From assembly GCA_903844685.1 (NCBI GenBank), contig CAIMUM010000063.1:1-62201 (forward strand): a stretch of DNA of 62,201 nucleotides, read 5' to 3'. How positions within the stretch are numbered: the stretch's first letter is position 1; each line of letters opens with the position of its first letter. Shown one piece after another: positions 1 to 62,201 of the stretch. The notes beneath the pieces were generated by a model. That model saw only the letters and a program-made list of their open reading frames with translations. It searched no databases and was not told the DNA's origin. The position numbers were made by a program, and so were the translations under genes. This DNA is from an uncultured Dehalococcoidia bacterium. GTDB lineage: Bacteria > Chloroflexota > Dehalococcoidia > GIF9 > UBA5629.

Positions 1-885
1 ATAGAAGGAACGGCTGACGGTGACCACTCTTAAATCCTGATCCAATACGATTAAAGGTTCACGCACGGTATTGATGATGCTCTCTGCGTATTCACTGACA
101 ATCAGCACCTGCTTTGCCTTTTTTTGTTCGGTTATATCATGCATAATAGCCGACACGCCATTAATATTTCCTGACTTGTCCCTGATTGACGAAAGAGTCA
201 AAGAGATATCAATTACTACCCCATCTTTTCGGACACGTTTAGTTTCATGATTTTTGATCACTTCTCCGGCCCGCAGCTTTTTTAATTGGTCAAGTATTTC
301 TTTTTTATAACCGGGAGGGGCTAAAAGAGAGATATTCTGGCCATGCATCTCTTTTTCGGTATAACCGTATATTTTTTCTGCCCCTTTATTCCAACTAACG
401 ATATCTCCCCGCAAAGTTTTCCCAATAATGCCATCAATAGATGTATTAACAATTGCTGCCAAGCCAAGATAAGATTCTTCCATACTCTTGCGCCCGGTGA
501 TATCTTCGATAGCCAGGAGAATAACTTTTAGCTTTTGCGGCGGACTAGGTATCCTCCGGGCATTTAAAAGCATGACGCGTCTGCCAATGCCAGGAAAATC
601 GTGTTCCACCTCATAGTTATCGAAGGTTGCCTTCTTGGGCAGGATATCTTCCAGCAGTCCCCGCAGCCTGGGGATATCCCACTGTTTATCTCCCAGGTCA
701 TAGATAAGTTGTCCAATGGTCGCTCTGGGTTTTACCTGAAAAACCTCATAGAAGGAGCGGCTGGCGGTGATCACCCTAAAGTCCTGATCCAGAACGATCA
801 GGGGTTCGCGCACGGTATTGACGATGCTCTCTGCGTATTCCTGGGATTTTGTCGCGGTTTTTGTCACGGTTTTTGTCCGGATCAT
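1..885 (-). CDS. PAS-domain sensor protein, N-terminal 295 codons (the 3' end lies beyond the left window edge)
   Basis: My own translation of the minus strand from ATG 885..883 stays open to nt 1. It is absent from the ORF track because there is no stop in the window. AAGGAG at 898..893 lies 7 nt upstream. Two PAS-like modules each open with EYAESI(V/I)NTVREPLIVLDQD(F/L)RV(I/V)T(A/V)SRSFY. Nt 1-100 and 750-850 are near-identical copies. Confidence 0.8.
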   Translation of the reverse strand, partial: MIRTKTVTKTATKSQEYAESIVNTVREPLIVLDQDFRVITASRSFYEVFQVKPRATIGQLIYDLGDKQWDIPRLRGLLEDILPKKATFDNYEVEHDFPGIGRRVMLLNARRIPSPPQKLKVILLAIEDITGRKSMEESYLGLAAIVNTSIDGIIGKTLRGDIVSWNKGAEKIYGYTEKEMHGQNISLLAPPGYKKEILDQLKKLRAGEVIKNHETKRVRKDGVVIDISLTLSSIRDKSGNINGVSAIMHDITEQKKAKQVLIVSEYAESIINTVREPLIVLDQDLRVVTVSRSFY

Positions 886-896
886 TTTCTATCTCC

Positions 897-1982
897 TTAC
901 GGTGCAGTGATGGTATTGGAATCCAGGGTAACCGCGGCAATACGTGCCAACGCCCTGCCGTCCAGCCTGGCGCCGGTAGTCAGCGTAATTGACTGATCAG
1001 CCATTATGGTTCCCTTGAAGCTGGAGGTGGTACCGAGAGTCGCTGAAGTCCCGACCTGCCAGAAGATGTTCCTGGCCTGTGCGCCACCGCTCAGGATAAC
1101 CTGGCGTCCGGATGTCGTGGTGAGTGTGGACGCTATCTGGAAAATGAAGACAGCATCCGCGTCGCCCCGGGCGTCGAGAGTGAGATCCCCTGACGATATA
1201 GCAAGCGAGGACGTGGATTTATACAGGCCAGGGGCGAGGGTTTGCCCGCCGATATTTCCGGCCACAGTGATGGGAGCCACTGTCCGTCCGGCGGCGTCGT
1301 TATAGGCAGTGGTCAAATCGAGTTTGGCCTGGGCCGCAATAGGATCGGCCACGTGTAACGTCCCAATCAATTTTCCAGGCGGGAATCCGGTTACCGCAGA
1401 ACCTGGACTCAACCCAAGATCCCCATTTAATATGGTAGGACCGGTGTTGGTGACCGTGGAGCCAGACAGAACAGCAAAAGTGCCGGACGATCCAAGGACT
1501 ATTGGCGCTGGACCAGCCGGAGCAGCTTTGGCCGGGATAGGAGAACTCACTGGGAGTGTGGTGATATATGAAACTTGGGTTGGGGCAGATGTCTGGATTG
1601 ACGCAGGTGCCGGCATAGATGCTGTGGTGGAGGGCGCCGGGTTAACAGTAGTCACCACTGACCTGGTAATGCTACCGTTAGAGTTGACTGCGCTTATAGT
1701 ATACACAGTGGATGCAGACGGTGATACTACCATGATCCCCGCAACATCAACCTGACCTATACCCTGGTCTATACTCACCGATGTAGCCCCGGTAACATTC
1801 CACAACAGAATTGATGGGCCACCGGAATTAATCGTCGATGGATTATTGCTAAAAGCTGCAATAACCGGAGGCGTTCCAACCGGTGGGATAGGATTTTGTG
1901 GCGGGGCTTGAGATGCAGTACAACCAGGAATGAGAATCAGTAATAATACTACTGATAAAGAAAAAATGGCGATTTTTCTCAA
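897..1982 (-). CDS. Surface lipoprotein: N-terminal Ig-like domain plus C-terminal DUF3494 ice-binding-like domain
   Basis: From ORF 897..2045. I moved the start to TTG 1982, which has GGAGG 8 nt upstream and gives MRKIAIFSLSVVLLLILIPGC (lipobox). DUF3494 hallmarks are present: FAVLSGSTVTNTGPT, GDLGLSPGSAVTGFPPG, DLTTAYNDAAGR, LGGQTLAPGLYK, AVFIFQIASTLTT, NIFWQVGTSATLGT, GRALA..AVTLDSN. Confidence 0.85.
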   Translation of the reverse strand: MRKIAIFSLSVVLLLILIPGCTASQAPPQNPIPPVGTPPVIAAFSNNPSTINSGGPSILLWNVTGATSVSIDQGIGQVDVAGIMVVSPSASTVYTISAVNSNGSITRSVVTTVNPAPSTTASMPAPASIQTSAPTQVSYITTLPVSSPIPAKAAPAGPAPIVLGSSGTFAVLSGSTVTNTGPTILNGDLGLSPGSAVTGFPPGKLIGTLHVADPIAAQAKLDLTTAYNDAAGRTVAPITVAGNIGGQTLAPGLYKSTSSLAISSGDLTLDARGDADAVFIFQIASTLTTTSGRQVILSGGAQARNIFWQVGTSATLGTTSSFKGTIMADQSITLTTGARLDGRALARIAAVTLDSNTITAP

Positions 1983-2094
1983 TGTAGCTACCTCCAAAAA
2001 TATGCTTCCTGCGACATCAACATGCCGGCAACCTCGTATTGTCAACAGTTGCCTGATACTTCTTATATACTATGTCGAATACATTAACCTTTTC

Positions 2095-2718
2095 TTAACC
2101 CTTGTGTGAACTCGCATGAGATAGAACTGTCCTGTCGTCTATCACAGCCCCAGCCGCGTTCTGCTTGACAGATTCGATGCCATTCAGCGCATTATCTTTG
2201 GTTGAATAACCCTCAGATACCGCGATGGTCTGTCCGTTTACAGCAACCAGCTTAAATCTGAATTCCCCCGCCCGATCCTTGTCTATTTCAAACCTGGCAT
2301 CCACCTTGCGCCTGCCTCTTTTTGTAATTGCTTCTTCAACTATTCCCATATATGCATCATACCCGTGGCTGGTGTAATAGCGGTCAAGCAACTCCAGGTC
2401 TTTCTCTTTCTGCCACTTTTCAATCTCCTCCACCCATTTATCCTTGTGCATGCCGGGAGCATTCTTGAGAACTTCTTCCGGCATATTAAGAATGAACTTC
2501 ATTGTCTCCGGGTGCCATTTCAAAGCGCCCCACGGTATGGCAAACCACTTATCGGTGATGCCAAGAAAGCCTCCGAATGCGACCAACGCGAATGCGATCA
2601 GACCTGCGTGCATATCCACCACAAAGGTCTGCACCTGCCCCAGATCCTGGCCCTTCTTATTGACCACTTCGTACTGCTTCAACCTGATAGTTGGCACGAA
2701 TCTTACCGATTTACTCAC
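2095..2718 (-). CDS. PRC-barrel domain protein fused to a C-terminal YegP/DUF1508 domain
   Basis: From ORF 2095..2838. The likely start is GTG 2718, preceded by AGGAGGAA. The PRC-barrel-like stretch is YEVVNKKGQDLGQVQTFVVDMHAGLIAFALV..WFAIPW. The YegP-like stretch is ARFEIDKDRAGEFRFKLVAVNGQTIAVSEGYSTKDNALNGIESVKQNA. Confidence 0.7.
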   Translation of the reverse strand: MSKSVRFVPTIRLKQYEVVNKKGQDLGQVQTFVVDMHAGLIAFALVAFGGFLGITDKWFAIPWGALKWHPETMKFILNMPEEVLKNAPGMHKDKWVEEIEKWQKEKDLELLDRYYTSHGYDAYMGIVEEAITKRGRRKVDARFEIDKDRAGEFRFKLVAVNGQTIAVSEGYSTKDNALNGIESVKQNAAGAVIDDRTVLSHASSHKG

Positions 2719-2796
2719 TGTATTCCTCCTTACTTTACTTTGTAATCTGCTCACTGGTTGTGGAACTGAATACCTTAAATGCCCGATTAAATTTAC

Positions 2797-2837
2797 TGCT
2801 GCCATTGGAGACGAATCTGTGGCCCCCAATGGCAGCA
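2797..2837 (-). terminator. Possible hairpin terminator downstream of the 2876..3853 gene
   Basis: A 12-bp inverted repeat, tgctgccattgg / ccaatggcagca, with a 17-nt loop. The U-tract is weak. Confidence 0.35.
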
Positions 2838-2875
2838 AATTTAATTTCTTCTACTCAGGTGTGGAAATATGTCTT

Positions 2876-3853
2876 CTATTTAGACTGGGTATCACACCTC
2901 AGGGCATAGTCGATTTTGCTCGAGACCCCATCGTCTGGAGTGAGAATATGGAGGAGTTGCCATCCATAGCCTTCGCCCTGTGTCAACAGGTTAGTAACGG
3001 TCTGCGTACCGGCGGCAGTAAAGACGACGCTCCCCGGAACAGCAGTGCCATCACTTCTCTCCCACCTGTAAGTAACTGTACCAGGACCATTGGCGATGAT
3101 AGTTCCCCAAAAGTGAATGGTCTTGGGACAAGGGCCGATGACCGGGTACTGATCAACACCCACCATGACGCCTGTCACCATTTTCCCAGTACCACAGTTG
3201 AGTTCGTAATATACCGGATTCGATGCTGCATCATAGGGAGACAAGATGCGGACCCGATGCAGGCCTGAAGATGTCCCAATCAAATCCCATTGCAATGTTG
3301 TCGTTTTTGTGCCGGCTTCGGTAAAGGTGAGGGTTTGGGGGTCACTATTTTCACTATTTTCGCCATTGTATGATTCCCACCTGTAAGTAACTGTGCCGGG
3401 GCCGTTGGCGGTGATAGTAGCGTAAAAAGTGAAGGTTTTGGGACACGCACCGGTGAAATTTGCCGGAGTCGTATTGGCTATAACACTGGTTACCGCGAAC
3501 GGCATAGCCGCGGCCGGTGGCGCCGGATTAACGGTAGCCACCGCTGACCTGGTAACGGTACCGGCGGAGTTGGTAGCGGTTAGAGTATAAACAGTGGATG
3601 TAACCGGTGAGACCACCTTGGTCCCCTGAACATCAACCTTGCCTATACCCTGGTCGATACTCACCGATGTGGCGCCGTCCACAACCCATGACAGAGTTGA
3701 CGTGCCACCGGCACTAATCGTTATGGGATCATTGCTAAAGGTCCCGATAACCGGTGGGGTAGCCACTGCTGGCGGAGTTTTAGGTGCAGCACAACCCGCG
3801 ATGAGAATCATCAATAATAATATTGATAAAGAAAGAAAAATGAATCTTTTCAA
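2876..3853 (-). CDS. Surface lipoprotein: Ig-like domain paralogous to that of 897..1982, plus two internal ~100-aa repeats
   Basis: Opens with MKRFIFLSLSILLLMILIAGC (lipobox). The segment PPVIGTFSNDPITISAGGTSTLSWVVDGATSVSIDQGIGKVDV..TVYTLTATNSAGTVTRS is ~60% identical to the N-domain of the 897..1982 product. Two repeats are marked by ANGPGTVTYRWE. Confidence 0.75.
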   Translation of the reverse strand: MKRFIFLSLSILLLMILIAGCAAPKTPPAVATPPVIGTFSNDPITISAGGTSTLSWVVDGATSVSIDQGIGKVDVQGTKVVSPVTSTVYTLTATNSAGTVTRSAVATVNPAPPAAAMPFAVTSVIANTTPANFTGACPKTFTFYATITANGPGTVTYRWESYNGENSENSDPQTLTFTEAGTKTTTLQWDLIGTSSGLHRVRILSPYDAASNPVYYELNCGTGKMVTGVMVGVDQYPVIGPCPKTIHFWGTIIANGPGTVTYRWERSDGTAVPGSVVFTAAGTQTVTNLLTQGEGYGWQLLHILTPDDGVSSKIDYALRCDTQSK

Positions 3854-4084
3854 CGAACTTACCTCCGAAAATTTATTGCCTGCGACTTCGACACGTCATT
3901 AACCTTATATTGTTAAAAGATGCTTCTAACTTCTTATGTGTTACTTTCGATATTCTACCCTCGTTATAAACCTTTTCTTATTGATTGCCGCCTGTTATTG
4001 AGACGTGTCAGTCACAAATAGCAATTAATAAAATCTTAGCAGTGGAGATATGGATTAGTAATATAATAACCAGGCAGAAAGTTA

Positions 4085-4195
4085 AATAGTTATGACATTT
4101 TGACCGGGAAGCAGGCCCCGGGCAATCTCACAGGGTATTACAACGGCAGGTACTTACATTCCGCGCCCGGATATAAAACGCCAATCAAATTCTAA
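4085..4195 (+). mobile_element. Remnant of the C-terminal tail of an rve/DDE (IS3/IS481-like) transposase
   Basis: The frame reads ..DILTGKQAPGNLTGYYNGRYLHSAPGYKTPIKF*. This resembles the conserved YN..R.HSALGYKTP transposase tail. No upstream catalytic region is present. A 47-nt exact repeat of it occurs at 6614-6660. Confidence 0.6.
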
Positions 4196-4280
4196 TTAGG
4201 ACTATAATAACAGCCGGAATACTCTCATAGTGGTGGATTGACTTGGGGTGACGCAATTCGAGAGTTGAAAATTTTTACTA

Positions 4281-4309
4281 TTGACACGCAATGCAACTCA
4301 TAGTATAGT
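4281..4309 (+). promoter_or_regulatory. Sigma70-like promoter for the 4352 gene
   Basis: TTGACA (4281-4286), a 17-nt spacer, then TATAGT (4304-4309). Confidence 0.5.
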
Positions 4310-4351
4310 ACCACTAATTAAACTGTGCCTTTGAGGAGGAGTTATATTAAT

Positions 4352-6394
4352 ATGAAGGATATTTTTAGTTCAATATGGAGAGTAGCTTTCACCCTGGTGC
4401 TGGTATTGAGCATGGGGTTGACATCGCTTCTTTCCGTCACTTCCCCGGCGTTGGCTGCGACCGTGCCACCGCTGGGAACAGCGGGAAATTATGCGGTCCT
4501 GGCCGGCACGACGATTACCAATACCGGCACTACTGCCATCGTTGGAGGGGACGTGGGTGTTGCCCCCCTTTCAGCGATCACCGGCTTTCCCCCGGGTACA
4601 GTGTTACTCCCAAATATAAAACACCCAGGAAATGATGCACCCACGCAACAGGCTAAGATTGATCTTATTACCGCGTACAATGATGCAGCAGGCCAGGGAC
4701 CCGCTACCACCTTGACAGGTGACCTGGGTGGCCAGGTGCTAACGGCAGGCGTCTATACTTATCCATCGTCGGCCGGGTTGACAGGAACACTCACTCTCAC
4801 TGGTAGCGCAACTGATATCTGGATTTTCCAGATAGGGAGCACTTTGACGACCGCCACCGACTCGCGTGTTGTTTTTACCGGCGGTGGTCTACCTTGCAAC
4901 GTATTCTGGCAGGTCGGGACTTCAGCGACTTTTGGTACCAACAGTGATATCTCAGGAAATGTCCTCGCTCTCGTAAGCATCACCATGAATACCGGCGCAA
5001 AATTGGCTGGTAGAGCCCTGGCGCGAAATGGCGCTGTGACTCTGGATACCAACGCCATCACCGTTTGCGCCACCTGCAAACCGATCACGATTGCTTCAGC
5101 ACCGGATCCCCTTCCGGCAGGGACAATCCTTGTAGCCTATGGGCCTGTGACCTTTACGGCCAGCGGTGGAACAGCACCGTATGTGTACAGCGTGCCGCCC
5201 GCGGACTTGCCCCCGGGGTTGACGCTCATCGGCAACACGCTCTCGGGTACGCCGACGGCAACGGGTACTTTCACTTTTAAAGTCACGGCAACTGACTCCA
5301 GCACTCCCAACTGTTTAGGGACTCATATTTACACGATCGTCATCAATCCGGCTGGTTGTCCAACGATCACTATTGCTCCACCGCCTCCCCTTTCTGCAGG
5401 GGCACTCAACATAGCCTATAAGCCTGTGCCCTTTACGGCCAGCAATGGAACGGGCCCTTATACCTATGCAATAACTGCGGGGGCGCAGCCCACGGGGTTG
5501 ACGCTCACCGGCGGCGTGCTATCGGGTACGCCGACAGCAACGGGTGTTTTCACCTTTACAGTCACGGCAACGGACACTGTCGGACCCCCTATCGGTTGTT
5601 CAGGGGCCCAGATTTACGTGATCGTCATCAATGCCGCTCCTTGTCCACCCATCACTATCCCACCAACAAGCATTCCAACATCGATAATAATAGGCACAGT
5701 CACTAACCTTTCCCTGACGGCCAGCGGTGGACAAATGCCGTATATATTCTTGGTGACCTCAGGGTCGCTCCCTCCCGGGTTGACTCTGTCCAGAGGCGGC
5801 ACACTCTCAGGTATGCCGACAGTAGCCGGCAGTTACACTTTTACAGTCCAAGCAACTGACGCCAACGGCTGTTTTGGAGCGAGGGTGTTCCAGATCAGTA
5901 TCGCTCAGGTGCAGCAGCCGCAGCCGATAGGCACGACACCTCACGGATCTTCGATGCCTTCTCCGTCAGGTGGAAGCATACCACCACCTACTCCCCCCGT
6001 GGCGCTGTCGAACTTCGCTGTTACCAGCGCATGCGTTGAAAAACAGGGCAATTCCGACAAGATTACACTCTGCCTGAAAAACACAACTTCTAATCGCCAG
6101 ACAATTGTCGCTACGCTGCTGGCAAACAATGCCTCCGTCGGCCAAAAATCATTTGATCTACCGCCAAATGCCGGACTTTGTGACTCATGGGTAGTACCTT
6201 CACAAGGAACAACATACTACAGAGTCAATGTCGGGGGTGTTGTAGAGCAGGATGTAGCAGTTTGCCCTGGAGGTTCGGCCGGTAATACCACGTCTTCTTC
6301 TGACTGGTTGCTCTGGGTTGTGATTGCAGTGATCGTCATAGCCGTCATCGGGCTGCTGGTATACTACCTCATGAGCAGGCGTTCAAAAGCTTAG
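4352..6394 (+). CDS. Cell-surface protein: signal peptide, N-terminal DUF3494 ice-binding-like domain, three He_PIG-type Ig repeats, Pro-rich linker, CARDB-like domain, C-terminal TM anchor
   Basis: From ORF 4325..6394. I set the start at ATG 4352, after GAGGAGGAG. DUF3494 motifs: YAVLAGTTITNTGTT, GDVGVAPLSAITGFPPG, DLITAYNDAAG, IWIFQIGSTLTT, NVFWQVGTSATFGT, GRALARNGAVTLDTN. There are three repeats of LP/LSAG..Y.PV.FTASGG..PY.Y....LPPGLTL....LSGTPTATG.FTF.V.ATD. The tail is WLLWVVIAVIVIAVIGLLVYYLMSRRSKA. Confidence 0.85.
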   Translation: MKDIFSSIWRVAFTLVLVLSMGLTSLLSVTSPALAATVPPLGTAGNYAVLAGTTITNTGTTAIVGGDVGVAPLSAITGFPPGTVLLPNIKHPGNDAPTQQAKIDLITAYNDAAGQGPATTLTGDLGGQVLTAGVYTYPSSAGLTGTLTLTGSATDIWIFQIGSTLTTATDSRVVFTGGGLPCNVFWQVGTSATFGTNSDISGNVLALVSITMNTGAKLAGRALARNGAVTLDTNAITVCATCKPITIASAPDPLPAGTILVAYGPVTFTASGGTAPYVYSVPPADLPPGLTLIGNTLSGTPTATGTFTFKVTATDSSTPNCLGTHIYTIVINPAGCPTITIAPPPPLSAGALNIAYKPVPFTASNGTGPYTYAITAGAQPTGLTLTGGVLSGTPTATGVFTFTVTATDTVGPPIGCSGAQIYVIVINAAPCPPITIPPTSIPTSIIIGTVTNLSLTASGGQMPYIFLVTSGSLPPGLTLSRGGTLSGMPTVAGSYTFTVQATDANGCFGARVFQISIAQVQQPQPIGTTPHGSSMPSPSGGSIPPPTPPVALSNFAVTSACVEKQGNSDKITLCLKNTTSNRQTIVATLLANNASVGQKSFDLPPNAGLCDSWVVPSQGTTYYRVNVGGVVEQDVAVCPGGSAGNTTSSSDWLLWVVIAVIVIAVIGLLVYYLMSRRSKA

Positions 6395-6427
6395 CAAATT
6401 ATACCCTCCGCAACGCATAATCTTAAA

Positions 6428-6463
6428 GGGGGCACATCACGTGATGTGCCCCCTCCTGTTTTC
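6428..6463 (+). terminator. Rho-independent terminator
   Basis: A perfect 13-bp stem, gggggcacatcac/gtgatgtgccccc, followed by tcctgttttc. Confidence 0.7.
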
Positions 6464-6530
6464 AACAATCTTTTTATTTCTATAAGTATATAAGCTTAAG
6501 GTAAGATATTGAAGCGGTACCAATACCGCG

Positions 6531-6604
6531 CTTCAGACCTTCTTAAAATCGATAAAGCCTTCCTCCACACCGGTGCAGACCAACTGCACTTTCAACCGGG
6601 CGGC
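6531..6604 (-). repeat. Diverged duplicate (~88% identity) of the last ~74 nt of the RNase II-family gene (compare 9010-9083)
   Basis: Alignment by eye of cttcagaccttcttaaaatcgataaagccttcctccacaccggtgcagaccaactgcactttcaaccgggcggc against 9010-9083. The minus-strand translation, ..RLKVQLVCTGVEEGFIDFKKV*, mirrors the rnr C-terminus ..RLKVQLVRTDVEKGFIDFKKA*. Confidence 0.8.
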
Positions 6605-6706
6605 TACATGGCGTATTACAACGGCAGGTACTTACATTCCGCGCCCGGATATAAAACGCCCATCATATTCGAAAATGACCACGAGAGTAGCCGCAATTCT
6701 AATTAG
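6605..6706 (+). mobile_element. Second remnant of the same transposase C-terminal tail
   Basis: Reads GYMAYYNGRYLHSAPGYKTPIIFENDHESSRNSN*. It shares tattacaacggcaggtacttacattccgcgcccggatataaaacgcc exactly with 4136-4182, and also the aattctaattagg end. Confidence 0.6.
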
Positions 6707-6791
6707 GTATTGACAGGAGATGGTACAGTATGCAACAATATGCATAACTGATTAGACTAGGTCTATTGTAAGTGAATTCAGGAGGTTTCAA

Positions 6792-8891
6792 TTGAAAAAG
6801 GGGAGCATAATCTCAGCCAGTGTTTCGATTATCATGACACTTGCTATTATCCTGGTGTCAGCCTGTGCGCCGACGCCGACGACAACACCGGGCGCCACTG
6901 CGCCAACGGTGATCTCCACAAACCCGGGTAATACCTCGAATGTGGCCGCCAACGGCACAATTGCCGCAACCTTCAGTGAAGCGATGAACCCGTCAACCGT
7001 CAACGCGGGAACATTTACCTTGAAGAAGGGATCAACGCCTATTGCGGGAACGGTGACCTACGCCGGCACAACGGCAACCTTTACACCGGGCACCGGCCTC
7101 GAACTCTGCACGACTTATACTGCCACGATTACTGCCGGCGTTCAGAACATGGCAGGCAATGCGCTGGCACGTGACTATGCATGGAATTTTTATACGTCAT
7201 GCGCAGGATCTGGAACAGGGGCAGTACAACCATCCAGCACCGGCGTAAGCCCCATTGTTGGGGGTGGCGGTGGAGCCCCAGAGGTCTTCGCACTCAAGGT
7301 TATTTCCACTAACCCGGTTAACGCTGCCACGGGTGTGGCCCTCAACAGTAAAATCACCACCACCTTTAATGGGGGGGTCAACAACACCACCTTTACCTTA
7401 AAGCTGGGGACAACGCCTGTTCCAGGCAATGTGACCTACACTGGAAACACGGCGATCTTTACGCCGGCAGCCAATCTCGCACCCAACACCTTATATACGG
7501 CCACGATTACCACCGGGGGAGTTAGCCAAGTGTGGACCTTTACCACAGGTGCGGCCCCGCCCACGGTGACTTTAACCAACCCGATTGATAATGGTCCCTG
7601 TTGGCCCACCAACTGGGCAATCAGTGCCGTCTTCAGTAAGGTGATGAAATCCTCAACGATTATTAGCCCAGCCACCACCTTTACTCTAACGCAGGCGGGT
7701 GTGGCAGTTCCCGGAGTGGTGAGCTACACTGGCTTCACGGCGACCTTTACGCCGACAGCCAATCTCGCACCCAACCTGCCATACATTGCCACGATTACCA
7801 CCGTAGCCAAAGACCTGGCAGGCAATGCCCTGGCAGTTAAAAAAGTGTGGCACTTTAACTCATGTGCAGGCGTGGCCCCACCCACGGTGATTTCCACCAT
7901 CCCGACTAATGGTGCTACCGATGTGGCCCTCAACAGTAAAATCTACGCCACCTTCAGTCAGGCGATGAATCCCTTAACGCTTAATAGCACTACCTTTACT
8001 TTACAGAATATGACTACGTCTATATTCGTTACCCCACTCTCGGTGACCTACGCCGGCACAACGGCGACCTTCACGCCGCCAGCCAATCTCGCACCCAATA
8101 CCTCATATACGGCCACGATTACCACCGGGGCTCAAGACCTGACCGGTACTGCCCTGGCAGCTGCCTATACATGGACTTTTACCACCATTAATCCATTAAT
8201 ACCACCACTAGGCCCAGACCCAGTTGACCTCGGGACGGCCGGCAATTTCGCGCTTCTGTCAAAATCAGGAATCTCAACCACTGGAGTCACCTCGATTACT
8301 GGAGATATCGGAGCAAGTCCAATCGACGATACAGCAATAACCGGATTTGGGTTAGTAAGGGATTCCACTAATACATTTTCGACAACAATGCCAACAACCC
8401 TGGTCACTGGAAAGGTTTATGCGGCCAACATGGCGGCTCCAACTCCAGCCTATATGACCCAGGCCATAAGTGACATGGAAACCGCGTTCACTGACGCCGC
8501 CGGAAGGGCAACTCCCCCTATTATCACTAACTTTAACGCCGGAAATCTAGGAGGGCAGACACTCGCTCCCGGTCTTTATAAATTTACCACCGACGTTACT
8601 ATCCCCACTGATCTCACTCTCGCTGGCGGCGCAAACGATGTTTGGATCTTCCAGATAACAGGAAAGCTCGATCTCAGCTCTGCCAAAAAGGTTATCCTGA
8701 GCGGCGGCGCCCTGCCCAAGAATATCTTCTGGCAGGCCAGCGACACAGTGACCCTTAACACGGACTCTGTTTTTAACGGAAATATACTGGCTCAAACGAA
8801 TATCAGGATGCTCGCCCGCGCAAGGCTGAACGGCAGAGCGCTGGCACAGACCGCGGTTACAATGGACGCCACTACCGTTGTAAAGCCGTAA
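6792..8891 (+). CDS. Surface lipoprotein: four SbsA/Big_5-type Ig repeats plus a C-terminal DUF3494 ice-binding-like domain
   Basis: TTG start 6 nt after AGGAGG. The lipobox is LVSAC. Four repeats have the pattern P.VIST.P.N....VA.N..I..TFS.AMNP.T.N..TFTL......G.VTY.G.TATFTP.ANLAPNT.YTATITTG. The DUF3494 tail carries LGTAGNFALLSKSGISTTG, ITGDIGASP, LGGQTLAPGLYKF, VWIFQITGKL, NIFWQASDTVTL, GRALAQTAVTMD. Confidence 0.85.
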   Translation: MKKGSIISASVSIIMTLAIILVSACAPTPTTTPGATAPTVISTNPGNTSNVAANGTIAATFSEAMNPSTVNAGTFTLKKGSTPIAGTVTYAGTTATFTPGTGLELCTTYTATITAGVQNMAGNALARDYAWNFYTSCAGSGTGAVQPSSTGVSPIVGGGGGAPEVFALKVISTNPVNAATGVALNSKITTTFNGGVNNTTFTLKLGTTPVPGNVTYTGNTAIFTPAANLAPNTLYTATITTGGVSQVWTFTTGAAPPTVTLTNPIDNGPCWPTNWAISAVFSKVMKSSTIISPATTFTLTQAGVAVPGVVSYTGFTATFTPTANLAPNLPYIATITTVAKDLAGNALAVKKVWHFNSCAGVAPPTVISTIPTNGATDVALNSKIYATFSQAMNPLTLNSTTFTLQNMTTSIFVTPLSVTYAGTTATFTPPANLAPNTSYTATITTGAQDLTGTALAAAYTWTFTTINPLIPPLGPDPVDLGTAGNFALLSKSGISTTGVTSITGDIGASPIDDTAITGFGLVRDSTNTFSTTMPTTLVTGKVYAANMAAPTPAYMTQAISDMETAFTDAAGRATPPIITNFNAGNLGGQTLAPGLYKFTTDVTIPTDLTLAGGANDVWIFQITGKLDLSSAKKVILSGGALPKNIFWQASDTVTLNTDSVFNGNILAQTNIRMLARARLNGRALAQTAVTMDATTVVKP

Positions 8892-8916
8892 AGGCATAAA
8901 GTTATTCGGTGTGAAA

Positions 8917-8960
8917 GCTGCGCCGGCCAGATTATTAAATCTGGCCGGCGCAGTTATTTA
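8917..8960. terminator. Bidirectional hairpin terminator between convergent genes
   Basis: A 15-bp stem, (g)ctgcgccggccagat / atctggccggcgcag, with a 6-nt loop, followed by ttatttat. Confidence 0.7.
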
Positions 8961-9011
8961 TAAATTGATGTCACCGATCTGGTCAGGTGGCAGTACTAAT
9001 GCCACGTGCGT

Positions 9012-10484
9012 TCAGGCCTTCTTGAAATCGATGAACCCTTTCTCCACATCGGTGCGGACCAACTGCACTTTCAACCGGGCGCCGACATCGATGCCCTGAA
9101 ATCCGCTGACCAGCCGTCCTTCAACGGGCGGGTTGAAGATTCGCACCCATGTCCCTTTATCTGCGGCTCCCGTGCAGATCGCATCAAACCGGTCTCCCAT
9201 CCTTGAAGAGAGCAGCATGGCCGCAGCCGATTTGGCAACCTGCCGTTCCACCTTCTTGGCATCATCTTCTTTCTGCGTACAATGCGCAGCCAGCTCCACC
9301 AGTTCATCCTGTTTATATGCTATTGATGACCCTGCCAGGGTAGCCTTAAGCATGCGCTGGGTGATCAGGTCAGGGAACCTGCGGTTGGGAGCAGTGGAAT
9401 GTGTGTAGTCCTGGACGGCGAGGCCGAAGTGGCCCGGCGCAGTCTCGTTGGGGAGCTCGACGACGTATTCACCCGAGCCGAGCAGTTTGATAACGGAGAG
9501 GGAAAGGTCGGGGAAAGCCACCGGGTTGGCTGCTTTCTGCGCGGTCAGAAAGAGATTAAGTGCTTTGGAATCGGGTATCGCGGGTAACTGATAATTATGC
9601 TGGGCCGCGATCTCCACGATCCTGTCCCACCGTTTGGGAACGCGGACTATTCGTCTTAACGAGGGGACCTGCTTATCATGGAGAAAACGCGCTGTTACGT
9701 CGTTGGCCGCTATCATAAAATCCTCGATCAGCTCTGTGGCCCTGTTCTTCGCCTCCGCCTGCAGGTCCTTGATCACGTCTCCCTCAAAGACCGGGCGGGC
9801 TTCCACTGTCTGCAGGTCCAGGGCGCCGTGTTCATGCCGTTTGGCCTTCAATTTCTGGGCCACCCGGTCCTGCAGGCGCAGGTTATCGGCAAGGCCGGGG
9901 ACCGCCATAACAGCGTCCGGGACAGGCCCTGTGCCTTCCAGCCACGCCCCTACACTACTGTAGGCCAGCTTGGCATGGTTATTGACCGTGGCAGGATATA
10001 TATCGGAGTTTTGAACCTCGCCGGCGGCGTCGACCATCATGTCGATCACGATGGCCGGGCGGTCTTCCTGGAAATTGAGTGAGGTGAGATCGGTAGAGAG
10101 CCTCTCCGGGAGCATGGGGAAAATCTTGCCGGCCGTGTAGATCGAAGTCGTGTTCTGATGCGCGTGCTCATCAACGGCCGTGTCCCTTTTCACCAGCATG
10201 TCTACATCAGCGACTGCCACACGGATCCTCACCACCTCACCCGGCAGGGCCTCAGCCACGGTTAGCTGGTCCAGGTCAAGGGAATCGTCATTATCGATCG
10301 ATGCCCATAGCAGGTTGCGCAAATCTTTTATGGCACCTCCCGTTCCACCATGGACTTCCTGCATCTGCGCCAGCTGAGTAAGGGCTTCCGGTGAAAAATC
10401 AGTCTGAAAACCGCGCTCCACCATCACGCGGCGGGCGATCCGCTCCAGGGTATCTTTTCCTTTTCCGTCAATATGATTCAACAT
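9012..10484 (-). CDS. RNase II/R-family 3'-5' exoribonuclease (RNB domain plus C-terminal S1 domain, no N-terminal CSDs)
   Basis: RNB motifs: SIDNDDSLDLDQ and HFGLAVQDYTHSTAPNRRFPDLITQRML. The S1-like tail is KGTWVRIFNPPVEGRLV. I chose the start at ATG 10484, preceded by TATAAT-N6. The track start, TTG 10541, would overlap mgtA. Confidence 0.85.
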   Translation of the reverse strand: MLNHIDGKGKDTLERIARRVMVERGFQTDFSPEALTQLAQMQEVHGGTGGAIKDLRNLLWASIDNDDSLDLDQLTVAEALPGEVVRIRVAVADVDMLVKRDTAVDEHAHQNTTSIYTAGKIFPMLPERLSTDLTSLNFQEDRPAIVIDMMVDAAGEVQNSDIYPATVNNHAKLAYSSVGAWLEGTGPVPDAVMAVPGLADNLRLQDRVAQKLKAKRHEHGALDLQTVEARPVFEGDVIKDLQAEAKNRATELIEDFMIAANDVTARFLHDKQVPSLRRIVRVPKRWDRIVEIAAQHNYQLPAIPDSKALNLFLTAQKAANPVAFPDLSLSVIKLLGSGEYVVELPNETAPGHFGLAVQDYTHSTAPNRRFPDLITQRMLKATLAGSSIAYKQDELVELAAHCTQKEDDAKKVERQVAKSAAAMLLSSRMGDRFDAICTGAADKGTWVRIFNPPVEGRLVSGFQGIDVGARLKVQLVRTDVEKGFIDFKKA

Positions 10485-10530
10485 AGTTACATTATAATAA
10501 GGTAAAGGCAGCCCGCCAAAAAACCCGCCA

Positions 10531-13143
10531 TCAGTCACCAAATTTGCGGTAGAACCAGGTCTTCACCACCTGGGTCAGGAATACGTAGCACACCAGCATG
10601 GCCGCCAGGAGCAGCCAGAAGAGCGGCGGAAGTGGTACAAATCCGAGCGTCCCGGCCAGTGGCGAAACCGTCAGCCAGGCGCCCCCACAGACGACGATTA
10701 GCGAAGTCAATATCAAGGGCCAACTGGCCCGGCTCTGGATGAACGGTATATCATTTGTGCGGATGACGTGAATGATCAGGGTCTGAGTGAAGAGCGACTC
10801 CACAAACCAGCCGGTGTGGAACAGGGCAGGGTTATTCCAGGCGCTGAACACGTAAAGCATGATGAAGAACGTGATGTAATCGAAGATTGAACTGATCGGG
10901 CCGATGAACAGGATAAAGCGCTGTATCTGCCCGATTGTCCACTTGCGCGGCTTTGTCAGCCAATCCGCATCCACCTTGTCGGTGGGGATAGTGGTTTGCG
11001 AGATGTCATAGAGAAAGTTGTTGGTCAGCACCTGAATGGGCAGCATGGGCAGGAAAGGCAGAAACGCGCTGGCTCCCACCACGCTGAACATATTGCCGAA
11101 ATTGGAACTGGCCGCCATTTTGATGTACTTGATGATGTTGCCAAACACGCGGCGGCCCTCGAGCACGCCCTGTTTCAGCACCAGCAGGCTGTTCTCCAGC
11201 AAAATAATGTCGGATGACTCCTTGGCAATATCTACGGCGCTATCAACAGAGATGCCCACATCAGCGGCCCTCAGGGCGGGGGAGTCGTTGATGCCGTCGC
11301 CCATGAAAGCCACCACGTGCCCCTTCTTTTGCAACGCATGAATAATCTGTTCCTTCTGGGCAGGGGCCAGCTTGGCGAAAATGCTGGTCGCGCCGGCGGC
11401 TTCGGCTAATTCTGCCTCACCCAGCGCGTCAATCTGTGAACCGAGCAGGATTTTATCCACGGGCATGCCTACCTGTTTGCATATGTAGGTTGTGATGATT
11501 TCATTATCGCCCGTCAGTATCTTGACATCTACGTTCAGCGCTTTCAGTTGCTGCAGGGCCTCCGTAGCCGTGTCCTTGGGCGGATCCAGGAAGGCCATAA
11601 AGCCGAGCAGAGTCAGGTCTGATTCGTCCTGCACCGTGTAGTGCGGCTCATCATCATCGCCGGGTATGACTTTGTAAGCTATAGCAACGACACGGAATCC
11701 CTGGCCGTTCAATTCCTGCACGAGAAGTTTGCGGTGGGCGTCGTGCTCCGGTGTTACATCCAGCACCTGGCCTTCCACTTCCACGCGCAGGGAAAGGCGC
11801 ATGATCTCTTCCACTGCGCCTTTGCAGATCAAGGTATGCCGGTTCTCCTTGTCTTCCACGATGACCGACATACGCCGCCGCTGAAAATCGAAGGGGATCT
11901 CGTCTATTTTGCGATAATCCGTTCTTACCTTAAGATCCTCCTCGAGGTGACCATGTTGGAGAATAGCCTCATCCATCAGGTTTTTCAAGCCGGTCTGGAA
12001 GTAGCTGTTCATGTACCCGTAATTCAGGACGTGCTCGCTGTCGTGGCCATCAACATCCAGATGCTTCTCCAGCACGATCTTGCCCTGAGTGAGCGTGCCC
12101 GTCTTGTCGGTACACAATACGTCCGCCGCGCCGAAGTTCTGGATGGCGTTCAGACGTTTGACGATTACTTTCTTGCGTGCCATCTCCAGCGCACCCTTGG
12201 ACAGGTTGACGGTCACGATCATGGGCAGCATCTCGGGCGTCAGCCCGACGGCAACTGCTATAGCAAACAGGAACGCTTGCAACCAATCGTGCTTGCTAAA
12301 CCCGTTAATCAGGAATACGGCGGGAACCATCACGGCGATAAAGCGGATCATCAGCCAGGTAAAATTATTAACGCCCTTGTCAAAACTGGTCTGCTCCCTC
12401 TTACCAACAATGCTGGTGGCAAGCGACCCGAGGTATGTCTGGTCCCCGGTGTGTATGACAACTGCTGTTGCGGTGCCGCTTTCTACATTAGTACCGAGGA
12501 AGCAAACATCGGGCAGTTCCAGAGAATTTTGAACTTCGGCGGAGGCGGGAGCGGCCTTTTTCTCCACCGGCAGTGATTCGCCGGTGAGAGCGGCCTGGTT
12601 CAGGAATAAATCCTTGGCGGTCAGCACGCGCACATCGGCAGGAACCATATCCCCGGCGGCCAGGCGGATGATATCACCCGGCACCAGAAACTTGAGCGCA
12701 AGTTCAGCTTCTTTACCATCCCGCATCACCGTGGCGGTAGTATTGACCATGGCTTTGAGTTTTTCTGCTGAGTTATCGGCACGCATCTCCTGGAAGAAGC
12801 GCAATGAGACGCCCAATAAAACCATCGCAAAAATGACTGCAAACGCACGAAGGTCACCGGTTAAGTAGGAGAGTACGCCAAGAGCTGTCAGCAGTATAAC
12901 CAGCGGATTCTTGACATTATCCAGCAGGCGCATGAGGGGCGATTGGCGCTTTTCGTGCGCGATCTCGTTCAACCCGTAGCGTTTGACGCGGGCCCCGGCT
13001 TCCTCGGCGCTCAATCCGTTTGGACTGGAGTCAAGCCCCTGTAGAACGGTACCGGCGTCCTGGCGCGCCTTTTCAAGTAATTGTTCGGAAAAATGCGCTC
13101 CCTTCCCGCCAGGGAGATTACCCGTGGAAAATGTTAGCAACAT
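10531..13143 (-). CDS. mgtA: Mg2+-importing P-type ATPase
   Basis: 870 aa with DKTGTLT, TGDN and MGDGINDSPAL. The MgtA-like N-terminus reads LSAEEAGARVKRYGLNEI, and there are 10 TM-type hydrophobic segments. Confidence 0.85.
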   Translation of the reverse strand: MLLTFSTGNLPGGKGAHFSEQLLEKARQDAGTVLQGLDSSPNGLSAEEAGARVKRYGLNEIAHEKRQSPLMRLLDNVKNPLVILLTALGVLSYLTGDLRAFAVIFAMVLLGVSLRFFQEMRADNSAEKLKAMVNTTATVMRDGKEAELALKFLVPGDIIRLAAGDMVPADVRVLTAKDLFLNQAALTGESLPVEKKAAPASAEVQNSLELPDVCFLGTNVESGTATAVVIHTGDQTYLGSLATSIVGKREQTSFDKGVNNFTWLMIRFIAVMVPAVFLINGFSKHDWLQAFLFAIAVAVGLTPEMLPMIVTVNLSKGALEMARKKVIVKRLNAIQNFGAADVLCTDKTGTLTQGKIVLEKHLDVDGHDSEHVLNYGYMNSYFQTGLKNLMDEAILQHGHLEEDLKVRTDYRKIDEIPFDFQRRRMSVIVEDKENRHTLICKGAVEEIMRLSLRVEVEGQVLDVTPEHDAHRKLLVQELNGQGFRVVAIAYKVIPGDDDEPHYTVQDESDLTLLGFMAFLDPPKDTATEALQQLKALNVDVKILTGDNEIITTYICKQVGMPVDKILLGSQIDALGEAELAEAAGATSIFAKLAPAQKEQIIHALQKKGHVVAFMGDGINDSPALRAADVGISVDSAVDIAKESSDIILLENSLLVLKQGVLEGRRVFGNIIKYIKMAASSNFGNMFSVVGASAFLPFLPMLPIQVLTNNFLYDISQTTIPTDKVDADWLTKPRKWTIGQIQRFILFIGPISSIFDYITFFIMLYVFSAWNNPALFHTGWFVESLFTQTLIIHVIRTNDIPFIQSRASWPLILTSLIVVCGGAWLTVSPLAGTLGFVPLPPLFWLLLAAMLVCYVFLTQVVKTWFYRKFGD

Positions 13144-13309
13144 GATAATAGAATAGTTATATTACCGGGCCGGGATAGATAAAATACTTATGACATTTGG
13201 CGGTTTCTACCGTCGCCGATTGACAAAATCGACGGGGAAAATACGCCGGGCAAATATAATTAACCCGATAGACCTGCTGATTCAGATAGAACATTACACG
13301 CGAAATCTG

Positions 13310-14857
13310 TTAGATGCTCTTATCCTTAAAATACATTGAAGGCAGAGTAAAGTAGAAGGTAGAGCCTTTCCCGGGTGCTGATTCAACCCAAATTTTTCCG
13401 CCGTGAGCTTCCACCAGGCGCAGGCAAACCATTAGTCCTAATCCGATTCCTTTAATCTCACCGAGTTGATTTAACTCCAACCGCTGAAAAGAATGAAAAA
13501 TCCTGGCCTGATCCGCTGCAGATATGCCTCTACCCTGGTCTCTGACACCGACAACAAGACAATCCGGCTCCTGTTTGGCGAAGACCTTTATCTCGCTTCC
13601 ATCGGGTGAATACTTAACCGCATTTTGCACCAGGTTGTATAATATCCGCCTGACTCGTAGCTCATCGGCTTCCACCGGTGATATATCACCGGGAAAATCC
13701 AGAATAAACTTGTGCGCAGATTGCCCATTTAATTCCCTGACCACATCCTGAGCCAGCTTCTCAATTTTCAGTGGCTCGGGGAAGATCATCAACTGTCTGG
13801 CCTGCGTGCGGGAAAGCTCAAGCAGGTTCTCCAGAATATGAGACAACGAACTAGCCTCAAAGAGGGCGTCGTTGAGAAGTCCCTTCATCTCATCCTGAGT
13901 AAGGAGTTTACCATTGTTCAGGACTGTTTCGAGCACCCCTATGATAACCGTCAGCGGTGTGCGCATTTCGTGTGATACAAGGCCAATGAACTCATCTTTC
14001 AAATGGTCTAACTCTGTGTGCCCGGTGATGTCACGTATAACGGCCAGCGTCCCTATTGCCTTGCCGTCCTTGTCTTTTATCGTGCTTACTGCTGACTGAA
14101 CATATAACCGCACTCCATCCCGCTTTATATGTATATTGTCTCCTGACCAATATCCTCTTGTTTCCAATGCTTGTGCTGAATCTGGCTCATCTTCGGGTTT
14201 AACCCAGAGATATTTATAAAGCGCGCCTATAGGCTGTCCGGACGCCTCCTTCTCACTACAGCCATAAAGTCGTTCTGCACCCCTATTCCAGTAATTTACT
14301 ATGCCCAAATTGTCAATGACAACTACCGCATCGCTGATCTCATCGAGCACTTCTGCGTGAAATCTCAGTTGCCTTTCAACCTGTTTGCGTTCCGTTATAT
14401 CGCGGATATTGCACTGGATAATGCGGGTATGATCGACTTTGTATATATTGGATACAAATTCCACCTGGATTTCACGTTTGTCCCTCGTTTCGAGTGGTAA
14501 GTTCTCATAACGTACATAATCTTTCGACTGCAATTCTCGATAGGCAGTTTTACTTGCCTGAACATCTCTGAATGGTCCTATCTCCCAGAGCCTCTTCCCT
14601 ATAAATTCCTCATAGGGATACCCCAACATGTCTATAAGAAATGGATTGACATCCAGTATTCGGCCGGTTTCTGCGCTGAGAATCAATATCCCATCCTGCG
14701 CTGTTTCAAAAAGGCGCCTGTAGCGAATTTCAGAACCCTCCAAAAGTTGCTTTGCTCTTTTGCCCCCGGTTTTTACCGTGTCATTTTCAATAATCTTCTC
14801 GCGTAATAAGTCCAGTTCTTCAATAAGTTGAGTTTTTGTTTTTCGGCTATCTTTCAT
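13310..14857 (-). CDS. Soluble sensor histidine kinase with two PAS domains (HisKA plus HATPase_c)
   Basis: The H-box is FIGLVSHEMRTPLT, the N-box is LYNLVQNAVKYS, and the G-boxes are DQGRGI and GIGLGL. PAS stretches: YRRLFETAQDGILIL and HAEVLDEISDAVVVID. Confidence 0.9.
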   Translation of the reverse strand: MKDSRKTKTQLIEELDLLREKIIENDTVKTGGKRAKQLLEGSEIRYRRLFETAQDGILILSAETGRILDVNPFLIDMLGYPYEEFIGKRLWEIGPFRDVQASKTAYRELQSKDYVRYENLPLETRDKREIQVEFVSNIYKVDHTRIIQCNIRDITERKQVERQLRFHAEVLDEISDAVVVIDNLGIVNYWNRGAERLYGCSEKEASGQPIGALYKYLWVKPEDEPDSAQALETRGYWSGDNIHIKRDGVRLYVQSAVSTIKDKDGKAIGTLAVIRDITGHTELDHLKDEFIGLVSHEMRTPLTVIIGVLETVLNNGKLLTQDEMKGLLNDALFEASSLSHILENLLELSRTQARQLMIFPEPLKIEKLAQDVVRELNGQSAHKFILDFPGDISPVEADELRVRRILYNLVQNAVKYSPDGSEIKVFAKQEPDCLVVGVRDQGRGISAADQARIFHSFQRLELNQLGEIKGIGLGLMVCLRLVEAHGGKIWVESAPGKGSTFYFTLPSMYFKDKSI

Positions 14858-15002
14858 ATCAGGTTTCCCTCCCTAATGCCGGTTGTGATGGCTCGAACCT
14901 ACCTCATATTACCACACATATTTAATTAATAGTGTATAGCTCAATATTTGTCAACAGCACATATCTTGACATATGTTCAATCTGAATACTATTATAATCA
15001 AT

Positions 15003-15719
15003 ATGGTCAATAGAAAACAGAATAACAAAAAGTACCGGATACTGGTGGTTGATGATGAGAGACGGATCCTGAATTTTCTCACTTCAAATCTCAGAGCACA
15101 GGGTTATGAGGTAATAACTGCGAGCGACGGCCTTGAGGCTTTAGAGCAGTTTCATGCTTGCAATCCTGACCTGATCTTGCTTGACATACTCATGCCTAAA
15201 ATGAACGGGCTCGATGTGCTTAAAGAGATACGTGGTTTTTCAAATATTCCTATCATATTTCTCAGCGCCAAGGGAAATGAACGTGACAAAATATCAGGGC
15301 TCGACATGGGGGCCGATGACTATATATCAAAACCTTTTAGTCCTGATGAACTGGTATCCAGGATTGAAGCATTGATGCGCCGGGTTAGACCCAACGAAGC
15401 TAAAATCCCGGAGGAGCTTTCTTTGGGCGATATAACCATGGATTTCAAGGCGCATAAGGTGATAGTTAGAGGCAAAACCATATATTTAACCCGGTTAGAA
15501 TGGCTCTTGCTCAGCGAATTAGCATTAAATGCAGACCATCTCATGAGCTATCAGGAGCTTTTAATTCGCGTCTGGGGGGCTGAATACCGTGATGACATTC
15601 AATTCCTCAGGACATGGATCAGCCGCCTGAGAAGTAAAATCGAAAAGAAACCTTATGATCCCCGAATTATTCTCACCGTCACTAAAATGGGCTACATTTT
15701 AAAAAAATCCCAGCCCTGA
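15003..15719 (+). CDS. OmpR-family response regulator
   Basis: Carries RILVVDDE..DLILLDILMP..SAKG and a winged-helix C-terminal domain (LTRLEWLLLSEL..TVTKMGYIL). The start is uncertain; I prefer ATG 15003 over the track start at 14973. Confidence 0.85.
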   Translation: MVNRKQNNKKYRILVVDDERRILNFLTSNLRAQGYEVITASDGLEALEQFHACNPDLILLDILMPKMNGLDVLKEIRGFSNIPIIFLSAKGNERDKISGLDMGADDYISKPFSPDELVSRIEALMRRVRPNEAKIPEELSLGDITMDFKAHKVIVRGKTIYLTRLEWLLLSELALNADHLMSYQELLIRVWGAEYRDDIQFLRTWISRLRSKIEKKPYDPRIILTVTKMGYILKKSQP

Positions 15720-15889
15720 CATTATTTAAGGAATCCCTGTCCACCAGGTCTTACACGGCATCCACATTTACCGCAATAAGCAACCCAAAAATGTCATAAC
15801 TTCTTAATGTCTTTTTGCTGAATTATATGACTATTACATTCTTAACCATTTAATATATAGCTAATCTATTTTAAAGGAGGAGTTTTATC

Positions 15890-16036
15890 ATGCCTAAAGT
15901 AAGTGGTTGGATCATGGGTATACTATCCATAATAGCGGGTATCATGATCATCTGGATGCCTGGCCTACTCGCCTGGATCGTTGGCATTTACCTGATCGTG
16001 ATCGGTATCCTGGCCATTATCGCTGTTGCCAAGTAA
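15890..16036 (+). CDS. Small membrane protein, DUF3096-like (48 aa), not in the ORF track
   Basis: AAAGGAGGAG lies 8 nt before the ATG. The product is MPKVSGWIMGILSIIAGIMIIWMPGLLAWIVGIYLIVIGILAIIAVAK, with two TM helices. It resembles the DUF3096 pattern ..AGI.I...P.LL..IV.IYLI.IG.. Confidence 0.6.
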   Translation: MPKVSGWIMGILSIIAGIMIIWMPGLLAWIVGIYLIVIGILAIIAVAK

Positions 16037-16095
16037 AAGTGACAGTCATAGTAATGACTTCAATTAGAGTTGTTCGCTATAATATGGCGACTCAT

Positions 16096-16127
16096 AATCA
16101 GGCGGGGCTGAAAGGCCCCGCCTGATT
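16096..16127. terminator. Hairpin between convergent genes, marking the end of the metV operon
   Basis: A 13-bp perfect stem, aatcaggcggggc / gccccgcctgatt, with a 6-nt loop. The U-tract is only moderate. Confidence 0.5.
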
Positions 16128-16173
16128 ATTTAACCTCCAATACTGCCGGGCTTAGTAAAATACGGTTATCCTC

Positions 16174-16842
16174 TTATATCCGGTGATCTTCGCGGATTAT
16201 GACGCGCGGACCGCCGCTCAGGCTGGCGCTCCATTGCTTGGGAGGCTCGATCTTTTCCAGCCTCTCCAGTTGCCCGATGTTTTTCAACCTCTGGTATATC
16301 AGTTGCCAGGCGCAGGGGCGGTCGGGCCTGACCTCGCAACGGTCTTCCCGTGAACCTCCGCAGGGGCCATTCAATAAATGCTTGGCGCAACGCGTGACCG
16401 GGCAGATGCCGCCATACTCGTGCAGCACGCAGGATCCGCACTGGGAACACTTCTCAGTCCAGACGCCCCGTTCTTCAAGTATGCCGAGGAATTTTGTGTT
16501 CAGTCCGGCATAGACCGGCTTCTTGAGGAAACGCTCGGCAATGGCCTGGACACCCGCACCACACCCCAGCGACAGCACCACGTCAACTTTCTCGATAGCC
16601 TCGATAGCCTGCTCGATAAACACGTTGTCGCACTGCCGCTCGATGGTAAGCTCGCTGACCTCGTAACCCAACCCCCTGGCCTTTGATGCTATGCGCAGGG
16701 CCGAAGAGATGATGCTCACCTCACGCTCACCTCCGGCCAGGCAAACGGTCACACAGGTACCACAACCCAGCACCAGTATCTTAGAGTCATTGGGAAGCAT
16801 ATCAAGGAGCTCGGGGATGCTTTTTCTCTCTGCTACTATCAT
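16174..16842 (-). CDS. metV: MetV (methylene-THF reductase C-terminal-domain-like, Cys-rich small subunit)
   Basis: Carries LGCGTCVTVCLAGGE and a CSQCGSCVL..GICPVTRCAKHLLNGPCGG signature typical of MetV/MTHFR_C. Its ATGA start overlaps the upstream mvhD stop. Confidence 0.8.
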   Translation of the reverse strand: MIVAERKSIPELLDMLPNDSKILVLGCGTCVTVCLAGGEREVSIISSALRIASKARGLGYEVSELTIERQCDNVFIEQAIEAIEKVDVVLSLGCGAGVQAIAERFLKKPVYAGLNTKFLGILEERGVWTEKCSQCGSCVLHEYGGICPVTRCAKHLLNGPCGGSREDRCEVRPDRPCAWQLIYQRLKNIGQLERLEKIEPPKQWSASLSGGPRVIIREDHRI

Positions 16843-17288
16843 GGTTTTATCTCCTGTTGAACCCGTGTTTTCGCCCGGTTGAGCGGGCTGGGTCCGAGCC
16901 TCTGCACGGTTTCAGCCATCTCGCGCACATGCTCGGTGAATAAACGCGCCATGGCGGCGCTGACGTTGACCATCTTAAGGCGGTCTGCTTCTAACCCGCT
17001 TTCAGCCAGCAGCTTGCGGGCATAGTTCACACGGCGTTTGGCAATGAGGTTGCCCTCTTTGAAATGGCAGCTTCCTTCCTCGCAGCCGGCAACCAGGACA
17101 CCGTCGGCACCGTTCTCGAAGGCCCTGAGATAATACTCGACTTCCAGCCTGCCGGTGCAGGGTGTACGGATTATCCTCACGTTGGAAGGGTACTGCAGCC
17201 GCATCGAACCGGCCAGGTCGGCCGCCGCGTATGCGCAGTAGATACAACAGAAAGCTACAATGGTGGTTTCTTTATCAGCTGATTTCAT
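16839..17288 (-). CDS. mvhD: MvhD/FlpD-like [2Fe-2S] electron-transfer protein
   Basis: Reads IVAFCCIYCAYAAADLAG..LQYPSNVRIIRTPCTGR..GADGVLVAGCEEGSCHF. It overlaps hdrA by 4 nt. Confidence 0.85.
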   Translation of the reverse strand: MKSADKETTIVAFCCIYCAYAAADLAGSMRLQYPSNVRIIRTPCTGRLEVEYYLRAFENGADGVLVAGCEEGSCHFKEGNLIAKRRVNYARKLLAESGLEADRLKMVNVSAAMARLFTEHVREMAETVQRLGPSPLNRAKTRVQQEIKP

Positions 17289-20200
17289 AACACACCGCTT
17301 TTCTCCGGCGCAACGGCCGGCTGGCTTTCTTCTTTTCCGCTTCTGAATAATTCATCCAGCATATCCTTGAACTGCCTTGATTCGAAATGGTTCAACTGTA
17401 TGGCACAGGCCGGGCATTCTGCCGCGCAGATGCCGCAGCCCATGCACTTGGCAGCGATAATCTCCGCCTTATGGTCGGCATTAACCGTCGGGGCGCCGTA
17501 CGGGCATACCTTGGTACAGGTCATGCAGGAGATGCATTTCTGCTGGTCTACCTGCGAAACCTGTGCCCCGGCCTCCAGGTAAGCTTTGGAGAGCACGGTC
17601 GAAGCACGTGAGGCCGCCGCGCGCGCCTGCGAGATATTTTCATCCATGTGCTTGGGGGAATGCGCCAGCCCGCAGAGGAAAATCCCCTCGGTGGCGAATT
17701 CCACCGGGCGCAGCTTGAGGTGAGCCTCGACAAAAAAACCGTCCGCATTGAGAGGCACTTTCAGCATATCTGCAACGCGCCGGTTATCCCCGGCCGCATC
17801 GACACCGGTACTTAGAACGACACAATCTGTCTCGATCTCGACCGGCTCAGGGAAATCGGGGCTCTTGAGGCTGACAACCAGTCCATTATCCTGTGAGACC
17901 AGCGGCGGGGCATCGGGCTCATAACGTATAAAAATAACCCCTGCTTCACGTGCCTGCTTGTAATATTTTTCACGGAAGCCGTAGGTCCTGATATCGCGGT
18001 AAAGCACGTAGACACTGGCAGACGGGTCCAGTTTCTTTATCTTCAGTGCGTTCTTGACCGCCATGGAGCAGCAGATACGGCTGCAGTAAGGTCTCTCATC
18101 ATTGCGTGAACCGACGCATTGTATCATCACCACATTCCTGCGGCCGGTTGCAAAATCGCCTTTGTGCAGACGCTGCTCCAGTTCAAGCTGTGTGATGACC
18201 CCTTCGTCTTTACCACGCAAGTATTCCCTGGTCGCCGCGGGGGCGGCCCCGGTGGCCACGATTATGGCGCCGCAGGACACTTCGCTGTCCGTGCCGTCCT
18301 GGAAAAGAGAAACCTTGAATTGTCCAATGAAGCCGGCCACATTGGTGACATCTGCCCCGAGATGAAGGACGATGTTCGGATGGTTTTCAACCTCCTTCAC
18401 CAACCCGGCCACAAACGTGGAAACGTCCTCATGCTCGAGGGTATACCTGAGGGTAAGGGCGTTGCCTCCCAGCCTGTCCGATTTCTCCACCAGGTGCACC
18501 TTGAAACCCTGCCCTGCCAGCGCCAGCGCCGCAGTCATGCCGCTGATACCACCACCGATGACGAGACCCGTCTGGTCGACGGCAAACGAGGTCCCCGTGA
18601 GCGGGGATAGCAGCCTAGCCCGCGCGACGGACATCCTCATAAGTTCTGTCGCCTTCTCCGTGGCCTTTTCAGGCTCGGCAGAGTGAACCCATGAGCACTG
18701 GTCCCGGATATTAGCCAGCTCGAACAGGTAGGGGTTCAGCCCGGCCTCGCGCAGCGTGTCACGGAATATGGGCTCATGGGTACGCGGCGTACAGGATGCG
18801 ACCACGATGCGGTTCAGGCGGTGCTTATGTATCATATCCCTGATATTATTGAGATTGGAATCGGCGCAGGTGTACATGGTGTGCGTGGCAAAGACCACGT
18901 TGGGCTGCTGGGCAGCTATCTCCGACACGCGTTCTACGTCAACCACCGAGGCGATGTTCTTGCCGCAGTGGCAGACGAATACGCCTATCCTGGCCTGCTC
19001 GTCAGTCACATCGTGCTCGTCCGGGTAGACCCTTTTGCTTATCAGTGAGTTGCGCGCCTCGGCCAGCAGTTCCATGGACATCGAGGCGGCCGCGCTGGCC
19101 TGTGTCACGGTTTCGGGAATATCCTTGGGCTCCTGGAAGGCGCCCGCCACGAATACACCGGGTCTCGATGTCGATACAGGATAAAGCCGGTCGGTGGCAC
19201 AGAAGCCATACTCATCCAGGCTGATACCCAAACGGCCGGCGGCTTCTCTTGCCGGCTTCCCTGCCTCCATGCCTACGGACAGCACCACCACGTCGAAATC
19301 GCGCTCTTCCATAACCCCGGCGCCGCTGTAGAATTGCAGGCGCAGGTCCTTACTGCCGGGCACCTGCAGGACGCGTGACGGCATGCTCCTGATATAATTT
19401 ATGTTCCCGCTGCTTTTAGCCCTCTCGTAATACTGGTCAAAATCTTTTCCGTGGGCCCGGATATCCATATAGAAAATGGAGGCCTCCAGCCCGGGCTCGT
19501 GATCCGAGGCCACCAGCGCCTGCTTGGTTGAAACCATGCAGCATACCGATGAGCAATACTCGTTGCCGCAACTGGCATCGCGCGACCCCACACACTGTAT
19601 CCAGGCGATGCGCTTTGCCTCCTTTCCGTCGGAGCGGCGAATAACATGTCCCTCGAAAGGACCGGACGCCGAGAGCATCCGCTCGAATTGCACGCTGGTC
19701 AGGACGTTGGCATAGCGGCCGAAGCCGAACTCTCCCTTCTTCTCAGCAGGGAACTCTTCGAACCCGGGGGCAAGTATGACCGAACCTATCTCTAACTTGA
19801 CCTCACGCTGTCCCATGTAATGGTCAATGGCGTTCTGTTCGCAGGCCTTAACGCACTCCTGGCATTCAGAACACAGGGCACAGTTCAGGCAGCGCTCAGA
19901 TTCAGCCAGGGCGGCTTCTTCACTCAGCCCTCCCTCGGTCTCGCTGAAAGTCCCCTGCCGCCGGCTTAGCGGAAGGTATGCCGGCACGGCGCGCGGTCTT
20001 TTCTCTGCACCGGAGATACCGGGAAGAAGTTCCTCGGAAAGTGGTTTGACCGTATCTTCAAAGCGGGAAGCACGCATATCCTCATTCCTGAGATAGCGGT
20101 CGATGGATTCAGCGGCCCGCTTGCCGGCGCCTACAGCCTGTATGATCGAAGCCGGCCCGGATACACTGTCGCCGCCTGCGAAAATGCCTTTTAGCGATGT

Positions 20201-21775
20201 TTCAAGCGTGGCAGGGTCTACTTTGAAGCATCCACGCTCTGTCTCAACCCCGGCGCTGCTGATGAATTGCTTATCCAGCGACTGTCCGATGGCTATTATC
20301 ACCCGGTCTGCCTGCACCGTTGTCAGTGTTTTCTCATCATAAGCCGGGCTGAAACGCCCCTCACTATCAAATACGCTTATACAGCGTTTTAGCTCAATCC
20401 CCGTGGCCTCACCGTTGCCCAGTATGCGGCGCGGTCCCCAACCATTGCTGATCTTGATGCCTTCTTCAAGTGTCTCCGCTATCTCCTCCGGCAGGGCCGG
20501 CATCTCCTGCCTCTGCTCAAGGGAGACCATCTCGACGCTCCCGGCGCCCAGCCTCAGCGCGGTGCGCGCCACATCCACTGCTACATTGCCGCCGCCTATG
20601 ACGACAACTTTTCTTCCGACGGCAGGTAAATTATTCCTGTCACCCGCCTGCCTGAGGAACTCGACGCCATAGTCGATGTTAGATTTATCCTCGCCCTCAA
20701 TACCGAGCCTGCGGCTGACCTGCACGCCCACCCCGATGAAGACCGCATCGTTATCCTCCCATATTCTCGCAAAAGAGATATCTTCCCCTATCCTGCAACT
20801 GTATTTGAATGCGATACCCTTGCGGCGAATGAGCTCAATTTCATAATCAAGTATTTTCTTGGGCAGCCTGTATTCCGGTATGCCCCAGCGCAGCATCCCG
20901 CCCGCCGCGGGCGCCGCCTCGTACACGGTCACCGCATATCCGCGGTCGGCAAGGTCGGCGGCCGCCGTCAGGCCGGCCGGGCCGGCGCCGATTATCCCGA
21001 CTCTCTTCGCGCCGGCCGGAGGTGTTTTTTCTTCCGGCAGGGAGATCCGGCCTGATTCTACCAACTCCATCTCTTTATCCGACGCAAACCGTTTGAGCAG
21101 CCTGATGGCGACGGGGTCGTCCAATTTTCCGCGTGTGCAGACCGCTTCGCAGGGGTGGTTGCAGGCTCGCCCGCATATGGCGGAAAGAGGGTTCCTCTCC
21201 CTTATCAGGTTCACTGCCTTTACGTACTCTTTCTTCTTGATAAGCTGTATATAGCCCTGGACATTAATATTGGCCGGGCAGGTGACCTTGCAGGGCGCGT
21301 GCCCGTTCTTCAAGATATTGAATAGGTTGGGGGTAGCCTGCGCGTAATGCTTGGCGATGGCCTTGCGTGTGCCCAGTTCGCGGTCGAAGTGGTTGGGGAT
21401 ATTCACCGGGCAGGCATCGGTACATTGTGCGCAAGCGGTGCACTTGTCCTCGTCGACGTAACTCGGGTAGCACCGGATGGTGGCCGTGAAGTTGCCGGCC
21501 TCTCCCTGGAGGTCCACCAGTTCAGAAAGAGTGAGCATCTCAATATTGAGGTTGCGCGCGCATTCCACCAGCTTGGGCGATACGATGCAGGTAGCGCAAT
21601 CCCCGGTGGGAAATGTCTTATCCAGGTGCGACATCATGCCGCCGATAGCGGCTGAACGTTCGACCAGGTACACCCTGAAACCGGAGTTGGCAAGGTCGAG
21701 AGCGGCCTGTATGCCGGCGATCCCGCCACCCTGCACCAGAACTGCGCCTGTCTTCTTCTTTTTATCAGCAGTCAT
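17285..21775 (-). CDS. hdrA: 1496-aa fusion: HdrA module split by a GltD/NfnB-like FAD/NAD(P)H module, a Cys-rich thioredoxin-like domain, then a second complete HdrA module with a C-terminal 2x[4Fe-4S] ferredoxin
   Basis: The start is set at ATG 21775 (MTADKKKKTGAVLVQGGGIAGI); the track start at 21898 would overlap hdrB. HdrA signatures occur twice: IQCVGSRDASCGNEYCSSVCC (aa 727-746) and IQCVGSRNDERPYCSRICC (aa 1219-1236). The GltD-like insert spans aa ~155-565 (nt ~20081-21313): CPANINVQGYI..NPLSAICGRACNHPCEAVC, VGIIGAGPAGLTAA, VVVIGGGNVAVD, GIFAGGD. Confidence 0.85.
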   Translation of the reverse strand: MTADKKKKTGAVLVQGGGIAGIQAALDLANSGFRVYLVERSAAIGGMMSHLDKTFPTGDCATCIVSPKLVECARNLNIEMLTLSELVDLQGEAGNFTATIRCYPSYVDEDKCTACAQCTDACPVNIPNHFDRELGTRKAIAKHYAQATPNLFNILKNGHAPCKVTCPANINVQGYIQLIKKKEYVKAVNLIRERNPLSAICGRACNHPCEAVCTRGKLDDPVAIRLLKRFASDKEMELVESGRISLPEEKTPPAGAKRVGIIGAGPAGLTAAADLADRGYAVTVYEAAPAAGGMLRWGIPEYRLPKKILDYEIELIRRKGIAFKYSCRIGEDISFARIWEDNDAVFIGVGVQVSRRLGIEGEDKSNIDYGVEFLRQAGDRNNLPAVGRKVVVIGGGNVAVDVARTALRLGAGSVEMVSLEQRQEMPALPEEIAETLEEGIKISNGWGPRRILGNGEATGIELKRCISVFDSEGRFSPAYDEKTLTTVQADRVIIAIGQSLDKQFISSAGVETERGCFKVDPATLETSLKGIFAGGDSVSGPASIIQAVGAGKRAAESIDRYLRNEDMRASRFEDTVKPLSEELLPGISGAEKRPRAVPAYLPLSRRQGTFSETEGGLSEEAALAESERCLNCALCSECQECVKACEQNAIDHYMGQREVKLEIGSVILAPGFEEFPAEKKGEFGFGRYANVLTSVQFERMLSASGPFEGHVIRRSDGKEAKRIAWIQCVGSRDASCGNEYCSSVCCMVSTKQALVASDHEPGLEASIFYMDIRAHGKDFDQYYERAKSSGNINYIRSMPSRVLQVPGSKDLRLQFYSGAGVMEERDFDVVVLSVGMEAGKPAREAAGRLGISLDEYGFCATDRLYPVSTSRPGVFVAGAFQEPKDIPETVTQASAAASMSMELLAEARNSLISKRVYPDEHDVTDEQARIGVFVCHCGKNIASVVDVERVSEIAAQQPNVVFATHTMYTCADSNLNNIRDMIHKHRLNRIVVASCTPRTHEPIFRDTLREAGLNPYLFELANIRDQCSWVHSAEPEKATEKATELMRMSVARARLLSPLTGTSFAVDQTGLVIGGGISGMTAALALAGQGFKVHLVEKSDRLGGNALTLRYTLEHEDVSTFVAGLVKEVENHPNIVLHLGADVTNVAGFIGQFKVSLFQDGTDSEVSCGAIIVATGAAPAATREYLRGKDEGVITQLELEQRLHKGDFATGRRNVVMIQCVGSRNDERPYCSRICCSMAVKNALKIKKLDPSASVYVLYRDIRTYGFREKYYKQAREAGVIFIRYEPDAPPLVSQDNGLVVSLKSPDFPEPVEIETDCVVLSTGVDAAGDNRRVADMLKVPLNADGFFVEAHLKLRPVEFATEGIFLCGLAHSPKHMDENISQARAAASRASTVLSKAYLEAGAQVSQVDQQKCISCMTCTKVCPYGAPTVNADHKAEIIAAKCMGCGICAAECPACAIQLNHFESRQFKDMLDELFRSGKEESQPAVAPEKSGVL

Positions 21776-21807
21776 ATTACGGTTACCTTTATTGTATTTT
21801 TCACCTT

Positions 21808-22680
21808 TCAGGCTTTCAAGGCCAGGGACTGTAAAACCCCGGCGGGGGAGACCATCAGCCGGTTGAGGCCGAGCTCTTTGGGCGGGATGCCGAGGCACAA
21901 ACCAAGCAATTGCGTTATGTATACGATAGGCATCTCATAGCGCCTGCCCGTTTGCTTTTGCATATCTTTCTGGCGCAGGTCAAGGCTGGCCTGGCACATG
22001 GGGCAGGCCACCGTAATACACCCGGCGCCCGACGCCACAGCCATATCAAGGACTGAACCCGAAAGCTTCACAACCACTTCAGTCCTGGTCAGGTTAAGGC
22101 CTCCTCCGCAACAGTCAACTTTGCCGGGCCAGTCGACGCTCTGCCCACCCATGGCATCTACCAGGCGGTCGAGGATAGTAGGGTTCTCTGCATCGTCAAA
22201 ATGAGTTACATCGTGCGGACGCACCAGCAGGCACCCGTAATAAGCTGCTACCTTCAACCCTCCGAGAGTGTGTGTAAAGCTCTTACGCAGTTTTTCAATA
22301 CCCACGTCTTCGAGCAGTACTTCGACAAGATGCCTCACGGCAACTGAGCCGTCATATGGTTGCCCGACCACGTCGGCTACTCTGGCTCGCATGGCCGGTG
22401 AGGAGGACACCTCGTGGTTTGTCACCTTCATCCGGTTGTAACAAGCCGCGCAGGTGACCACCGTATCAAGCCCCATCTGCTTAGCCAGCAGCATATTGGC
22501 AGCCGGCAGTGAAGCGGCAAGTATCCGGTCGGTCTGGTGTGCGGCAGTTGCCCCACAGCAGGACCATCCCTCAATTTCCACCAGCTCAATACCCAGCTTA
22601 CATGCTACAGCTATGGCCGACTCGTGCATATCACGGGCAGTGGAATGTGACGAGCACCCCGGATAATATGCGTATTTCAT
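21808..22680 (-). CDS. hdrB: Heterodisulfide reductase subunit B-like protein (two CCG domains)
   Basis: Reads YYPGCSSH..WSCCGA and YYGCLLVRP..VDCCGGG. It overlaps hdrC by 4 nt. Confidence 0.85.
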   Translation of the reverse strand: MKYAYYPGCSSHSTARDMHESAIAVACKLGIELVEIEGWSCCGATAAHQTDRILAASLPAANMLLAKQMGLDTVVTCAACYNRMKVTNHEVSSSPAMRARVADVVGQPYDGSVAVRHLVEVLLEDVGIEKLRKSFTHTLGGLKVAAYYGCLLVRPHDVTHFDDAENPTILDRLVDAMGGQSVDWPGKVDCCGGGLNLTRTEVVVKLSGSVLDMAVASGAGCITVACPMCQASLDLRQKDMQKQTGRRYEMPIVYITQLLGLCLGIPPKELGLNRLMVSPAGVLQSLALKA

Positions 22681-23246
22681 TGCTTTTTTCCTTTACCCGG
22701 CATGGCCTTTTCAAAAATGCGCCTTACGGCCTTTTTGTCGGCGCCGGACGGCGGGAGAATGGCCATTTTCCCCTTCTTCAACATGGTGGGGAATTTTTCC
22801 GTATCGCTCATCAACGAGCCGCTCCCGAGCTTGTAGCCGGCGATCATGGACAGGTCGTAGGAGCGTCCGAAAACCCTGACATTGGCCAGGAACATGCGGT
22901 TAAACAGTGGCATGTTGCCTTCAGGCACTTTGGATCCCCTGGCCAGGGCCAAACTGCGCAGGGCATCGATAACCGCAGCGAAATTTATCTGCATCGGGCA
23001 GCGGCCGTAGCAGGTTTCGCAGGAAAGGCACATCCACACCAGGCCGTTCTCCAGGAGCTCGTCCCCAGCCCCCAGGTGCAACCTCCTGATAATCTCCGAC
23101 GGCGCCGACTTCGCCGGTCCGGCCACCGGACAGCCTGCGGAGCATTTCCTGCACTGGTAACAGGCGTCTAAGCTGACGCCGGACATCTCTTCTACAATCG
23201 CCTTGAGGCCAGTCCCCTTTGCTACTTTGTTAATTCTTATCGTCAT
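22677..23246 (-). CDS. hdrC: Heterodisulfide reductase subunit C-like protein (2x[4Fe-4S])
   Basis: Reads CYQCRKCSAGCP and CLSCETCYGRCP. Confidence 0.85.
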   Translation of the reverse strand: MTIRINKVAKGTGLKAIVEEMSGVSLDACYQCRKCSAGCPVAGPAKSAPSEIIRRLHLGAGDELLENGLVWMCLSCETCYGRCPMQINFAAVIDALRSLALARGSKVPEGNMPLFNRMFLANVRVFGRSYDLSMIAGYKLGSGSLMSDTEKFPTMLKKGKMAILPPSGADKKAVRRIFEKAMPGKGKKQ

Positions 23247-23266
23247 ATTTATCCTTCGTACGTCCG

Positions 23267-25924
23267 TTATTCACCGGTCGATACGGTCAACAGGTCGGTC
23301 TCCGTTACCACGGCCCCCTCGATTTTCTTGCCCAGCGCCGCTATTCTAACCGGAGCAACTTTACGGTAAACCTCGGATGGGTTAAGCCTCTTGCCATCCA
23401 CGGTCAGCAGTTCTTCAACCTTTATACCGAAGAGCCGCTCATTTTCCTCCAGGTACGGAAGTATCAGTTCCCAGTCCTCATCGGCCATGCGGTAGAAACC
23501 GCAGCCGTTCAACTGCTGCCAGACGACCTGCTGGCGCGGGTCCCGTATGTAAATAGCTCCTCCCGAAGCCAGCGAGAAAAGGTTGCTGCCCGGGTATGGT
23601 TCCTTCAAGGCAATCAGATTCCCTTCATCGTCAAATGTCACGCCATTCAGTATGACAAACCCGCCGCCGTTAAGCACATCACCCGCCATAAATGACTCAC
23701 CGAGGAAATCAAGGCAGGTGCCGTTAATCACGACCCTTGGCCTGCCCACCGAGTTGATAAGCGGCCGTCCGGCGGCATTGCCCATAACGTAAATCGAGCC
23801 GCCCTTAGCCCCGTACATAAAGGTTTGTCCAACATCGCCATGAATAACCAGTTTGCCGCGCTTGATGATCTGGCCGACCTGGTCCTGGGCGTTGCCATGT
23901 ACGGTAATGGTCATCCCATCGATACCTGAAGCCAGGTAATCCCCGGAGCTGTCGTAAACTTCTATAGTCACACCATCGGAGTCAGGCCCGAGACCACAGC
24001 CGATGAACCGCTGCCCGATGCAATTAAAACTGATGAAGCGCCGCCATCCCTTCAGATAGGCATCCATCAGTAAGGTGGCATCGCAGCCTTCACCTTCCGG
24101 ATCAAAGCCCATGGCATCTATCACCAGGGTGGTTTCATTGTTTTGCGGCGGCCTCAGCAGTCCCCGTGTCCCGTGGTCTATCAGGCGGTACCCACCCTCG
24201 GCAGGACCATTCCCATCAAATTTAGTGAGACCGCTGAATACCGCATTTAAAGCGCTGCGTACCAGGTAGAGAATGTGGTTGCGTTTCTTCATACCCACGG
24301 GATACCTGCGGTCGTTGAGCAGTGTAAGGGCTTCGATAGCCGCTGAACTGCCCTTAGGTTCCTTTGCAAGCTCAATTAAGTAAGCTAAGGCCGCCCGGAT
24401 CTCTGCGAAAGACCATCTCCGTATTCCTCCGGATAAGTACTCAAAAATGTCAGCCGCGCTCCTTTTTTCAAAGCTCTGTTTGAGGCCGTCCCTGATATGG
24501 CCTGCAACTTCCGCTACGGCAGCCGTAAAATCACAGGCCTCGCCACCGGTTGGCATGGGAACGGGAGTGCCAAACTTGTCGCTACAGGATATACGCAGCC
24601 TGCCGGACTTATCAGGTTCCAGGTCAAAGATAAAAGCGCCGCCGTCGGTATGGCTGCCGCCCCTGGCGTTCCAGTACCGGTCCGCGACCGGGCATATCCG
24701 GCTGTCATCGGCGTGCAGGCTCAGCAGTGTGGCGTCTATGGCCTGTTTCTCGGAGGCTATCAACCCAACCTGCACTTCCCCATCGCAAAAAGCGAATACC
24801 TGGGGCCGAAGCATAGCGGTATCCGTGATACCCATAAGCTGGAAGGCGCCCTTCTGCGGCAGTGAGCGTGCGATAATAAAGAACCAGGGACCGTCGGGCG
24901 AACCATGTATATGGGCGGCCTGTACCGCCCGATACAGCGCCTGTTTGTCCTTCGGCAGACGGTCGAAATCCAGCTCCGACGTAGGCGCCAGCGCCTCGAT
25001 AATATATTCCAATGGATAATGGTAGGTTCGCTCCAGCAGGTCAAACATTAAAATGGAAACTTCGGTGTCTGTGAGGAATTGCGGATAGATATGCCTCTCG
25101 GCCAGGTATTCGCACACCGAGTGGTAATTGGCAAAGTCACCGTTGTGCACCAGCGCGGCGTTGATGCCGCCGAAGGGATGGGCGCCTCCCGGGTGCCATA
25201 CGCGGCCCTTGGTCGGGAAGCGCTGGTGGGCTATCCATACATGGGCGCATAGCTCTTCGATCTTGTAGTACTTTACGATAGCCTCCGCGTATCCTACCAC
25301 CTTGAGGATCATGATGTTTTTGCCTTCGGACATTACGAAGGCCTTCTGTTCGCCAAGTGAAGCATAGTATTCCTGGTTAAGCCGTATGCTGTTCTGGTTG
25401 ACGAACTCGGCCCTGGCCTCATCTCTCGTCAGGCCGGTGAAGCCGTTAGCCTTTACAAACGAATTAAGGACATCACCTTTCACGCGCACAAAATAGCGGT
25501 AAACATCGGGAGGTTTGGCTTCCAGGCCATCAACCGTTGTCCAGTCATCCAAGGTTTCAAGTTTCTGCGTTGTGGCTACATTAAAATTGGGTTTGATATA
25601 TTTATCCTCAAGCTGAGGCCTTATCCCCGTGTCAAGGAATGCCACGTGGATCATGTAGCACTTATCCAGCACTTCGCGGCTTACGCCAAGCTGTTCCGGT
25701 ATGAAGCCAAGCGCGGCAATGCCGCCACCCTTGCCATTGCCGCGGTTATGCATCTGCCTTGACGGCTCGTAAATGTGCCTGGCCGCTACCGGCTCCGAGC
25801 AGCACAAACCGACGACACCACAGCCGCCCTCTTCCTCAACCTTCCTCTCAGTTGCAGCCGGCTGCAACTCACCTGCCAGTCTTTTCCTGGAAAGAAGCAG
25901 TTGTCCTATCGTTTCGCGGTTCAT
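23267..25924 (-). CDS. Glutamate-synthase-like fusion: class-II (Ntn) glutamine amidotransferase domain plus C-terminal GXGXG domain
   Basis: The candidate Ntn nucleophile is Cys35 in GGCGVVGL, followed by HNRGNGKGGGIA, HQRFPTKG and LVHNGDFANY. The C-terminal GXGXG beta-helix reads VHGNAQDQVGQ..VIHGDVGQTFMYGAKGGSIYVMGNAAGRP. Its ATGA start overlaps the upstream gene. Confidence 0.8.
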   Translation of the reverse strand: MNRETIGQLLLSRKRLAGELQPAATERKVEEEGGCGVVGLCCSEPVAARHIYEPSRQMHNRGNGKGGGIAALGFIPEQLGVSREVLDKCYMIHVAFLDTGIRPQLEDKYIKPNFNVATTQKLETLDDWTTVDGLEAKPPDVYRYFVRVKGDVLNSFVKANGFTGLTRDEARAEFVNQNSIRLNQEYYASLGEQKAFVMSEGKNIMILKVVGYAEAIVKYYKIEELCAHVWIAHQRFPTKGRVWHPGGAHPFGGINAALVHNGDFANYHSVCEYLAERHIYPQFLTDTEVSILMFDLLERTYHYPLEYIIEALAPTSELDFDRLPKDKQALYRAVQAAHIHGSPDGPWFFIIARSLPQKGAFQLMGITDTAMLRPQVFAFCDGEVQVGLIASEKQAIDATLLSLHADDSRICPVADRYWNARGGSHTDGGAFIFDLEPDKSGRLRISCSDKFGTPVPMPTGGEACDFTAAVAEVAGHIRDGLKQSFEKRSAADIFEYLSGGIRRWSFAEIRAALAYLIELAKEPKGSSAAIEALTLLNDRRYPVGMKKRNHILYLVRSALNAVFSGLTKFDGNGPAEGGYRLIDHGTRGLLRPPQNNETTLVIDAMGFDPEGEGCDATLLMDAYLKGWRRFISFNCIGQRFIGCGLGPDSDGVTIEVYDSSGDYLASGIDGMTITVHGNAQDQVGQIIKRGKLVIHGDVGQTFMYGAKGGSIYVMGNAAGRPLINSVGRPRVVINGTCLDFLGESFMAGDVLNGGGFVILNGVTFDDEGNLIALKEPYPGSNLFSLASGGAIYIRDPRQQVVWQQLNGCGFYRMADEDWELILPYLEENERLFGIKVEELLTVDGKRLNPSEVYRKVAPVRIAALGKKIEGAVVTETDLLTVSTGE

Positions 25925-27501
25925 CTGGCCTGCTCCGTATCGTTGCTGTAATCAAGATGCATGAGGAGGTCGGTGCGGCCCCGCAACTCGCTGACCCTGC
26001 GCATACCGAACCTGCGCAGTATCTCTACCAGTTCGATACGCCAGGCGTTATAAAGGTTGATTATCCGTTGTGAGCCCCATTCGACCGTGTACTGCCCCTG
26101 CAGTTCCGCGTCCGTGGTAGCTATGCCGCGCGGGCAGCCCCGTCCGCTTTCACAGCGTGCGCAGCGCAGACATCCCAAAGCTACCAGTTCACCGGTCCCG
26201 ACAACTACGCCGTCCGCGCCGAGGGCGATGGCCTTGGCTATATCATGAGCATTCCTCAACCCGCCGCTGGCTATCAGTGTTATCCTGTCGCGCACACCTT
26301 CACGGGTCAAGAAATCGTGCACTTTGATAATGGCATATTCAATGGGCATAGCGATGTTTTTCTTGGCTATATCCGGTGCGGCGCCGGTGCCGCCGTAACC
26401 GCCGTCCAGGTGAACGATATGCGCTCCGGCTGAATAGCTGCCCACGGCAACCATATCAACATCCGACGGGGTCGAAACCTTGGCTGAGACCAGGGCATGC
26501 CGGTTGATATGCTTTATCCAGTCCATATGTTTCTTATGGTCTTCGATAGAATAAACGCTGTGAAAGGGGAAAGGTGAAAATAGCGAGATGCCGGTAACCG
26601 TTTCCCTCATCCTGGCCACGGATGGTGTGACCTTATCCGCCAGCAGGTGGCCTCCCAAACCCGGTTTGGCGCCCTGCGCGTATTTGAATTCCACGATCCG
26701 CACGCGCTGGATGGTCTCCTCCCGCACACCAAATAACCCCGTGGCAACCTGTGTGATAGTGTGGTCGTCGTAAGGCCTCAGACGCTCCATGTACCCACCT
26801 TCCCCTGTACAGGTAAAGGTGTTGAAGGCCACGGCAGCGCTTGCCTTGGACAGCTGCGTAACGTTGCTCACCGACCCGTACGACATGCCGCCTCCATACC
26901 AGGGCACATCGATTTTGATCTGCGGCCTCCCGTCGTTTCGACGGTTAAGCTCCAGGCTAGTGTCGATATCGTCCGGGCTCAATTCAACCGGCGGCCTGGC
27001 AGGAAATTTAAACCTGATACGGTCAAATCCTCCGCCGGAATTGCCGCATTCATATTCATACCCATACTCGGGCGGAGGAGGAGCGCCCGTCTCGGCCATC
27101 TTCCATGTAGCCAGTATCAGGTCAGGCGTCCAGCGGTAATCGCCCAGCACCTTCATCATGGGATTTTCCACCATGCGCAGCGCCTTATTCGGGCATAAAT
27201 CTACACAATAATGGCCGGTGTCCTTGCAGGCCGGGCCGATACACACATTCTGGTGAGGGGCAGCGAAGTATTTATAGCCCGGCTTGAGAACGTGCACACC
27301 CTGAGGGCATATCTCGGCGCATTTGCCGCATAGCTTGCAATCGGCGCTGCGCCTGATAATATATTTCGCGATCTCATTGCGGTAGCGCGGCGGGGCCGGT
27401 TTAATTACGCGTTGAACCTCCGCCTGCGGCACCATAGTCTCGAGTATACTATCCGGAAGACCTTCTTTAATTATTTTTTCTGGAACCAAAGAGCTTGCCA
27501 A
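25921..27501 (-). CDS. Glutamate synthase FMN/synthase-domain subunit with an N-terminal 2x[4Fe-4S] ferredoxin domain (archaeal split-GltB type)
   Basis: Ferredoxin motifs: CKLCGKCAEICP and CVDLCPNKA. Synthase motifs: KYAQGAKPGLGGHL, LDGGYGGTGAAP, ASGGLRN..GADGV, CLRCARCESGRGCP. The start is uncertain; TTG 27501 lies 6 nt after GAGGAGG, while the track start is TTG 27525. Confidence 0.8.
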   Translation of the reverse strand: MASSLVPEKIIKEGLPDSILETMVPQAEVQRVIKPAPPRYRNEIAKYIIRRSADCKLCGKCAEICPQGVHVLKPGYKYFAAPHQNVCIGPACKDTGHYCVDLCPNKALRMVENPMMKVLGDYRWTPDLILATWKMAETGAPPPPEYGYEYECGNSGGGFDRIRFKFPARPPVELSPDDIDTSLELNRRNDGRPQIKIDVPWYGGGMSYGSVSNVTQLSKASAAVAFNTFTCTGEGGYMERLRPYDDHTITQVATGLFGVREETIQRVRIVEFKYAQGAKPGLGGHLLADKVTPSVARMRETVTGISLFSPFPFHSVYSIEDHKKHMDWIKHINRHALVSAKVSTPSDVDMVAVGSYSAGAHIVHLDGGYGGTGAAPDIAKKNIAMPIEYAIIKVHDFLTREGVRDRITLIASGGLRNAHDIAKAIALGADGVVVGTGELVALGCLRCARCESGRGCPRGIATTDAELQGQYTVEWGSQRIINLYNAWRIELVEILRRFGMRRVSELRGRTDLLMHLDYSNDTEQAR

Positions 27502-28876
27502 AGGTCGCCTCCTCAAGGTCTTCAAAGAATAGGGCCCGGCCTACTTCACCACGCAGGCGGCGGACCTCGCGTATGCCCATGGCTCCCATGACCTCGATCA
27601 ACTGGTCGTGCCATGCAGCAATCAGATTTGTCATGCGCCCGACACCGTACTTGATATCTATCTCCCCGATCAGCGCCGGGCATGACTGGCCGTCATTACA
27701 ATCACGGCAAAGCGTGCACTCCAGGGCTATTAATAATGGCAGGTTGATAGTTACCAGGTCGGCGCCGCAGAGGATCTGCTTGGCCATATGCTCGGCCAGG
27801 GCTATGCCACCGCCTGCCATCAGAGTTACCTCGTTCCTTAACCCGCTTTCCACCAGCGAGTTATGCACACTGCGCACCATGTCCTTGATAAAACGGGGGT
27901 TTTTTTCTCCGATCTCGTTACCGTTATCATCGGCTACCAGGTGCAAAACCTCGACAAACGGTTGGCGGGCATATTCGACTGCGCGTTCAATCCCTCCGGA
28001 ATCCATTTCCACCCTGACCGCAACCACTATGCCGGGGTTTATTTGCTTCAGTTCACGTACGCGCCGTTCCGCGTTTCCGTCGTCGCTTATCTCTACCAAT
28101 CTCATCCCGGTAAGCAATTCACGGCCGGGCAGGGGTGCGGAGGCATCGAGATAAATCGCCAGGTTAGGCAGGTATTGATCAAGGTCATTGCCCGCTAACT
28201 GCCAGTCTTTAGAATCGATAATGGCGATGACGCCTGTCTGCGCCGCCACTATTTTAATAACAGGCAGCAGGTTGGGAAGCCGGTAGCCGCGGGGCAGCAT
28301 ATCGATAATCATGGGCATCGGTATATCCACCAGCGGCGGCAGACCGCCGGCCGGGTTGCCTGCATCGAAGTGGAGCAGGGCGGGTTTTCTGCCGATGTCC
28401 ACAGCCGTGCTGATATACTCGCGCCCATGTATCCCGTCACGGGTAGGGCGCACGATCTCCGACATATCGGTCCACATCGAATCGAAGCCCAGGCCGGAAA
28501 ATCGCCCCCGGTATCCCGCGCCAGAAACCGGTATCTTGGCTGATTCCGCCTGCGCCCAGGTCGTTTCAATTATCTGGGGTGTCCAATATGTATTGCCAAG
28601 CCGCTCATACACAGGGTTGGCCGACAGTGCCAGCAGCCCCTTGGTACATTGCTGCACGCAGGAGAAGCAGCCCATGCACTGGAAGAACACGGCATCCATC
28701 TCACGAAGCCCGCGGATGTACGACATCTCTTCCCTGTAGCGGTCGAAAACGCAGGCTTTCTTAACGCAGTTATGGCAGTTGGCGCAATCTTCGCGCCAGT
28801 CCACCACGCCGATTTTGCCGATACGCGGCCGGCGCGGGGGGATGGGTTGAGTTTTGATGTGATATTTATCCGGCAT
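27467..28876 (-). CDS. Degenerate paralogue of the GltS FMN-domain subunit, with an N-terminal Cys-rich ferredoxin-like region
   Basis: Cys-rich region: CANCHNCVKKAC and CMGCFSCVQQC. The C-terminal part, AGGGIALAEHMAKQILCGADLV..CTLCRDCNDGQSCP, parallels the neighbouring subunit. The QGAKPG.GG substrate/FMN loop is not recognisable. Confidence 0.65.
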   Translation of the reverse strand: MPDKYHIKTQPIPPRRPRIGKIGVVDWREDCANCHNCVKKACVFDRYREEMSYIRGLREMDAVFFQCMGCFSCVQQCTKGLLALSANPVYERLGNTYWTPQIIETTWAQAESAKIPVSGAGYRGRFSGLGFDSMWTDMSEIVRPTRDGIHGREYISTAVDIGRKPALLHFDAGNPAGGLPPLVDIPMPMIIDMLPRGYRLPNLLPVIKIVAAQTGVIAIIDSKDWQLAGNDLDQYLPNLAIYLDASAPLPGRELLTGMRLVEISDDGNAERRVRELKQINPGIVVAVRVEMDSGGIERAVEYARQPFVEVLHLVADDNGNEIGEKNPRFIKDMVRSVHNSLVESGLRNEVTLMAGGGIALAEHMAKQILCGADLVTINLPLLIALECTLCRDCNDGQSCPALIGEIDIKYGVGRMTNLIAAWHDQLIEVMGAMGIREVRRLRGEVGRALFFEDLEEATFGKLFGSRKNN

Positions 28877-28891
28877 AGGTATTTACCTTAT

Positions 28892-29794
28892 TCAAATCGC
28901 CGCTGAAATAAGCGCGGGTACAACAGTCTCGTTGCCTCCCGAAAATATGTGTATACCGCGCAGGCCCGGCAAACCCTTAAGCTGCTTGATTATCCCGGCG
29001 CAGATAGCCATGCCCTCCTTGAGCTGCGCCTCTTCATTTCCGGCAGATTCCAGGCGGGAGATCACCTCATCCGGTATATTGAAATCCGTGAAGGTTCCAT
29101 TCAATTTCTTCGCTTCAGCCGCTCCGGTCAGTGGCAACACGCCCGCCAGAATGGCAACTTTTTCGGTGAGGCCTTCGCCGCGGGCCGTCTCAAGCCACCG
29201 TTTGAATTCTTCAATATCAAATACGGCCTGCGTTTGAATGAAGGATGCCCCGGCCTTCACTTTCTTCTTAAGGCGGATAATATTAAGTTCCAGCGGCTTA
29301 AGGTAAGGATTGGCAGCAGCCCCCGCCAGCATAGAAAAAGCCCCCTCGATCTTAGTTCCGTCCAGCAGCAAACCCTCGTCGCACATTTTTTTTACCGTCG
29401 CGATGAGCTGGATTGAATCTATATCAAAGACGTTGGCGGATTCAGGGCAACCTACCAGTGCCTGATGATAGCCGGAAAGGCACAGCACGTTTTTTATACC
29501 CAGGGAGGCCGCTCCCAGCAGGTCGGACTGCAGTGCAATGCGGTTCCTGTCCCGCGTAACAACCTGGTAAACTGGTTCAATTCCGGCGCGGCCCAATATC
29601 ACCGATGCGGCAAGGCTGGACATGGCCACACCGTAATGGTTATCAGCCACATTCACCGCAACAGGGCCATTTTTAAATATACGGGCGCAGTCTTCAACTA
29701 TTTGCGTACCCGTGCCGGTCCGCGGCAGGTATTCCGCCGTGACAATAAACTCTTTACCGCCTATCTTATTGGCCAGTGCGCTATCAGGTTTCAT
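28892..29794 (-). CDS. metF: Methylenetetrahydrofolate reductase (acetogen-type MetF)
   Basis: 300 aa. Reads FIVTAEYLP..VNVADN..VYQVVTRDRNRIALQSDLLGAASLGIKNVLCLSGYH, with a typical MTHFR TIM barrel. Confidence 0.85.
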   Translation of the reverse strand: MKPDSALANKIGGKEFIVTAEYLPRTGTGTQIVEDCARIFKNGPVAVNVADNHYGVAMSSLAASVILGRAGIEPVYQVVTRDRNRIALQSDLLGAASLGIKNVLCLSGYHQALVGCPESANVFDIDSIQLIATVKKMCDEGLLLDGTKIEGAFSMLAGAAANPYLKPLELNIIRLKKKVKAGASFIQTQAVFDIEEFKRWLETARGEGLTEKVAILAGVLPLTGAAEAKKLNGTFTDFNIPDEVISRLESAGNEEAQLKEGMAICAGIIKQLKGLPGLRGIHIFSGGNETVVPALISAAI

Positions 29795-29831
29795 AATATT
29801 ATCCTTAATCTATAGCTATATTGCCTGTCTT

Positions 29832-30260
29832 TTACTCTTTATCCAGCTCTAATTCATCGCCCGCATATGCCTTGCGGGGTGAGGCTTTTATCCTCCTGCG
29901 GAAATCCTCCACCTCTTTCTTGATTTGATCGATGCCGCCATCACCCATCTGCATCATGACCATCCTCCCTTTACCCAATCCAATCTCTTCAAGCAGTGCG
30001 TCCACTGCTGACACCCTCTTCTCAGCCCGAAGGTTACCTTCCAGGAATTGGCATTCACCTTTTTTACAGGTAATCACCGCCACCCCATCCGCACCGCTTT
30101 CAAAGGCCTTGGTTAAGTAGAGGATGTCGATCTTGCCGGAACACGGCAGCGGTATAATCCTCAGTTCATCCCCGTTGCCGTTATTACCCGGCGCCAGCTC
30201 GAGCGGATCAAAGCTGGTTGAACAGCACAAGAGATTGATCTTAACTTTACTATTATTCAC
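29832..30260 (-). CDS. Second, divergent MvhD/FlpD-like protein
   Basis: Reads INLLCC....RIIPLPCSGKIDILYLTKAFESGADGVAVITCKKGECQF. It aligns with the 16839..17288 product, but the first Cys motif is CCSTS rather than CCIYC. Confidence 0.7.
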   Translation of the reverse strand: MNNSKVKINLLCCSTSFDPLELAPGNNGNGDELRIIPLPCSGKIDILYLTKAFESGADGVAVITCKKGECQFLEGNLRAEKRVSAVDALLEEIGLGKGRMVMMQMGDGGIDQIKKEVEDFRRRIKASPRKAYAGDELELDKE

Positions 30261-30282
30261 GTTTTCAGGGCTCCCGTGAAAT

Positions 30283-31296
30283 TTAAACCGTTTTTATTTT
30301 ATAAAGTTCCTCGAAGGGGACGAAATTTTTGTATTCAATCAAGGCGCTCATGGCGTGCGATTCCACTTCTATCCCGGCCTCCTGGACGGCGGCCAACGGG
30401 TTCAGGCCGCCGATTACTACCATGCCTGCCCGCCCCGGCTCAACCGGCATCTCGCAGACAGGCTCACTAACACCGCCGATAATAAAGATGCCGTTCATAC
30501 CGGCTTTATTAAGCTTCAAGGAGATATCCCCTGCCTTCGGACGGCAAATTGCCGGTATCTCGTGGAAATTTGCCAGCAGGCTGCCCTGGCCGTTTTTTAC
30601 AACCTGCCCAACCGAAGTCATTTTGGCCTTTATAAAGACCTCGGCCGGGTCAAGGGAGCATCCGGTGTAATGTATTAAATCCACAAATCTCCAGGGTTGG
30701 TGGCCCCACATCTGCAGCAACCCGCCAAACCTGGCATTCACAGGAACGCAGGCCCTCAGCAACGCACCGTTCACTACTATGCTGCATACCGTGACCAGTG
30801 CTGCGGTGTCCTCCGGGACCATAATATCGCCGATTTGTTCACCGCTGCGGGCCTCCATAACCAGGCGGCTTGCACATAGACGCGCCGAAAATACGGGCGC
30901 CATAATCTGCAGCGCCTTCTTGAAATCCCGCCTCCGTATAAACGATACATTCACCGGCACCAGCCCCGCCCGTTTATCAGCATCGAATGTGGTCAGGACC
31001 GCTAACTGCTCTATCCTTGTAATGGAGAAGCCCACTTTTTCCTTGACCATTCCCTGCTTGAGCTCCTTGAGTCCGAGTTGTGTGATCTGCCTGCCATCGC
31101 GCCGGCCTGCCAGGTGCGTCAACCCGTTATCATCGGTAACCTTCAGGTGATATCGCACCGCCCGCTGACCCAGGTCAACACCCAGATCACGAAGCTTGCG
31201 CGCAATCACTATCGAACCCAAAGGCTGCGGCGAGTTTGCCAGCACCTTGAGGATGCTAAAGGTCTTTTTCTCCACGTTCTGCGTAGTGAATGTCAT
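30283..31296 (-). CDS. nrpR: NrpR-family regulator (winged HTH plus two DUF128 domains), homologue of the archaeal nitrogen repressor
   Basis: Reads FSILKVLANSPQPLGSIVIARKLRDLGVDLGQRAVRYHLKVTDDNGLT, followed by two NrpR-type domains. I moved the start to ATG 31296 because a consensus promoter (31334-31362) lies inside the longer track ORF. Confidence 0.75.
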   Translation of the reverse strand: MTFTTQNVEKKTFSILKVLANSPQPLGSIVIARKLRDLGVDLGQRAVRYHLKVTDDNGLTHLAGRRDGRQITQLGLKELKQGMVKEKVGFSITRIEQLAVLTTFDADKRAGLVPVNVSFIRRRDFKKALQIMAPVFSARLCASRLVMEARSGEQIGDIMVPEDTAALVTVCSIVVNGALLRACVPVNARFGGLLQMWGHQPWRFVDLIHYTGCSLDPAEVFIKAKMTSVGQVVKNGQGSLLANFHEIPAICRPKAGDISLKLNKAGMNGIFIIGGVSEPVCEMPVEPGRAGMVVIGGLNPLAAVQEAGIEVESHAMSALIEYKNFVPFEELYKIKTV

Positions 31297-31333
31297 ATTA
31301 CTATTATAACGGCTTATGGAAGCCAGTTGCCGT

Positions 31334-31362
31334 ATTATAGCAACAGAATGAGGCGCTGTCAA
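31334..31362 (-). promoter_or_regulatory. Perfect consensus sigma70 promoter in front of nrpR and the operon
   Basis: Minus strand: TTGACA (31362..31357), a 17-nt spacer, then TATAAT (31339..31334). Confidence 0.7.
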
Positions 31363-31403
31363 AAAGAAGTTCCGGGAAATTGCCGTTACACAAGTAGAAA
31401 AGG

Positions 31404-31427
31404 AAACGGCCCTGTTAAGGGCCGTTT
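31404..31427 (-). terminator. Terminator of the RRM-protein gene
   Basis: Stem aaacggccc / gggccgttt with a 6-nt loop. T-rich tracts lie on both sides. Confidence 0.65.
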
Positions 31428-31457
31428 ATTTTGCTGGTTCCAATTTATCTTTACGGA

Positions 31458-31823
31458 TTAGTACCTTCTCGGGCCACCCCTACCACCACCACCGGAGCCA
31501 CCCCTGCCACCCGAGCCACCCCTGCCGCCACCGCCACCATATGAAGACCTGCCACCGCCACCACCACCAGGACCACCTTCACCCTTGGGCCGTGCGCCGT
31601 TGACAGTTATGGCGCGGTCCTTGATCTTTTTGCCATTGAGCCCGGTGATGGCCGCCTGGCCTTCCTGCAGCTTGGGCATTTCCACGAAGCCGAATCCCTT
31701 GGAGCGCCCACTGTAAGTATCCTTGATGAGGGATACGGACGAGACCTCGCCGAAGGCTTCAAACTCCGTTCTGATATCGCTTTCCGTCACTTCATATGAC
31801 AGGTTGCCTACATAAATATTCAT
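31458..31823 (-). CDS. RRM-type RNA-binding protein with a Gly/Arg-rich tail
   Basis: RNP-2 is IYVGNL, RNP-1 is KGFGFVEM, and the C-terminus reads GGGGGGRSSYGGGGGRGGSGGRGGSGGGGRGG. Confidence 0.9.
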   Translation of the reverse strand: MNIYVGNLSYEVTESDIRTEFEAFGEVSSVSLIKDTYSGRSKGFGFVEMPKLQEGQAAITGLNGKKIKDRAITVNGARPKGEGGPGGGGGGRSSYGGGGGRGGSGGRGGSGGGGRGGPRRY

Positions 31824-31903
31824 AATACTAAATTATTTCCTCCAAATATAAATTATGCGGCACACGCGGGCTCTTCGCCCGCGCATGCCTGATGTTTGAC
31901 GGT

Positions 31904-32206
31904 TTATCTCCTCGGTTTTATCGAGCTGTAGCAATCGCTGCAGTAAACCGGCTTGTCCTGCCTCGGCTCGAAAGGAACCTCGGTCTCTTTGCCGCACTGC
32001 CCGCACGTTGCGGGGTACATCTTGCGCTGGAAACCCGCGCCGGACCTTCCGCCGTCGCGCGATGATTTCCTGGCCTGCCTGCAATCCGGGCAGCGCTTGG
32101 GCTCGTTGGTGAACCCCTTCTGAGCGTAGAATTCCTGCTCAGTCGCGCTGAAAATAAACTCCTGGTTGCAATCGGCGCATGTCATTTTTTTGTCGGTGAA
32201 TCCCAT
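31904..32206 (-). CDS. CxxC-x17-CxxC zinc-ribbon protein
   Basis: Two CxxC...CxxC units: CADCNQEF..CPDC and CGQCGKET..CSDC. Confidence 0.7.
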   Translation of the reverse strand: MGFTDKKMTCADCNQEFIFSATEQEFYAQKGFTNEPKRCPDCRQARKSSRDGGRSGAGFQRKMYPATCGQCGKETEVPFEPRQDKPVYCSDCYSSIKPRR

Positions 32207-32458
32207 TGGATGACCTCCTGTATATAATATTATTTATGGCTTTTGGTTGGGTCATCCGGAACTTGTAAATATTAGGCGGGGTGAGGCGTTAATTAACTAA
32301 GTCAGCAATAACCTGAACACAAACCACTGCATATACTATACTGCAAAAAAATTACTAATGCAATACCGTAATGGCAAAGCTCCCTGAAAGACTGTTAAAT
32401 AATGATGCTTTAGCCGTCCCGTCAGCTATCTGCTATACTTCATCTTTCAAAAATTTAC

Positions 32459-33610
32459 ATGAACGGTATAAGTTTTTCCCAACGGTACACTATCCCCTGC
32501 CTGATAGGCTTCCTTCAGTCCACCTTCCTGTGGGCGATCTTAACCTATATCACCATCTACTGGATAGATATTGGCTTCAGCCATTTCCAGGTCGGCCTGC
32601 TGATATCCGTTTTCCCGCTGGTATCACTGATACTGATGATACCTTTCGGTGTCTTCGTCGACCGCATATCGCCCAAGAAATTGGTGATCGCCAGCCAGCT
32701 CATCTTCGCACTGAGCATCGTGGGTCTGCTGACCGCGCACGATTTCTGGTCCACCATGCTGATGCTGGGCATCGGCGGTACAGGCAATGCGCTTTTTAAT
32801 AACGCCCTGTCCGCGCTTTTCTATAAGACACTGGGGGATAAGATACGCGGGCTGAAGCTTGGTTTTTTCACGGCCGGAATATTAGTAGGCTATGGACTCG
32901 GTTCGTTGCTGGGCGGCTACCTGCTCTCAGCCTTCGACATGAACGCCATTTTCCTTTTTTCGCTGGCCGGTACGCTGCCCATGGTTATTTTGAGCCTGCT
33001 GCTGCCCGATGTCCCCGGCATCAGGGTGAAGATAAGCGATTACCGGGCAGACATCTCGAACAGGTCGGTGCTCATCTTCATTATACTGGTCTTCGCGTTT
33101 TCCCTGCATGCCGGGGCGGAACAGTCCAGCTTCAGCCTCTTTCTTAACAAGGAAATAAAGCTCGACAAGGAGTCGGTCGGCTGGATATTCTTTATCCATG
33201 CCAATGTTATGGCATTGCTATCCATAATCAGCGGATTTTATGCAGACCGGGTCAACTCCCGCGGAAGAGGCCTGGCCATACCATATTACGTAGGTATAGC
33301 TATCTCCGGGATCACCAATATACTGCTTATTTTCACCAACAACTTCGGGACGGTGCTGGCCACGCGACTAACCCATGCCGTAGGGGACAGCCTGACCCTG
33401 GTCACCCGCAGCCTGATAGTATCTAACCTGTTCATATCCACGCGCATGGGGGGCAACCTGGCGACCATACAGGTCACCATCACCCTGGGTACGCTATTCG
33501 GTTCCATCATCAGCGGCGCTGTGCCCGGATATGCTTCAGGCTTTTTCATTGCCGGCGCTGCTGCCGTGATCGCCGTCATCTACGCCCTAATTGCCAAACC
33601 TGAATTTTGA
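32459..33610 (+). CDS. MFS transporter
   Basis: 383 aa with about 12 hydrophobic helices and an MFS loop-like motif, GVFVDRISPKK. Confidence 0.7.
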   Translation: MNGISFSQRYTIPCLIGFLQSTFLWAILTYITIYWIDIGFSHFQVGLLISVFPLVSLILMIPFGVFVDRISPKKLVIASQLIFALSIVGLLTAHDFWSTMLMLGIGGTGNALFNNALSALFYKTLGDKIRGLKLGFFTAGILVGYGLGSLLGGYLLSAFDMNAIFLFSLAGTLPMVILSLLLPDVPGIRVKISDYRADISNRSVLIFIILVFAFSLHAGAEQSSFSLFLNKEIKLDKESVGWIFFIHANVMALLSIISGFYADRVNSRGRGLAIPYYVGIAISGITNILLIFTNNFGTVLATRLTHAVGDSLTLVTRSLIVSNLFISTRMGGNLATIQVTITLGTLFGSIISGAVPGYASGFFIAGAAAVIAVIYALIAKPEF

Positions 33611-33643
33611 GCGGGTTTAAGCTAAAAGGGTATAATTCCGTTA

Positions 33644-34531
33644 ATGATAGTCCCGCTAAGGAAAAGCATTAGCGCCCTTAAAAGGGACAGGGAGCACGGC
33701 GCCGGTACCCTGGGACGGCTGGCACTGGAAATCCTCAGGCAGACCGCCGCAGACATCACGGCAGAAACAGCGGAGAGATTCCTGGCGGAGATAAACGAGG
33801 TAGCGGAGGCTTTGATTGATGCCCGCCCGAGCATGGTCTCCATCGCCAATTATGCCCTTTATATAAAGGAGGAGCTTGCCGCGGCTGCTGTAACGGCGAA
33901 ATCGCCGCAGAGGTTAAAGAAAACGGCTTTCAGCATCGCCAGCAGGCTGCTCAAATCCCAGGAAAATTCCACAAACGCTGCCAGCCGCAACGCCGTGAAG
34001 CTGATTACCAAACGTAGCATCATCATGACCTGCAGCTATAGTTCGGCTGTCTGTTCCACCCTCGAAATGGCTATGCGCGGTGGAACTGACTTCAAGGTAC
34101 TGGCCGTCGATTCGCACCATAAAAAAATATCCTACGGCGAAATTACAGCAAGGCGCCTGCAGGCGGCGGGCATATCCTGCAGGGTAGTGCCCGGCGGCCA
34201 GTTGGCCTGGCACGTTGCCAGGGCGGATTATATCCTCTGCGGCGCCGATGCCATATCTCTGCACGGCTGGCTGATCAACGGAGAGCCATCGCTTGAGCTT
34301 GCCCTCGTGGCCGCGCGCAAGGAAAAGCCTTTGCATATCATCTGTGAAACCGCCAAGTGCGACGCCAGGGGCTTGCTGACCGGCCTGCACCAGCCTGAAA
34401 CCGGCTTCGACATGGTACCGCTTGAACTGGTCAGCAGTATTGTTACCGAGCGTGGCATATTGTCGACGGACAAGGTGCTTGAAATCACCTTTGACGATCT
34501 TTTCGGGGGCAAGCATGGCGGAATTGGTTGA
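33644..34531 (+). CDS. eIF-2B alpha/beta/delta-family protein (sugar-phosphate isomerase-like)
   Basis: Family-like pattern: RPSMVSIANYA..IMTCSYSSAV..GADAISLHGWLIN. Confidence 0.55.
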   Translation: MIVPLRKSISALKRDREHGAGTLGRLALEILRQTAADITAETAERFLAEINEVAEALIDARPSMVSIANYALYIKEELAAAAVTAKSPQRLKKTAFSIASRLLKSQENSTNAASRNAVKLITKRSIIMTCSYSSAVCSTLEMAMRGGTDFKVLAVDSHHKKISYGEITARRLQAAGISCRVVPGGQLAWHVARADYILCGADAISLHGWLINGEPSLELALVAARKEKPLHIICETAKCDARGLLTGLHQPETGFDMVPLELVSSIVTERGILSTDKVLEITFDDLFGGKHGGIG

Positions 34532-35279
34532 CACGCATGCCCACCTCGACGAACTGGAGGACCTCTCTGCTGCCGTTGAGCACGCCAAACGGGCCGGCGT
34601 AGCAGCCGTGATCTCCGTGGGGCAGGATTTAGCCTCCAATATCAAGACTTTCAAGCTGGCCTCAGCCTACCCCGGCTTCATTTACCCCGCCATCGGCCTG
34701 CATCCCTGGTCCCTCGGCAATATGAGCCCGCGGGTACTGGAAGAAAATATCGCCTTTATCAGGGACAACCTGGGCAACGCCGTTGCCCTCGGCGAGGTGG
34801 GACTGGACTACGATAAAAGGGTGCTTAAGGGAGCGGGCAAGGAGCAGCAGAAGGATATATTGAGGTGCCTGCTCGAACTGGCCGTGGAATTCGCCAAGCC
34901 GGTTTCCTTCCACAGCCGCTACGCCTGGAAGGACAGCCTGCAAGTAGTTATGGAAAGCGGGGCCAGGCGGCTGGTCTTTCACTGGTACACCGGCTTTTCC
35001 AGCACGCTGTCCGGGCTCATCGCGGGGGGATATTACATCTCAGCCACACCCGCCGCGGAGTACCATGATGAGCACCGCCGCGCCATCCGCGAAGCTCCCA
35101 CAGAAAGGCTGCTGCTGGAAACCGATTGCCCCGTTCATTATGGCAGGGAAGAAAAGTACCGCTCCGAACCCGCCGATATCCTGCGTAGCCTCAAAGCCGC
35201 GGCCGCCATAAAGGGCATCAGCCGGGATGAGATGTCCCGTATCGTGCGGGAAAACACAAACCGGCTGTTCGGTATCTGA
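34515..35279 (+). CDS. tatD: TatD-family metal-dependent hydrolase
   Basis: The start is set at ATG 34515 (MAELVDTHAHLD). Also carries GEVGLDY, SFHSR, HWYTG and LLLETDCP. Confidence 0.85.
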   Translation: MAELVDTHAHLDELEDLSAAVEHAKRAGVAAVISVGQDLASNIKTFKLASAYPGFIYPAIGLHPWSLGNMSPRVLEENIAFIRDNLGNAVALGEVGLDYDKRVLKGAGKEQQKDILRCLLELAVEFAKPVSFHSRYAWKDSLQVVMESGARRLVFHWYTGFSSTLSGLIAGGYYISATPAAEYHDEHRRAIREAPTERLLLETDCPVHYGREEKYRSEPADILRSLKAAAAIKGISRDEMSRIVRENTNRLFGI

Positions 35280-35303
35280 TAAAAGACGCCGCTCACACGG
35301 GAT

Positions 35304-35333
35304 TTGACAGCCGCTCCCACCGGCCAATACAAT
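35304..35333 (+). promoter_or_regulatory. Promoter of the riboswitch-controlled unit
   Basis: TTGACA (35304-35309), an 18-nt spacer, then TACAAT (35328-35333). Confidence 0.55.
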
Positions 35334-35356
35334 ATCCCCACAACTGAATAGTGTGT

Positions 35357-35453
35357 CATGGCGGCCGTGAGCGATTACGGCCTTAATTGGACAGCAATAC
35401 GGTGTAAGTCCGTTACAGCCCTGCCTGCTGTTATAGTCAGAACGCCTGCCATG
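35357..35453 (+). promoter_or_regulatory. Cobalamin (B12) riboswitch aptamer
   Basis: P1 pairs catggc (35357-62) with gccatg (35448-53). The core elements are ggtgtaagtccgt (35401-13), acagccc..gctgt, and a B12-box-like agtcagaacgcctgcc (35435-50). Confidence 0.8.
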
Positions 35454-35500
35454 CAATCAAGCGCCTTCGCAGTGAACGGGGGCAAATATTTTGTTATGTA

Positions 35501-35540
35501 AACCCCCGCTGCCGGAAGGCAGCGGGGGTTTTAAATTTTT
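35501..35540 (+). terminator. Riboswitch expression-platform terminator
   Basis: Stem aacccccgctgcc / ggcagcgggggtt with a ggaa loop, followed by ttaaattttt. It lies 18 nt before the RBS and ATG at 35558. Confidence 0.8.
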
Positions 35541-35557
35541 GGAAAAGGAGGCCTTCA

Positions 35558-36568
35558 ATGAGACGAAGTTTAATCTGGATAGCGGCACTGGCTTTCGCAA
35601 TAGGATGCCTGCTGCTGGCCTGCACACAGCAACCGCCGCCCGCGCAGCCTGCCCCTCAGCCCGCAGGTGCGGCCGGAGAGGTTAAGGAACAACCTGCCCC
35701 GGCTCCCGTAAAAGAATCACAGGAGCCGCCTCCGGTCTTCCCTATCACAGTGATAGACAGCCTGGGAAGGAAAGTGACAATCGAACACCTGCCGCAGCGC
35801 ATCGTATCGCTTGCCCCGAGCAACACGGAGATACTCTTTGCGCTGGGGCTCGACGACCGGATAGCGGGCGTCACGGATTATTGCGACTACCCGGAAAAGG
35901 CCAAACTCAAGCAACATGTAGCCGGCTACATGACCCCTGACCTCGAGAAGCTGGTGATGATAGCTCCCGACCTGGTGCTGGCGGAGTCGATCCATGAGAA
36001 AACCGTGCTGCCCGCCCTGGAAAAAGTCGGCCTGAAGGTGATCGTACTATCATCCCACACTATGGACGAGATAATCAACAATATCACACTGGTGGGGCAG
36101 GTGACGGGCAGCAGCGCGGCTGCTTCCCGGTTAACAGGGCAGTTATCTGCCAGGATAAACACTATTACTTCGAAAACAGCCACGTTGCCCGTTGATAAGC
36201 GTCTGCGTGTAATGTATGTAATCTGGTATGACCCCGTCTGGACGATGGGCGGCAAAACGTACATCGACGACCTGATCACCAAGGCAGGCGGGATAAATAT
36301 ATTTTCCACGGATTTTGAGAAATCCCGCATCGTATCGCCGGAATCTATCGTCAATAAGAACCCTCAGGTGGTGATAGTTACAGGCATGGGCGCAAGCGCC
36401 GATGCCATAGCGGGTAACCTCAAGCAGCAGAACTGGATGCAGTCCACCGAAGCAATTAAAAATAACAGGGTTTATAAACTCAGCGATTCCAACCTGATTG
36501 AACGTCCCGGCCCCCGTATCGTCGATGGACTGGAAGAGGTGGCAAAATTGCTGGCTGCTGTGAACTAA
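35558..36568 (+). CDS. btuF: BtuF/FecB-type periplasmic-binding-protein lipoprotein (probable corrinoid-binding component)
   Basis: The lipobox is LLLAC, followed by a Pro/Ala-rich linker. PBP type-2 pattern: RIVSLAPSNTEILFALGLDDRIAGVTDYCDYP..PDLVL. It sits directly downstream of the B12 riboswitch. Confidence 0.75.
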   Translation: MRRSLIWIAALAFAIGCLLLACTQQPPPAQPAPQPAGAAGEVKEQPAPAPVKESQEPPPVFPITVIDSLGRKVTIEHLPQRIVSLAPSNTEILFALGLDDRIAGVTDYCDYPEKAKLKQHVAGYMTPDLEKLVMIAPDLVLAESIHEKTVLPALEKVGLKVIVLSSHTMDEIINNITLVGQVTGSSAAASRLTGQLSARINTITSKTATLPVDKRLRVMYVIWYDPVWTMGGKTYIDDLITKAGGINIFSTDFEKSRIVSPESIVNKNPQVVIVTGMGASADAIAGNLKQQNWMQSTEAIKNNRVYKLSDSNLIERPGPRIVDGLEEVAKLLAAVN

Positions 36569-36570
36569 AT

Positions 36571-39429
36571 ATGCCCGGGCAGCACCAGGCAGGGACTGTA
36601 TTAAGGGCACTGTCAGCCCTGACAGCGGTATTTATTTTTCTTACCGCCATACCGTCCGCTGCCGCAACGGGCCAGGCGGGCGCAACCGACCTGAAATGGC
36701 ATAAAATCGATACCCCCGGGTGCCTGCCGATAAGGAACGATATCGTCAACCCCAGCGATATCAGACGCTTTGCTGTGGCAGATGACGGCAAGTCCCTGTG
36801 CGCGGTGGACACAGCCAACCGTGACCTCGCCAGCGGCCGGCGAGCCATTTACAGGTCTTCTGATTGCGGCGTTTCCTGGACCGATGCCCCCGGCATGTAT
36901 CTTTTCCAGTCTATGAGTTCAGCAGAAAAAATCAATTTCCGCGCCTGGGATATCGCGGTAGCCCCTGACGATCCGCTGATCATGGCCGCAGTGACCGGTA
37001 ACGCCGCCTCAGATCTGCCCGGAAACGCCTGGTATACGGACAACGGCGGTTTCACCTGGTATGACCTTGGTTGCACCCCAGCCGCCTATATCAGCAGCAT
37101 CGCGATCTCCTGCAATGCGACCAGCAGATTTATTGCTATCGGAACACGGAACGGCGCCGGTGGCGGCAACGTTTTCCTGCGCAACTTGGACAGGATGGGC
37201 TCATGGCAACCACAGCACCCGGGTGGTGATGTACTGGTCATCAGGTTTTCTCCCAATTACAGTGAAGACCTGTCCATAGGCATTGTGTATTCCACCATCA
37301 AGGGAACTTTTTACAACGTCGGCCTTCACGACCCCGCCTTAAACATAATTGACTGGTCTGCGGTTTATGTCAATTCTCCGCTGTGCCTGGGTAGCGGCGG
37401 AGTGTCACCCACTGCTGCTCAAATAATCTCGGCGGACCTATCCTTTCCTTCCGATTATAACGGCCAGGCGCCGGCATTCAACCGTTGCTATATCAGCATC
37501 GACGATGCCGGAATTAGCGGTAAAGGCGGCATATATCGCCTCGATTACAACGTACCTCACCGTATTTTTGAATCCACACCCGCGAAGCGTATCGCCAGCA
37601 TAGCCTATTACGGCACCTATACCAGCGGTAAATTGCTAGCAGGCGAAGTGCTCGGGCAATCCTTCACAGCGACGGTTAATACCTGGTTCACCGACGCGCC
37701 GGTTACATGCCCGAATACCTGCTGGTACAGTGCTTTAAAAAAGGCGACCGGCGCCGCAGGTTCCGATAATTGCTCAGGCAGCGGCAGCGGCAATGCCAGC
37801 GTAGCCTGGCAGGCCGGCGGCGAGGATGCTTACATAGTCACCTGCAGCAGCGCAACCCCGGTCGCGGGTCCCAACTGGCCACTCCCTTTCCGCACCGGCC
37901 GTTCCCTTGATGAATCGGCTTTTTCCGTCAGTCGGGACAATGGCAAGACCTGGAACCAGCTCTCGCTTATAGATACGCAGATAGCAACCTTCACAGACAT
38001 ATTGCCTTCACCTGATAGCTCAACCATATTCCTCGCATCGGTAAACCGTAACACAGGCTGCTGTGGCTTTGACAGCCTGTGGAGAAGCGCCGACCGGCCA
38101 GCTTACTCGCGCTGGGAGAGGGTGTTGTGCGCGCTGACAATAGATTCGTTTTGCACGGAAAACCAGACCGACCTGGCTATTTTGCGCATGCCGGCCGATT
38201 CACCCGGCGGGAATTATATAGCATGGTGCGCGGTTGGCACACGGAACATATTAACCAGCGATAACCGGGGGCAGACCTGGAGGCAGGTCAGACCTAACTG
38301 CTTAGCCTGCGACCTGGCCTGGGAAAGCAGCGACACAATGTACCTGCTCAACCCGGCTGGCATAGTTCAGAAACTCACTTCCAATGGTTCGGCCTGGTCT
38401 TATGGTCCGCTGGTGGTCACCGGATTGGGCTCAGGATACAGTATAACAACAGACCGCACGGCGGCCACACCCGACAACGACGGCGGCCGCATCGTAGTCG
38501 CGGGCACCGGTGAAGGTGATGCGGACGTCGCTTACTCGGTCGACGGGGGGAAGAATTTCAAAATAATTGCCGCGCCGCTGCCGGTACGCGGCAATAGCTT
38601 AGTAATATGCAGTTCCAGCTTTAACAGCGACGGCACGATACTTGCCATTAACCAGGGAGGCATGTTCGCCTGGGGGATATACACGGGAAAGAGTGATTGG
38701 GAAGAATGGTGGGGCGGTGCGGGCTACCCCAGTCCGGTAACATGCATAGCCACAGCCAGGAACTCCAGCCTTTACTTCACCACTCCGGCCACCTGGGGGC
38801 AGGCCATTCCCTACATCCGCTGGTGCTCTGCCACCGCCGGACTGGATCCCGCCGTCTCCTTTGGCGATCCCGCATCCCCAACGACGCGGCTGAGGACCTC
38901 CGGTGGCACTTTCTCCGGCGAGCCCATACTCGTCTGGGCTATAGACCAGCGTGCTTACAACAGCAGCGAAGGCAGCCTATGGTTATATGCAGACACGCTA
39001 TCCTGGAACGGCCCCAGCCTAATCTCGCCCTCCAGCCAGGCCGCTATAAGCTACGATACTGTGACCGGCCGCGCCGGCCAGATAGATTTGCGCTGGAAAC
39101 CCATATCGTTATCCAGGGGCTACGAGATACAAATCGCCGCGGATGCTGATTTTACGCTGCTGATGGCGACCATCGGCGGCGGATACTCCGGCCCGTACTA
39201 CTATCCCAGTGATTACAATGCTCCAGCACTCTTCATCCCGCCCGGCGGGGGCAATGTCACCGATTCAAAGGGCAATTCGTGGAGCGTCCCGGGACTGGAG
39301 GCCGGCCGCGTTTATTACTGGAAGGTGAGCGTCCAGGATGTCCTTACGGGTGACGCGGTAACCAGCCCGCAGTCCTCACGTGAGAGTTTCAGCGTCAGGC
39401 CGGGGTTCCCCGTGAGGTCAAGGTACTAA
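36571..39429 (+). CDS. Secreted 952-aa Asp-box (BNR) beta-propeller protein with a C-terminal FN3-like domain
   Basis: Has a signal peptide. Five Asp-box-like motifs: SSDCGVSW, TDNGGFTW, SRDNGKTW, SDNRGQTW, SVDGGKNF. The C-terminus reads IDLRWKPISLSRGYEIQIA. Its start is 2 nt after the btuF stop. Confidence 0.7.
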   Translation: MPGQHQAGTVLRALSALTAVFIFLTAIPSAAATGQAGATDLKWHKIDTPGCLPIRNDIVNPSDIRRFAVADDGKSLCAVDTANRDLASGRRAIYRSSDCGVSWTDAPGMYLFQSMSSAEKINFRAWDIAVAPDDPLIMAAVTGNAASDLPGNAWYTDNGGFTWYDLGCTPAAYISSIAISCNATSRFIAIGTRNGAGGGNVFLRNLDRMGSWQPQHPGGDVLVIRFSPNYSEDLSIGIVYSTIKGTFYNVGLHDPALNIIDWSAVYVNSPLCLGSGGVSPTAAQIISADLSFPSDYNGQAPAFNRCYISIDDAGISGKGGIYRLDYNVPHRIFESTPAKRIASIAYYGTYTSGKLLAGEVLGQSFTATVNTWFTDAPVTCPNTCWYSALKKATGAAGSDNCSGSGSGNASVAWQAGGEDAYIVTCSSATPVAGPNWPLPFRTGRSLDESAFSVSRDNGKTWNQLSLIDTQIATFTDILPSPDSSTIFLASVNRNTGCCGFDSLWRSADRPAYSRWERVLCALTIDSFCTENQTDLAILRMPADSPGGNYIAWCAVGTRNILTSDNRGQTWRQVRPNCLACDLAWESSDTMYLLNPAGIVQKLTSNGSAWSYGPLVVTGLGSGYSITTDRTAATPDNDGGRIVVAGTGEGDADVAYSVDGGKNFKIIAAPLPVRGNSLVICSSSFNSDGTILAINQGGMFAWGIYTGKSDWEEWWGGAGYPSPVTCIATARNSSLYFTTPATWGQAIPYIRWCSATAGLDPAVSFGDPASPTTRLRTSGGTFSGEPILVWAIDQRAYNSSEGSLWLYADTLSWNGPSLISPSSQAAISYDTVTGRAGQIDLRWKPISLSRGYEIQIAADADFTLLMATIGGGYSGPYYYPSDYNAPALFIPPGGGNVTDSKGNSWSVPGLEAGRVYYWKVSVQDVLTGDAVTSPQSSRESFSVRPGFPVRSRY

Positions 39430-39520
39430 AACCGGCCGGTACTTGAAGGAGCGCAATGACAAAGCAATCTTTCAGCCCCGGAACTTCGCCGGGCCACAAA
39501 TATATAATATAATGTGAAAT

Positions 39521-40240
39521 ATGTGCATCAAATCAATGCAAGAAGACATCCGCGCCGCCATGGAGCGCGACCCGGCGGCGCGCAGCGCCTGGGAGGTTTT
39601 TTTCCTTTACCCCGGGCTTCACGCGCTGTGGTGGCACCGCATCGCCCACTTCTTCTACCGGCACAGATGCTATTTCACGGCGCGCCTGATCTCGCAGGTC
39701 AACCGCTTTTTCACGCAGATAGAGATACACCCGGGTGCCACCATCGGCAGGCGTTTCTTTATCGACCACGGCGCGGGCGTGGTAATAGGCGAAACCTCGG
39801 AGATAGGCGACGACGTGCTGATGTACCAGGGGGTAGTGCTGGGAGGCACCACCCTGGCGAAAAAGAAACGTCATCCCACCATCTGCAACCAGGTGGTCAT
39901 CGGATCGCGCGCTATCATCCTCGGCGCCATCACCATCGGCGAGGGCGCGCGCATCGGCTCAGGTTCAGTGGTGATCAAATCCGTGCCGCCCGGCGCGACC
40001 GTTGTAGGTGTGCCCGGCCGCATCGTCGAAGAGCAGCGCGAGGCCAGGATAGACCTCGACCATAGCCGCCTCCCCGACCCCGTAGCCGAGGCCATCAGGC
40101 TGGTGCTGGCCGAGCAGGACAAGCTCGAGGACCGGATAATAAAGCTGGAAGAATCAGCCGGGCTGACCGCGCCGGAAAACGAGCTTAAACCCCTGGAATC
40201 GAAGGTCAAACAGGAGTTTGACCCCAAATACGATATTTGA
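39521..40240 (+). CDS. cysE: Serine O-acetyltransferase
   Basis: Reads [21 protein letters not shown], then [31 protein letters not shown] hexapeptide repeats. The start is either 39521 or 39536. Confidence 0.9.
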
Positions 40241-40312
40241 TGGATATTAAAGTGAACTGGTAGCGGTTGCCCCTCGCATCTAAACGGACTAAAATTAGTG
40301 GATTACCCAACT

Positions 40313-41359
40313 ATGAAGGCGATAATTCTTGTCGGCGGCGAGGGCACAAGGCTGCGCCCGCTGACCTATTCAGTAGTTAAACCCATGGTCCCTGTGGCCA
40401 ACAGGCCGTTCATTGAGCACGTCATCCTCAAGCTGGCTGCTCACGGCATAAACGATATCGTGCTGGCCATGGGATACAAGCCCGATTCCATTTTCGCGTA
40501 TTTCAAGGACGGGGCGGGAGCGGGCATCAAGCTCAGCTACAGCCTGGAGGAAAAGCCGCTGGGCACCGCTGGCGCAGTCAAGAATGCCGGCGCGCACGTG
40601 GAAGATACCTTCTTTGTGCTTAACGGCGACACTTTCTCCGATATCGATTACACGTATATGCTGGCCTTTCACAGGCGGAACAGGGCCAAAGCCACCATCG
40701 CCCTGTCCCACGTGGAAGACCCGACGAGGTTCGGTGTGGTCGAGACGAAAGAGGACGGGCGCGTCACAGCGTTCATTGAGAAGCCGGCCCGGGACAAAGT
40801 TACCAGCCACTGGATAAACGCGGGCGTGTATATACTTGAGCCGTCAGTGCTGGACTGCATCCCCGGTAACCAGTTCTTCATGTTTGAGAAAGGCGTCTTC
40901 CCTCCCATGCTGGATAGAGGTGAACGGGTTTTCGCCTACACCAGTAAATCTTATTGGATAGATATGGGCAGGCCGTCGCAATACCACCAGTTGAATTGCG
41001 ATGTGCTGCGCGGCTTATGTTCTTCGCCACTGTATAGGGTTAAGGATATCACTATCGAACAGGGCTGCGCGGTCCACCCCTCTGCACATATAACTGGGCC
41101 GGCTGTTATCAACGGTGGCTGCAACATAGCAGAGGACGCTACAATCACAGGCCCGGCAGTGATCGGCCGCAACTGCCTGATAGGAAAGGGCGCATCTATA
41201 AGTAACTCCGTTCTCTGGGATGATATTATTGTAGGTGCGGGAGCATCGATTACTGGCAGCATTATTGCCAGTGGTGCTAAGATAGAGGAAAGCACGCGCC
41301 TGGAAGACCTGACCATCAACCAGGAAGCACCCTCCGACCCCATAACCAAGAAAATCTAA
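40313..41359 (+). CDS. NDP-sugar pyrophosphorylase (mannose-1-P guanylyl / glucose-1-P nucleotidyl-transferase type) with a C-terminal LbH domain
   Basis: Opens with MKAIILVGGEGTRLRPLT. Also carries GTAGA and hexapeptide-like repeats at the C-terminus. Confidence 0.85.
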   Translation: MKAIILVGGEGTRLRPLTYSVVKPMVPVANRPFIEHVILKLAAHGINDIVLAMGYKPDSIFAYFKDGAGAGIKLSYSLEEKPLGTAGAVKNAGAHVEDTFFVLNGDTFSDIDYTYMLAFHRRNRAKATIALSHVEDPTRFGVVETKEDGRVTAFIEKPARDKVTSHWINAGVYILEPSVLDCIPGNQFFMFEKGVFPPMLDRGERVFAYTSKSYWIDMGRPSQYHQLNCDVLRGLCSSPLYRVKDITIEQGCAVHPSAHITGPAVINGGCNIAEDATITGPAVIGRNCLIGKGASISNSVLWDDIIVGAGASITGSIIASGAKIEESTRLEDLTINQEAPSDPITKKI

Positions 41360-41371
41360 ATTGGAGGCGAA

Positions 41372-41701
41372 ATGGCTGAAAATATAAAAAGTGTAAGCGA
41401 AAATGATTTTAAGGCAATGGTGCTGGACTCACAGCAGCCGGTGCTGGTGGATTTCTGGGCGGTCTGGTGCGGTCCCTGCAGGATGGTCGCACCGATCGTG
41501 GACGAACTGGCCGAACAGTACAAGGATAAAATGGGCTTCGCCAAGGTCAACGTGGACGATGCGCCCAAGATTGCCTCGAGCTACAACGTGATGAGCATCC
41601 CCACACTGATCGTCTTCAAGGGAGGCAAGCCCTTCGAGCAGGTGGTCGGCTATAGGCCGAAGAAAGATATCCAGAAGCTCATCGATAAGGCTTTAGTGTA
41701 A
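41372..41701 (+). CDS. trxA: Thioredoxin
   Basis: Reads VLVDFWAVWCGPCRMVAP; 109 aa. Confidence 0.95.
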   Translation: MAENIKSVSENDFKAMVLDSQQPVLVDFWAVWCGPCRMVAPIVDELAEQYKDKMGFAKVNVDDAPKIASSYNVMSIPTLIVFKGGKPFEQVVGYRPKKDIQKLIDKALV

Positions 41702-41703
41702 TA

Positions 41704-42408
41704 GTGGGCCAATTAAGCGATCTTACTTACTGGACTGCCATCGGCGCCGGTCTGCTCTCTTTTTTCTCGCCCTGCGTACTGCCACTGGTCCCGGCCTACA
41801 TTGCCAACCTGGCAGGAGCGTCGGCTATCGATGACACCCAGAAAAGAAAGATATGGCCGATTTTGCTGCACAGCATCGCGTTCGTGCTGGGGTTTTCCAT
41901 CCTGTTTATCCTGATGGGCGCATCGGCAGGATTGATCGGCTCCGCGATAACAGCTTATGCTGAGACCCTTCGCATCGTATCCGGCGTCGTGGTAATCATT
42001 TTCGGCATATTCCTCATCGCCGCCTACAAAATACCCTGGCTTAATTACGAAAGACGCCTGCACCTGCAGCATGCGCGTAATCCTGGCTATGTTCGATCGA
42101 TGCTGATCGGCGCCGCCTTCTCGGTAGGCTGGACCCCCTGCATCGGGCCCATCCTCGGCTCCATCCTCTTCATAGCTTCGTACACTCAGGAGACCACCAA
42201 GGGAGCACTGCTGCTGGCGGCGTACTCGCTGGGCTTGGGCATACCTTTCCTGCTCATCGGGCTGGCCTGGAGCTACATAATGCCTTTCTGGAAAGGCCTT
42301 AACCGTCACCTGGCGCTTATTTCTATCATAAGCGGTATCCTGCTCATAATAGTCGGCATATTGATGCTCACGGATCAGCTTACCTGGCTGAGCCGTTTTG
42401 CGACCTGA
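41704..42408 (+). CDS. ccdA: CcdA/DsbD-family transmembrane thiol-disulfide electron transporter
   Basis: Six TM helices, with FSPCVLPLVPAY and WTPCIGPILG. Confidence 0.9.
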   Translation: MGQLSDLTYWTAIGAGLLSFFSPCVLPLVPAYIANLAGASAIDDTQKRKIWPILLHSIAFVLGFSILFILMGASAGLIGSAITAYAETLRIVSGVVVIIFGIFLIAAYKIPWLNYERRLHLQHARNPGYVRSMLIGAAFSVGWTPCIGPILGSILFIASYTQETTKGALLLAAYSLGLGIPFLLIGLAWSYIMPFWKGLNRHLALISIISGILLIIVGILMLTDQLTWLSRFAT

Positions 42409-42427
42409 AGCGTTGAATTAGGAGAAT

Positions 42428-42946
42428 ATGATTATGAAATCCTTTACACTCCTCTTACTGGCAACTGCCGTGGCTGTCAGCCTGTTTGCAGGTTGTGGCG
42501 CACCTTTGCAGGCATGCCCGAAGATCGGCGATAAGGCGCCGGATTTCACCCTGCCCGGCCTGGATGGTAAGAGCATCAGCCTGAGTAGCTTCGCCGGCAA
42601 GCCGGTTATCATTAATACCTGGTCTGTAAGTTGCATCGAATGCAAAAAGGAAATGCCCTATTTCAGTGATATCGGCAAGCAATACGGGGTACAGGGACTG
42701 GTTATTTTGTCTGTAAACACTCTGGACAGCACAGGTACAATAAAAGATTTCCTCACCAAGAATGGTTACGACTTTACAACGGTGATAGATTTAAAAAATG
42801 AAATCTATAAGAAATTCTGCTGTCCCAAGAATGCCGACCCGAACACGTTCTTTATCGGCACGGACGGAACTATCAAATCTATCAAAATCGGCGGATTTGC
42901 GACCAAGGATGACCTGGTCACAGAAGTGAAGAAAATCATACAATGA
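42428..42946 (+). CDS. TlpA/ResA-like thiol-disulfide oxidoreductase lipoprotein (CIEC active site)
   Basis: The lipobox is LFAGC. Reads APDFTLPGLDGKSISLSSFAGKPVIINTWSVSCIECKKEMP. The start may instead be ATG 42434. Confidence 0.8.
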   Translation: MIMKSFTLLLLATAVAVSLFAGCGAPLQACPKIGDKAPDFTLPGLDGKSISLSSFAGKPVIINTWSVSCIECKKEMPYFSDIGKQYGVQGLVILSVNTLDSTGTIKDFLTKNGYDFTTVIDLKNEIYKKFCCPKNADPNTFFIGTDGTIKSIKIGGFATKDDLVTEVKKIIQ

Positions 42947-43211
42947 TGCCCGTTAAATAGCCTACTCATCAATTTAACGATTAATAAATTGGATACTTCG
43001 CGACTGGAGTACGCGTATTTCGAAAACTATACAGTATGTCTTGAACACCTTGGTCAAGCATAACAGTCAAACGGTCGCTCAGCATACATACGTGATGCAA
43101 TATCTGGATGTTTCCTTATCATCAAAGAATCGGGGCGACTTTCGTCATATTTCAAAGAACGATTATACTATAGGCTGATTGTTATTTTATTAACCAGGAA
43201 GAACAAACACT

Positions 43212-43796
43212 ATGAAAGATACTAAAATCAACCAATTATTATGGTTACTTATGCCGGTGATTATTATCCTGATATCCGCGGTTGCCATTATCGACCGCGT
43301 CGTGCACGCCAGCCCGGCCATCAGTCAGCCCGCGGTAGTGACCAAGGCTGACACACAGACTGATATAAACATCGGCAATAGAATCGGCTTCACAGCGCCG
43401 GATTTCACCCTGCCTACTGTGGATAAAAGGGAGATCAGCCTGAGCGATTACCGTGGAAAGCCGGTTATCCTGAATTTCTGGGCCACCTGGTGCGGCCCCT
43501 GCCGCTATGAAGTACCTGCTTTTAAGGCCTTCTCTGAAAAATACACAGCAGATGACGTGGTGGTCATCGCGGTCAATACACAGGACGACCCGGACAGCGC
43601 TTTAGGCTATGCCAAAGCAGACGGGCTTAAATTCGTTATACCGGTTGACCCCCGCGGAACCGTTGCGAATATGTACAATGTCAGGGGTCTGCCCACCACT
43701 TTTTTTATAAGCGAAACAGGGATCATCACGTCCATCAAAATCGGCCCGTTTCTCAGTATTGATGAAATGGAGGAGCGGATGGCCTCTTTCAAATAA
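43212..43796 (+). CDS. Membrane-anchored TlpA-like thioredoxin-fold protein (WCGPC)
   Basis: Has an N-terminal TM helix. Reads APDFTLPTVDKREISLSDYRGKPVILNFWATWCGPCRYEVP. Confidence 0.85.
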   Translation: MKDTKINQLLWLLMPVIIILISAVAIIDRVVHASPAISQPAVVTKADTQTDINIGNRIGFTAPDFTLPTVDKREISLSDYRGKPVILNFWATWCGPCRYEVPAFKAFSEKYTADDVVVIAVNTQDDPDSALGYAKADGLKFVIPVDPRGTVANMYNVRGLPTTFFISETGIITSIKIGPFLSIDEMEERMASFK

Positions 43797-43876
43797 ACCT
43801 GATATATTTGACAAATTCGGTTATAATAATTCAAATATATTATGCACATTCAGCCGGTTGAACTTGTTAACACGAT

Positions 43877-45691
43877 ATGCCGATAGATGATAATAAGGGT
43901 ATAATTGACAGGCAGAAGGTAGTCAGGAAGCTTGAGCTTGATAAGTGCCGCGAAGAGCTGGCTACACTGCAAACGAGGTTCAACGTTGGCGAACTGCCGG
44001 CAGGCGCTTACTTAGAAAGAAGCAAAGCTCTGCTTGAGAAGATAGCAATACTTGAAAAGGAAGTTAACAATATACCGATTTCCATGATAGACAGATTTAA
44101 GAAAAACCGCGCGCTTTTCACTATTATAGGCGTCGTCCTTTTCGGGCTGTTGCTCTGCGGGACTATTATCCTGCTGGTCCCCAGTACCGGCAGTGGCGTC
44201 GGCAATATAGCACCGGACTTCGTCATGCAGTTAAGCGATGATAATTCCCGGGCTTTAAGCTCGTTCCGCGGCAACACAGTGGTGCTGGTTTTCTGGGACC
44301 GCGATTTCTGGGATGACCAGTTCTTCTACGTGAATGGTGTCGAACGCAAGCTCTACATACCTGATAAGCTTAACCAGCTTTACCAGAAATCCGGGGGGAA
44401 AGACCCGGCCATCATTGCTATTGCCTCAGGCGCCAGCAGCAGCGATATAGAACACCTGGTAAAGGATTACGAGATAAGCTTCCCTGTAATCGGGGACATG
44501 TCAGGCAAGCTGCGCTCGAGCTACAACATATCCTACGAGCCGACCCTGGTTTTCTTAGATAAAAACGGCATAATACGCGCCAGGGTGGAAGGGCCCGTTA
44601 CAACTCTTTCCGACCTGGAGCAGGCCGTCCTCGCCGTTTCGACCGGCGCCAGGGTCAACCCATCCGTTCCACCTATAAGCGACGTTATAGTACAATCCAA
44701 TAATGAAAAAAGCGCCGTAGTTAACTGGAGCACTTCTCAGCCCTCAACGACACAGGTGGATATTGATGGTAAAAATATCCAGACGGTGATAACCGCTGCG
44801 CCGGTGACGCTGCATTCGCTCACCATCGCTGACCTTGATCCGGGCGCTTCGTATCATATCAGGATCCTCTATAATATCAACAACATCAACGTCTCGGAGC
44901 ACTCATTTAGCGCGCTCGGGGATACGGTCATTTCGAAGCGGTTCCTGGCCACGACATCCTCCAAGGAGACCAGCTACCCGGAGATATCAGGCGCAGGGAC
45001 AAGCTCTGTCACTGACTCGGCCATGCTGATAACCTGGAAGACCGACGAACCGGCTACGGGAGAAGTGGATTACGGGCTTGACAGGAATTACCGCGATACA
45101 ACCAGCCAGGGTAACAGCCTCTCCATCTGGCATACCGTCAAGATCGACAACCTGCTTCCCGAAACGCAGTATTATTTGAAATTGCGGTCAAAGGATGCCT
45201 CCGGCAAAGAATCAACACAGGAGCTTCAACCAGCTAAGACCCAGAGCATCGTTGATATAGGTCCTTTCATTGGCAAACGCGCCCCCGACTTTACGCTCAC
45301 TTCACTCGACGGCAGTAAATACAGCCTGAGCCAATTTTTAGGCCGCAAGGTGCTGCTCAATTTCTGGCTGGAAGGCTGCCCCGCCTGCGAGGCGGAGATG
45401 CCGCTCCTACAGGCAACATTCGATAAATACGGCCGCGATGATGTCATAATACTGGCAGCCAACGTGCGCGGCGACGTCGACAAGGTGAGACTATTCATTG
45501 ACACACAAGGCCTGACCTTCCCCGTCCTGCTGGATACGGAAGGCATAGCAGACAGCCTGTATACACCGCCGGCTTTCCCGACAACATTCTTTATCGATTC
45601 CACAGGCATTATCCGCGATATCCAAGACCAGCGCTTCCAGACTACCAGCGAGATTGACGATGCGCTGGGCAAATTGGACTGCTGCAAATAG
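43877..45691 (+). CDS. 604-aa membrane-anchored protein: Cys-less Trx-fold domain, two FN3-like domains, then an active TlpA-like domain (CPAC)
   Basis: Has a TM helix at about aa 78-100. Domain 1 reads APDFVMQL..VVLVFWDRDFWDDQ, with no CxxC. The FN3-like motifs are SAVVNWSTSQPSTTQVD and AMLITWKTDEPATGEVDYG. Domain 4 reads APDFTLTSLDGSKYSLSQFLGRKVLLNFWLEGCPACEAEMP. The protein ends in DCCK. Confidence 0.75.
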   Translation: MPIDDNKGIIDRQKVVRKLELDKCREELATLQTRFNVGELPAGAYLERSKALLEKIAILEKEVNNIPISMIDRFKKNRALFTIIGVVLFGLLLCGTIILLVPSTGSGVGNIAPDFVMQLSDDNSRALSSFRGNTVVLVFWDRDFWDDQFFYVNGVERKLYIPDKLNQLYQKSGGKDPAIIAIASGASSSDIEHLVKDYEISFPVIGDMSGKLRSSYNISYEPTLVFLDKNGIIRARVEGPVTTLSDLEQAVLAVSTGARVNPSVPPISDVIVQSNNEKSAVVNWSTSQPSTTQVDIDGKNIQTVITAAPVTLHSLTIADLDPGASYHIRILYNINNINVSEHSFSALGDTVISKRFLATTSSKETSYPEISGAGTSSVTDSAMLITWKTDEPATGEVDYGLDRNYRDTTSQGNSLSIWHTVKIDNLLPETQYYLKLRSKDASGKESTQELQPAKTQSIVDIGPFIGKRAPDFTLTSLDGSKYSLSQFLGRKVLLNFWLEGCPACEAEMPLLQATFDKYGRDDVIILAANVRGDVDKVRLFIDTQGLTFPVLLDTEGIADSLYTPPAFPTTFFIDSTGIIRDIQDQRFQTTSEIDDALGKLDCCK

Positions 45692-45720
45692 CACCGCCAG
45701 CGCAGTCCCAGGTTGCCGAT

Positions 45721-46749
45721 ATGGGTAAAAACAGCCGTTATATCAAGTGGTTTATCGCCCTTTTTTCTCTTTTGGCCTTCGGCACAGCCGGCTACATGCT
45801 CATTCAACAATGGGACTTCTTCGATTCGTTATACATGACCGTCATTACCATAGCCACGGTCGGGTTCGGCGAGGTCCACCCGCTTTCCACGGCCGGCCGT
45901 ATCTTCACCATAGTCCTGACGCTGGGAGGCGTCGGCACAGCTTTTTATATACTCACCAGTATCGTACAGGCAACACTCGACAGTGAATTCGGGTCATTCA
46001 GGAGGAGCCGTATGGACGCCAGGATAAAGAAGCTCAATAACCACTTCGTACTGTGCGGCTACGGCCGCGTGGGCGAGGCCATTGCCAGTACTCTCAAACA
46101 GCAGAAGGCCGATTTCGTAGTTATCGATCACAGCATGAACAGCTACACACGTGCCATGCAGCAGGATTGCCTGAGCATATTAGATGATGCCACCAACCAT
46201 GCCGTGCTTAAGCGCGCCGGGATTGAAAAAGCCAGGAGCCTTATCACAGCTTTCGGTGACGACGCCTACAACACCTATGCCGTGTTGACGGCCCGCGAGA
46301 TTAACCCCAGGCTTACGATCATTGGCCACGCCAATAACGACGACGCCGCCCGCAGGCTCAAGCAAGCCGGCGCCACGCACATCATCCTGCCCGAGGTCAT
46401 CGGCGGCATGCAGATGGCGCGCCTGGCCACCCGCCCCACCACCGTGCAATTCATCGAAACGGTCCTTCTCGGCAAGGAGGGAGAATTTGTTGTCGAGGAA
46501 GTTTATATCGGTGAAAACTCGACGCTTATCGGGGCCAGCATCAAGGACATCGAGGAACGCTTCACAGGCGTGCGCATACTGGCTATAAGGGAGAAAGATG
46601 GCGATATCGTCATCAATCCCAGCCTTGACACCGGGGTCGAGGCCGGTGGCAGCCTGACCGCTTTCGGGACCATGGACCAGCTTCAAGCCGTCGAGGGCTG
46701 CTGTTCATTCAACCGCGATAGCGGGGGCCATATTGTGCCTGATTTGTAG
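45721..46749 (+). CDS. K+ channel with cytoplasmic RCK domains (TrkA-N/TrkA-C)
   Basis: Two TM helices plus a pore with the filter TVGFGE. The RCK domain reads FVLCGYGRVGE. Confidence 0.85.
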   Translation: MGKNSRYIKWFIALFSLLAFGTAGYMLIQQWDFFDSLYMTVITIATVGFGEVHPLSTAGRIFTIVLTLGGVGTAFYILTSIVQATLDSEFGSFRRSRMDARIKKLNNHFVLCGYGRVGEAIASTLKQQKADFVVIDHSMNSYTRAMQQDCLSILDDATNHAVLKRAGIEKARSLITAFGDDAYNTYAVLTAREINPRLTIIGHANNDDAARRLKQAGATHIILPEVIGGMQMARLATRPTTVQFIETVLLGKEGEFVVEEVYIGENSTLIGASIKDIEERFTGVRILAIREKDGDIVINPSLDTGVEAGGSLTAFGTMDQLQAVEGCCSFNRDSGGHIVPDL

Positions 46750-46793
46750 CGGCGCGGCTGATTGTATCGCTTTGTTCTGATAAGGATAGAAAA

Positions 46794-47708
46794 ATGAGTG
46801 TTCGCACAAAAAAAATACTCCTCTTCATCGGGTTGACCTTCTTTATCGACTGGTCGCTGGTAGGATTATACCTCGCCCTGGGCGGCACGACCGACGGCGC
46901 GGGCATGACGCTGCTGGCTGTTTTCTACATGTTTGTACCCATGCTGGTGGCTATCATGGTGCAGAAGCGTATCTTCCGGCAGCCACTGGCAGGCCCTTTA
47001 GGCATCTCATTCAAAGTCAACCGCTGGTTCTTTATCGCGTGGTTTCTTCCGCCGGTTATAGCTTTCATGGCTATGGGAATCAGCCTGCTGATGCCGGGTG
47101 TAAGTTTCACTCCTGACATGTCCGGTTTTTTCAATTCACTGGCCGGGGCGTTAACTCCTGAGCAGATGGAGCAGGCCAGGCAGCAATTAGCCGCCATGCC
47201 GGTGCACCCTATCTGGTTTATCCTGGTACTCTCCCTCATCGCCGGCACCACTGTGAACGCGGTCGCCGGCTTCGGTGAAGAGCTTGGCTGGCGAGGCTTC
47301 CTGGTGAAGGAGCTTAGCTTCATGGGCTTCTGGAAATCCTCGGCGCTGATCGGCTTTATCTGGGGAGTATGGCACGCTCCCCTCATACTGCTGGGGCTCA
47401 ATTACCCGCACCATCCTTACCTCGGCATCCTCGTAATGACGGCCTGGACGATCGTCATGGCGCCCGTCTTCAGCTATATCCGGCTTAAGGCAAAATCCGT
47501 TATCGCAACGGCCATTTTTCACGGCACCATAAATGCCGTCCCCGGCCTGGCGGTGGTACTGCTGACAGGAGGCGATGAACTGACCGTGGGTATAACCGGC
47601 CTGGCCGGGTTCATAGCTTTCATTATCGTAATCCTGTCGCTGTTCATCTTTGACAGGTTTATTACAAGGGAGCGGGTCGGCACTATTTTAAGCAGCTTAC
47701 CTGATTAA
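46794..47708 (+). CDS. CPBP-family intramembrane glutamic endopeptidase
   Basis: Carries GEELGWRGFL, WGVWHAP and FHGTINA motifs in a polytopic membrane protein. Confidence 0.8.
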   Translation: MSVRTKKILLFIGLTFFIDWSLVGLYLALGGTTDGAGMTLLAVFYMFVPMLVAIMVQKRIFRQPLAGPLGISFKVNRWFFIAWFLPPVIAFMAMGISLLMPGVSFTPDMSGFFNSLAGALTPEQMEQARQQLAAMPVHPIWFILVLSLIAGTTVNAVAGFGEELGWRGFLVKELSFMGFWKSSALIGFIWGVWHAPLILLGLNYPHHPYLGILVMTAWTIVMAPVFSYIRLKAKSVIATAIFHGTINAVPGLAVVLLTGGDELTVGITGLAGFIAFIIVILSLFIFDRFITRERVGTILSSLPD

Positions 47709-47726
47709 GTTTATTCATGATCGCAT

Positions 47727-48974
47727 ATGCACAATAACCTGACTGCTGAAATCGAGGCAAGGCTGCCCGGGCCTGTCACCCAACTGGTAAGAACGGTTGG
47801 CAGAACAGCCGCCCGCCATGGCTTTAACAGCTACTTGGTGGGCGGCATAGTCCGCGACATCCTGCTCAACCGGCCCTCCGCAGATATCGATATTATGATC
47901 GATGGTGACGCTATCAAGCTGGCACGGGCCATAGCTGACAATGCCGGGGCAAGGCTATTTGTCCACAAAGCCTTTGGAACAGCCCGCTTCGATCTTGAAG
48001 GGTATCGCATAGACCTGTCAACCTGCCGGAGTGAATCTTACGACCGCCCTGGCGCGCTTCCCCGGGTGAAGCCTGGCAATATCTGTGATGACCTGCTACG
48101 GCGGGATTTCAGCATCAACGCGATGGCCCTCTGTATCAACCCCACAGATTTCGGCGTGCTTACAGATTTGTACGGCGGCGTAGCTGACCTGGAGGGAAGG
48201 GTCATCCGCGTCATGCACGACAGGAGTTTTGAGGACGATGCCACGCGCATTATGCGCGCTGTACGTTACGAGCAGAGGCTGAGCTTCAAATTAGAGAGGA
48301 GAACGGCCCGGCTGCTCAAGCTCGATATCGATATGCTGGATTCTATCAGCGGCGACCGCTTAAAGCATGAGGTCCTGCTGTGGCTGACGGAACAAAGGCC
48401 CGGCGGCATTATCAGGCGTGCCGGCAAGCTCGGTGTTTTACAGAAGCTTCATCCCTCCCTCCAATGGAACCGCCAGATGCAAATCGCCTTCCGGCGCGCT
48501 GCAAAGATACCTGATGGCGCTTCAGCCAACCACATATATTTCTCCCTGATGGCCTATCAAATGGGCGAGGGTGCGCTGTACGAACTGCTGCAGAGGCTAA
48601 ACCTGCTGGGGAGCAAATACGACCTGCTCAGCCACCAGTGCCTGGCCCTAAAAAACAGGCTCCCGCAATTAGACCGGCCGCTGATTAAGAACTCGGAGAT
48701 ATTTTCGCTGGTGCAAGATGTGGAACCGCCGGCAGTACAGGTGAACTGGCTTTATCCCAACCCGTTAGCCGTACGCAGGAGCTTACGCCTCTACCTTAGA
48801 AAGCTGATGCACATTAAAACCTCGGTCACCGGCAATGACCTTGTACAATGGGGATTAAAACAGGGTCCCGGGGTCGGAATGGTATTAAATAAACTGCTGG
48901 CAGCAAGGCTGGACGGCGAGGTCAAAACGAGGGCTGAAGAGGAAAAGCTGGCGAGACGCTTGGCAGCTATCTAA
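47727..48974 (+). CDS. cca: CCA-adding enzyme / poly(A) polymerase-family tRNA nucleotidyltransferase
   Basis: Reads LVGGIVRDILLNRPSADIDI..RRDFSINAMA. Confidence 0.85.
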   Translation: MHNNLTAEIEARLPGPVTQLVRTVGRTAARHGFNSYLVGGIVRDILLNRPSADIDIMIDGDAIKLARAIADNAGARLFVHKAFGTARFDLEGYRIDLSTCRSESYDRPGALPRVKPGNICDDLLRRDFSINAMALCINPTDFGVLTDLYGGVADLEGRVIRVMHDRSFEDDATRIMRAVRYEQRLSFKLERRTARLLKLDIDMLDSISGDRLKHEVLLWLTEQRPGGIIRRAGKLGVLQKLHPSLQWNRQMQIAFRRAAKIPDGASANHIYFSLMAYQMGEGALYELLQRLNLLGSKYDLLSHQCLALKNRLPQLDRPLIKNSEIFSLVQDVEPPAVQVNWLYPNPLAVRRSLRLYLRKLMHIKTSVTGNDLVQWGLKQGPGVGMVLNKLLAARLDGEVKTRAEEEKLARRLAAI

Positions 48975-49064
48975 AAATGCCAGTGGAACAGAAGTTCCGG
49001 CATGCCCAGCAACAGCAGCCCTTTCTCAATCCACTTTATTTTCCTGCCTGCCGGTTTAGGGGTT

Positions 49065-49928
49065 TCAGTTTCCTGCTTCATCCCTTGTTACGCCCGGTGC
49101 TAAAGTAGCATCCATTTTCACAAGCGACAATTTTTGCTGTACGTCCAGGGCAGCTTGCCGGCTATCGAACATGCTGAATAAATAAGGCCCGGAGCCGGAC
49201 AGGTGTATCTCACCTGCGCCAGCCTTTTCCAACGCCTCCCGGTACCGCTGCAGACCGCTATATGCCACTTCGGCAAGACTGTCAAAGGTATTGTAAAACA
49301 TACCCGCTCCAGTTCTACCCGTCTTTAACAGCACTACAGCGCCGGCAGCCAGGCTGCCGCTGCTGTAGTGCCCGGGTTTGAGCATACCGTAAAGCACGGC
49401 GGTCTTGTTCACAGGCACAGCAATGACTGGTTTAAGCAATACAAACCAGGCGCTCGCTATATCCGGCAAAGGTGTTATTTTTTCCCCGCGGCCCTGTACC
49501 AGGCAGGTACCCCCGTAAATGAAAAAAGGCACATCCGAACCGACTCCTGCCCCAATTTCAGCCAGCTTTTCAGCAGCCAGGCCGAGTCCCCAGAGTCTGT
49601 TCAACCCTTTCAGCGCAGCCGCCGCGTCGCTGCTCCCGCCTCCTAACCCGGCAGCCACAGGAATTTCTTTCTCCAGCGCTATCCTCGCTCCCATTTTTGA
49701 CCCCGTGGCCTGACGCAGGGCATGGGCGGTCTTCACAACCAGGTTATCATTGGCCTGCAATCCCGGTACAGAACAGTAGAATTCAATCTCATTGGCAGCT
49801 TCAAAAGTCAAAACGTCATGAAGGCCAATAGTCTGCATGATACTGGCGATCTCGTGGTAACCGTCCGCCCGCCTGCCCAGCACCTCCAGCACCAGGTTGA
49901 CCTTGGCATACGCCCTGAGCGTCAGCAC
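49065..49928 (-). CDS. ispE: 4-diphosphocytidyl-2-C-methyl-D-erythritol kinase
   Basis: Reads AYAKVNLVLEVLGRRADGYHEI and PVAAGLGGGSSDAAA. I prefer the start at GTG 49928, which overlaps the rsmA stop (GTGCTGA). The track start is ATG 49964. Confidence 0.85.
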   Translation of the reverse strand: MLTLRAYAKVNLVLEVLGRRADGYHEIASIMQTIGLHDVLTFEAANEIEFYCSVPGLQANDNLVVKTAHALRQATGSKMGARIALEKEIPVAAGLGGGSSDAAAALKGLNRLWGLGLAAEKLAEIGAGVGSDVPFFIYGGTCLVQGRGEKITPLPDIASAWFVLLKPVIAVPVNKTAVLYGMLKPGHYSSGSLAAGAVVLLKTGRTGAGMFYNTFDSLAEVAYSGLQRYREALEKAGAGEIHLSGSGPYLFSMFDSRQAALDVQQKLSLVKMDATLAPGVTRDEAGN

Positions 49929-50773
49929 GGGGCGCTGCCCGCCTGGCGGTATAAGGCCGACCATTCATCCAGGGTCAGGGTACCCGGCCTCCTGCGCGAA
50001 TCGATGCCCGCCCGCACAAGTATTTCTTCAGCCGCCGCAGGTTCCAAACGCAAACCGATAGCCAGCGAGTTATGCAACTGCTTGCGCGGGGCGCCGAACC
50101 CGGCATGCACCAGTTCCAGGAATCCTTCAACGTTGCTGACTTCAACAGCCGGCCGCTCCAGCATATCGAACCTAACCACGGCAGAATCAACTTTCGGCGC
50201 CGGGTAAAAGCAGTCGGCAGGCACGCGGCGGACTATTTTCGGAATGCTGAAAAGGCGCATGCTGACAGCTAAGAAGCCCATCGCTCCCGGCTTAGCCGTT
50301 ACATCGCGGGCCACCTCCTCCTGCATCATAATGACCATCAGCGACGGCCTCAGCTCAGCCTGCATGAAATAGCGCAGGACAGGTGAAGTAATATAGTAAG
50401 GGATATTAGCTACCACCTTATATTTCGCACCTTTGCTCAAAGCGGTTATACCGAGGCTAAGGATATCAGCGTTGATGATATCGATATTGCTGAACTTGGA
50501 CAGCCTGTTTCTCAGGCGCTCGGCCAGGCCGTCGTCCAGTTCAACAGCCACCACCTTGCCGGCATGTGCGGCGAGCTTCTCCGTAAGTATACCGAGGCCG
50601 GGACCCACCTCTATAACCATATCCCCGGCCGACAATGCGGCAGCCTCAACTATACTATCTCTTATATCTTCGTTTACAAGGAAGTTCTGGCCCAGGCTTT
50701 TTTTTGCTTTCAGGCCTGCGCCTTTGAGCTGGCCACGGACTTTAGCGGTTGAATCTCTGGCTTTATGAGGCAA
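49922..50773 (-). CDS. rsmA: 16S rRNA (adenine1518/1519-N6)-dimethyltransferase
   Basis: Reads KKSLGQNFLVN..VIEVGPGLGILT..NIPYYITSP. Confidence 0.9.
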   Translation of the reverse strand: MPHKARDSTAKVRGQLKGAGLKAKKSLGQNFLVNEDIRDSIVEAAALSAGDMVIEVGPGLGILTEKLAAHAGKVVAVELDDGLAERLRNRLSKFSNIDIINADILSLGITALSKGAKYKVVANIPYYITSPVLRYFMQAELRPSLMVIMMQEEVARDVTAKPGAMGFLAVSMRLFSIPKIVRRVPADCFYPAPKVDSAVVRFDMLERPAVEVSNVEGFLELVHAGFGAPRKQLHNSLAIGLRLEPAAAEEILVRAGIDSRRRPGTLTLDEWSALYRQAGSAPC

Positions 50774-50800
50774 ATTATTTCAATTCACGAAAAAATAAGT

Positions 50801-51070
50801 GGGCCGTGCACCGGCTGTCGATAGTGTTCTTCAGCTTACGTCTGCCAGCCAGCTCCGGCCAGGCATACCTGCGTCACCCGGAGCTTACTATTTACCGCTG
50901 CTTCCTTCCGGACCTGACGGGATTCATAGACCTCCGCCGCGCAAGACCCAACCCTCAACGCCACTTAACCGTTGCAGTTCTGAAAAACAGGACCTCGAAC
51001 CGGTATTCAGCCCCGCTATAGCGGATCTCGGGTACAGGGCACCGCTGGTTCCCCGCTTAGCACGGCCCAA
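50801..51070 (-). ncRNA. ffs: Signal recognition particle RNA, long (Bacillus-type, Alu-domain-containing) form, ~270 nt
   Basis: The minus strand carries the conserved domain IV sequence tcaggtccggaaggaagcagc. The 5' end, gggccgtgctaagcggggaaccagcggtgccctgtacc, resembles B. subtilis scRNA. The terminal helix pairs gggccgtgc with gcacggccc and is followed by ttattttt. An upstream promoter has TTGAAA (51104..51099), a 17-nt spacer and TAGTAT (51081..51076). Confidence 0.9.
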
Positions 51071-51106
51071 TTCAAATACTACAATGTAACCACCGACTTT
51101 TCAAGG

Positions 51107-51838
51107 TCAAATGCCCCAGGCTATGCGGCTGACCAGGAAGTCCGTCAGGTCCGAATTCTCCATCTTCTCCTGGGTAGCTGTCACATCATAGGTTACCCTG
51201 TAGTTGCGCAGCATCATTTCATCGGCATCGAAGATAGCGTAGGACGCCCGCGGATCACGGTCGCGCGGTTGCCCCACACTCCCCGGGTTGATTATCAGCC
51301 GGTTGTCCCCCAGTACCAGCATATCGCCATCGCGCAGGACGCTCCCGCTGACCTCAGCGCCGTCATGCTCGAAAAGGAACGGGACATGCGTGTGCCCCAC
51401 CAGGCAGAACCGCGTAGCGAAATAGCGGAAATTATCGGCAGCCGTGAAAGAGTGCGATATATATTCCCAGACAGGTTGCCTGGGGCTTCCGTGCACGATG
51501 GTAAAATCGTCCTCAACCAACAGGTCGGGCAACCCCGACAGGAATTCCCTATCCTCTGCGCTCAACTGCCCGGCCGTCCAGCGGTTGGCCCTGGCCGCCT
51601 CGGAGCTGAAATCGCCGACATCAATTTTACCCACCGCTGCCGAGTCGTGGTTGCCGCAAACGCAGACTGGGTCAAGCTGCTTGAGGAGTTTTATACAGGC
51701 TGCCGGGTCCGGGCCGTAGCCCACCACATCACCCAGGCACCAGGTATGCCCAAATCCGCCGTGGTTTTGCGCGTCCTCCAGTACGGCCTCGAAGGCCTCG
51801 AGGTTGCTGTGGATATCGGCGATGATGAGGTATTTCAT
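51107..51838 (-). CDS. Metallophosphoesterase-family protein
   Basis: Reads IADIHSN, GDVVGYGPDP, GNHD and GHTH. Confidence 0.8.
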   Translation of the reverse strand: MKYLIIADIHSNLEAFEAVLEDAQNHGGFGHTWCLGDVVGYGPDPAACIKLLKQLDPVCVCGNHDSAAVGKIDVGDFSSEAARANRWTAGQLSAEDREFLSGLPDLLVEDDFTIVHGSPRQPVWEYISHSFTAADNFRYFATRFCLVGHTHVPFLFEHDGAEVSGSVLRDGDMLVLGDNRLIINPGSVGQPRDRDPRASYAIFDADEMMLRNYRVTYDVTATQEKMENSDLTDFLVSRIAWGI

Positions 51839-51919
51839 GGAAGGTAAATTATAACATACACCTCTCGGACGGCTGTTTGTCTTACACAGTACGGCAGGTG
51901 TATATTTAACCAGGGAACC

Positions 51920-52321
51920 ATGTACTATTTCGCCTACGCTTCCAATTTGAACCGCAAGCAGATGGCCGGGCGCTGCCCCGAGGCTAAATCTAAAGCAGTG
52001 GCTACTTTGCCCAATTTCAAGCTGATCTTCACGGGGTATTCACGGCTGCGCAAAGGCGCGGTGGCCACCATCAGGGGCTCACAGGGAGATAAGGTCATTG
52101 GCGCAGTTTACGAGATAAACGAGGCCGGCCTGCGCAAGCTGGATAAACATGAAAACCACCCTGTCGACTACAAGCACCTTGAAGTGCGCGTTTTCACCGA
52201 CAGCAGTGAAGCTTACGATGCTGTGACCTTCATCAAGGCCAGGCAGGAGGAAGAGGGTCAACCCTCGGCTGAATACCGCGCCATCATACAGCAGGGCTAC
52301 CGCGACTGGGGCATCATCTGA
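51920..52321 (+). CDS. Gamma-glutamylcyclotransferase (AIG2/GGACT-like) family protein
   Basis: Opens with YYFAYASNLNRKQMAGRCP; 133 aa. Confidence 0.7.
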   Translation: MYYFAYASNLNRKQMAGRCPEAKSKAVATLPNFKLIFTGYSRLRKGAVATIRGSQGDKVIGAVYEINEAGLRKLDKHENHPVDYKHLEVRVFTDSSEAYDAVTFIKARQEEEGQPSAEYRAIIQQGYRDWGII

Positions 52322-52330
52322 GCCGTCGGG

Positions 52331-52963
52331 CTAATTGCTTTCGGTAACGATTACCTCGGTCATTTTATCGCCGTTAACCAGTTGTTTCAGCACATCCATA
52401 CCCTGTGTAAGCTGACCGAACACCGTATGTATACCATCCAGGTGAGGCTGCGGGGCATAGCAGATAAAGAACTGACTGCCACCTGTATTGGGTTGCGCTG
52501 TTTTAGCCATGGAAAGGGCGCCCGTTACATGCTTCCTCTGGCTGATTTCATCCGGGATTGTGTATCCAGGGCCACCAGAACCCGTGCCGGTAGGATCGCC
52601 CCCCTGGGCCATGAAGCCGGGGATTACGCGATGGAATGTCAGACCGTTGTAAAACCCCTTGCGCGCCAGACTGACGAAGTTATTTACGGTGACGGGGGCA
52701 TCCTGCGGATATAGCTCCAGCGTCAGGTCGCCCTTGGCCGTCTTGATAACGGCGGTATATTTTTTGTTTACATCGATAACCATGGGAATCGGTGAGTTAT
52801 AGCTTTTGGCTGGTTGTGAGGGCATTTTAATTACTCCTGTCAGAAACAATGTTATTAACAATCCTGCAACCAGGACCGCTGCTGCTACGGGTATTACAAT
52901 CTTCATATTCTGATACCAAACTTTCTTCTGGACCTTATTTTTCCTGGCCTTTTTTTTCGACAT
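52331..52963 (-). CDS. Membrane-anchored cyclophilin-type peptidyl-prolyl isomerase
   Basis: Reads FHRVIPGFMAQGGDPTGTGSGGPGY..GSQFFI and has an N-terminal TM helix. I prefer ATG 52963 over the track start at TTG 52999. Confidence 0.85.
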   Translation of the reverse strand: MSKKKARKNKVQKKVWYQNMKIVIPVAAAVLVAGLLITLFLTGVIKMPSQPAKSYNSPIPMVIDVNKKYTAVIKTAKGDLTLELYPQDAPVTVNNFVSLARKGFYNGLTFHRVIPGFMAQGGDPTGTGSGGPGYTIPDEISQRKHVTGALSMAKTAQPNTGGSQFFICYAPQPHLDGIHTVFGQLTQGMDVLKQLVNGDKMTEVIVTESN

Positions 52964-53055
52964 GTAGCTTACATCGTCCTTAAGATCTTTTATTTTCAAA
53001 AATAGAGTGCCGCACAGGCGGCACCCCGCAGGATTATTTTACCAAATACCTGAGC

Positions 53056-53424
53056 TTACCAACCGCCGAAGACGGAAGTATAGCCAAGTGCCAGCCTGAG
53101 CAGCATATACCCCAGGAATATGATGCCTGATATGAATATCCACAGGCACAACATGCGCCAGAACAGACCCCAGACCAGGCCCCAGGTAGGTTTAACATCC
53201 ACCTGCCTGTGGTGCACCGGGTCGGTGGCGACAACAGGGGTAACCACCTGTTGCGGCATCGCCATACCGGTCATCATCGGCGCGGGCGCGGCTATGCCGG
53301 TTACAATCGGCACATGTGGCATGGGACGCTGGGCTGCTCCCAAGTGGGCCCCGCAGGACACACAGAATTGCTGGTTAGCGGCGTTCTGCGAGCCGCAATT
53401 CTGGCAAATAACCATCTGCTGCAT
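53056..53424 (-). CDS. Zinc-ribbon membrane protein
   Basis: Reads CQNCGSQNAANQQFCVSCG, followed by a Pro/Met-rich linker and two C-terminal TM helices. Confidence 0.55.
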   Translation of the reverse strand: MQQMVICQNCGSQNAANQQFCVSCGAHLGAAQRPMPHVPIVTGIAAPAPMMTGMAMPQQVVTPVVATDPVHHRQVDVKPTWGLVWGLFWRMLCLWIFISGIIFLGYMLLRLALGYTSVFGGW

Positions 53425-53533
53425 ATTTCACCGCCTGAGCTTTTAACTGCATTATATACAGGGTTTTGCAGTATATCAAGGTTTCCCGGCTTTTTCTTCC
53501 TGCCCGCTCGTCTCCCTGTGTTATAATCACGTC

Positions 53534-54541
53534 ATGCGCATAGCAGAAATAGGCGAGTTCGGACTTATCTCGAAAATAGCCTCACTTATCGATGCTGAGG
53601 GCGACAGGCAGTCACCCGCCCGCAGGGATTTGCTGCTGGGCATCGGCGATGATGCGGCTGCTTGGAAGAGCCCCGGGGGAATCGAGCTTATCACTACCGA
53701 TATACTGGTGGAAGACGTGCATTTCGATTTCTCTTATACAGGCTGGAAAGATTTAGGCTGGAAATCCATGGCCATCAATATCAGCGATATAAACTCCATG
53801 GGCGGCAGGCCGCGCTATGCCCTGGCTTCACTGGCGCTGCCCGGCCGCCGCGAGGCCGAAGACGTGCTGGACCTGTACCGGGGGATACTTGAGATATCCA
53901 ACAAATACGGCGTAGCCGTGGCTGGAGGCAATATCTCTGCCGCGGACAAGGTCGTTATCAACATCACCTTAACGGGGATAGCCGGAGGGGACATGCTGAC
54001 CCGCACCTCGGCACAACCCGGCGACCTGGTAGCAATATTCGGTTTCCCCGGCCTGTCGGCAGCCGGCCATAAGGCGCTCTCGCAGTTTATCAACCTGGAT
54101 GCCGAAGCGCTGCAGCTGTTTAAAAACGCCCATCTGCGGCCGGCGCCGGATTTTAACAGCGGCCCGTTGCTGGCAGACCTTGGTGTCAGAACGGCCATCG
54201 ATATCAGCGACGGGCTGGCGGCCGACCTGGCCCATATCTGCGTGGCCAGTGGAGTAGCGGCCACATTGCACACGGGTAAATTGCCCGTCCATCCTCTGCT
54301 GATAAAATATTTTGGACGCGACAGCCTCAGGATATCACTGGCCGGCGGCGAAGATTACGAACTGTTGTTCACAGCTACACCGGAAGTGATGAAAAAGGTC
54401 AACGCCTCATTCGATCCGGCTCCCGCCATTATCGGAGAGATAACAGCTGGTAAACCGCACGCGGTATCATTGCTTGACGAGGGGGGAAACCCTGTCCACA
54501 TCGATTTCGGCGGCTGGGACCATTACAAGCACCCAGATTAA
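53534..54541 (+). CDS. thiL: Thiamine-monophosphate kinase
   Basis: Reads GEFGLI..GIGDDAA..TDILVEDVHF..GGNIS. Confidence 0.85.
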   Translation: MRIAEIGEFGLISKIASLIDAEGDRQSPARRDLLLGIGDDAAAWKSPGGIELITTDILVEDVHFDFSYTGWKDLGWKSMAINISDINSMGGRPRYALASLALPGRREAEDVLDLYRGILEISNKYGVAVAGGNISAADKVVINITLTGIAGGDMLTRTSAQPGDLVAIFGFPGLSAAGHKALSQFINLDAEALQLFKNAHLRPAPDFNSGPLLADLGVRTAIDISDGLAADLAHICVASGVAATLHTGKLPVHPLLIKYFGRDSLRISLAGGEDYELLFTATPEVMKKVNASFDPAPAIIGEITAGKPHAVSLLDEGGNPVHIDFGGWDHYKHPD

Positions 54542-54549
54542 CTAAGGAC

Positions 54550-55050
54550 ATGGCTCATTTGACCGTCACCACGCACAGCCCGGAGCAAACCCGCAGGCTT
54601 GGCCGCTTCATCGGCGGATTGGCGCAGGGCAACGACCTTTACCTGCTGAAAGGAAACCTCGGGACGGGCAAGACCCACCTGGTGCAGGGCATTGCCTTCG
54701 GGTTGGGCATCCGGGAATACGCCTGCAGCCCTTCATACATGATAGCGCGTGAATACCATGGCCGCCTGGCGCTTTATCATCTCGACTTATACCGGCTCGA
54801 CCATATCGAGGAGATAACCGACCTCGGCCTGGACGAATATTTCCGCGCTGACGCGGTCTGCGCCATCGAATGGGCGGAGAAGGGCAGCGGAGTGTTGCCG
54901 CAGGATAACCTTACTATCGAACTTCAGCACCTGCCCGGCGATGTCAGGGAAATCAACTTCCTGCCGCGTGGAATTCGCTATGATAACCTGGCCACGGCAA
55001 TTATGAACGCACTGGCACAGGATAGAGAGATAACATGGAAATTAGCATAG
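54550..55050 (+). CDS. tsaE: tRNA t6A37 biosynthesis ATPase TsaE
   Basis: Reads LKGNLGTGKTHLVQGIA..HLDLYRL. Confidence 0.85.
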   Translation: MAHLTVTTHSPEQTRRLGRFIGGLAQGNDLYLLKGNLGTGKTHLVQGIAFGLGIREYACSPSYMIAREYHGRLALYHLDLYRLDHIEEITDLGLDEYFRADAVCAIEWAEKGSGVLPQDNLTIELQHLPGDVREINFLPRGIRYDNLATAIMNALAQDREITWKLA

Positions 55051-55715
55051 ATACTTCTACGGCCTGGGGTGGGACTGCCCTGTCACAGGACGGGAACCTG
55101 CTGGCGGAACTTACCTGGCGGCCCGGGCAGAACCATATCTCGGAGCTCTTCCCGAATATCGAGCGCCTGCTGCAGACGGCAAAATCGGAGATCAAATCTC
55201 TATCTGCCGTGTTCGTAGCCATCGGCCCGGGCAGCTTTAACGGGCTGCGCGCAGGCATCAGCGCAGCCAAGGGTCTGGCCTTCTCCCTGAAAATACCACT
55301 GGTGGGCATAAGCACATTCGAGGCGGAAGCATTGCCTTTCGCCTTTAGCGGGCTGCCGCTTTGCCCCATCCACGACGCCGGCAGGGGTGAAATAGCCGCC
55401 GCACTTTACCGCCATACCGGCAGATGGCAACGGCTAAAGGAGGAATATCTCACTACCGTTGAATCATTATGCGCAGAGATCAGCACGAAGACCCTATTTT
55501 GCGGCGAGATACCGCCGGCAGCGGTTGACCAGATCCTCACCTCGCTGGGGGAAAATGCAGTGATTCCCGGGTGGGAGCAGCGCCTCAGGAGGCCGGGGTA
55601 TATTGCCTATCTTGGCTGGCAGCGGCTGAAATCCGGTGAGGCAGACAGCATAGCCACGCTGCAGCCCATTTACCTGAGACAGCCTCCTATAACACAGCGT
55701 AAAAAGAAATACTGA
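55035..55715 (+). CDS. tsaB: tRNA t6A37 biosynthesis protein TsaB
   Basis: Reads ISIDTST...GPGSFNGLRAGISAAKGLA. It overlaps tsaE. Confidence 0.85.
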   Translation: MEISIDTSTAWGGTALSQDGNLLAELTWRPGQNHISELFPNIERLLQTAKSEIKSLSAVFVAIGPGSFNGLRAGISAAKGLAFSLKIPLVGISTFEAEALPFAFSGLPLCPIHDAGRGEIAAALYRHTGRWQRLKEEYLTTVESLCAEISTKTLFCGEIPPAAVDQILTSLGENAVIPGWEQRLRRPGYIAYLGWQRLKSGEADSIATLQPIYLRQPPITQRKKKY

Positions 55716-56235
55716 TATTCATTGCCTGTAAATTTGCCCCGGTCATATGTAGCAGCGAAGATATAATCGAACCAAAAGTAGACATAAGCCAGTTCAACGC
55801 ATTGGAGGCCGCCAGCAAATCACTCAGCCAGTTCAGCACCGGGTAAATATCAAAGAGTGTCACCATCAGCACCAGTCCCAGCGCCGTCTTCAGCAGGCCG
55901 AAAATACCACCCAGCACATTCCACATAAACCCGCCATTCCAGACCTTATCCAGCAGGTTGCGCGGCAATAAAAAAACCAGATAGAGGATTACCAGTATTA
56001 TGCCCATGGTCACCAAGAAGGTGAAAAAGGCACGCCATAAATGGTCCGGGGTAAAACTCATCCATGCCCAAACATAAGCCGTAAAGGCCCCGGTAAGAGA
56101 CAGCGCGACGATAAAGGCCAGCAACCCGAAGAATTCCTTAACGGCGCCCTCTTTCAAGCCGCCTATCAAGCTGAAAAACAGGACTAAGGCAACTATGAGG
56201 TCGATGATGACGCCGGCGTAAGTTGGGACTGCCAT
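55687..56235 (-). CDS. cvpA: CvpA-family membrane protein
   Basis: Four TM helices. The N-terminus reads IIDLIVALVLFFSLIGGLKEGAVKEFFGLLAFIVAL. Confidence 0.65.
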   Translation of the reverse strand: MAVPTYAGVIIDLIVALVLFFSLIGGLKEGAVKEFFGLLAFIVALSLTGAFTAYVWAWMSFTPDHLWRAFFTFLVTMGIILVILYLVFLLPRNLLDKVWNGGFMWNVLGGIFGLLKTALGLVLMVTLFDIYPVLNWLSDLLAASNALNWLMSTFGSIISSLLHMTGANLQAMNISISFYAVL

Positions 56236-56438
56236 ATGCTAAATCCCCCTGCTAAATCAAAACATATTTTATAGGATCGAACGGGCAAGGACAATTCCCC
56301 TGTATTCAATATCCCGTCGTTTACTGATCAAGAACCGGCGCCGGCGTCCCCTCCTGTGCCGGAACACCTGAAAATGGCAAATTGCCCGGTTTACCGTTAG
56401 AATTAGTACCCGTAGACTACTAAATAAATGGAGTTGAA

Positions 56439-56891
56439 ATGGAAAGGACCCTTATATTAGTTAAACCCGACGGCGTACAGAGATGCATAGCCGGGGAAAT
56501 CCTCTCCCGCCTGGAAAGGCGAGGCCTCAAAATTGCCGGGCTTAAAATGCTGCAGATGGACAGGGCGCTGGCAGAAAAGCACTATGCCATGCACAAGGAA
56601 AAGCCCTTCTTCAACGATCTGGTCAAATTCATCACCTCCGGGCCCATCATCGCCGCCGTATTGGAAGGTGAGAATGCCATCGAATCGACCAGGCAGACCA
56701 TGGGAGCCACCGATCCCAAGAAAGCTGCCCCGGGCACCATCAGAGCCGACCTCGGCATCAATATGGAGCACAACCTGATACATGGGTCGGACTCACCCGA
56801 GAATGCCGAAAAGGAGATCGGTATTTTCTTCACACCCGGGGAGGTTCTGACCTATAGCAGGGATATCGACAGGTGGCTCACTGGATCGTAA
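56439..56891 (+). CDS. ndk: Nucleoside-diphosphate kinase
   Basis: Reads ERTLILVKPDGVQR..NLIHGSDS. Confidence 0.95.
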   Translation: MERTLILVKPDGVQRCIAGEILSRLERRGLKIAGLKMLQMDRALAEKHYAMHKEKPFFNDLVKFITSGPIIAAVLEGENAIESTRQTMGATDPKKAAPGTIRADLGINMEHNLIHGSDSPENAEKEIGIFFTPGEVLTYSRDIDRWLTGS

Positions 56892-57207
56892 GCAATCTGA
56901 GAGCCTTCTCGTACACGTTTTCCAGGCTGTAGAAGCCCCTCAATTCCTTGGAAAAGATGTGTATGACCACGCCCGCGTAATCCAGTAGTATCCACCCTGA
57001 ATCCGCATCGCCTTCGCTGTGAAAAGGTATAGCAGACTCTTTCTTAAGGGAATTTAATATCTCGCGGTGGATGGCGTCCACCTGCCGGTCGCTATCGCCG
57101 CTGCAGATGACTATGTAATCGGTAAAGGAACATGCCTGCCGCGCGTCAAGCAACACCACTTCTTCGGCCTGCTTATCAGAGGCCAGTTCAACAGCCCGGC
57201 GGGCCAA
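56878..57207 (-). CDS. rsfS: Ribosome silencing factor
   Basis: Reads DYIVICSGDSDRQVDAI..WILLDYAGVVIHIF. Only TTG or CTG starts are available after the upstream in-frame stop. Confidence 0.8.
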   Translation of the reverse strand: MARRAVELASDKQAEEVVLLDARQACSFTDYIVICSGDSDRQVDAIHREILNSLKKESAIPFHSEGDADSGWILLDYAGVVIHIFSKELRGFYSLENVYEKALRLLTIQ

Positions 57208-57371
57208 CTTTAACGGCTCCAGTTCATGCTCCTCAGATTTATTCCTGCTCTATGGCTATTTCCAGCTTTCTTCAACTTAAATTATAGCATACCCCCTAAA
57301 ACACACTGCAATTTAAGCCTGTACATCAACGAGTAACAGGATGACTGCGCCCATGCGCTTGGGCTTCAGGG

Positions 57372-57408
57372 AATGTCATTTTGACATTTTCGTATATTTT
57401 GTCATAAT
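57372..57408 (+). promoter_or_regulatory. marR promoter with an overlapping palindromic operator
   Basis: TTGACA (57381-86), a 16-nt spacer, then CATAAT (57403-08) with an upstream TG. The palindrome AATGTCA-TTT-TGACATT (57372-57388) covers the -35 element. Confidence 0.55.
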
Positions 57409-57529
57409 TATTTTAGACGTAATGTCTTGATCAACTATATTCAGCGCTGGTATGAAAGCAAAAGCGTGACATATCGGCTATTGATAATCGTCAACATAAT
57501 GAATTAAATTACCCGGGAGGCAAACTTAT

Positions 57530-58003
57530 ATGGCACTACAGATCAAGGCTGATAAAGATTACACGCTATTAACACAACTTCTGCAGGTCGCAGACATTTT
57601 CGTCAAAGTCAGGGAAAGGGAGCTTCTGCCCCAAAACCTGTCGGCCACCTCCGCTGCCATCCTCTTTTTAGTCGAGGCGATGGGCAAGGACGTCACTCCG
57701 GCCAAGATCTCGCGCATGCTCCTGCGCGAGCCGCACTCCGTATCCGGTATCTTGATGCGCATGGAGAAGCAGGGCCTCCTTAAGAGGACCAAGAACATGG
57801 AGCGCAAGAACCTCATCCGCATCACCCTGACCGCCAAGGGTGAGAGCGCCCTCAAACAGGCTATGAAGAAGGAGGGTGTAAAGCACGTCCTCTCGAAACT
57901 CAGCGAAGAACAGCGCAGGCAGCTCAAGCAGTCCCTGCTCGCCCTCAAAGAGGCAGGCATGAAGGAACTGCACCTCAGCCCCAAAGCTCTCCCCTGGCCC
58001 TAA
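57530..58003 (+). CDS. MarR-family transcriptional regulator
   Basis: 157 aa with a winged HTH, ISRMLLREPHSVSGILMRMEKQGLLKR. GGGAGG lies upstream. Confidence 0.8.
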   Translation: MALQIKADKDYTLLTQLLQVADIFVKVRERELLPQNLSATSAAILFLVEAMGKDVTPAKISRMLLREPHSVSGILMRMEKQGLLKRTKNMERKNLIRITLTAKGESALKQAMKKEGVKHVLSKLSEEQRRQLKQSLLALKEAGMKELHLSPKALPWP

Positions 58004-58023
58004 AGCATAGAAATTTAAATTGC

Positions 58024-58074
58024 GGGCGCCGGCAGAGCATAGGCCCTGCCGGCGCCCCTCCCCCTCTTGTTTTC
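58024..58074 (+). terminator. Probable terminator after marR
   Basis: A 12-bp GC stem, gggcgccggcag / ctgccggcgccc. The T-tract (cttgttttc) is displaced by 8 nt. Confidence 0.45.
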
Positions 58075-58179
58075 TCCGGCAGTCGTCTCCTTTACGGAGC
58101 GGTTCCTATACGTCTATTTCTTTATCATCATGGTTCCATTTGCTATAATTCTTCCAGTATTTTGTAATGAAGGTAATTA

Positions 58180-60024
58180 ATGAAAGCACGTTGGTGGCAA
58201 GGTAGCCTTCTCTACCTACTTATACTTGTAGCATTGCTGGCGCTGGCGTTCAGCTTCTTCCCGGTCAACAAGGGCCCCAAGGAAGTTGATTTTTACTCGT
58301 TTATCGATAGTGCCAAGGGCGGACAGATCGACAGCATCCAGCAGGACGGAAACACGATTATCGGCGTTAAGGACGACAAGCCGGTAGTTAAAGCTTCATT
58401 CATAGGCGGTACCAAGGACCTGATGGATAGCCTTAGGGATGCCGGCGTCAAGCTCGGCGCTGATGGGATAAAGTTCGAAGTGAAGACCGGCGGCATCGAC
58501 TGGGGCAACCTCATGCTCAGTTTCCTGCCGCTGGTGCTTTTCGGCGCCCTGCTTTTCTTTTTATTCCGCTCCGCCCGCGGGGCCAATACGCAGGCTTTCA
58601 ATTTCGGCAAGAGCCGTGCACGCTTAGCCTCCGGCGATAAGCCGACCGTTACCTTTGCCGATGTGGCCGGCATCGACGAGTCCAAGGGTGAGTTGCAGGA
58701 GTTAGTGGAATTCCTCAAGTCCCCGCAGAAATTCCTCGCCCTGGGCGCGCGCATACCGCGCGGCCTGCTGCTGGTCGGACCGCCGGGCTGCGGCAAAACA
58801 CTGATTGCCAAGGCCACCGCCGGCGAGGCCGGCGTGCCTTTTTTCTCCATCAGCGGCAGTGAGTTCGTCGAGATGTTCGTCGGTGTAGGCGCCTCGCGTG
58901 TACGTGACCTCTTTGACCAGGCCAAGCGCAATGCTCCCTGCATCGTCTTCGTGGACGAGATCGATGCAGTCGGCCGCCACCGCGGCGCCGGCCTGGGCGG
59001 CGGGCATGACGAGCGGGAGCAGACTTTGAACCAGATACTGGTGGAGATGGATGGCTTCGACAGCAACACCAATGTAATCGTGCTGGCCGCTACCAACCGG
59101 CCGGATATCCTCGATCCTGCACTGCTCAGGCCGGGCAGGTTCGACCGCCATATCGTCATCGACCAGCCTGATATCAACGGCCGCAAGGCTATTTTAGACG
59201 TTCACGCCAAGGGCAAGCCGATGTCCAGTGAAGCCAACCTCGATGTCATCGCCCGCCAGACGCCCGGTTTCAGCGGGGCGGACCTGGCCAACCTGATAAA
59301 TGAAGGCGCCATACTGGCTGCCCGCCGCAGCCGCAAGGACATCGGCCAGAAAGAGCTCGAGGACTCCATCGACCGCGTCATAGCCGGCCCTGAGAAAAAA
59401 GGCCGTGTCATCACCAAGAACGAAAAGGAATGGATCGCCTATCACGAAACGGGGCACGCCCTGGCGGCCAAAATGCTGCCCAATGCCGATCCCGTACATA
59501 AGATTTCAATCGTAGCCAGGGGTATGATGGGAGGCTGGACCAAGTTCCTGCCCACTGAGGAGCGCCACCTCGAAACTTACGAGCGCTTCAAGGATGAGAT
59601 GATTATCGGCCTGGCCGGCCGTGCTGCGGAGCAGGTTGTCTTCGGCGAGCTGACTAGCGGAGCACAGAATGACCTGGAGAGGGTTACCAAGATCGCCCGC
59701 CGCATGATAATGGAGTTAGGCATGAGCCAGAAGCTCGGCCCACGCACCTTCGGAAAGAGGGAGGAACTGGTCTTCCTGGGCAAGGAGATCCACGAGCAGC
59801 AGAACTACAGTGATAAAATCGCCGAGGAGATAGACGCGGAAGTGGAGGAGCTGGTCAAGGAAGCTTTCTCAAAGGCTACCGTGATAATGACTGAAAATAA
59901 GCCGCGCTTGAAATACGTGGCCGATTACCTGATCGAAAAAGAGACTATCGATGATTCCACTTTTGAGAAGCTGCTGAATGACCCGCTGCCCGCCCCCGGC
60001 CTGGAAGCCGCGCCGGCCTCCTGA
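58180..60024 (+). CDS. ftsH: ATP-dependent zinc metalloprotease FtsH
   Basis: Reads [20 protein letters not shown] and HETGHAL, with an N-terminal TM pair. Confidence 0.95.
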
Positions 60025-60030
60025 TAACGT

Positions 60031-60993
60031 TTATTTATTCCGCTCGATAACGAATTCAACCAGCGCCCTGAGCGACTGGCGCGCATCACAATCAGGCAGT
60101 TTTTCCAGCGAATTGCTGGCTTTCTGGTAGAACCCCCGCGCTATCTGCCTGCATTCGTCGATGACCGTGGTGGCCAGTATTTTCTCCAATGCCTGCGGCA
60201 CCATTGCTTTCTCATGTTCCAGGATAATGCGTTCAATTATCTTATCTTGCGGGAATTTTTCAGCGTAAAGGATAGAGGGCAGGGTAGCGGTGCCCTCCAT
60301 CAGGTCGGAACCCACCGGTTTACCCAGGGTGGCAGGATCGCCAACGAAATCAAGTATATCGTCGATGATCTGGAAAGCCAGCCCGAAATTCTGCGCATAG
60401 TCCTTGAGCGCCTGCACCTGCTCCTCCGGGCACCCGCTCAAGACCGAAGCGCACTCCGCTGCCATGACAAACAGGCAGGCCGTCTTATCGCTTATCCACT
60501 TGTAATAATTCTCCCTGGCGCTCCGCACGTCAAAGCGGCTGCTCCCCTCCCGCAGTTCCCCACCTGATATGATCATCAGCGTTTCGGTAAAGCGCCTTAT
60601 GACCCGCATATTCTCGATTGTCGCCGCCAGGCTGCCCGCCCTCGAGAACAGGTAATCGCCCAGCAAAAGTGCGCTGGTTGAACCCCAGGTTCGGTAGACC
60701 GCAGGCTTGCCATGCCTCATATCGGCATTATCAATGATATCGTCGTGGACCAGGGTACCGATGTGCAGCACCTCAACGGCCGTTGCTATCGGCACCAGTA
60801 ACTCCAGGTCATAATTGTAGAATTTGCCGCAAAGCAGGGTCAGCGCCGGCCTGACACGCTTGCCTACGTTAAGCAGTGCATACTCCAGCAGCTGCGAAAG
60901 AAGCGGTATATCGTTCCTGGCTATCTCCGCCAGTTTAGCCTCCACCAGCACCAGGTCCGGCTTTACCGGGGCATAAATCTGATCGAGCTTCAT
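60031..60993 (-). CDS. Long-chain polyprenyl diphosphate synthase
   Basis: Reads LVHDDIIDNADMRHG and FQIIDDILDF. Confidence 0.85.
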   Translation of the reverse strand: MKLDQIYAPVKPDLVLVEAKLAEIARNDIPLLSQLLEYALLNVGKRVRPALTLLCGKFYNYDLELLVPIATAVEVLHIGTLVHDDIIDNADMRHGKPAVYRTWGSTSALLLGDYLFSRAGSLAATIENMRVIRRFTETLMIISGGELREGSSRFDVRSARENYYKWISDKTACLFVMAAECASVLSGCPEEQVQALKDYAQNFGLAFQIIDDILDFVGDPATLGKPVGSDLMEGTATLPSILYAEKFPQDKIIERIILEHEKAMVPQALEKILATTVIDECRQIARGFYQKASNSLEKLPDCDARQSLRALVEFVIERNK

Positions 60994-62201
60994 GCCTGGG
61001 CCACGCTCCCCAACTGCGCCATCTCCTCCGCTACGATCTTATCTTCAAGCTTAACAAAGAGCGCCTGCGGCTGCGGCAGCCTGCGGCCCGCCGGCGGCAA
61101 TTGGAACTCCCACCCGGCATCGCGTACATCGCCTTCAAAGCCCAGGAAATTGTGCAGCCGCTGGGAAGTAAAGGGAAGGAACGGGTAGAGCATCGTCTTG
61201 AGCGCCGATATCGCGCTTATGGCCGTGTACACGGACCTTCCTGCCGCCTGCCGGTCCTGTTTTAGCATCTTCCACGGGGCAGTGTTGTCAAGGTAGCGGT
61301 TGGCATCCTGTGCCAACGCCATGGCGGCCTTAAGCGCCTCCTTGAAGTGGCAGCGGTACAGCTGACGGTCAACCTCCACCAGCGTCTTGCGGGCCTTTTC
61401 AAGGAGGTTTTTACTTACGTCGTCCAGCTCGCCCGGGTCGGGTACCGCCGCGTCGAAATTGCGGTTGGTGAAAGACAGCACCCTGTTAACCAGGTTGCCG
61501 TAGGTAGCCACCAGTTCGTCGTTATTCTTGCGCAGGAATTCATGCCACGAGAAGTCCATATCTCCGGTTTCCGGCATGCTGATTGAGAGGTAATAGCGCA
61601 GCGGGTCGGGGTCGTATCGCTGCAGATAATCGGGCAACCATACCGCCCAGTTGCGGCTGGTGGACAATTTCTTGCCCTCTACGGTGAGGAACTCATTGGC
61701 CGGCACGTCGTAGGGCAGGTTCAACCCACCGTAGCCCATCAGCATGGCAGGCCAGATGATAGTATGGAACGGTATGTTGTCCTTGCCGATAAAATAATAG
61801 GACTTGCTTTCACCCGTCCAGAATTGCCGCCAGTCGTCATCCCGACCCTGCAGCCTGGCCCACTCCTTGCTGGCGGAAAGGTAGCCGATAACAGCTTCGA
61901 ACCACACGTAAATACGCTTTTTCTCGAACCCCGGTTGCGGTACGGAGACACCCCACTCGATATCGCGCGTAATCGCCCTGTCCTTCAGTCCACCCTCCAG
62001 GAATCCCAGGGTGAATTTTTGTACATTCTGTCGCCAGAATGTCTTGTCCTCCACCCATTTCCTGAGCTGTTCCTCGAAGGCGCTCAGCTTGAGGAAGTAA
62101 TGTTCCGAGTTCTCGAATATTGGGGTTGACGAGCAGGTGCGGCAGCGTACGTCTATCAGGTCGCTGGGGTTTAAAGTCCGGCCGCAATTGTCACACTGAT
62201 C
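60990..62201 (-). CDS. metG: Methionine--tRNA ligase (the N-terminus lies beyond the right window edge)
   Basis: The frame stays open to nt 62201. The zinc knuckle reads DQCDNCGRT..CRTC, and the KMSKS-equivalent is GKKLSTSRN. The ORF track lists only the part from the first internal Met (62054). Confidence 0.9.
   Translation of the reverse strand, partial: DQCDNCGRTLNPSDLIDVRCRTCSSTPIFENSEHYFLKLSAFEEQLRKWVEDKTFWRQNVQKFTLGFLEGGLKDRAITRDIEWGVSVPQPGFEKKRIYVWFEAVIGYLSASKEWARLQGRDDDWRQFWTGESKSYYFIGKDNIPFHTIIWPAMLMGYGGLNLPYDVPANEFLTVEGKKLSTSRNWAVWLPDYLQRYDPDPLRYYLSISMPETGDMDFSWHEFLRKNNDELVATYGNLVNRVLSFTNRNFDAAVPDPGELDDVSKNLLEKARKTLVEVDRQLYRCHFKEALKAAMALAQDANRYLDNTAPWKMLKQDRQAAGRSVYTAISAISALKTMLYPFLPFTSQRLHNFLGFEGDVRDAGWEFQLPPAGRRLPQPQALFVKLEDKIVAEEMAQLGSVAQA

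What the first reader, a model, noticed from the sequence alone, without database searches (positions are those of the whole stretch)
16174..31362. 15-kb operon interleaving a MetFV-HdrABC-MvhD methylene-THF reductase set with a complete split glutamate-synthase module set
Eleven same-strand genes run from a consensus promoter (31334-31362) to a hairpin (16096-16127). Junctions are either 4-nt ATGA overlaps or gaps under 40 nt. The order is nrpR-like, mvhD-like, metF, GltS-TIM paralogue, Fd-GltS(FMN), GATase-GXGXG, hdrC, hdrB, hdrA-gltD-hdrA, mvhD, metV.

In the characterised Moorella thermoacetica-type enzyme, the metF, metV, hdrABC and mvhD genes are contiguous with no glutamate-synthase genes among them, and the physiological second electron partner of that complex is unresolved. 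Here three GltS-like genes sit between metF and hdrC. The fourth GltS function, the beta-subunit-like FAD/NAD(P)H module, is physically inserted into HdrA.

So every functional module of glutamate synthase and of a Hdr-type flavin-based bifurcating MTHFR is encoded in one apparently translationally coupled unit. My hypothesis is a super-complex that couples methylene-THF reduction (C1 assimilation) to 2-oxoglutarate/glutamine chemistry (N assimilation). Alternatively, the GltS-like proteins may be recruited as an electron-input or electron-output arm of the Hdr core. I know of no described enzyme with this composition.
Basis: partly seen in the sequence, partly recalled or inferred. Interest (0 to 1): 0.85.

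Follow-up and report, generated by a model that had tools for sequence, protein, structure and literature searches.

The report
Glutamate synthase wired to Hdr/MetFV module
A tightly packed 11-gene operon joins a divergent, split glutamate synthase to a heterodisulfide-reductase/MetFV electron module; the same gene set recurs in anaerobes of at least eight bacterial phyla, I found no paper describing it, and it may link nitrogen assimilation to energy-saving electron bifurcation.

Summary
Eleven minus-strand genes (nrpR, mvhD-like, metF, two GltS-type Fe-S/TIM-barrel genes, a GATase/GXGXG fusion, hdrC, hdrB, hdrA with an NfnB/GltD-type insert, mvhD, metV) run from a perfect sigma-70 promoter to a strong hairpin. 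Four junctions are ATGA overlaps and six are gaps of 15-37 nt.

The juxtaposition is not a chance insertion. Of 80 species-level genomes encoding the 885-aa GATase/GXGXG protein, 38 carry the full ten-gene set, collinear in nearly all, across at least eight phyla. Eleven carry a short form (mvhD, metV, metF and the three GltS-like genes) without Hdr. Twenty-eight are cut by contig ends.

- Recurrent neighbours are nitrogen-assimilation genes (amtB, glnK, glnA, carAB, nrpR, canonical gltBD) or genes on the route to 2-oxoglutarate. No recurrent neighbour family was a C1 gene.
- In the window and in 34 of 38 Hdr-containing clusters, MetF has lost the pterin-binding Asp (E. coli D120; Tyr109 here). 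All 11 short forms keep it.
- The HdrA insert is a generic Nfn/GltD-type NAD(P)H module.
- Bacterial giant proteins fuse the same GltS-like trio to a GlcD-type dehydrogenase.

Best reading: a modular glutamate synthase with MetFV/MvhD/Hdr as its electron-input, possibly bifurcating, module.

The parts
31404..31427 (.). Bidirectional terminator-like hairpin (10-bp stem, T-runs on both sides). It insulates the operon from the upstream gene at 31458-31823.
31334..31362 (-). Sigma-70 promoter: TTGACA, 17-nt spacer, TG-n-TATAAT (12/12, extended -10).
30283..31296 (-). nrpR-like regulator (winged helix + NRD1/2 domains). The likely start is the ATG at 31296; the mechanical ORF extends to the TTG at 31362.
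   Evidence: Pfam HTH_12 7e-17 and NRD1_2 7e-76. nrpR is adjacent to the cluster in L004, L043, L045, L061 and L077 as well.
29832..30260 (-). mvhD2: a second, more divergent MvhD/FlpD-type putative [2Fe-2S] connector protein.
   Evidence: Pfam FlpD 7e-27. Conserved next to metF in 32 of 38 full loci.
28892..29794 (-). metF-like flavin TIM-barrel protein. The Glu28 and Gln183 equivalents are kept. The Asp120 equivalent is Tyr109 (motif CLSGYH) and the Phe223 equivalent is Leu.
   Evidence: Pfam MTHFR 4.5e-31; alignments; census.
27467..28876 (-). gltTIMp: an N-terminal domain with two 4-Cys [4Fe-4S]-type motifs plus a GltS-like FMN-type TIM barrel. It carries a C-x2-C-x2-C-x5-CP motif but lacks the AQGAKPG and GGTGA motifs. 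It is probably the counterpart of the GltS central domain and/or an electron-relay subunit.
25921..27435 (-). gltFMN: a two-[4Fe-4S]-type domain plus the glutamate-synthase FMN/synthase domain. It has AQGAKPGLGGHL, GYGGTGAAP and a 4-Cys cluster motif. The likely start is the ATG at 27435.
   Evidence: Pfam Glu_synthase 1e-89; 5e-54 to A. brasilense GltB residues 857-1170; motif census.
23267..25924 (-). 885-aa fusion. It comprises a ~34-aa propeptide, an Ntn (class II) amidotransferase domain with invariant Cys35 (EEGG|CGV) and the N261-G262 pair, a helical linker (~470-570), and a GXGXG beta-helix (~580-860).
22677..23246 (-). hdrC-like subunit with two [4Fe-4S]-type motifs.
21808..22680 (-). 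hdrB-like subunit with two complete CCG (noncubane cluster) motifs.
   Evidence: Pfam CCG x2; TIGR03288 1e-61 and SdhE-type 2e-57, both below the curated cutoffs; 2 x CCG in 53 of 53 loci.
21791..21819 (-). Sub-consensus promoter-like site (TTGAAA-17-TACAAT, 10/12) inside the 3' end of hdrB. It is a possible internal promoter for hdrA-mvhD-metV and is unverified.
17285..21775 (-). hdrL: a tandem HdrA carrying an NfnB/GltD-type FAD/NAD(P)H + 2x[4Fe-4S] module inserted at about residues 159-642. The second Rossmann motif is GGGNVA (GxGxxA). The likely start is the ATG at 21775.
16839..17288 (-). mvhD: canonical MvhD/FlpD [2Fe-2S] connector.
   Evidence: Pfam FlpD 3e-48
16174..16842 (-). metV: Cys-rich partner subunit of MetF-type reductases.
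   Evidence: Pfam PF12225 3e-38. No relative in the PDB.
16096..16127 (-). Strong stem-loop (15-bp stem, TTTC-type loop) 47 nt after the metV stop. It has no T-tract and is the probable operon end.
   Evidence: Not called by the terminator scan.

Best explanation
The operon encodes one multi-subunit iron-sulfur flavoenzyme. Its catalytic output is a divergent, split glutamate synthase (GOGAT). The other proteins are its electron-supply module.

Shown:
- The three GltS-like proteins form a conserved unit: the Fe-S/TIM 'central-like' subunit, the Fe-S/FMN synthase subunit, and the Ntn-amidotransferase/beta-helix fusion.
- In different lineages this unit is attached to different redox modules: (a) MvhD+MetV+MetF alone, (b) the same plus HdrC-HdrB-HdrL-MvhD, as in this window, or (c) a GlcD-type FAD dehydrogenase with Fe-S domains, sometimes fused into a single 2,200-3,150-aa polypeptide.
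- Its recurrent genomic company is nitrogen assimilation and 2-oxoglutarate supply.

Inferred mechanism for the window:
1. The amidotransferase is self-processed at Gly34|Cys35, hydrolyses glutamine, and channels NH3 to 2-oxoglutarate at the FMN subunit.
2. The resulting 2-iminoglutarate is reduced by FMNH2.
3. Electrons enter as NADPH at the Nfn/GltD-type insert of HdrL.
4. The HdrA flavin splits each electron pair. One electron goes downhill through the HdrC/HdrB, MvhD, MetV/MetF and GltTIMp clusters to the GltS FMN. The other goes uphill to ferredoxin. The large free-energy drop of the GOGAT reaction would thus be partly conserved as reduced ferredoxin.
5. In this clade MetF has lost its pterin-binding Asp, so it probably acts as a flavin/electron relay rather than as a methylene-THF reductase.
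6. NrpR places the unit under 2-oxoglutarate/nitrogen control.
For: Conservation as a unit:
- At least 593 species genomes encode the 885-aa protein.
- In the best 80 loci there are 38 full clusters, 11 short clusters, 28 truncated by contig ends and 3 other. Wherever enough flanking DNA was held, Glt, Met or Hdr genes lie alongside.
- The clusters span Chloroflexota, Verrucomicrobiota, Planctomycetota, Desulfobacterota, Myxococcota, Spirochaetota, Bacteroidota and Ignavibacteriota.
- Component identities co-vary with the 885-aa protein (Spearman 0.61-0.86).

GltS character of the core:
- The FMN subunit aligns to GltB residues 857-1170 at 5e-54 and keeps KxAQGAKPG, GGTGA and the cluster motif.
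- The 885-aa protein has invariant EEGG-C35-GV and H260-N261-G262.
- Its AF2 model (pTM 0.75) hits GltS alpha subunits best (7mfm_G, 7e-11), then the GlmS, PurF and AsnB Ntn amidotransferases.
- The barrel of the TIM paralogue hits the GltS alpha barrel best.

Rosetta-stone fusions:
- GlcD-like + Fer4 + central-like TIM + Glu_synthase + GATase + GXGXG occur in one polypeptide in Brocadiia and other uncultured bacterial MAGs.
- An unfused version exists without MetFV or Hdr.

Nitrogen and 2-oxoglutarate context:
- amtB in 6 loci, PII in 5, glnA in 4, carA in 4, carB in 3, Ntn- and class-I GATases, and sigma-54/GAF activators.
- nrpR in 6 loci including the window.
- Canonical gltBD plus a GAF-ANTAR regulator adjacent in L010.
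- Aconitase and a LeuA/HMGL-type synthase adjacent in distant family members.

MetF as relay:
- D120 is replaced by Y, F, A or L in 34 of 38 full clusters (one not readable) and by His in four of the permuted Desulfobacterales loci. It is D in 11 of 11 short forms.
- D120N cripples folate catalysis in E. coli (PMC11094777). Asp120 is listed among four essential residues (PMC11868366).

NAD(P)H input:
- The insert matches NfnB-type modules.
- HdrA matches 5odc_A at 7e-179.

Operon structure.
Against: - No biochemical, transcript or complex-level data exist. Every electron path is inferred.
- Canonical gltBD sits beside the cluster in L010, so in that genome it is not the only GOGAT and may do something else.
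- The GATase domain does not hit the GltS-type Pfam model PF00310, and the GXGXG domain scores closer to FwdC.
- The synthase motif has His where canonical GltS has Gln: GGHL against GGQL in 61 of 64 loci.
- HdrB keeps both catalytic CCG motifs. This suggests an additional, unidentified (disulfide-type?) substrate that the model does not use.
- MetF is retained and conserved even where the Asp is lost. Three full clusters (L061, L064, L069) keep the Asp, so folate chemistry may persist.
- I could not check whether the active Moorella MetF itself has the Asp.
- No methanogen-type NrpR operator lies at the promoter.
- Taxonomic labels come from MAG records.
- The confident AF2 regions exclude the catalytic loops.
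Confidence: 0.45

Rival explanations
1. One reading: a dual-acceptor super-complex. One Hdr-type bifurcating core reduces both methylene-THF (at MetFV) and 2-iminoglutarate (at the GltS core), physically coupling C1 and N assimilation.
For: metF and metV are retained in every full and short cluster. The Glu28 and Gln183 equivalents are conserved in MetF. Three full clusters and all short clusters keep the Asp. The Moorella-type MetFV-HdrABC-MvhD complex is an MTHFR whose second acceptor is unknown (PMC5736913, PMC7325909).
Against: The window's MetF lacks the pterin-binding Asp (Tyr109), as do 34 of 38 Hdr-containing clusters. No recurrent Wood-Ljungdahl or folate genes appear among the neighbour families, whereas nitrogen genes recur. 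Many hosts (Verrucomicrobiota, Bacteroidota, Planctomycetota) are not known acetogens (own knowledge), so MTHFR flux there would be small.
Confidence: 0.2
2. Carrier-free coupling: MetF works as a methyl-THF dehydrogenase that feeds electrons through MetV and MvhD directly to the GltS core (CH3-THF + 2-oxoglutarate + Gln -> CH2-THF + 2 Glu). This would be the ancestral function, seen in the short form. In the Hdr-containing form, NADPH input has replaced it.
For: The short form contains exactly six proteins and no NAD(P)H module, and it always keeps the MetF Asp. In the parallel family branch the trio is fused to a GlcD-type substrate dehydrogenase of similarly 'awkward' potential. MTHFRs that run in the oxidative direction with an unknown acceptor exist (S6MTHFR, PMC11868366). 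From standard potentials (own knowledge), about -200 mV for CH3/CH2-THF against about -140 mV or higher for 2-OG+NH4+/Glu makes the reaction feasible.
Against: Both GltS-type subunits carry N-terminal ferredoxin-like domains that could simply accept electrons from ferredoxin. Stoichiometric use of methyl-THF for every glutamate seems costly outside methyl-oxidising organisms. This reading does not explain the window's own Asp-less long form.
Confidence: 0.15
3. The GltS-like trio is not a glutamate synthase. It is a related amidotransferase/FMN enzyme acting on another substrate, for example an N-methylglutamate-synthase-like enzyme or another 2-oxoacid aminating enzyme.
For: The GATase and GXGXG domains are divergent. 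The synthase motif has Gln replaced by His. Canonical gltBD coexists next to the cluster in L010. No curated NCBIfam model reaches its cutoff. Split GltS-like trios with other functions exist, such as N-methylglutamate synthase MgsABC (own knowledge, not tested here).
Against: The context is ammonium assimilation and 2-oxoglutarate supply: amtB, glnK, glnA, nrpR, aconitase. The best sequence and fold matches are bona fide GltS. The Lys and Arg of the 2-oxoglutarate site motif are retained (residue roles from memory).
Confidence: 0.12
4. Co-regulated but separate enzymes: an archaeal-type ferredoxin-dependent GltS and a MetFV-Hdr enzyme share an operon without forming a complex.
For: Operon membership alone does not prove association. 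A 10/12 promoter-like site precedes hdrA. Both GltS-type subunits have their own ferredoxin-like input domains.
Against: The genes are interleaved rather than in adjacent blocks: metF and metV sit at opposite ends, with two mvhD connectors. This order is conserved across phyla, and also in circularly permuted form. Components co-vary in divergence. Fusion proteins show that the trio does attach covalently to dehydrogenase/Fe-S modules in another branch. MvhD in the Hdr-less short form has no HdrA partner to serve.
Confidence: 0.1

Closest known systems
MetFV-HdrABC-MvhD methylene-THF reductase of Moorella thermoacetica (Mock et al. 2014; described in PMC5736913, PMC7325909, PMC6085437)
   Same: MetF, MetV, MvhD, HdrB (2 x CCG), HdrC and a tandem-type HdrA are all present. 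NAD(P)H is the presumed donor and the second redox partner is unresolved.
   Different: Three GltS-like genes are interleaved. There is a second MvhD. HdrA carries an Nfn/GltD-type insert. metF and metV lie at opposite ends of the operon. MetF lacks the Asp120 equivalent. The context is nitrogen assimilation rather than the Wood-Ljungdahl pathway.
Glutamate synthase: bacterial NADPH-GltS (GltBD; PDB 1ea0, 2vdc, 6s6s, 7mfm) and split archaeal-type GltS
   Same: An Ntn amidotransferase with an N-terminal Cys exposed by propeptide removal; an FMN synthase barrel with the AQGAKPG and GGTGA motifs; a GXGXG beta-helix; and a pyridine-nucleotide Fe-S flavoprotein module of the GltD family present in the same unit. 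As in archaeal forms (own knowledge), the FMN subunit has an N-terminal ferredoxin-like domain and the domains are separate genes.
   Different: GATase and beta-helix are fused on one 885-aa protein without the FMN domain. The central domain is replaced by a separate Fe-S-bearing TIM paralogue. The cluster motif has 4 Cys instead of the 3-Cys [3Fe-4S] motif. The synthase loop has His for Gln. The GltD-like module is embedded in HdrA. MvhD, MetFV and HdrBC are extra.
HdrL of Desulfobacterium autotrophicum (PMC2702500); type III HdrA (PMC12054007); HdrA-NfnB fusions HdrA9-11 of ANME-1 (PMC9012536)
   Same: HdrA carries an inserted GltD/NfnB-type NAD(P)H domain and is followed by mvhD.
   Different: Those loci are associated with dsr, fdh or other genes. 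No GltS-like trio or MetFV is described with them.
GlcD-type dehydrogenase-GltS-like giant fusion proteins
   Same: They have the same three GltS-like modules in the same order and are 31-37% identical to the 885-aa protein.
   Different: The electron-input module is a GlcD-like FAD-linked oxidase plus Fe-S domains instead of MetFV/MvhD/Hdr, all in one polypeptide. They are also undescribed as far as I could find.
Type 4 MTHFR (S6MTHFR, Sphingobium; PMC11868366)
   Same: It is a precedent for a MetF-family flavoprotein that does not use NADH, works as a methyl-THF dehydrogenase, and needs an unidentified electron acceptor.
   Different: It is a single-subunit aerobic enzyme with all four catalytic residues conserved and no Fe-S partners.

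Membership tests
Glutamate synthase (GOGAT) catalytic core | Class II (Ntn) glutamine amidotransferase domain with an N-terminal catalytic Cys and an Asn-Gly oxyanion pair | tested here: met
   Cys35 in EEGG|CGV and H260-N261-G262 are invariant in 23 diverse and 31 further homologues. Counting from Cys35, the Asn-Gly pair falls at positions 227-228, as I recall for GltS. The fold matches GltS alpha and GlmS/PurF. Caveats: the GltS-specific Pfam model PF00310 does not hit, and propeptide cleavage is inferred.
Glutamate synthase (GOGAT) catalytic core | FMN-binding synthase barrel with the 2-oxoglutarate/iminoglutarate site motifs | tested here: met
   Pfam Glu_synthase 1e-89. 5e-54 to A. brasilense GltB residues 857-1170, with KxAQGAKPGxGG and GGTGA conserved. 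Deviation: GGHL instead of GGQL in 61 of 64 loci.
Glutamate synthase (GOGAT) catalytic core | [3Fe-4S] cluster motif (3 Cys) next to the FMN | tested here: not met
   Both TIM-barrel subunits carry C-x2-C-x2-C-x5-CP, with four Cys. This suggests a [4Fe-4S] variant.
Glutamate synthase (GOGAT) catalytic core | C-terminal GXGXG beta-helix and central domain | tested here: inconclusive
   GXGXG is present (5.7e-14) but scores closer to FwdC in the PDB. The central domain is represented only by a separate Fe-S/TIM paralogue with a weak Glu_syn_central hit (7e-4).
Glutamate synthase (GOGAT) catalytic core | Catalyses 2-oxoglutarate + glutamine + 2e- -> 2 glutamate | not testable with these tools
   There is only contextual support: nitrogen-assimilation and 2-oxoglutarate-supply neighbours.
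Moorella-type MetFV-HdrABC-MvhD methylene-THF reductase | MetF with the catalytic/pterin-binding residues of MTHFR (E. coli Glu28, Asp120, Gln183, Phe223) | tested here: not met
   Glu21 and the Gln are present. Asp120 is replaced by Tyr109 and Phe223 by Leu. The Asp is absent in 34 of 38 full clusters. Residue roles are from PMC11094777 and PMC11868366. I could not check the Moorella sequence itself.
Moorella-type MetFV-HdrABC-MvhD methylene-THF reductase | MetV, MvhD, HdrA, HdrB (2 x CCG) and HdrC subunits present | tested here: met
Moorella-type MetFV-HdrABC-MvhD methylene-THF reductase | Six genes contiguous, hexaheteromeric composition | tested here: not met
   Three GltS-like genes and a second mvhD are interleaved, giving ten structural genes.
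HdrL / type III HdrA | GltD/NfnB-type NAD(P)H-FAD-2x[4Fe-4S] module inserted into HdrA, followed by mvhD | tested here: met
   Fer4_20 + Pyr_redox_2 at residues ~199-592 of the 1537-aa ORF. PDB matches to NfnB, NfnA(Bfu) and GltD for residues 159-642 and to HdrA for the rest. mvhD overlaps the stop codon.
NrpR nitrogen repressor | Winged-helix + NRD1/NRD2 domains | tested here: met
   Pfam HTH_12 7e-17 and NRD1_2 7e-76
NrpR nitrogen repressor | GGAA-N6-TTCC operator at the regulated promoter (methanogen paradigm, own knowledge) | tested here: not met
   There are five matches in the window, against about 1 expected, but none at the operon promoter. Bacterial operators may differ.

The most novel reading that the evidence does not exclude
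These clusters define a widespread, undescribed class of modular glutamate synthases in anaerobes. In it, the strongly exergonic GOGAT reaction serves as the high-potential arm of flavin-based electron bifurcation (NADPH -> ferredoxin + 2-iminoglutarate) in the Hdr form. In the Hdr-less and GlcD-fused forms it serves as a direct electron sink for 'awkward-potential' dehydrogenations (methyl-THF, 2-hydroxyacids). Nitrogen assimilation would then conserve energy or regenerate oxidised C1 carriers.
Probability: 0.3. Interest if true: 0.9.

Novelty: new variant of a known kind. Interest (0 to 1): 0.78.

Why it matters
If the complex works as inferred, three things follow.

1. Glutamate synthesis, the main entry of nitrogen into biomass, would be coupled to ferredoxin reduction or to C1-carrier oxidation in many energy-limited anaerobes. 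These include peat, sediment and aquifer Dehalococcoidia, Verrucomicrobiota, Planctomycetota, Desulfobacterota and Bacteroidota. That would change energy and redox budgets in models of these organisms.

2. It offers a concrete lead on a long-standing question: what Hdr-linked MetFV complexes pass electrons to. Here the conserved partner is a GltS-like core.

3. It shows that 'metF' in such clusters cannot be read as evidence for a methyl-branch reductase. The pterin-binding Asp is missing in most Hdr-linked copies. This matters for Wood-Ljungdahl pathway calls in MAG studies.

The six-gene short form is small enough for direct heterologous testing.

Tried and rejected
- Methanogen-type NrpR operators (GGAA-N6-TTCC). 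They are enriched in the window (5 against about 1) but none is at the operon promoter, and the adjacent genes are unrelated to nitrogen: TsaB-like, MetRS, FtsH and others. Dropped.
- Riboswitches or other RNAs. Rfam at gathering threshold finds only the SRP RNA at 50804-51065.
- Solved structures of the complex. There are none. MetV has no PDB relative, and the 885-aa protein hits only FwdC and the Fd-GltS C-terminus weakly.
- Curated naming. No NCBIfam model reaches its cutoff for any of the ten cluster proteins scanned (HdrL was not scanned).
- Literature. Nine full-text searches found HdrL, HdrA-GltD fusions and MetFV-Hdr clusters, but no gltS-like genes within them. The Mock 2014 and Bertsch 2015 papers are not held. 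I therefore could not check whether the characterised Hdr-linked MetF has the Asp.
- Structure of the TIM paralogue. The model is poor (pLDDT 57.5; residues 1-186 below 50), so only the barrel could be compared.
- 'The cluster is the organism's only GOGAT' was considered and not adopted. L010 has canonical gltBD alongside, and whole genomes could not be inspected.
- 'The flanks of the window explain the function' was rejected. The neighbours are a two-component system, an Mg-ATPase, an RNase R-like gene and an MFS transporter.

Full report
**1. What is in the sequence**

The Pfam assignments are:
- NrpR: HTH_12 + NRD1_2.
- A divergent MvhD/FlpD protein ('MvhD2').
- MetF: MTHFR, 4.5e-31.
- A 469-aa protein with a ferredoxin-like domain and a weak Glu_synthase match (9e-14; 'GltTIMp').
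- A 504-aa protein with a ferredoxin-like domain and a strong Glu_synthase FMN domain (1e-89; 'GltFMN').
- An 885-aa protein with a weak class-II GATase match and a GXGXG domain.
- HdrC.
- HdrB, with two CCG domains.
- A ~1,497-aa HdrA with an internal Fer4_20/Pyr_redox_2 module.
- MvhD.
- MetV (PF12225).

The promoter at 31362-31334 is a 12/12 TTGACA-17-TATAAT with an extended -10 TG. It is the only perfect match in 17 kb. A bidirectional terminator hairpin lies just upstream.

With ATG starts for nrpR, gltFMN and hdrA, the junctions are four ATGA overlaps and six gaps of 15-37 nt.

The downstream hairpin at 16127-16096 has a 15-bp stem but no T-tract. Internal terminator-like hits are at chance level. 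A 10/12 promoter-like site precedes hdrA, so an internal promoter cannot be excluded.

The flanking genes are unrelated to the cluster: a two-component system, an Mg-ATPase and an MFS transporter. Rfam finds no riboswitch.

**2. Is the juxtaposition a one-off? No**

The 885-aa protein has more than 7,600 database relatives. The closest (96%) is from a Chloroflexota MAG. A scan of one genome per species found at least 593 genomes encoding it.

I ran tblastn with all eleven window proteins against the 80 best loci:
- 38 loci carry the full set mvhD2-metF-gltTIMp-gltFMN-GAT/GXGXG-hdrC-hdrB-hdrL-mvhD-metV, in that order in nearly all.
- Several Desulfobacterales loci carry a circular permutation of the same order.
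- 11 loci carry a short form with no HdrCB or HdrL: mvhD, metV, metF and the three GltS-like genes.
- 28 loci are cut by contig ends but are consistent with these forms.
- 3 loci are 'other'.

By record title, the full loci come from Chloroflexota, Verrucomicrobiota, Planctomycetota, Desulfobacterota (Smithella, Syntrophorhabdus and others), Myxococcota, Spirochaetota, Bacteroidota and Ignavibacteriota.

Component identities co-vary with that of the 885-aa protein (Spearman 0.61-0.86). Inter-gene spacing stays short. The block therefore behaves as one inherited and horizontally transferred unit.

**3. The GltS-like proteins**

GltFMN:
- It aligns to A. brasilense GltB residues 857-1170 at 5e-54.
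- It keeps KxAQGAKPGxGG, GGTGA and the cluster loop. The loop has four Cys (C-x2-C-x2-C-x5-CP).
- It has GGHL instead of GGQL, and this holds in 61 of 64 loci.

GltTIMp:
- It matches only the C-terminal half of the barrel (2e-5).
- It lacks the substrate motifs but keeps the 4-Cys loop and two N-terminal 4-Cys motifs. It also has an invariant block at residues 115-164.
- The confident part of its model, the barrel, matches the GltS alpha barrel best.

The 885-aa protein:
- It is extraordinarily conserved. Mean column identity is 68% across phyla.
- EEGG-Cys35-GV, HNRGNGKGGG, HQRxPTKGRVWHPGGAHPF and LVHNGDFANY are invariant.
- Counting from Cys35, the Asn-Gly pair falls at 227-228. As I recall, that is the GltS numbering. 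It suggests a GltS-sized Ntn domain exposed by removal of a ~34-aa propeptide.
- Its AF2 model (pLDDT 71.8, pTM 0.75) matches GltS alpha subunits best (7mfm_G at 7e-11; also 6s6s_A and 1ofe_A). The GlmS, GFAT, PurF and AsnB amidotransferases follow.

Divergence from canonical GltS:
- PF00310 does not hit, and the GXGXG part is closer to FwdC than to GltS in the PDB.
- No NCBIfam model reaches its cutoff.
- An exhaustive phmmer search of 1.84 billion representatives returns only 1,470 hits. The family is compact and canonical GltB is not reached.

**4. Rosetta-stone evidence**

Among those hits are bacterial proteins of 2,200-3,150 aa; the named ones come from a Brocadiia and an Omnitrophota MAG. 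The fully resolved architecture (P0392; the others agree where their domains were detected) contains, in order:
- a GlcD-type FAD-linked oxidase;
- Fe-S domains;
- a central-like TIM domain;
- the Glu_synthase FMN domain;
- the GATase;
- GXGXG.

An unfused operon version also exists, with no MetFV or Hdr: GlcD+Fer4+TIM, then Fer4+FMN, then GAT/GXGXG.

Two conclusions follow. The three GltS-like proteins are one physical unit. That unit is plugged into alternative flavin/Fe-S modules in different lineages.

**5. Context says nitrogen, not C1**

I clustered the ORFs flanking the 80 loci. The recurrent neighbours are:
- amtB (6 loci), PII (5), glnA (4), carA (4) and carB (3);
- Ntn-type and class-I amidotransferases;
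- sigma-54/GAF activators;
- nrpR, in the window and five other loci.

In L010 a canonical gltB (GATase_2 at 4.5e-171), gltD and a GAF-ANTAR regulator lie next to the cluster. More distant family members sit next to aconitase or a LeuA/HMGL-type synthase.

None of the recurrent flank families I examined or annotated was a Wood-Ljungdahl or folate gene.

**6. MetF is unusual**

The window's MetF has Tyr109 where E. coli MTHFR has Asp120 (motif ALRGD against CLSGY). The Glu28 and Gln183 equivalents are kept. Phe223 is Leu.

Asp120 hydrogen-bonds the pterin. The D120N mutant raises Km more than 40-fold and drops kcat to 0.3% (PMC11094777). Asp120 is one of four residues listed as catalytically essential (PMC11868366).

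Across the loci the pattern is as follows:

| Form | Residue at the D120 position |
|---|---|
| Full clusters (38) | 28 Y, 4 F, 1 A, 1 L, 3 D, 1 not readable |
| Permuted Desulfobacterales loci | mostly H (four of six) |
| Short forms (11) | 11 D |

The Asp is therefore lost where Hdr is present and kept where Hdr is absent. This undermines 'methylene-THF reduction' as a function of this particular operon. It suggests that once the Hdr/NAD(P)H module is present, MetF is a flavin relay.

Caveat: I could not obtain the Moorella MetF sequence to confirm that an active Hdr-linked MTHFR keeps the Asp.

**7. HdrA**

Residues 159-642 match Nfn-type modules: 9n5u_A at 7e-101, and NfnB 4ylf_B at 6e-77. 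These are better than the match to GltD (3.5e-52). The remainder matches HdrA 5odc_A (7e-179) in four stretches.

This is the HdrL / type III HdrA architecture. It is already known in contexts unrelated to GltS (PMC2702500, PMC12054007, PMC9012536). It should not be read as 'the GltS beta subunit'.

The second Rossmann motif is GGGNVA (GxGxxA). By the rule quoted in PMC12054007 this hints at NADPH.

HdrB keeps both CCG motifs in 53 of 53 loci. An unidentified HdrB substrate remains possible.

**8. Interpretation**

I favour (0.45) a modular GOGAT:
- The GltS-like trio is the nitrogen-assimilating catalytic output.
- MvhD, MetFV and, in this window, HdrCB-HdrL are its electron-input module.
- NADPH enters at the Nfn-type insert.
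- Possibly, flavin-based bifurcation sends electrons to ferredoxin and to 2-iminoglutarate.

Shown: the conservation, the modularity, the motifs and the context. Inferred: every electron path, the propeptide processing, and the bifurcation.

Rivals:
- Carrier-free methyl-THF:2-oxoglutarate coupling as the short-form and ancestral function (0.15).
- A non-GOGAT amidotransferase/FMN enzyme (0.12).
- Mere co-regulation without a complex (0.1).

**9. Novelty**

Nine full-text searches found no description of gltS-like genes within MetFV/Hdr clusters, or of the GlcD fusions. The library is incomplete, so prior description cannot be excluded.

All modules belong to known families. The combination, its breadth and the Asp-loss pattern are new. 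I rate it a new variant of a known kind, with high interest.

Noticed in passing
P0268, P0290, P0315, P0322, P0386, P0392 (database proteins); L081; L085:4877-12313; L086: There are giant (2,200-3,150 aa) bacterial proteins (named examples: a Brocadiia and an Omnitrophota MAG). The fully resolved one (P0392) fuses a GlcD-type FAD-linked oxidase, Fe-S domains, a central-like TIM domain, a Glu_synthase FMN domain, a GATase and GXGXG. There is also an unfused three-gene version. All appear uncharacterised.
   Followed up: partly
L085:8214-8642 (and L086:4131-4559): A Y1-type (IS200-like) transposase gene sits between the GlcD-TIM fusion gene and the FMN-subunit gene of that operon, on two independent contigs.
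   Followed up: no
L010:1264-9596: Canonical gltB (1,518 aa), gltD, a GAF-ANTAR regulator and an HTH-cupin regulator lie divergently next to the GAT/GXGXG-hdrCB cluster of a Desulfobacterales MAG. Two GltS-type systems therefore sit side by side.
   Followed up: partly
window 4325-6394 and 6792-8891 (+): Two large paralogous proteins (689 and 699 aa) each have an ice-binding-protein-like domain (NCBIfam IBP_CFB, 2e-28 and 2e-65, both below the cutoff).
   Followed up: no
window 50804-51065 (-): Bacterial large SRP RNA (Rfam RF01854, 187 bits).
   Followed up: no
window 21182, 48985, 54948, 59763, 62093: GGAA-N6-TTCC palindromes occur five times against about one expected. None is at the operon promoter, and the neighbouring genes are not nitrogen-related.
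   Followed up: yes
window 21791-21819 (-): A 10/12 sigma-70-like site lies inside the end of hdrB, 16 nt upstream of the hdrA start. It is a possible internal promoter for hdrA-mvhD-metV.
   Followed up: no
L057:5046-7804; L068:12520-15467: These are intermediate cluster forms. An HdrA-like gene plus mvhD follows the GltS/MetFV genes without detectable hdrC or hdrB. Both contigs end there.
   Followed up: no
L001:5122-5487, L004:678-1043, L049:665-1015, L005:1992-2297: A small RRM-domain RNA-binding protein with a Gly/Arg-rich tail recurs upstream of the cluster, about 160-180 nt upstream in three Chloroflexota loci and 3.4 kb upstream in one Verrucomicrobiota locus.
   Followed up: no
window 60990-62054 (-): The ORF matches only the C-terminal half of class-I methionyl-tRNA synthetase (profile positions 203-391) plus the anticodon domain. 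The N-terminal part must lie in another frame or start further upstream, near the window end.
   Followed up: no

Follow-up and report, generated by a model that had tools for sequence, protein, structure and literature searches.

The window, i.e., the whole stretch of 62,201 nucleotides analysed here, contains three consecutive genes on the minus strand, called gene 3 (the "twin"), gene 2 and gene 1 in the order of transcription (Table 1). The first-pass annotation had considered them to be derived from GltB, which is confirmed: all three reading frames are present, as are the motifs it had quoted (EEGGC35GVVGL, YAQGAKPGLGGHL, CLRCARCESGRGCP and CTLCRDCNDGQSCP). Each of the three proteins has more than 7,600 relatives in the databases; the trio, therefore, is not a product of chance.

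The genes overlap. The ATG of gene 1 and the stop codon of gene 2 share the sequence ATGA. For genes 3 and 2 an overlap of 35-59 nt had been claimed, of which the lower figure stands, while a start at TTG 27525 (59 nt) is without support. Comparison of 18 homologous loci shows that the 31 nt past the stop codon of the twin are conserved at the protein level in the frame of gene 2 (ILPENTLKT-L/R-VPQ), with synonymous changes, which implies that the 35-nt overlap is real. In the window, a GGAGG is seen inside gene 3 at 27512-27508, 6 nt ahead of TTG 27501; the corresponding start is TTG in most of the homologous loci and ATG in L027 and L028. An ATG at 27435, which would avoid any overlap, is rejected as the start, since this codon reads Leu, Arg or Phe in the 18 homologous loci.

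Table 1. Position of the trio, its domains and motifs, and the surrounding operon in the window
Feature	Position	Strand	Remarks
Gene 1	23267..25924	-	885 aa: propeptide, class-II (Ntn) glutamine amidotransferase, helical linker domain, GXGXG beta-helix
Putative propeptide, residues 1-34 (helix 3-20)	25823..25924	-	first beta-strand of model begins at residue 35
Codon of Cys35, candidate N-terminal nucleophile	25820..25822	-	invariant in homologues; matches Cys1 of GltS, PurF, GlmS
Amidotransferase domain, residues 35 to ~455	24560..25822	-	motifs NRGNG, HQRFPT, HNGD, TDTE
Helical linker domain, residues ~456-598	24131..24559	-	helices 475-565, pLDDT 85-97
GXGXG beta-helix, residues ~599-864	23333..24130	-	Pfam PF01493
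Gene 2	25921..27501	-	526 aa from TTG 27501: N-terminal double-cluster ferredoxin domain, FMN/synthase barrel, catalytic motifs complete
Gene 2 ferredoxin domain	27193..27339	-	two four-Cys motifs, CxxCxxCxxxCP and Cx4Cx6Cx3CP; Fer4 Pfam
Gene 2 QGAKPG synthase loop	26659..26676	-	identical in alignment to QGAKPG of A. brasilense GltS alpha subunit, canonical and classical forms
Gene 2 cluster motif CxxCxxCx5CP	26134..26172	-	at GltB [3Fe-4S] cluster site (alignments)
Gene 3/gene 2 overlap	27467..27501	-	35 nt
Gene 3 (twin)	27467..28876	-	469 aa: ferredoxin domain, complete, catalytically stripped FMN-type barrel, C-terminal cluster motif
Twin ferredoxin domain, C31/34/37/42 and C67/70/73/77	28646..28786	-	eight Cys invariant (34 homologues)
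Twin residues 116-157, PVSGAGYRG..GFDSMWTDMSEIVRPTRDGIHGREYIST	28406..28531	-	most conserved block of the protein, columns mostly invariant
Twin C-terminal cluster motif C387xxC390xxC393x5C399P	27680..27718	-	C387, C390, C399 invariant; C393 in most sequences
metF, acetogen-type, upstream	28892-29794	-	Pfam MTHFR 4.5e-31
mvhD, upstream	29832-30260	-	Pfam FlpD 7e-27
nrpR-type regulator gene	30283..31362	-	Pfam NRD1_2 7e-76
Promoter of nrpR-type gene	31362-31334	-	perfect TTGACA-17-TATAAT
hdrC, hdrB, giant hdrA-gltD-hdrA, second mvhD, metV, downstream	16174..23246	-	gaps or overlaps between neighbours ≤37 nt

The amidotransferase-GXGXG fusion

Gene 1 matches the Pfam family GXGXG (5.7e-14), and its GATase_6 score of 24.1 bits is slightly lower than the Pfam cut-off of 27 bits. 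Its AF2 model (pLDDT 84, pTM 0.87) superimposes on GltS alpha subunits with Z 25-27 and rmsd 3.1-4.2 over 575-590 residues, glutaminase domain and beta-helix both being covered (VIA). The amidotransferase domain also fits the glutaminase domains of PurF and GlmS (Z 20-21), and the beta-helix, which aligns with the C-terminal domain of GltS, resembles FwdC and FhcC (Z 15.4-15.5).

All structural alignments of the model begin at residue 35, and this residue coincides with residue 1 of 1ofe, 1ea0, 2vdc, 1ecb and 1xff. Cys35 is invariant in all 38 homologues from many phyla, together with E32, G33, G34, G36 and V37 and, further downstream, R61, N261, G262 and D286. The proposal of Cys35 as candidate nucleophile is thus borne out, and the Ntn cysteine is where an amidotransferase should have it. 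Presumably, it is exposed by cleavage of the propeptide. The first-pass annotation had offered propeptide removal or an inactive amidotransferase as the alternatives; inactivity is unlikely, and the propeptide, though supported, is no peculiarity, because canonical GltB and classical split GATase subunits have propeptides, too. Those of the same class (Dehalococcoidia) comprise 19-26 residues as compared to 34 in gene 1, and the chain of B. subtilis GltA begins at residue 22 in 7mfm.

That the amidotransferase is fused to GXGXG holds true; that it is fused directly does not, since a confidently folded helical region of ~140 residues lies in between. Neither the classical split subunits nor the aligned parts of GltB have this linker. 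In the classical split, the GATase genes stop near the equivalent of residue 423 of gene 1, and the GXGXG genes begin near 594-626.

The FMN/synthase subunit and its twin

Gene 2 matches Glu_synthase (1.1e-89), with the first ~55 positions of the profile unmatched, and Fer4 families; against A. brasilense GltS it yields an E value of 6e-54. The synthase loop had been described as intact and the cysteine cluster motif as present, and the alignment agrees: MSYGSVS, GEGG, QGAKPGLGG, the arginine of ARMR, SPFPFHSVYSIED, GGTGAAP, SGGLR..GAD and the cluster cysteines, i.e., all synthase and FMN motifs, are retained. Where GltB has the Gln of GGQL, gene 2 and the classical split subunits have His (GGHL). 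The cluster motif of GltB, Cx5Cx4C, has three cysteines; gene 2, again like the classical split subunits, has four. From the additional cysteine a [4Fe-4S] cluster is predicted, the redox properties of which may differ.

The twin is collinear with gene 2 and 24% identical to it. It matches Fer4 and, at profile positions 172-368 only, Glu_synthase (9e-14). It had been thought to keep the C-terminal half of the barrel and the cysteine cluster. The cluster is there, but the barrel is not halved: the model shows it confidently and in full, the synthase domain of GltS being its nearest neighbour (Z 22, 295 residues). What has disappeared are the catalytic motifs. MSxGxxS, GEGG, KQVAxGxFGV, QGAKPGxGG, SPxPxHxxYSIED and GGTGA have each been lost or deleted, and the absence of a recognisable QGAKPG loop, noted before, corresponds to a deletion of ~40 residues. 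With these motifs gone and twelve cluster cysteines kept, the suggested non-catalytic role in scaffolding or electron transfer is supported. GGGIALAEH..GAD is retained and GGTGA is not; flavin binding may have been lost.

The most conserved block of the twin, residues 116-157, shows little order when the twin is modelled as a monomer (pLDDT <50 at 117-121 and 139-151) and is a candidate subunit interface. It is homologous to the lead-in WDHLxLNASQVTNPSIDP of the classical subunits. Among its 120 closest relatives, the twin is 66-96% identical. The trees of the twin and of gene 2 are congruent, with every group on one branch (support 99-100). The twin, however, evolves faster than gene 2: its branches are longer, and identities at the same loci amount, for example, to 66% versus 78%, 49% versus 65% and 43% versus 61%.

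Operon, distribution and genome content

The context of MetFV, MvhD and Hdr proteins, which lay outside the coverage of the first-pass annotation, is the more important fact. Neighbouring genes of the operon are separated by gaps or overlaps of ≤37 nt. The giant HdrA contains a GltD-like NAD(P)H module; neither gmaS nor mgd genes occur in the operon. An nrpR-type gene heads the operon and, in L090 and L092, also adjoins classical split GltS genes; with its promoter it likely places the operon under nitrogen control. Instead of an ordinary stand-alone GltS of the archaeal type with its own promoter, we thus see a tightly packed operon of 10 to 11 genes that recurs across phyla.

At least 589 species from about ten phyla have the trio, which almost always sits in the order mvhD-metF-[trio]-hdrCBA-mvhD-metV. 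The ten-gene order is intact in 27 of 42 loci with full context; met genes (one or more) occur in 39 of these 42 and mvhD in 41. Of 62 loci with enough sequence, 55 have the twin and FMN genes immediately upstream of gene 1; L046, where the two are found slightly further upstream, would raise the count to 56. Twin and FMN subunit are commonly fused, in 957 protein clusters (~960-1070 aa). FMN, GATase and GXGXG parts can also be fused (P0350, P0315, P0268), and in P0315 and P0268 the GltS core is joined to another dehydrogenase-type input module, which is GlcD-like. Some lineages have the trio without its operon partners (L066, G045). A simple housekeeping GOGAT would not explain why MetF and MetV are so constantly present, which counts against the reading favoured below.

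A classical three-gene split GltS, which looks different from the trio, is found in other Dehalococcoidia. In a sample of 61 genomes of this class, eight have the trio and no canonical or classical GltS, while ~44 others have a canonical or classical GltS and no trio. The genomes behind this complementary distribution are related and thus not independent, and the window's own is 78% complete. No further protein with a Glu_synthase domain was found in the window's own, 78% complete genome. This genome also contains GDH, so that the trio may be dispensable for making glutamate, and two tandem GS-like genes (GS).

The function of the trio

Most probably, the trio is the organism's glutamine-dependent glutamate synthase core, i.e., the equivalent of the alpha subunit in three polypeptides, one of which, the twin, would be an iron-sulfur partner without catalytic activity. 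This build is apparently undescribed; in the literature we found neither a description of it nor biochemical data for any member. The precursor of gene 1 would lose its 34-residue propeptide to make Cys35 the N-terminal nucleophile, which would hydrolyse glutamine, and the linker and C-terminal beta-helix would hold the assembly. The ammonia would pass to gene 2 and be added to 2-oxoglutarate before the FMN, where the imine would be reduced to glutamate. The twin would have arisen by an ancient duplication of gene 2, after which it lost the ability to bind substrate and probably also flavin, kept three iron-sulfur sites and came to pair with gene 2 as a pseudo-enzyme, scaffold and electron wire in one; functionally, its scaffold role can be likened to that of the degenerate central domain of GltB. 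The MvhD, MetFV and Hdr proteins encoded in the same operon could pass electrons to the FMN via up to six [4Fe-4S] clusters; in trio-only lineages, ferredoxin is the probable donor. The trio would then be the cell's sole glutamate synthase under NrpR, i.e., nitrogen, control.

A rival reading, possible though rather doubtful, makes the glutamate synthase reaction one arm of an energy-coupling complex with the neighbouring proteins. It could be the exergonic acceptor of HdrA-based electron bifurcation (NAD(P)H to glutamate plus reduced ferredoxin) or an electron sink that draws the MetFV reaction in its unfavourable, oxidative direction (methyl-THF + 2-oxoglutarate + Gln to methylene-THF + 2 Glu). 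The couple 2-oxoglutarate+NH3/glutamate has a more positive potential than methylene/methyl-THF, so direct coupling would be exergonic. The latter potential is -200 mV, and for the MetFV-HdrABC-MvhD complex of Moorella the low-potential acceptor is still given as "?" (PMC5861303). Also, metF, metV and mvhD accompany the trio where hdrABC is missing (6+2+1 of the 42 full-context loci, plus the 100%-complete genome G011), and there MetF and the synthase are the only redox-active catalytic sites encoded. The GlcD-like fusions of P0315 and P0268 fit in, as does the presence of a separate canonical MetF for housekeeping and of an ACS beta subunit in the window's genome. Yet the idea is deduced purely from gene content, "Hdr-less" genomes may carry Hdr genes elsewhere, and the solitary trio of L066 and G045 works without MetFV. 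The very unequal demands for anabolic glutamate and C1 units further argue against a strict 1:1 coupling. The same solitary trios would suit a self-contained ferredoxin-dependent glutamate synthase, with free ferredoxin feeding the ferredoxin domains and MetFV/MvhD/Hdr being a separate enzyme that shares operon and regulation. Classical split subunits with the same ferredoxin head but no such neighbours, and surface-type double-cluster domains in both gene 2 and gene 3, point the same way. We consider this unlikely: at least ten phyla share the interleaved order, in which metF and metV stand at opposite ends and mvhD occurs twice. Without a single assembly, the translational coupling (ATGA overlaps, 35-nt overlap) would be hard to account for. 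MvhD is not known to act other than as an adaptor between complexes (Mvh-Hdr).

The twin might be more than a dead scaffold: its intact barrel could accommodate a flavin or some other ligand and serve as an additional redox or regulatory site, e.g., a second flavin or a sensor of 2-oxoglutarate or glutamine. The barrel is complete and confidently modelled, its phosphate-binding end (GGGIALAEH..CGAD) is kept with E362, H363 and K366 invariant, and the most conserved block is new with respect to gene 2. However, GGTGA and every block that lines flavin or substrate in GltS are gone, including the ~40 residues deleted, and evolution is faster than in gene 2, which leaves little probability for a ligand. 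Least probable of all is an amide-transfer/flavin enzyme for another substrate, which would connect an amine via MetF with the C1 pool of folate. The precedent is N-methylglutamate synthase MgsABC, whose GltB1-, GltB3- and GltB2-like subunits show the domain set recruited for a non-GOGAT, C1-linked reaction (PMC6237917); the folate enzyme in the operon and the tandem GS-like genes would comply. MgsA, MgsB and MgsC (300, 225 and 442 aa), however, are encoded by separate genes without a twin and thus differ from the trio in size and architecture (PMC6237917), and the operon lacks gmaS and mgd. Moreover, the 2-oxoglutarate and FMN motifs of gene 2 are those of GltB, the trio replaces canonical or classical GltS in genomes, and NrpR is common to the trio and the classical form.

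Architecture of the gene trio and its operon

Glutamate synthase (GltS) is the principal entry point of nitrogen into biomass. Its textbook builds are GltBD, ferredoxin-GltS and the eukaryotic fusion; the trio of genes considered here would be a fourth, widespread one. By the best-supported reading of the sequences, the trio would be a glutamine-dependent glutamate synthase with the functions of the GltB alpha subunit spread over three chains: a GATase-GXGXG fusion (gene 1), an FMN/synthase subunit (gene 2) and the twin (gene 3), a stripped paralogue of gene 2 that probably serves as its non-catalytic Fe-S partner. Together they would convert glutamine, 2-oxoglutarate and two electrons into two molecules of glutamate.

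The three frames lie head to tail in a tightly packed operon, the intergenic gaps being at most 37 nt where the genes do not overlap. The coordinates that the first-pass annotation assigned to the trio and every motif quoted there were recovered in the ORF translations. A perfect TTGACA-17-TATAAT promoter is found at 31362-31334. The best database matches are Chloroflexota/Dehalococcoidia MAGs.

Genes of the operon, in the order in which they are read
Gene	Position	Strand	Remark
nrpR	30283-31362	minus	Pfam assignment
mvhD (first copy)	29832-30260	minus	
metF, acetogen type	28892-29794	minus	
twin (gene 3)	27467-28876	minus	469 aa
FMN subunit (gene 2)	25921-27501	minus	526 aa; TTG start
GATase-GXGXG (gene 1)	23267-25924	minus	885 aa
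hdrC	22677-23246	minus	
hdrB	21808-22680	minus	
hdrA-gltD-hdrA	17285-21775	minus	
mvhD (second copy)	16839-17288	minus	
metV	16174-16842	minus	

The longest frame of gene 2 is 25921-27525. A start at ATG 27435, which would leave a gap of 31 nt and no overlap, was rejected: the 66 nt upstream of it are conserved as protein, the ATG itself is not. In 18 homologous loci the stretch from the twin's stop to this ATG encodes, in the frame of gene 2, a conserved ILPENTLKT-L/R-VPQ with synonymous third-position changes, and the equivalent of the ATG is a Leu, Arg or Phe codon. Because of this conservation, the start at TTG 27501 with its 35-nt overlap, as first annotated, is upheld. The ribosome-binding site agrees: GGAGG (27508-27512) and a 6-nt spacer precede the TTG (27499-27501) within the coding sequence of the twin. 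At the equivalent position most loci have TTG, while L027 and L028 have ATG. Both GGAGG and TTG fall inside the final 15 codons of gene 3; the C-terminal LEEATFG motif of the twin, therefore, doubles as translation signals. In more distant relatives the twin/FMN junction is an ATGA overlap or a short gap. Gene 1 likewise starts at an ATGA, on the stop codon of gene 2.

In gene 1, Pfam recognizes GXGXG (PF01493, 5.7e-14) and the class-II GATase_6, the latter with 24.1 bits, below the cut-off of 27 bits. Across 38 aligned full-length relatives, drawn from many phyla and 57-89% identical save for two at 43-44%, E32-G33-G34-C35-G36-V37, R61 (NRGNG), H260-N261-G262-D263 and T285-D286-T287-E288 are invariant. 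These are the established Cys1, Arg, Asn-Gly and Asp signatures of PurF/GlmS/GltS-type glutaminases. The AlphaFold model (pLDDT 84, pTM 0.87) has a helix at 3-20, and the first strand of the Ntn sandwich begins exactly at residue 35. In structural alignments this residue coincides with residue 1 of five solved Ntn amidotransferases (Synechocystis and Azospirillum GltS, E. coli PurF and the glutaminase domain of GlmS); in B. subtilis GltA the counterpart is residue 22. The early placement of Cys35 at the Ntn position is borne out by its invariance in the 38 sequences and by its alignment with Cys1 of solved enzymes. The other option offered at that time, an inactive amidotransferase, is unlikely because canonical GltB (~1,500 aa) and the classical GATases also carry N-terminal propeptides: canonical GltB of two Dehalococcoidia genomes has 20 and 26 residues ahead of its CG(V/T)GF motif, and in the same class the separate GATases of classical split enzymes have ~19-20 ahead of the Cys. 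The predicted propeptide of 34 residues is nothing special.

As a whole, gene 1 superposes on GltS alpha subunits with Z 25-27 and an rmsd of 3.1-4.2 over 575-590 residues; the match covers the first and the last domain of GltB, reaching GltS residue ~1460-1500, and the model positions glutaminase and beta-helix to each other as GltS does. Contrary to what had been proposed, the fusion of the two is not direct: a confident region of four to five helices (~475-565) stands between them, the beta-helix extending from ~600 to 860. The length of the 885-aa chain is kept in more than 100 relatives. Two distant relatives, P0260 (770 aa) and P0307 (653 aa), have Gly for the nucleophilic Cys (GSGGGLAG, VDGGLVG) and an altered HQRFPTKG block; they may be glutaminase-dead variants or poor gene models.

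Gene 2 matches Glu_synthase (PF01645, 1.1e-89) and ferredoxin-type 4Fe-4S families, and aligns with the alpha subunit of A. brasilense (2vdc_A residues 857-1170) at E 6e-54. It was scored in a joint alignment with two canonical GltB synthase domains and three subunits of the classical split form, the archaeal-type enzyme with GltB1 (GATase), GltB2 (ferredoxin-headed FMN subunit) and GltB3 (GXGXG) as separate genes; all these sequences are from Dehalococcoidia. The full set of synthase/FMN motifs is kept: GGMSYGSVS, TGEGG, TQVATGLFGV, EFKYAQGAKPGLGGHL, ARMR, SPFPFHSVYSIED, GGYGGTGAAP, SGGLRNAHD..ALGAD and the cluster cysteines. His replaces the Gln of GltB's GGQL, as it does in the classical split form. 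The ferredoxin head contains two four-Cys motifs (Fer4 matches). At the site of the cluster that GltB has next to its FMN, gene 2 and the twin share a four-Cys motif, CxxCxxCx5CP, that is not the [3Fe-4S] pattern of GltB (Cx5Cx4C). Since gene 2 keeps three ligand positions of GltB and adds a fourth Cys, which is also present in classical split subunits, a [4Fe-4S] cluster is predicted.

The twin of the FMN subunit

The twin is collinear with gene 2 along its full length, at 24% identity. Its Pfam match to Glu_synthase (9e-14) is limited to profile positions 172-368 and is accompanied by ferredoxin families. The first-pass annotation had credited it with the Cys cluster and with the C-terminal half of the barrel. 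The cluster is indeed kept, but the model shows a complete barrel with pLDDT above 90. Its closest match is the synthase domain of GltS (Z 22, ~295 residues, A. brasilense residues 782-1155). A structural homology to the central domain of GltB was considered and rejected on this ground.

What the twin has lost is catalytic. In the joint alignment a deletion of ~40 residues takes out KQVAxGxFGV and the QGAKPG loop, whose absence had been noticed from the start; MSxGxxS, GEGG, SPxPxHxxYSIED and GGTGA are gone as well, so the paralogue does not retain all catalytic residues. Retained are GGGIALAEH..CGAD, the four-Cys motif near the C-terminus and the two ferredoxin motifs; the eight ferredoxin cysteines are invariant in 34 sequences together with C387, C390 and C399. 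Conservation is highest in residues 116-157, a block that the monomer model leaves disordered. It is nearer to the lead-in of the classical subunits than the corresponding part of gene 2 is, which suggests complementary loss in twin and gene 2 after duplication.

With 66-96% identity among its 120 nearest relatives, the twin is under clear purifying selection. It also evolves faster than gene 2, as examples from the same loci show (66% vs 78%, 49% vs 65% and 43% vs 61% identity). By quick maximum-likelihood analysis, each of four groups (twins, FMN subunits of the operon type, classical subunits, canonical domains) forms a single branch with a support of 99-100; this support does not extend to the branching order between the groups. 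The sub-trees of twin and FMN subunit are congruent.

Nature has also joined the two. Fusions of a full-length twin with a following FMN subunit make up 957 protein clusters of 960-1070 aa. In one of them (P0394) residues 1 to ~470 are the twin and residues 490-981, at 66% identity, the FMN subunit; a 1,021-residue open frame in genome G026 is built likewise. Other proteins, such as P0350, join the FMN, GATase and GXGXG parts.

Distribution and relation to other glutamate synthases

Relatives of the trio proteins fill more than 7,000 protein clusters. A pattern scan with one genome per species found gene 1 relatives in at least 589 species, the phyla including Chloroflexota, Verrucomicrobiota, Planctomycetota, Desulfobacterota, Bacteroidota/Ignavibacteria, Spirochaetota, Acidobacteriota, Myxococcota, Armatimonadota, Latescibacterota and Actinomycetota. 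For gene order, 80 loci were retained, 62 with enough upstream DNA and 42 with full flanks. Twin and FMN genes stand directly before gene 1 in 55 of the 62 (56 counting L046, where they lie slightly further upstream). Five others (L016, L018, L019, L023, L032) are cyclically permuted; the FMN gene presumably follows the twin there, past the examined DNA. The complete order mvhD-metF-twin-FMN-gene1-hdrC-hdrB-hdrA-mvhD-metV occurs in 27 of the 42 full-flank loci and a cyclic permutation of these ten genes in three; nine are devoid of hdr genes and keep mvhD with metF and/or metV, one is missing hdrCB, one keeps mvhD alone, and in one the trio stands alone. A 319-aa ORF without Pfam match directly follows gene 1 in one Hdr-less operon (L094:12848-13807, genome G011).

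In a sample of 61 genomes of the class, canonical GltB is encoded in ~29, the classical split form in ~15 and the operon type with the twin in 8. The three builds exclude one another almost perfectly, though relatedness among the sampled genomes makes this a pattern rather than a statistical test. Two types occur together in G028 only. No second type was found in the 8 operon-type genomes; completeness is 90% or more in seven of them, and one reaches 100% in two contigs. In several high-quality genomes the trio is the only glutamate synthase present. Nor was any other Glu_synthase-domain protein found in the window's own genome (78% complete), which encodes one GDH and two GS genes, in tandem (contig C41). 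A further small type of 436-458 aa occurs in G016 and G046, and seven of the 61 genomes have no strong GltS match at all.

With GltBD and ferredoxin-GltS (structures 1ea0/2vdc/6s6s from A. brasilense, 7mfm from B. subtilis and 1ofd/1ofe/1llw, the Synechocystis ferredoxin-GltS) the trio has in common an Ntn glutaminase with propeptide (here predicted) and Cys1, the QGAKPG barrel, an Fe-S cluster next to FMN (here predicted) and the C-terminal GXGXG beta-helix. Those enzymes, however, have all this in one chain of 1,500 aa, the trio in three, to which the four-Cys instead of the three-Cys motif, ferredoxin heads, a dead paralogue and the helical linker are added. The trio is set apart by a pseudo-enzyme subunit, a predicted [4Fe-4S] in place of [3Fe-4S], and up to six predicted clusters toward the flavin. 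A GltD-like NAD(P)H module is found near the trio inside HdrA; the partners are MvhD, MetFV and Hdr, not a free GltD.

To the classical split form (L090, L092, L093) the trio is alike in the ferredoxin-headed FMN subunit, the four-Cys motif, GGHL, the predicted N-terminal propeptide of the GATase and the neighbouring nrpR. Yet the identity is 30-36% and the clade a separate one. In the classical form GATase and GXGXG are separate genes in the order GATase, FMN, GXGXG, without twin and without MetFV/MvhD/Hdr context; the order of the trio is twin, FMN, GATase-GXGXG. Fusion, twin, clade and operon context all distinguish the trio from an ordinary archaeal-type GltS. The archaeal split enzyme is, to our knowledge, known from sequences alone, and a PDB sequence search found no solved structure of a split GltS. 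Databases annotate the trio proteins as "glutamate synthase" or "glutamate synthase-related protein". Full-text literature, excluding subscription journals, yielded no description of the trio or its operon; as far as found, architecture, twin and operon are undescribed.

In GltB, the central domain (423-780, PF04898) forms a lining of the ammonia tunnel and acts as a scaffold (PMC8097209). In the trio this family scores below threshold (22.2 and 19.5 bits, cut-off 22.8), both times over the C-termini of the barrels. Twin and central domain are both copies of the synthase barrel that have been stripped of catalysis, and apart from the twin the trio offers no central domain; unlike that domain, the twin has a complete barrel and three cluster sites and is a separate gene. 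The two may be functionally equivalent, by analogy rather than homology, the twin resembling a form of the same idea that was retained independently and has decayed less. It would offer a living parallel to the way in which GltB is supposed to have acquired its degenerate central domain.

NrpR belongs to a family of 2-oxoglutarate-sensing nitrogen regulators of methanogenic archaea. An nrpR heads the operon of the window, and others lie near the operon-type loci L031, L042, L056 and L062. Homologues of 48-49% identity (L090:12203-13183 and L092:15606-16643) also adjoin the GATase, FMN and GXGXG genes of the classical split form, so that control of glutamate synthase by NrpR seems to be a general trait of this bacterial class. 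The exact operator GGAA-N6-TTCC occurs five times in the window and never near the promoter of the operon. A strict sigma-54 -24/-12 pattern, with 4 matches in all within 1.39 Mb of locus DNA, is found upstream of the operon in just 2 of 61 loci, both from Hdr-less Desulfobacterales; it reads TGGCAT-N5-TTGCA (L054:4640 and L067:4169) and lies 248 nt upstream of mvhD.

Possible function and electron supply

That the trio makes glutamate is indirectly supported by its being the sole Glu_synthase-domain enzyme in the 8 operon-type genomes and by the neighbouring nrpR. A function other than the GOGAT reaction is known for related subunits: MgsABC of Methylorubrum extorquens DM4 consists of GltB1-, GltB3- and GltB2-like subunits and is C1-linked (PMC6237917). 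This model fits the trio poorly. The Mgs subunits are separate and small (~300, 225 and 442 aa) and clustered with gmaS and mgdABCD (PMC6237917); by the published description they lack a twin, and no ferredoxin heads are reported. Neither sizes nor neighbours are matched by the trio, and no GS-like or sarcosine-oxidase-like gene was found in the window operon.

The source of the electrons for glutamate synthesis may be sought in the neighbourhood. For the MetFV-HdrABC-MvhD complex of Moorella thermoacetica the entry for the second acceptor is still a "?" (PMC5861303). Genes for all six kinds of subunit of this complex surround the trio, the HdrA with its GltD-like insert among them; the window operon differs from the Moorella cluster by a second MvhD and by the trio, which is inserted between metF and hdrC. 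The trio is an addition to this gene set, not a member of a Moorella-type complex, and the searchable literature yielded no mention of glutamate synthase genes in Moorella or similar MetFV/Hdr clusters. Three main options arise. The trio may share an NAD(P)H/Hdr input module; it may take part in bifurcation, the exergonic GOGAT step driving the reduction of ferredoxin; or it may be coupled directly to the oxidation of methyl-THF. A bolder proposal, less likely than not, sees in the split glutamate synthase the missing "other arm" of a machine of the MetFV/MvhD/Hdr type, with the dead twin as the Fe-S bridge between the two halves. Nitrogen assimilation would then be wired into flavin-based bifurcation, exergonic glutamate synthesis paying for the reduction of ferredoxin, or else into folate C1 redox chemistry, glutamate synthesis pulling the oxidation of methyl-THF. 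The fixed association of the trio with MetFV, MvhD and Hdr is a testable candidate for what Hdr-linked methylene-THF reductases couple to, and it bears on whether anaerobes can win back energy from the GOGAT step, which is strongly exergonic.

As to C1 metabolism, the assembly of the window's genome, which is 78% complete, yielded no formyl-THF synthetase. The genome encodes the beta subunit of acetyl-CoA synthase (ACS, contig C152), a canonical stand-alone MetF (C186) besides the acetogen-type one of the operon and, next to a PEP-mutase-like gene, a third MTHFR-like one with a weak match (C103). Elsewhere, the core of glutamate synthase is joined to a different, dehydrogenase-type electron-input module: two giant relatives of gene 1, P0315 (2526 aa) and P0268 (3016 aa), have GlcD-like FAD_binding_4/FAD-oxidase_C and then ferredoxin domains ahead of a Glu_synthase barrel, GATase and GXGXG.

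Follow-up and report, generated by a model that had tools for sequence, protein, structure and literature searches.

A cobalamin-riboswitch unit encoding a BtuF-like lipoprotein and a secreted tandem beta-propeller protein in Dehalococcoidia: a candidate corrinoid-capture pair

In Bacteroides, the accessory surface lipoproteins BtuG, BtuH, BtuJ and BtuK bind B12, and their genes lie in btu loci under riboswitch control (PMC6143338, PMC10404256, PMC8941943, PMC13616437). BtuG-type propellers form Pfam family PF16819 (PMC13398666). BtuG is a lipoprotein with a single seven-bladed propeller, and it caps the BtuB transporter. Here, a locus from an uncultured Dehalococcoidia (Chloroflexota) bacterium is described in which a BtuF-like gene and a gene for a large secreted propeller protein follow a promoter, a riboswitch and a terminator, in that order. 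The window is the whole 62-kb stretch of DNA that was analysed. The promoter, aptamer, terminator, two reading frames and downstream cysE gene proposed in the original prediction were all found where it had placed them:

35304-35333, + strand: sigma-70-type promoter-like site TTGACA-18-TACAAT, with 11/12 consensus matches; putative function
35341-35485, + strand: cobalamin riboswitch of the short-P6 type, whole element, with the aptamer at 35341-35467 (Rfam RF00174, R1 model and covariation)
35357-35362 and 35448-35453, + strand: P1, CATGGC/GCCATG (from sequence)
35363-35382, + strand: P3 (aptamer annotation)
35419-35424, + strand: L5 (aptamer annotation)
35435-35450, + strand: B12 box AGTCAGAACGCCTGCC (from sequence)
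35463-35483, + strand: P13 regulatory hairpin, GCCUUC-loop-GGGGGC (folding)
35500-35541, + strand: intrinsic terminator with U-rich tail, the expression platform (folding, conserved in relatives)
35545-35551, + strand: ribosome-binding site AAGGAGG of btuF (read directly from sequence)
35558-36568, + strand: btuF-like reading frame, 336 aa (Pfam Peripla_BP_2, PF01497)
36571-39429, + strand: reading frame of the 952-aa secreted tandem beta-propeller protein (ORF call and AF2 model)
39521-40240, strand not given: hexapeptide/serine-acetyltransferase-like cysE, the next gene (domain search)

The 952-aa protein has several features in common with the Bacteroides proteins. Both are accessory extracytoplasmic proteins of B12-riboswitch corrinoid-uptake loci near btuF and btuCD, a beta-propeller is present both here and in BtuG, and the same relay of capture and hand-off upstream of BtuFCD is proposed. 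However, there is no sequence kinship with BtuG, BtuH, BtuJ or BtuK. The 952-aa protein matches neither PF16819 (E <= 0.01) nor DUF4465, in agreement with the earlier view that it is not obviously related to BtuG and could be an undescribed analogue. It has two propellers and an FN3-like domain where BtuG has one propeller, and it is not a lipoprotein; its orthologues are held by a C-terminal transmembrane helix or, as in the window, have no anchor. TonB-dependent transporter genes of the BtuB type were found in none of the loci examined. Judging from D. mccartyi, this lineage probably has no outer membrane.

The leader shares the B12 box, the GGUGnAAnUCC core, helices P1 to P6, the L5-L13 kissing loop and a terminator-type expression platform with the cobalamin riboswitch clan CL00101, which contains RF00174 and the short variant RF01689 (AdoCbl-II in Rfam 15). 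Unlike RF00174, it has no P6 extension, with 4 nt in place of 73 nt. In a covariance search of 351 nt, the Rfam Cobalamin model RF00174 was matched over its full length (1-189) at 35341-35467, but the score of 26.7 bits (E 4.4e-5) lies under the gathering score of 31.5, and for this reason a whole-window scan at the gathering score missed the element. Since the window copy misses the curated threshold, its status as a riboswitch rests on comparative evidence.

This evidence comes from related loci. Copies at the same position reach the gathering score in L017 (36.4 bits) and in L014 and L015 (33.7 bits each), and the L013 copy passes RF01689 with 37.0 bits. A covariance model, R1, made in this analysis, detects 81 copies, each immediately 5' of btuF, the propeller gene or btuC, and scores the window copy at 168 bits. 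The B12-box core AGTCAGAACGCC (35435-35446) and the GGUGnAAnUCC loop ACGGTGTAAGTCCGT (35399-35413) are nearly invariant among the 81 copies, and the window copy retains all conserved core elements and all helices of the 73 distinct ones. Across these 73, 95.5% of cells are paired, a percentage inflated by fitting the alignment to R1. Slid controls reach 36-51%, and 0 of 500 shuffles match the real alignment. Compensatory changes occur in 16 of 34 pairs and support P1, P3, P4, P5 and P6, with 6/6 pairs covarying in P3. The element is more than a chance match, given that orthologous copies pass the Rfam thresholds and 73 distinct copies covary. The Dehalococcoidia clade differs from the rest of the clan in that there are often two serial copies per btuF-propeller locus.

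The expression platform is also conserved. The P13 loop GCAG (35469-35472) is complementary to L5 CUGC (35421-35424), and a kissing loop is possible between them; its four pairs are 100% paired in the 73 distinct sequences, with one pair varying (CG 63, UA 8, UG 2) and zero unpaired. The terminator is predicted to be strong: its stem at 35500-35531 has 14 bp, 10 of them G-C, and a T-run comes next (fold z = -4.3). In related loci, an equivalent hairpin and U-run lie 3' of nearly all copies, and TTGAC-N17-TAnnAT is found at the same distance 5' of nearly all btuF-leader riboswitches; in the window, a gap of 7 nt separates the end of the promoter-like site from the riboswitch. Transcription would start from the promoter at about 35304-35333, and the leader would fold as a short-P6 cobalamin riboswitch. 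When corrinoid is bound, L5 would kiss the P13 loop, the G-run of P13 would be sequestered, and the terminator would form and end transcription. When corrinoid is scarce, the G-run would pair with the C-run in the 5' arm of the terminator, and RNA polymerase would continue into both genes. The candidate antiterminator consists of GGGGG from the P13 3' arm and CCCCC from the terminator 5' arm (5-6 bp); this pairing is absent from the minimum-free-energy folds, which counts against the proposed explanation. The locus is most likely a corrinoid-repressed transcription unit of two tightly coupled genes.

The first gene was originally described as encoding a BtuF/FecB-type lipoprotein whose stop lies 2 nt from the next start, and both parts of this description stand. 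The protein matches Pfam PF01497 (E 5.7e-38; 131 bits, cut-off 27.5) and has a cluster A fold. It begins with a signal peptide and a lipobox-like LLAC, after which comes a tether of ~40 aa rich in Pro, Ala and Gln. Its solved relatives include the B12-binding BtuF chains 5ysc (E 3e-29) and 1n2z (E 6e-18), found by PDB sequence search. Because it scores 101.7 bits against the NCBIfam BtuF equivalog NF002894, under the cut-off of 234, it is best called a BtuF-like relative and not a curated equivalog; the best NCBIfam match is TIGR04281, a PGF-CTERM-anchored binding protein (153.7 bits, cut-off 325). It shares the Peripla_BP_2 fold and B12-riboswitch control with the BtuF proteins that serve BtuFCD importers in E. 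coli and Vibrio (1n2z, 5ysc) and, in L056 and L038, also neighbours btuCD. It differs in its lipoprotein character and its long Pro-rich tether, and in the window its gene stands apart from btuCD.

Two doubts about this picture can be taken together: the leader might not function as a riboswitch here, leaving the genes constitutive or otherwise controlled, or the BtuF-like protein might carry a different ligand, such as haem or a siderophore. The sub-threshold Rfam score and the missed BtuF cut-off are what such a reading would draw on, along with the top PDB match of the BtuF-like protein, 4m7o, which is named 'iron-binding protein'. We consider it very improbable, as the window copy has every core element and helix of its relatives, scores highly against the clade model and retains its promoter and terminator, while the orthologues are surrounded by cobalamin riboswitches, btuCD-cbiB and cobTSU.

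The propeller protein is linked to B12 by its conserved neighbourhood. The gene btuF lies immediately 5' of the propeller orthologue in 47 of the 48 distinct loci having upstream DNA, and at least one cobalamin riboswitch is present in 46/46 informative orthologous loci; the pairing behind cobalamin riboswitches is kept in every one of them. The propeller gene has its own riboswitch in 29 loci, and 26 loci have two riboswitches, one preceding each gene. In L020, a riboswitch precedes the propeller gene only, and in L060 the gene occurs without btuF and has its own promoter and riboswitch. Orthologues are 43-83% identical, whereas paralogues are 30-41% identical and have btuF directly 5' in 0 of 35 loci.

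Transport and salvage genes are found in the same neighbourhoods. The order in L056 is riboswitch-btuF, riboswitch-propeller, riboswitch-btuC-btuD-cbiB; in L038, btuCD-cbiB is adjacent to the pair; and the salvage genes cobT-cobS-cobU lie directly 5' in L020, L024, L025, L027, L040 and L065. The description of the BtuF as an orphan therefore holds for the window, where cysE is the next gene and no btuC, btuD or cob genes were found across all 62 kb, but not for other genomes, where the same pair stands beside btuCD-cbiB or cobTSU. In L038, an extra btuF paralogue precedes btuCD-cbiB, which suggests that the propeller-paired, window-type BtuF could be dedicated to partnering the propeller protein. 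Given the pairing, the riboswitches and these neighbours, the propeller protein is, on genomic grounds, a core member of a Dehalococcoidia B12 regulon.

The fold of the propeller protein is predicted with confidence (AF2, pLDDT 89.4, pTM 0.86). The original prediction had noted five Asp-boxes and an FN3-like tail; the five Asp-box-like motifs are located at aa 96, 156, 454, 562 and 656, and the model places a beta-sandwich after two beta-propellers:

aa 1-33: signal peptide (from sequence)
about aa 40-430: N-propeller (AF2 model)
about aa 445-812: C-propeller (AF2 model)
about aa 815-945: FN3-like C-terminal beta-sandwich (AF2 model)

The model thus shows a protein of the tandem-propeller fold class. 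Pfam gives solely sub-threshold matches to BNR_6 and Sortilin-Vps10 (E <= 0.01), and PDB searches by single sequence or profile gave no sequence relative, GH74 entries included. The 952-aa sequence contains no motif or domain that could be recognised as B12-binding, which counts against corrinoid capture. The top Foldseek matches in the PDB are the GH74 tandem propellers 7kn8, 6p2l and 6mgj (E 1e-18 to 1e-16).

These matches raise the possibility of an extracellular enzyme, a GH74-like or sialidase-like glycosidase or another hydrolase, that frees or remodels corrinoids or their carriers ahead of BtuF. As in GH74 xyloglucanases, the fold is one of two consecutive seven-bladed propellers with Asp-boxes, Asp-box motifs are common in glycosidases, and an NCBIfam family named as a glycosylhydrolase is weakly matched (34.6 bits, cut-off 175). 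The same architecture, however, is found in the non-enzymatic sortilin/Vps10 receptors. The GH74 matches have TM-scores of 0.26-0.37 and 12% identity and indicate generic tandem propellers, which also counts against a corrinoid-capture role. All glycoside-hydrolase families and the sortilin family stay below threshold, and the context is one of corrinoid uptake and not glycan use, with no carbohydrate-uptake genes seen nearby. An enzyme is an improbable reading.

A surface location is presumed from the N-terminal signal peptide and from the 42 of 48 orthologues in which a Pro-rich linker leads into a C-terminal transmembrane helix with a basic tail. The window clade is missing this anchor, and the signal peptide of the 952-aa protein has no lipobox cysteine; the lack of an anchor bears on surface retention and counts against capture.

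The protein is one of a very large Chloroflexota superfamily whose build combines a signal peptide, two propellers, FN3 domains, a Pro-rich linker and a C-terminal transmembrane anchor. The superfamily has 3074 representative clusters at E < 1e-30, mostly without a B12 link, and the paralogues show no such link to B12 as is seen here. The protein could accordingly be a structural, S-layer-type envelope paralogue that binds no corrinoid, is swapped in or added at corrinoid limitation, and holds BtuF at the surface or opens the layer to large solutes. The scaffold may then be structural and its tie to B12 limited to regulation. In D. mccartyi, DET1407, a putative S-layer protein, is an abundant envelope protein from the same bacterial class and is annotated with the same BNR/Asp-box repeat, and the available text of the sources reports a riboswitch, of a type that it does not state, upstream of its gene (PMC6646388; PMC5102406, citing Rowe et al. 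2015). The published DET1407 peptides had no match among the 267 relative proteins compared, and no D. mccartyi names appear in the lists of relatives. A dedicated BtuF to which it is strictly paired one to one, together with a riboswitch of its own, is more than one would expect a general envelope protein to require, and the pairing is kept in the window clade even though the anchor was lost. Moreover, the orthologues share 59 invariant residues that differ in the paralogues; these residues cluster at aa 540-945 and include orthologue-only insertions, and they point to a specific molecular function. An S-layer-type role is thus rather unlikely, but it is the alternative that we take most seriously.

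Taken as a whole, the explanation given here, to which we assign a probability of about 0.6, is that of a corrinoid-repressed unit in which the tethered BtuF-type lipoprotein would pass corrinoid on to a BtuCD importer whose genes lie elsewhere in the genome, and the secreted double-propeller and FN3-like protein would probably act outside the membrane as a capture or hand-off partner of BtuF. Corrinoid binding by the propeller protein and its physical partnership with BtuF are suggested by genomic association. We rate the protein as a probable accessory surface protein of a B12 uptake system; its role would probably resemble that of BtuG, BtuH and BtuJ, on a tandem-propeller scaffold that many Dehalococcoidia MAGs encode. 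As a novel type of B12 catcher at the cell surface, it is a strong candidate.

The transcription unit proposed in the original prediction is present in the window, with a promoter, leader, terminator, two tightly spaced open reading frames, and cysE as the next gene.

Features of the transcription unit in the window
35304-35333, + strand: promoter-like sequence, TTGACA-18-TACAAT
35341-35485, + strand: structured leader
35500-35541, + strand: G+C-rich hairpin of 14 bp with a T-run
between the hairpin and the 336-aa reading frame, + strand: ribosome-binding site, AAGGAGG
35558-36568, + strand: 336-aa reading frame, Peripla_BP_2 binding protein (btuF)
36571-39429, + strand: 952-aa reading frame (propeller protein), starting 2 nt past the 336-aa frame
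39521-40240: cysE, hexapeptide/serine-acetyltransferase-like, next gene 3' of the 952-aa frame

Upstream of the unit lie genes of the TatD, eIF-2B and MFS families. The window contains no btuCD or cob genes, and no paralogues elsewhere in its 62 kb; thus, the importer must be encoded elsewhere. The description of this BtuF as an orphan therefore holds for the local arrangement only, since other loci have corrinoid genes adjacent. All relatives of both encoded proteins come from Chloroflexota or Dehalococcoidia MAGs, and a metagenome search found the window DNA in pond and peat DNA metagenomes only. A search for RNA-seq runs that could show termination or read-through found none.

The surroundings hold several other gene groups. 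One product of a thioredoxin-DsbD-AhpC/redoxin cluster (41372-45691) is 604 aa long, with FN3 and purple-acid-phosphatase-N-like domains set between two redoxin domains; this cluster is syntenic with the related locus L017, and so are the MFS, IF-2B, TatD and cysE genes that surround the btuF-propeller pair. At 897-8891, Ice_binding-like domains occur together with He_PIG, SprB or Big_5 Ig-like repeats in a cluster of three large, secreted-looking proteins, and a PRC-barrel/DUF1508 protein lies between them. A long operon-like run of genes on the - strand (16174-29794) also encodes two glutamate-synthase-like proteins, a GXGXG protein, and Fer4 and CCG (HdrB-like) proteins. A G+C dip lies between 14001 and 16000, where the content falls to 0.42; the window as a whole averages about 0.54.

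Other genes in the window
13310-14857: PAS histidine kinase, adjoining the response-regulator gene
14973-15719: OmpR-type response regulator, in the G+C dip
16174-16842, - strand: MTHFR C-terminal-domain protein, completing the operon-like run
17285-21898, - strand: multi-domain flavin/FeS oxidoreductase of 1537 aa, in the run
28892-29794, - strand: MTHFR, in the run
30283-31362: NrpR-type regulator

The Rfam scan of the whole window at gathering thresholds did not report a cobalamin riboswitch; its sole match was a bacterial large SRP RNA (50804-51065, - strand, 187 bits). Taking this as proof of absence was rejected, since the aptamer is matched in E-value mode. In that mode, the cobalamin model RF00174 aligns end to end with 35341-35467 (E 4.4e-5), at a score of 26.7 bits, which lies under the curated cut-off of 31.5 bits. 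In the window copy, the P6 extension of about 73 nt in RF00174 is replaced by 4 nt. Judged by this score alone, the leader is a probable riboswitch.

Comparison with related loci settles its identity. Elements at the same position reach Rfam thresholds in L017 (36.4 bits) and in L014 and L015 (33.7 bits), and that of L013 scores 37.0 bits against the short variant RF01689. A covariance model built from four copies, covering the aptamer and the next hairpin, gave 81 matches of 77-169 bits in 96 sources. All of them lie on the coding strand directly 5' of btuF, the propeller gene or btuC, and none falls in loci holding only propeller paralogues (30-41% identity). In an alignment of 73 distinct sequences, standard pairs fill 95.5% of cells, a percentage raised by fitting the alignment to the model; the fitting does not raise the compensatory changes, with both-sided changes in 16 of 34 pairs and covariation in all six pairs of P3. 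The observed values were reached by none of 500 shuffles, and sliding the partners left 36-51% paired. The L5-L13 kissing loop is a hallmark of cobalamin riboswitches. Here, the L5 sequence CUGC (35421-35424) and GCAG in the loop of P13, the hairpin 3' of the aptamer (35469-35472), are fully paired in 73/73 sequences, with one position varying (C-G in 63, U-A in 8, U-G in 2). The riboswitch is of an already-known type, though the Rfam threshold misses the window copy, and the original prediction was right to call it.

Downstream of nearly every copy comes an A/U-rich spacer, then a CCCC...GGGG hairpin with a U-run, and the strong terminator predicted for the window is among these (35500-35531, 14 pairs, fold z = -4.3). 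The btuF leaders, including that of the window, share a conserved TTGAC-N17-TAnnAT promoter 7-9 nt 5' of the riboswitch. Control of both genes by the B12 riboswitch is, in our view, close to certain. As to its mechanism, a conserved G-run forms the 3' arm of P13 and is complementary to the C-run that opens the terminator, and on this ground a three-way competition of the usual kind is proposed. When corrinoid is bound, the kissing loop would stabilise P13 and the terminator would form; without ligand, the G-run would pair with the 5' arm of the terminator, and the polymerase would read through. This antiterminator is short and absent from the minimum-free-energy folds, which the terminator dominates, and its pairing is accordingly offered as a proposal. 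In a sub-clade of five loci, the btuF leader has no terminator and the ribosome-binding site lies within about 15 nt after P13, which suggests translational rather than transcriptional control.

Terminator-less btuF-leader riboswitches
L057: 176-327
L058: 2543-2690
L059: 2535-2681
L064: 2513-2660
L068: 2540-2687

The pairing of the two genes extends well beyond the window. Orthologues of the propeller protein (43-83% identity) occur in 56 distinct loci, of which 8 are cut at the 5' end. In 47 of the remaining 48, a btuF homologue (50-65% identical) lies directly 5' of the propeller gene; among 35 paralogue loci, none has a btuF or riboswitch match. Riboswitches were counted in orthologue loci with enough upstream DNA, and the propeller gene is under at least one cobalamin riboswitch in 46 of 46. 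The predicted pairing behind B12 riboswitches is therefore kept elsewhere. A single riboswitch precedes a tightly spaced pair in 17 loci, the window included, while 26 loci have two, one before btuF and another in a 300-520-nt spacer before the propeller gene (for example, 4491-4635 and 5786-5929 in L017). Most of the second copies lack any obvious separate promoter, and so may serve as a second checkpoint on read-through transcripts.

Loci with two riboswitches
L013, L017, L023-L025, L027, L029, L030, L037-L040, L046, L048, L049, L051, L053, L055-L059, L062, L064, L065, L068

A cobalamin riboswitch stands immediately 5' of the propeller gene in 29 distinct loci. In L060, the propeller gene is alone, with its own promoter and riboswitch. 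In L020, the riboswitch precedes the propeller gene only, because btuF there is the last gene of a cbiP-cobT-cobS-cobU operon. Flanking genes vary widely between loci, indicating that the btuF-propeller pair moves as a unit; corrinoid genes, where nearby, adjoin it. Six loci have cobT-cobS-cobU directly 5' of the pair, and L056 has the order riboswitch-btuF, riboswitch-propeller, riboswitch-btuC-btuD-cbiB. L038 has the same order, plus a second btuF paralogue (5152-6081; product 49% identical to the window BtuF) ahead of btuC-btuD-cbiB behind the third riboswitch. Given this second BtuF with btuCD, the propeller-linked BtuF may be a separate, dedicated paralogue.

Two further arrangements were seen. 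In two related loci, a reading frame of 282-288 aa lies between btuF and the propeller gene (L062 2879-3727, L066 3067-3933); its CNFDCRAC motif resembles the CxxxCxxC of radical SAM enzymes. In another recurrent pair, a He_PIG Ig-domain protein (about 725 aa) precedes a propeller paralogue (about 880 aa). This pair lies directly 3' of cobT-cobS-cobU, without btuF, in the Dehalococcoidales MAG loci L012 (which has no Rfam match at the gathering threshold) and L008, and immediately after the btuF-propeller module in L013. In L004 (3-7869), cobT-cobS-cobU is upstream of a propeller paralogue.

Regions with the He_PIG and propeller-paralogue pair
L012: 1095-8604
L008: 13-7474
L013: 9394-14914

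By its sequence, the 336-aa protein is BtuF-like, as predicted, and its gene is of an already-known type. It matches Peripla_BP_2 (E 5.7e-38), and its N-terminus combines a signal peptide and a lipobox-like LLAC with a Pro-rich tether about 40 residues long; at 101.7 bits, it does not reach the NCBI BtuF equivalog cut-off of 234. The B12-binding BtuF chains 5ysc (E 3e-29) and 1n2z (E 6e-18) are among its closest relatives of solved structure, and its top PDB match was deposited as an iron-binding protein. We infer its ligand from context.

No Pfam family reaches its threshold in the 952-aa protein, and PDB searches with its sequence and with the family profile returned only noise. A confident AlphaFold2 model from 69 homologues (pLDDT 89.4, pTM 0.86) starts with a helix, the signal peptide, continues with two beta-propellers and closes with a beta-sandwich. 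Five Asp-box-like motifs are present, as the original prediction had read from the sequence. By Foldseek, the model comes closest to GH74 xyloglucanases and further tandem propellers (E 1e-18), with low TM-scores of 0.29-0.37 and 12% identity, so that the likeness is at the level of fold class only; a GH74 enzyme was down-weighted for this reason.

When 1.84 billion representative proteins were searched with the family profile, 24,139 relatives scored E < 1e-3, of which 3,074 stay below E 1e-30, and the entire btuF-linked clade is one 50%-identity representative in that set. The relatives are built alike: behind a signal peptide come two propellers, then one or two FN3-like domains, then a Pro-rich linker and, at the C-terminus, a hydrophobic helix that carries a basic tail, a plan as would be expected of stalked cell-surface or S-layer-type proteins. 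The C-terminal anchor is present in 42 of 48 orthologues; six from the window clade have neither the anchor nor the second FN3-like domain. In the two anchor-less loci read, those of the window protein and its relative P0007, the propeller gene starts inside the end of btuF or at most 2 nt from it, so that in these two loci anchor loss accompanies tight translational coupling to BtuF. One might speculate that the anchor-less form is retained through a complex with BtuF or released as a soluble scavenger. Orthologues have 59 invariant residues that differ in paralogues; these are concentrated within aa 540-945 (the second propeller and FN3-like domain), and among them are the orthologue-only insertions TPDNDxG (633-639) and PPGGGxVxDxxGNxW (890-904). 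On these sequence patterns, aa 540-945 is a plausible site of a specific function.

In function, the nearest parallel is the relay formed by BtuG, BtuH, BtuJ and BtuK, the surface B12-binding lipoproteins of the riboswitch-controlled btu loci of Bacteroides (PMC6143338, PMC10404256, PMC8941943, PMC13616437). The propeller protein belongs to none of these families and has no Pfam match to DUF4465 or to PF16819, the accession of BtuG-type propellers (PMC13398666). It differs from BtuG in having two propellers rather than one and in lacking a lipobox; membership of that family was ruled out, in keeping with the earlier view that the two are not obviously related. No BtuB gene was found in any locus examined, and full-text literature searches found no description of this family or of a B12-regulated propeller protein in Chloroflexota.

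One lead comes from Dehalococcoides mccartyi: a passage of PMC5102406, citing Rowe et al. 2015, places riboswitches upstream of tceA and of the putative S-layer gene DET1407. A query of concatenated published DET1407 peptides gave no candidate, these peptides are absent from the relatives returned by the profile search, and no named D. mccartyi protein came up when a Dehalococcoidales paralogue served as the query.

The main rival reading is that the propeller protein has a structural role in the envelope, as the stalked, S-layer-type plan of its relatives would allow. The propeller protein is conserved, specifically B12-regulated, paired with BtuF, and predicted to be surface-exposed or secreted. 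The best-supported reading, with a probability of roughly 0.6 for the whole model, is that it works outside the cell with BtuF, as its partner in corrinoid capture or hand-off. A bolder version, which we hold tentatively and rate somewhat below even odds, is that the btuF-linked tandem propellers evolved independently into an extracellular receptor that binds corrinoids with high affinity, carved from the tandem-propeller surface family widespread in Dehalococcoidia MAGs. In most genomes, such a receptor would be stalked at its C-terminus, next to a tethered BtuF dedicated to it. In the window clade, where the anchor is lost, it may be set free as a "corrinophore", much like a haemophore, or may be kept in place by binding BtuF in a 1:1 complex.

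Dehalococcoidia in culture, among them the dechlorinating genera Dehalococcoides and Dehalogenimonas, reportedly need corrinoids that they cannot make, and corrinoid supply is considered limiting for their growth and for bioremediation performance. Judging from D. mccartyi, the lineage probably has a protein surface layer and not an outer membrane. To our knowledge, it has not been explained how cells with only such a layer gather a scarce, large corrinoid cofactor, and we know of accessory corrinoid-capture proteins characterised mainly in Bacteroides. Corrinoid salvage genes of Dehalococcoidia have been described (PMC13390414). The clade-specific short cobalamin riboswitch, often present twice per locus, helps to annotate MAGs where Rfam thresholds miss copies. 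If the DET1407-type "S-layer" BNR protein belongs to the same system, a major envelope protein would be a B12-acquisition device; if true, this would concern an abundant envelope protein of the best-known organohalide respirers. The propeller family, strictly paired with BtuF and under its own B12 riboswitch in many genomes, is a concrete candidate for the missing extracellular step of corrinoid acquisition.
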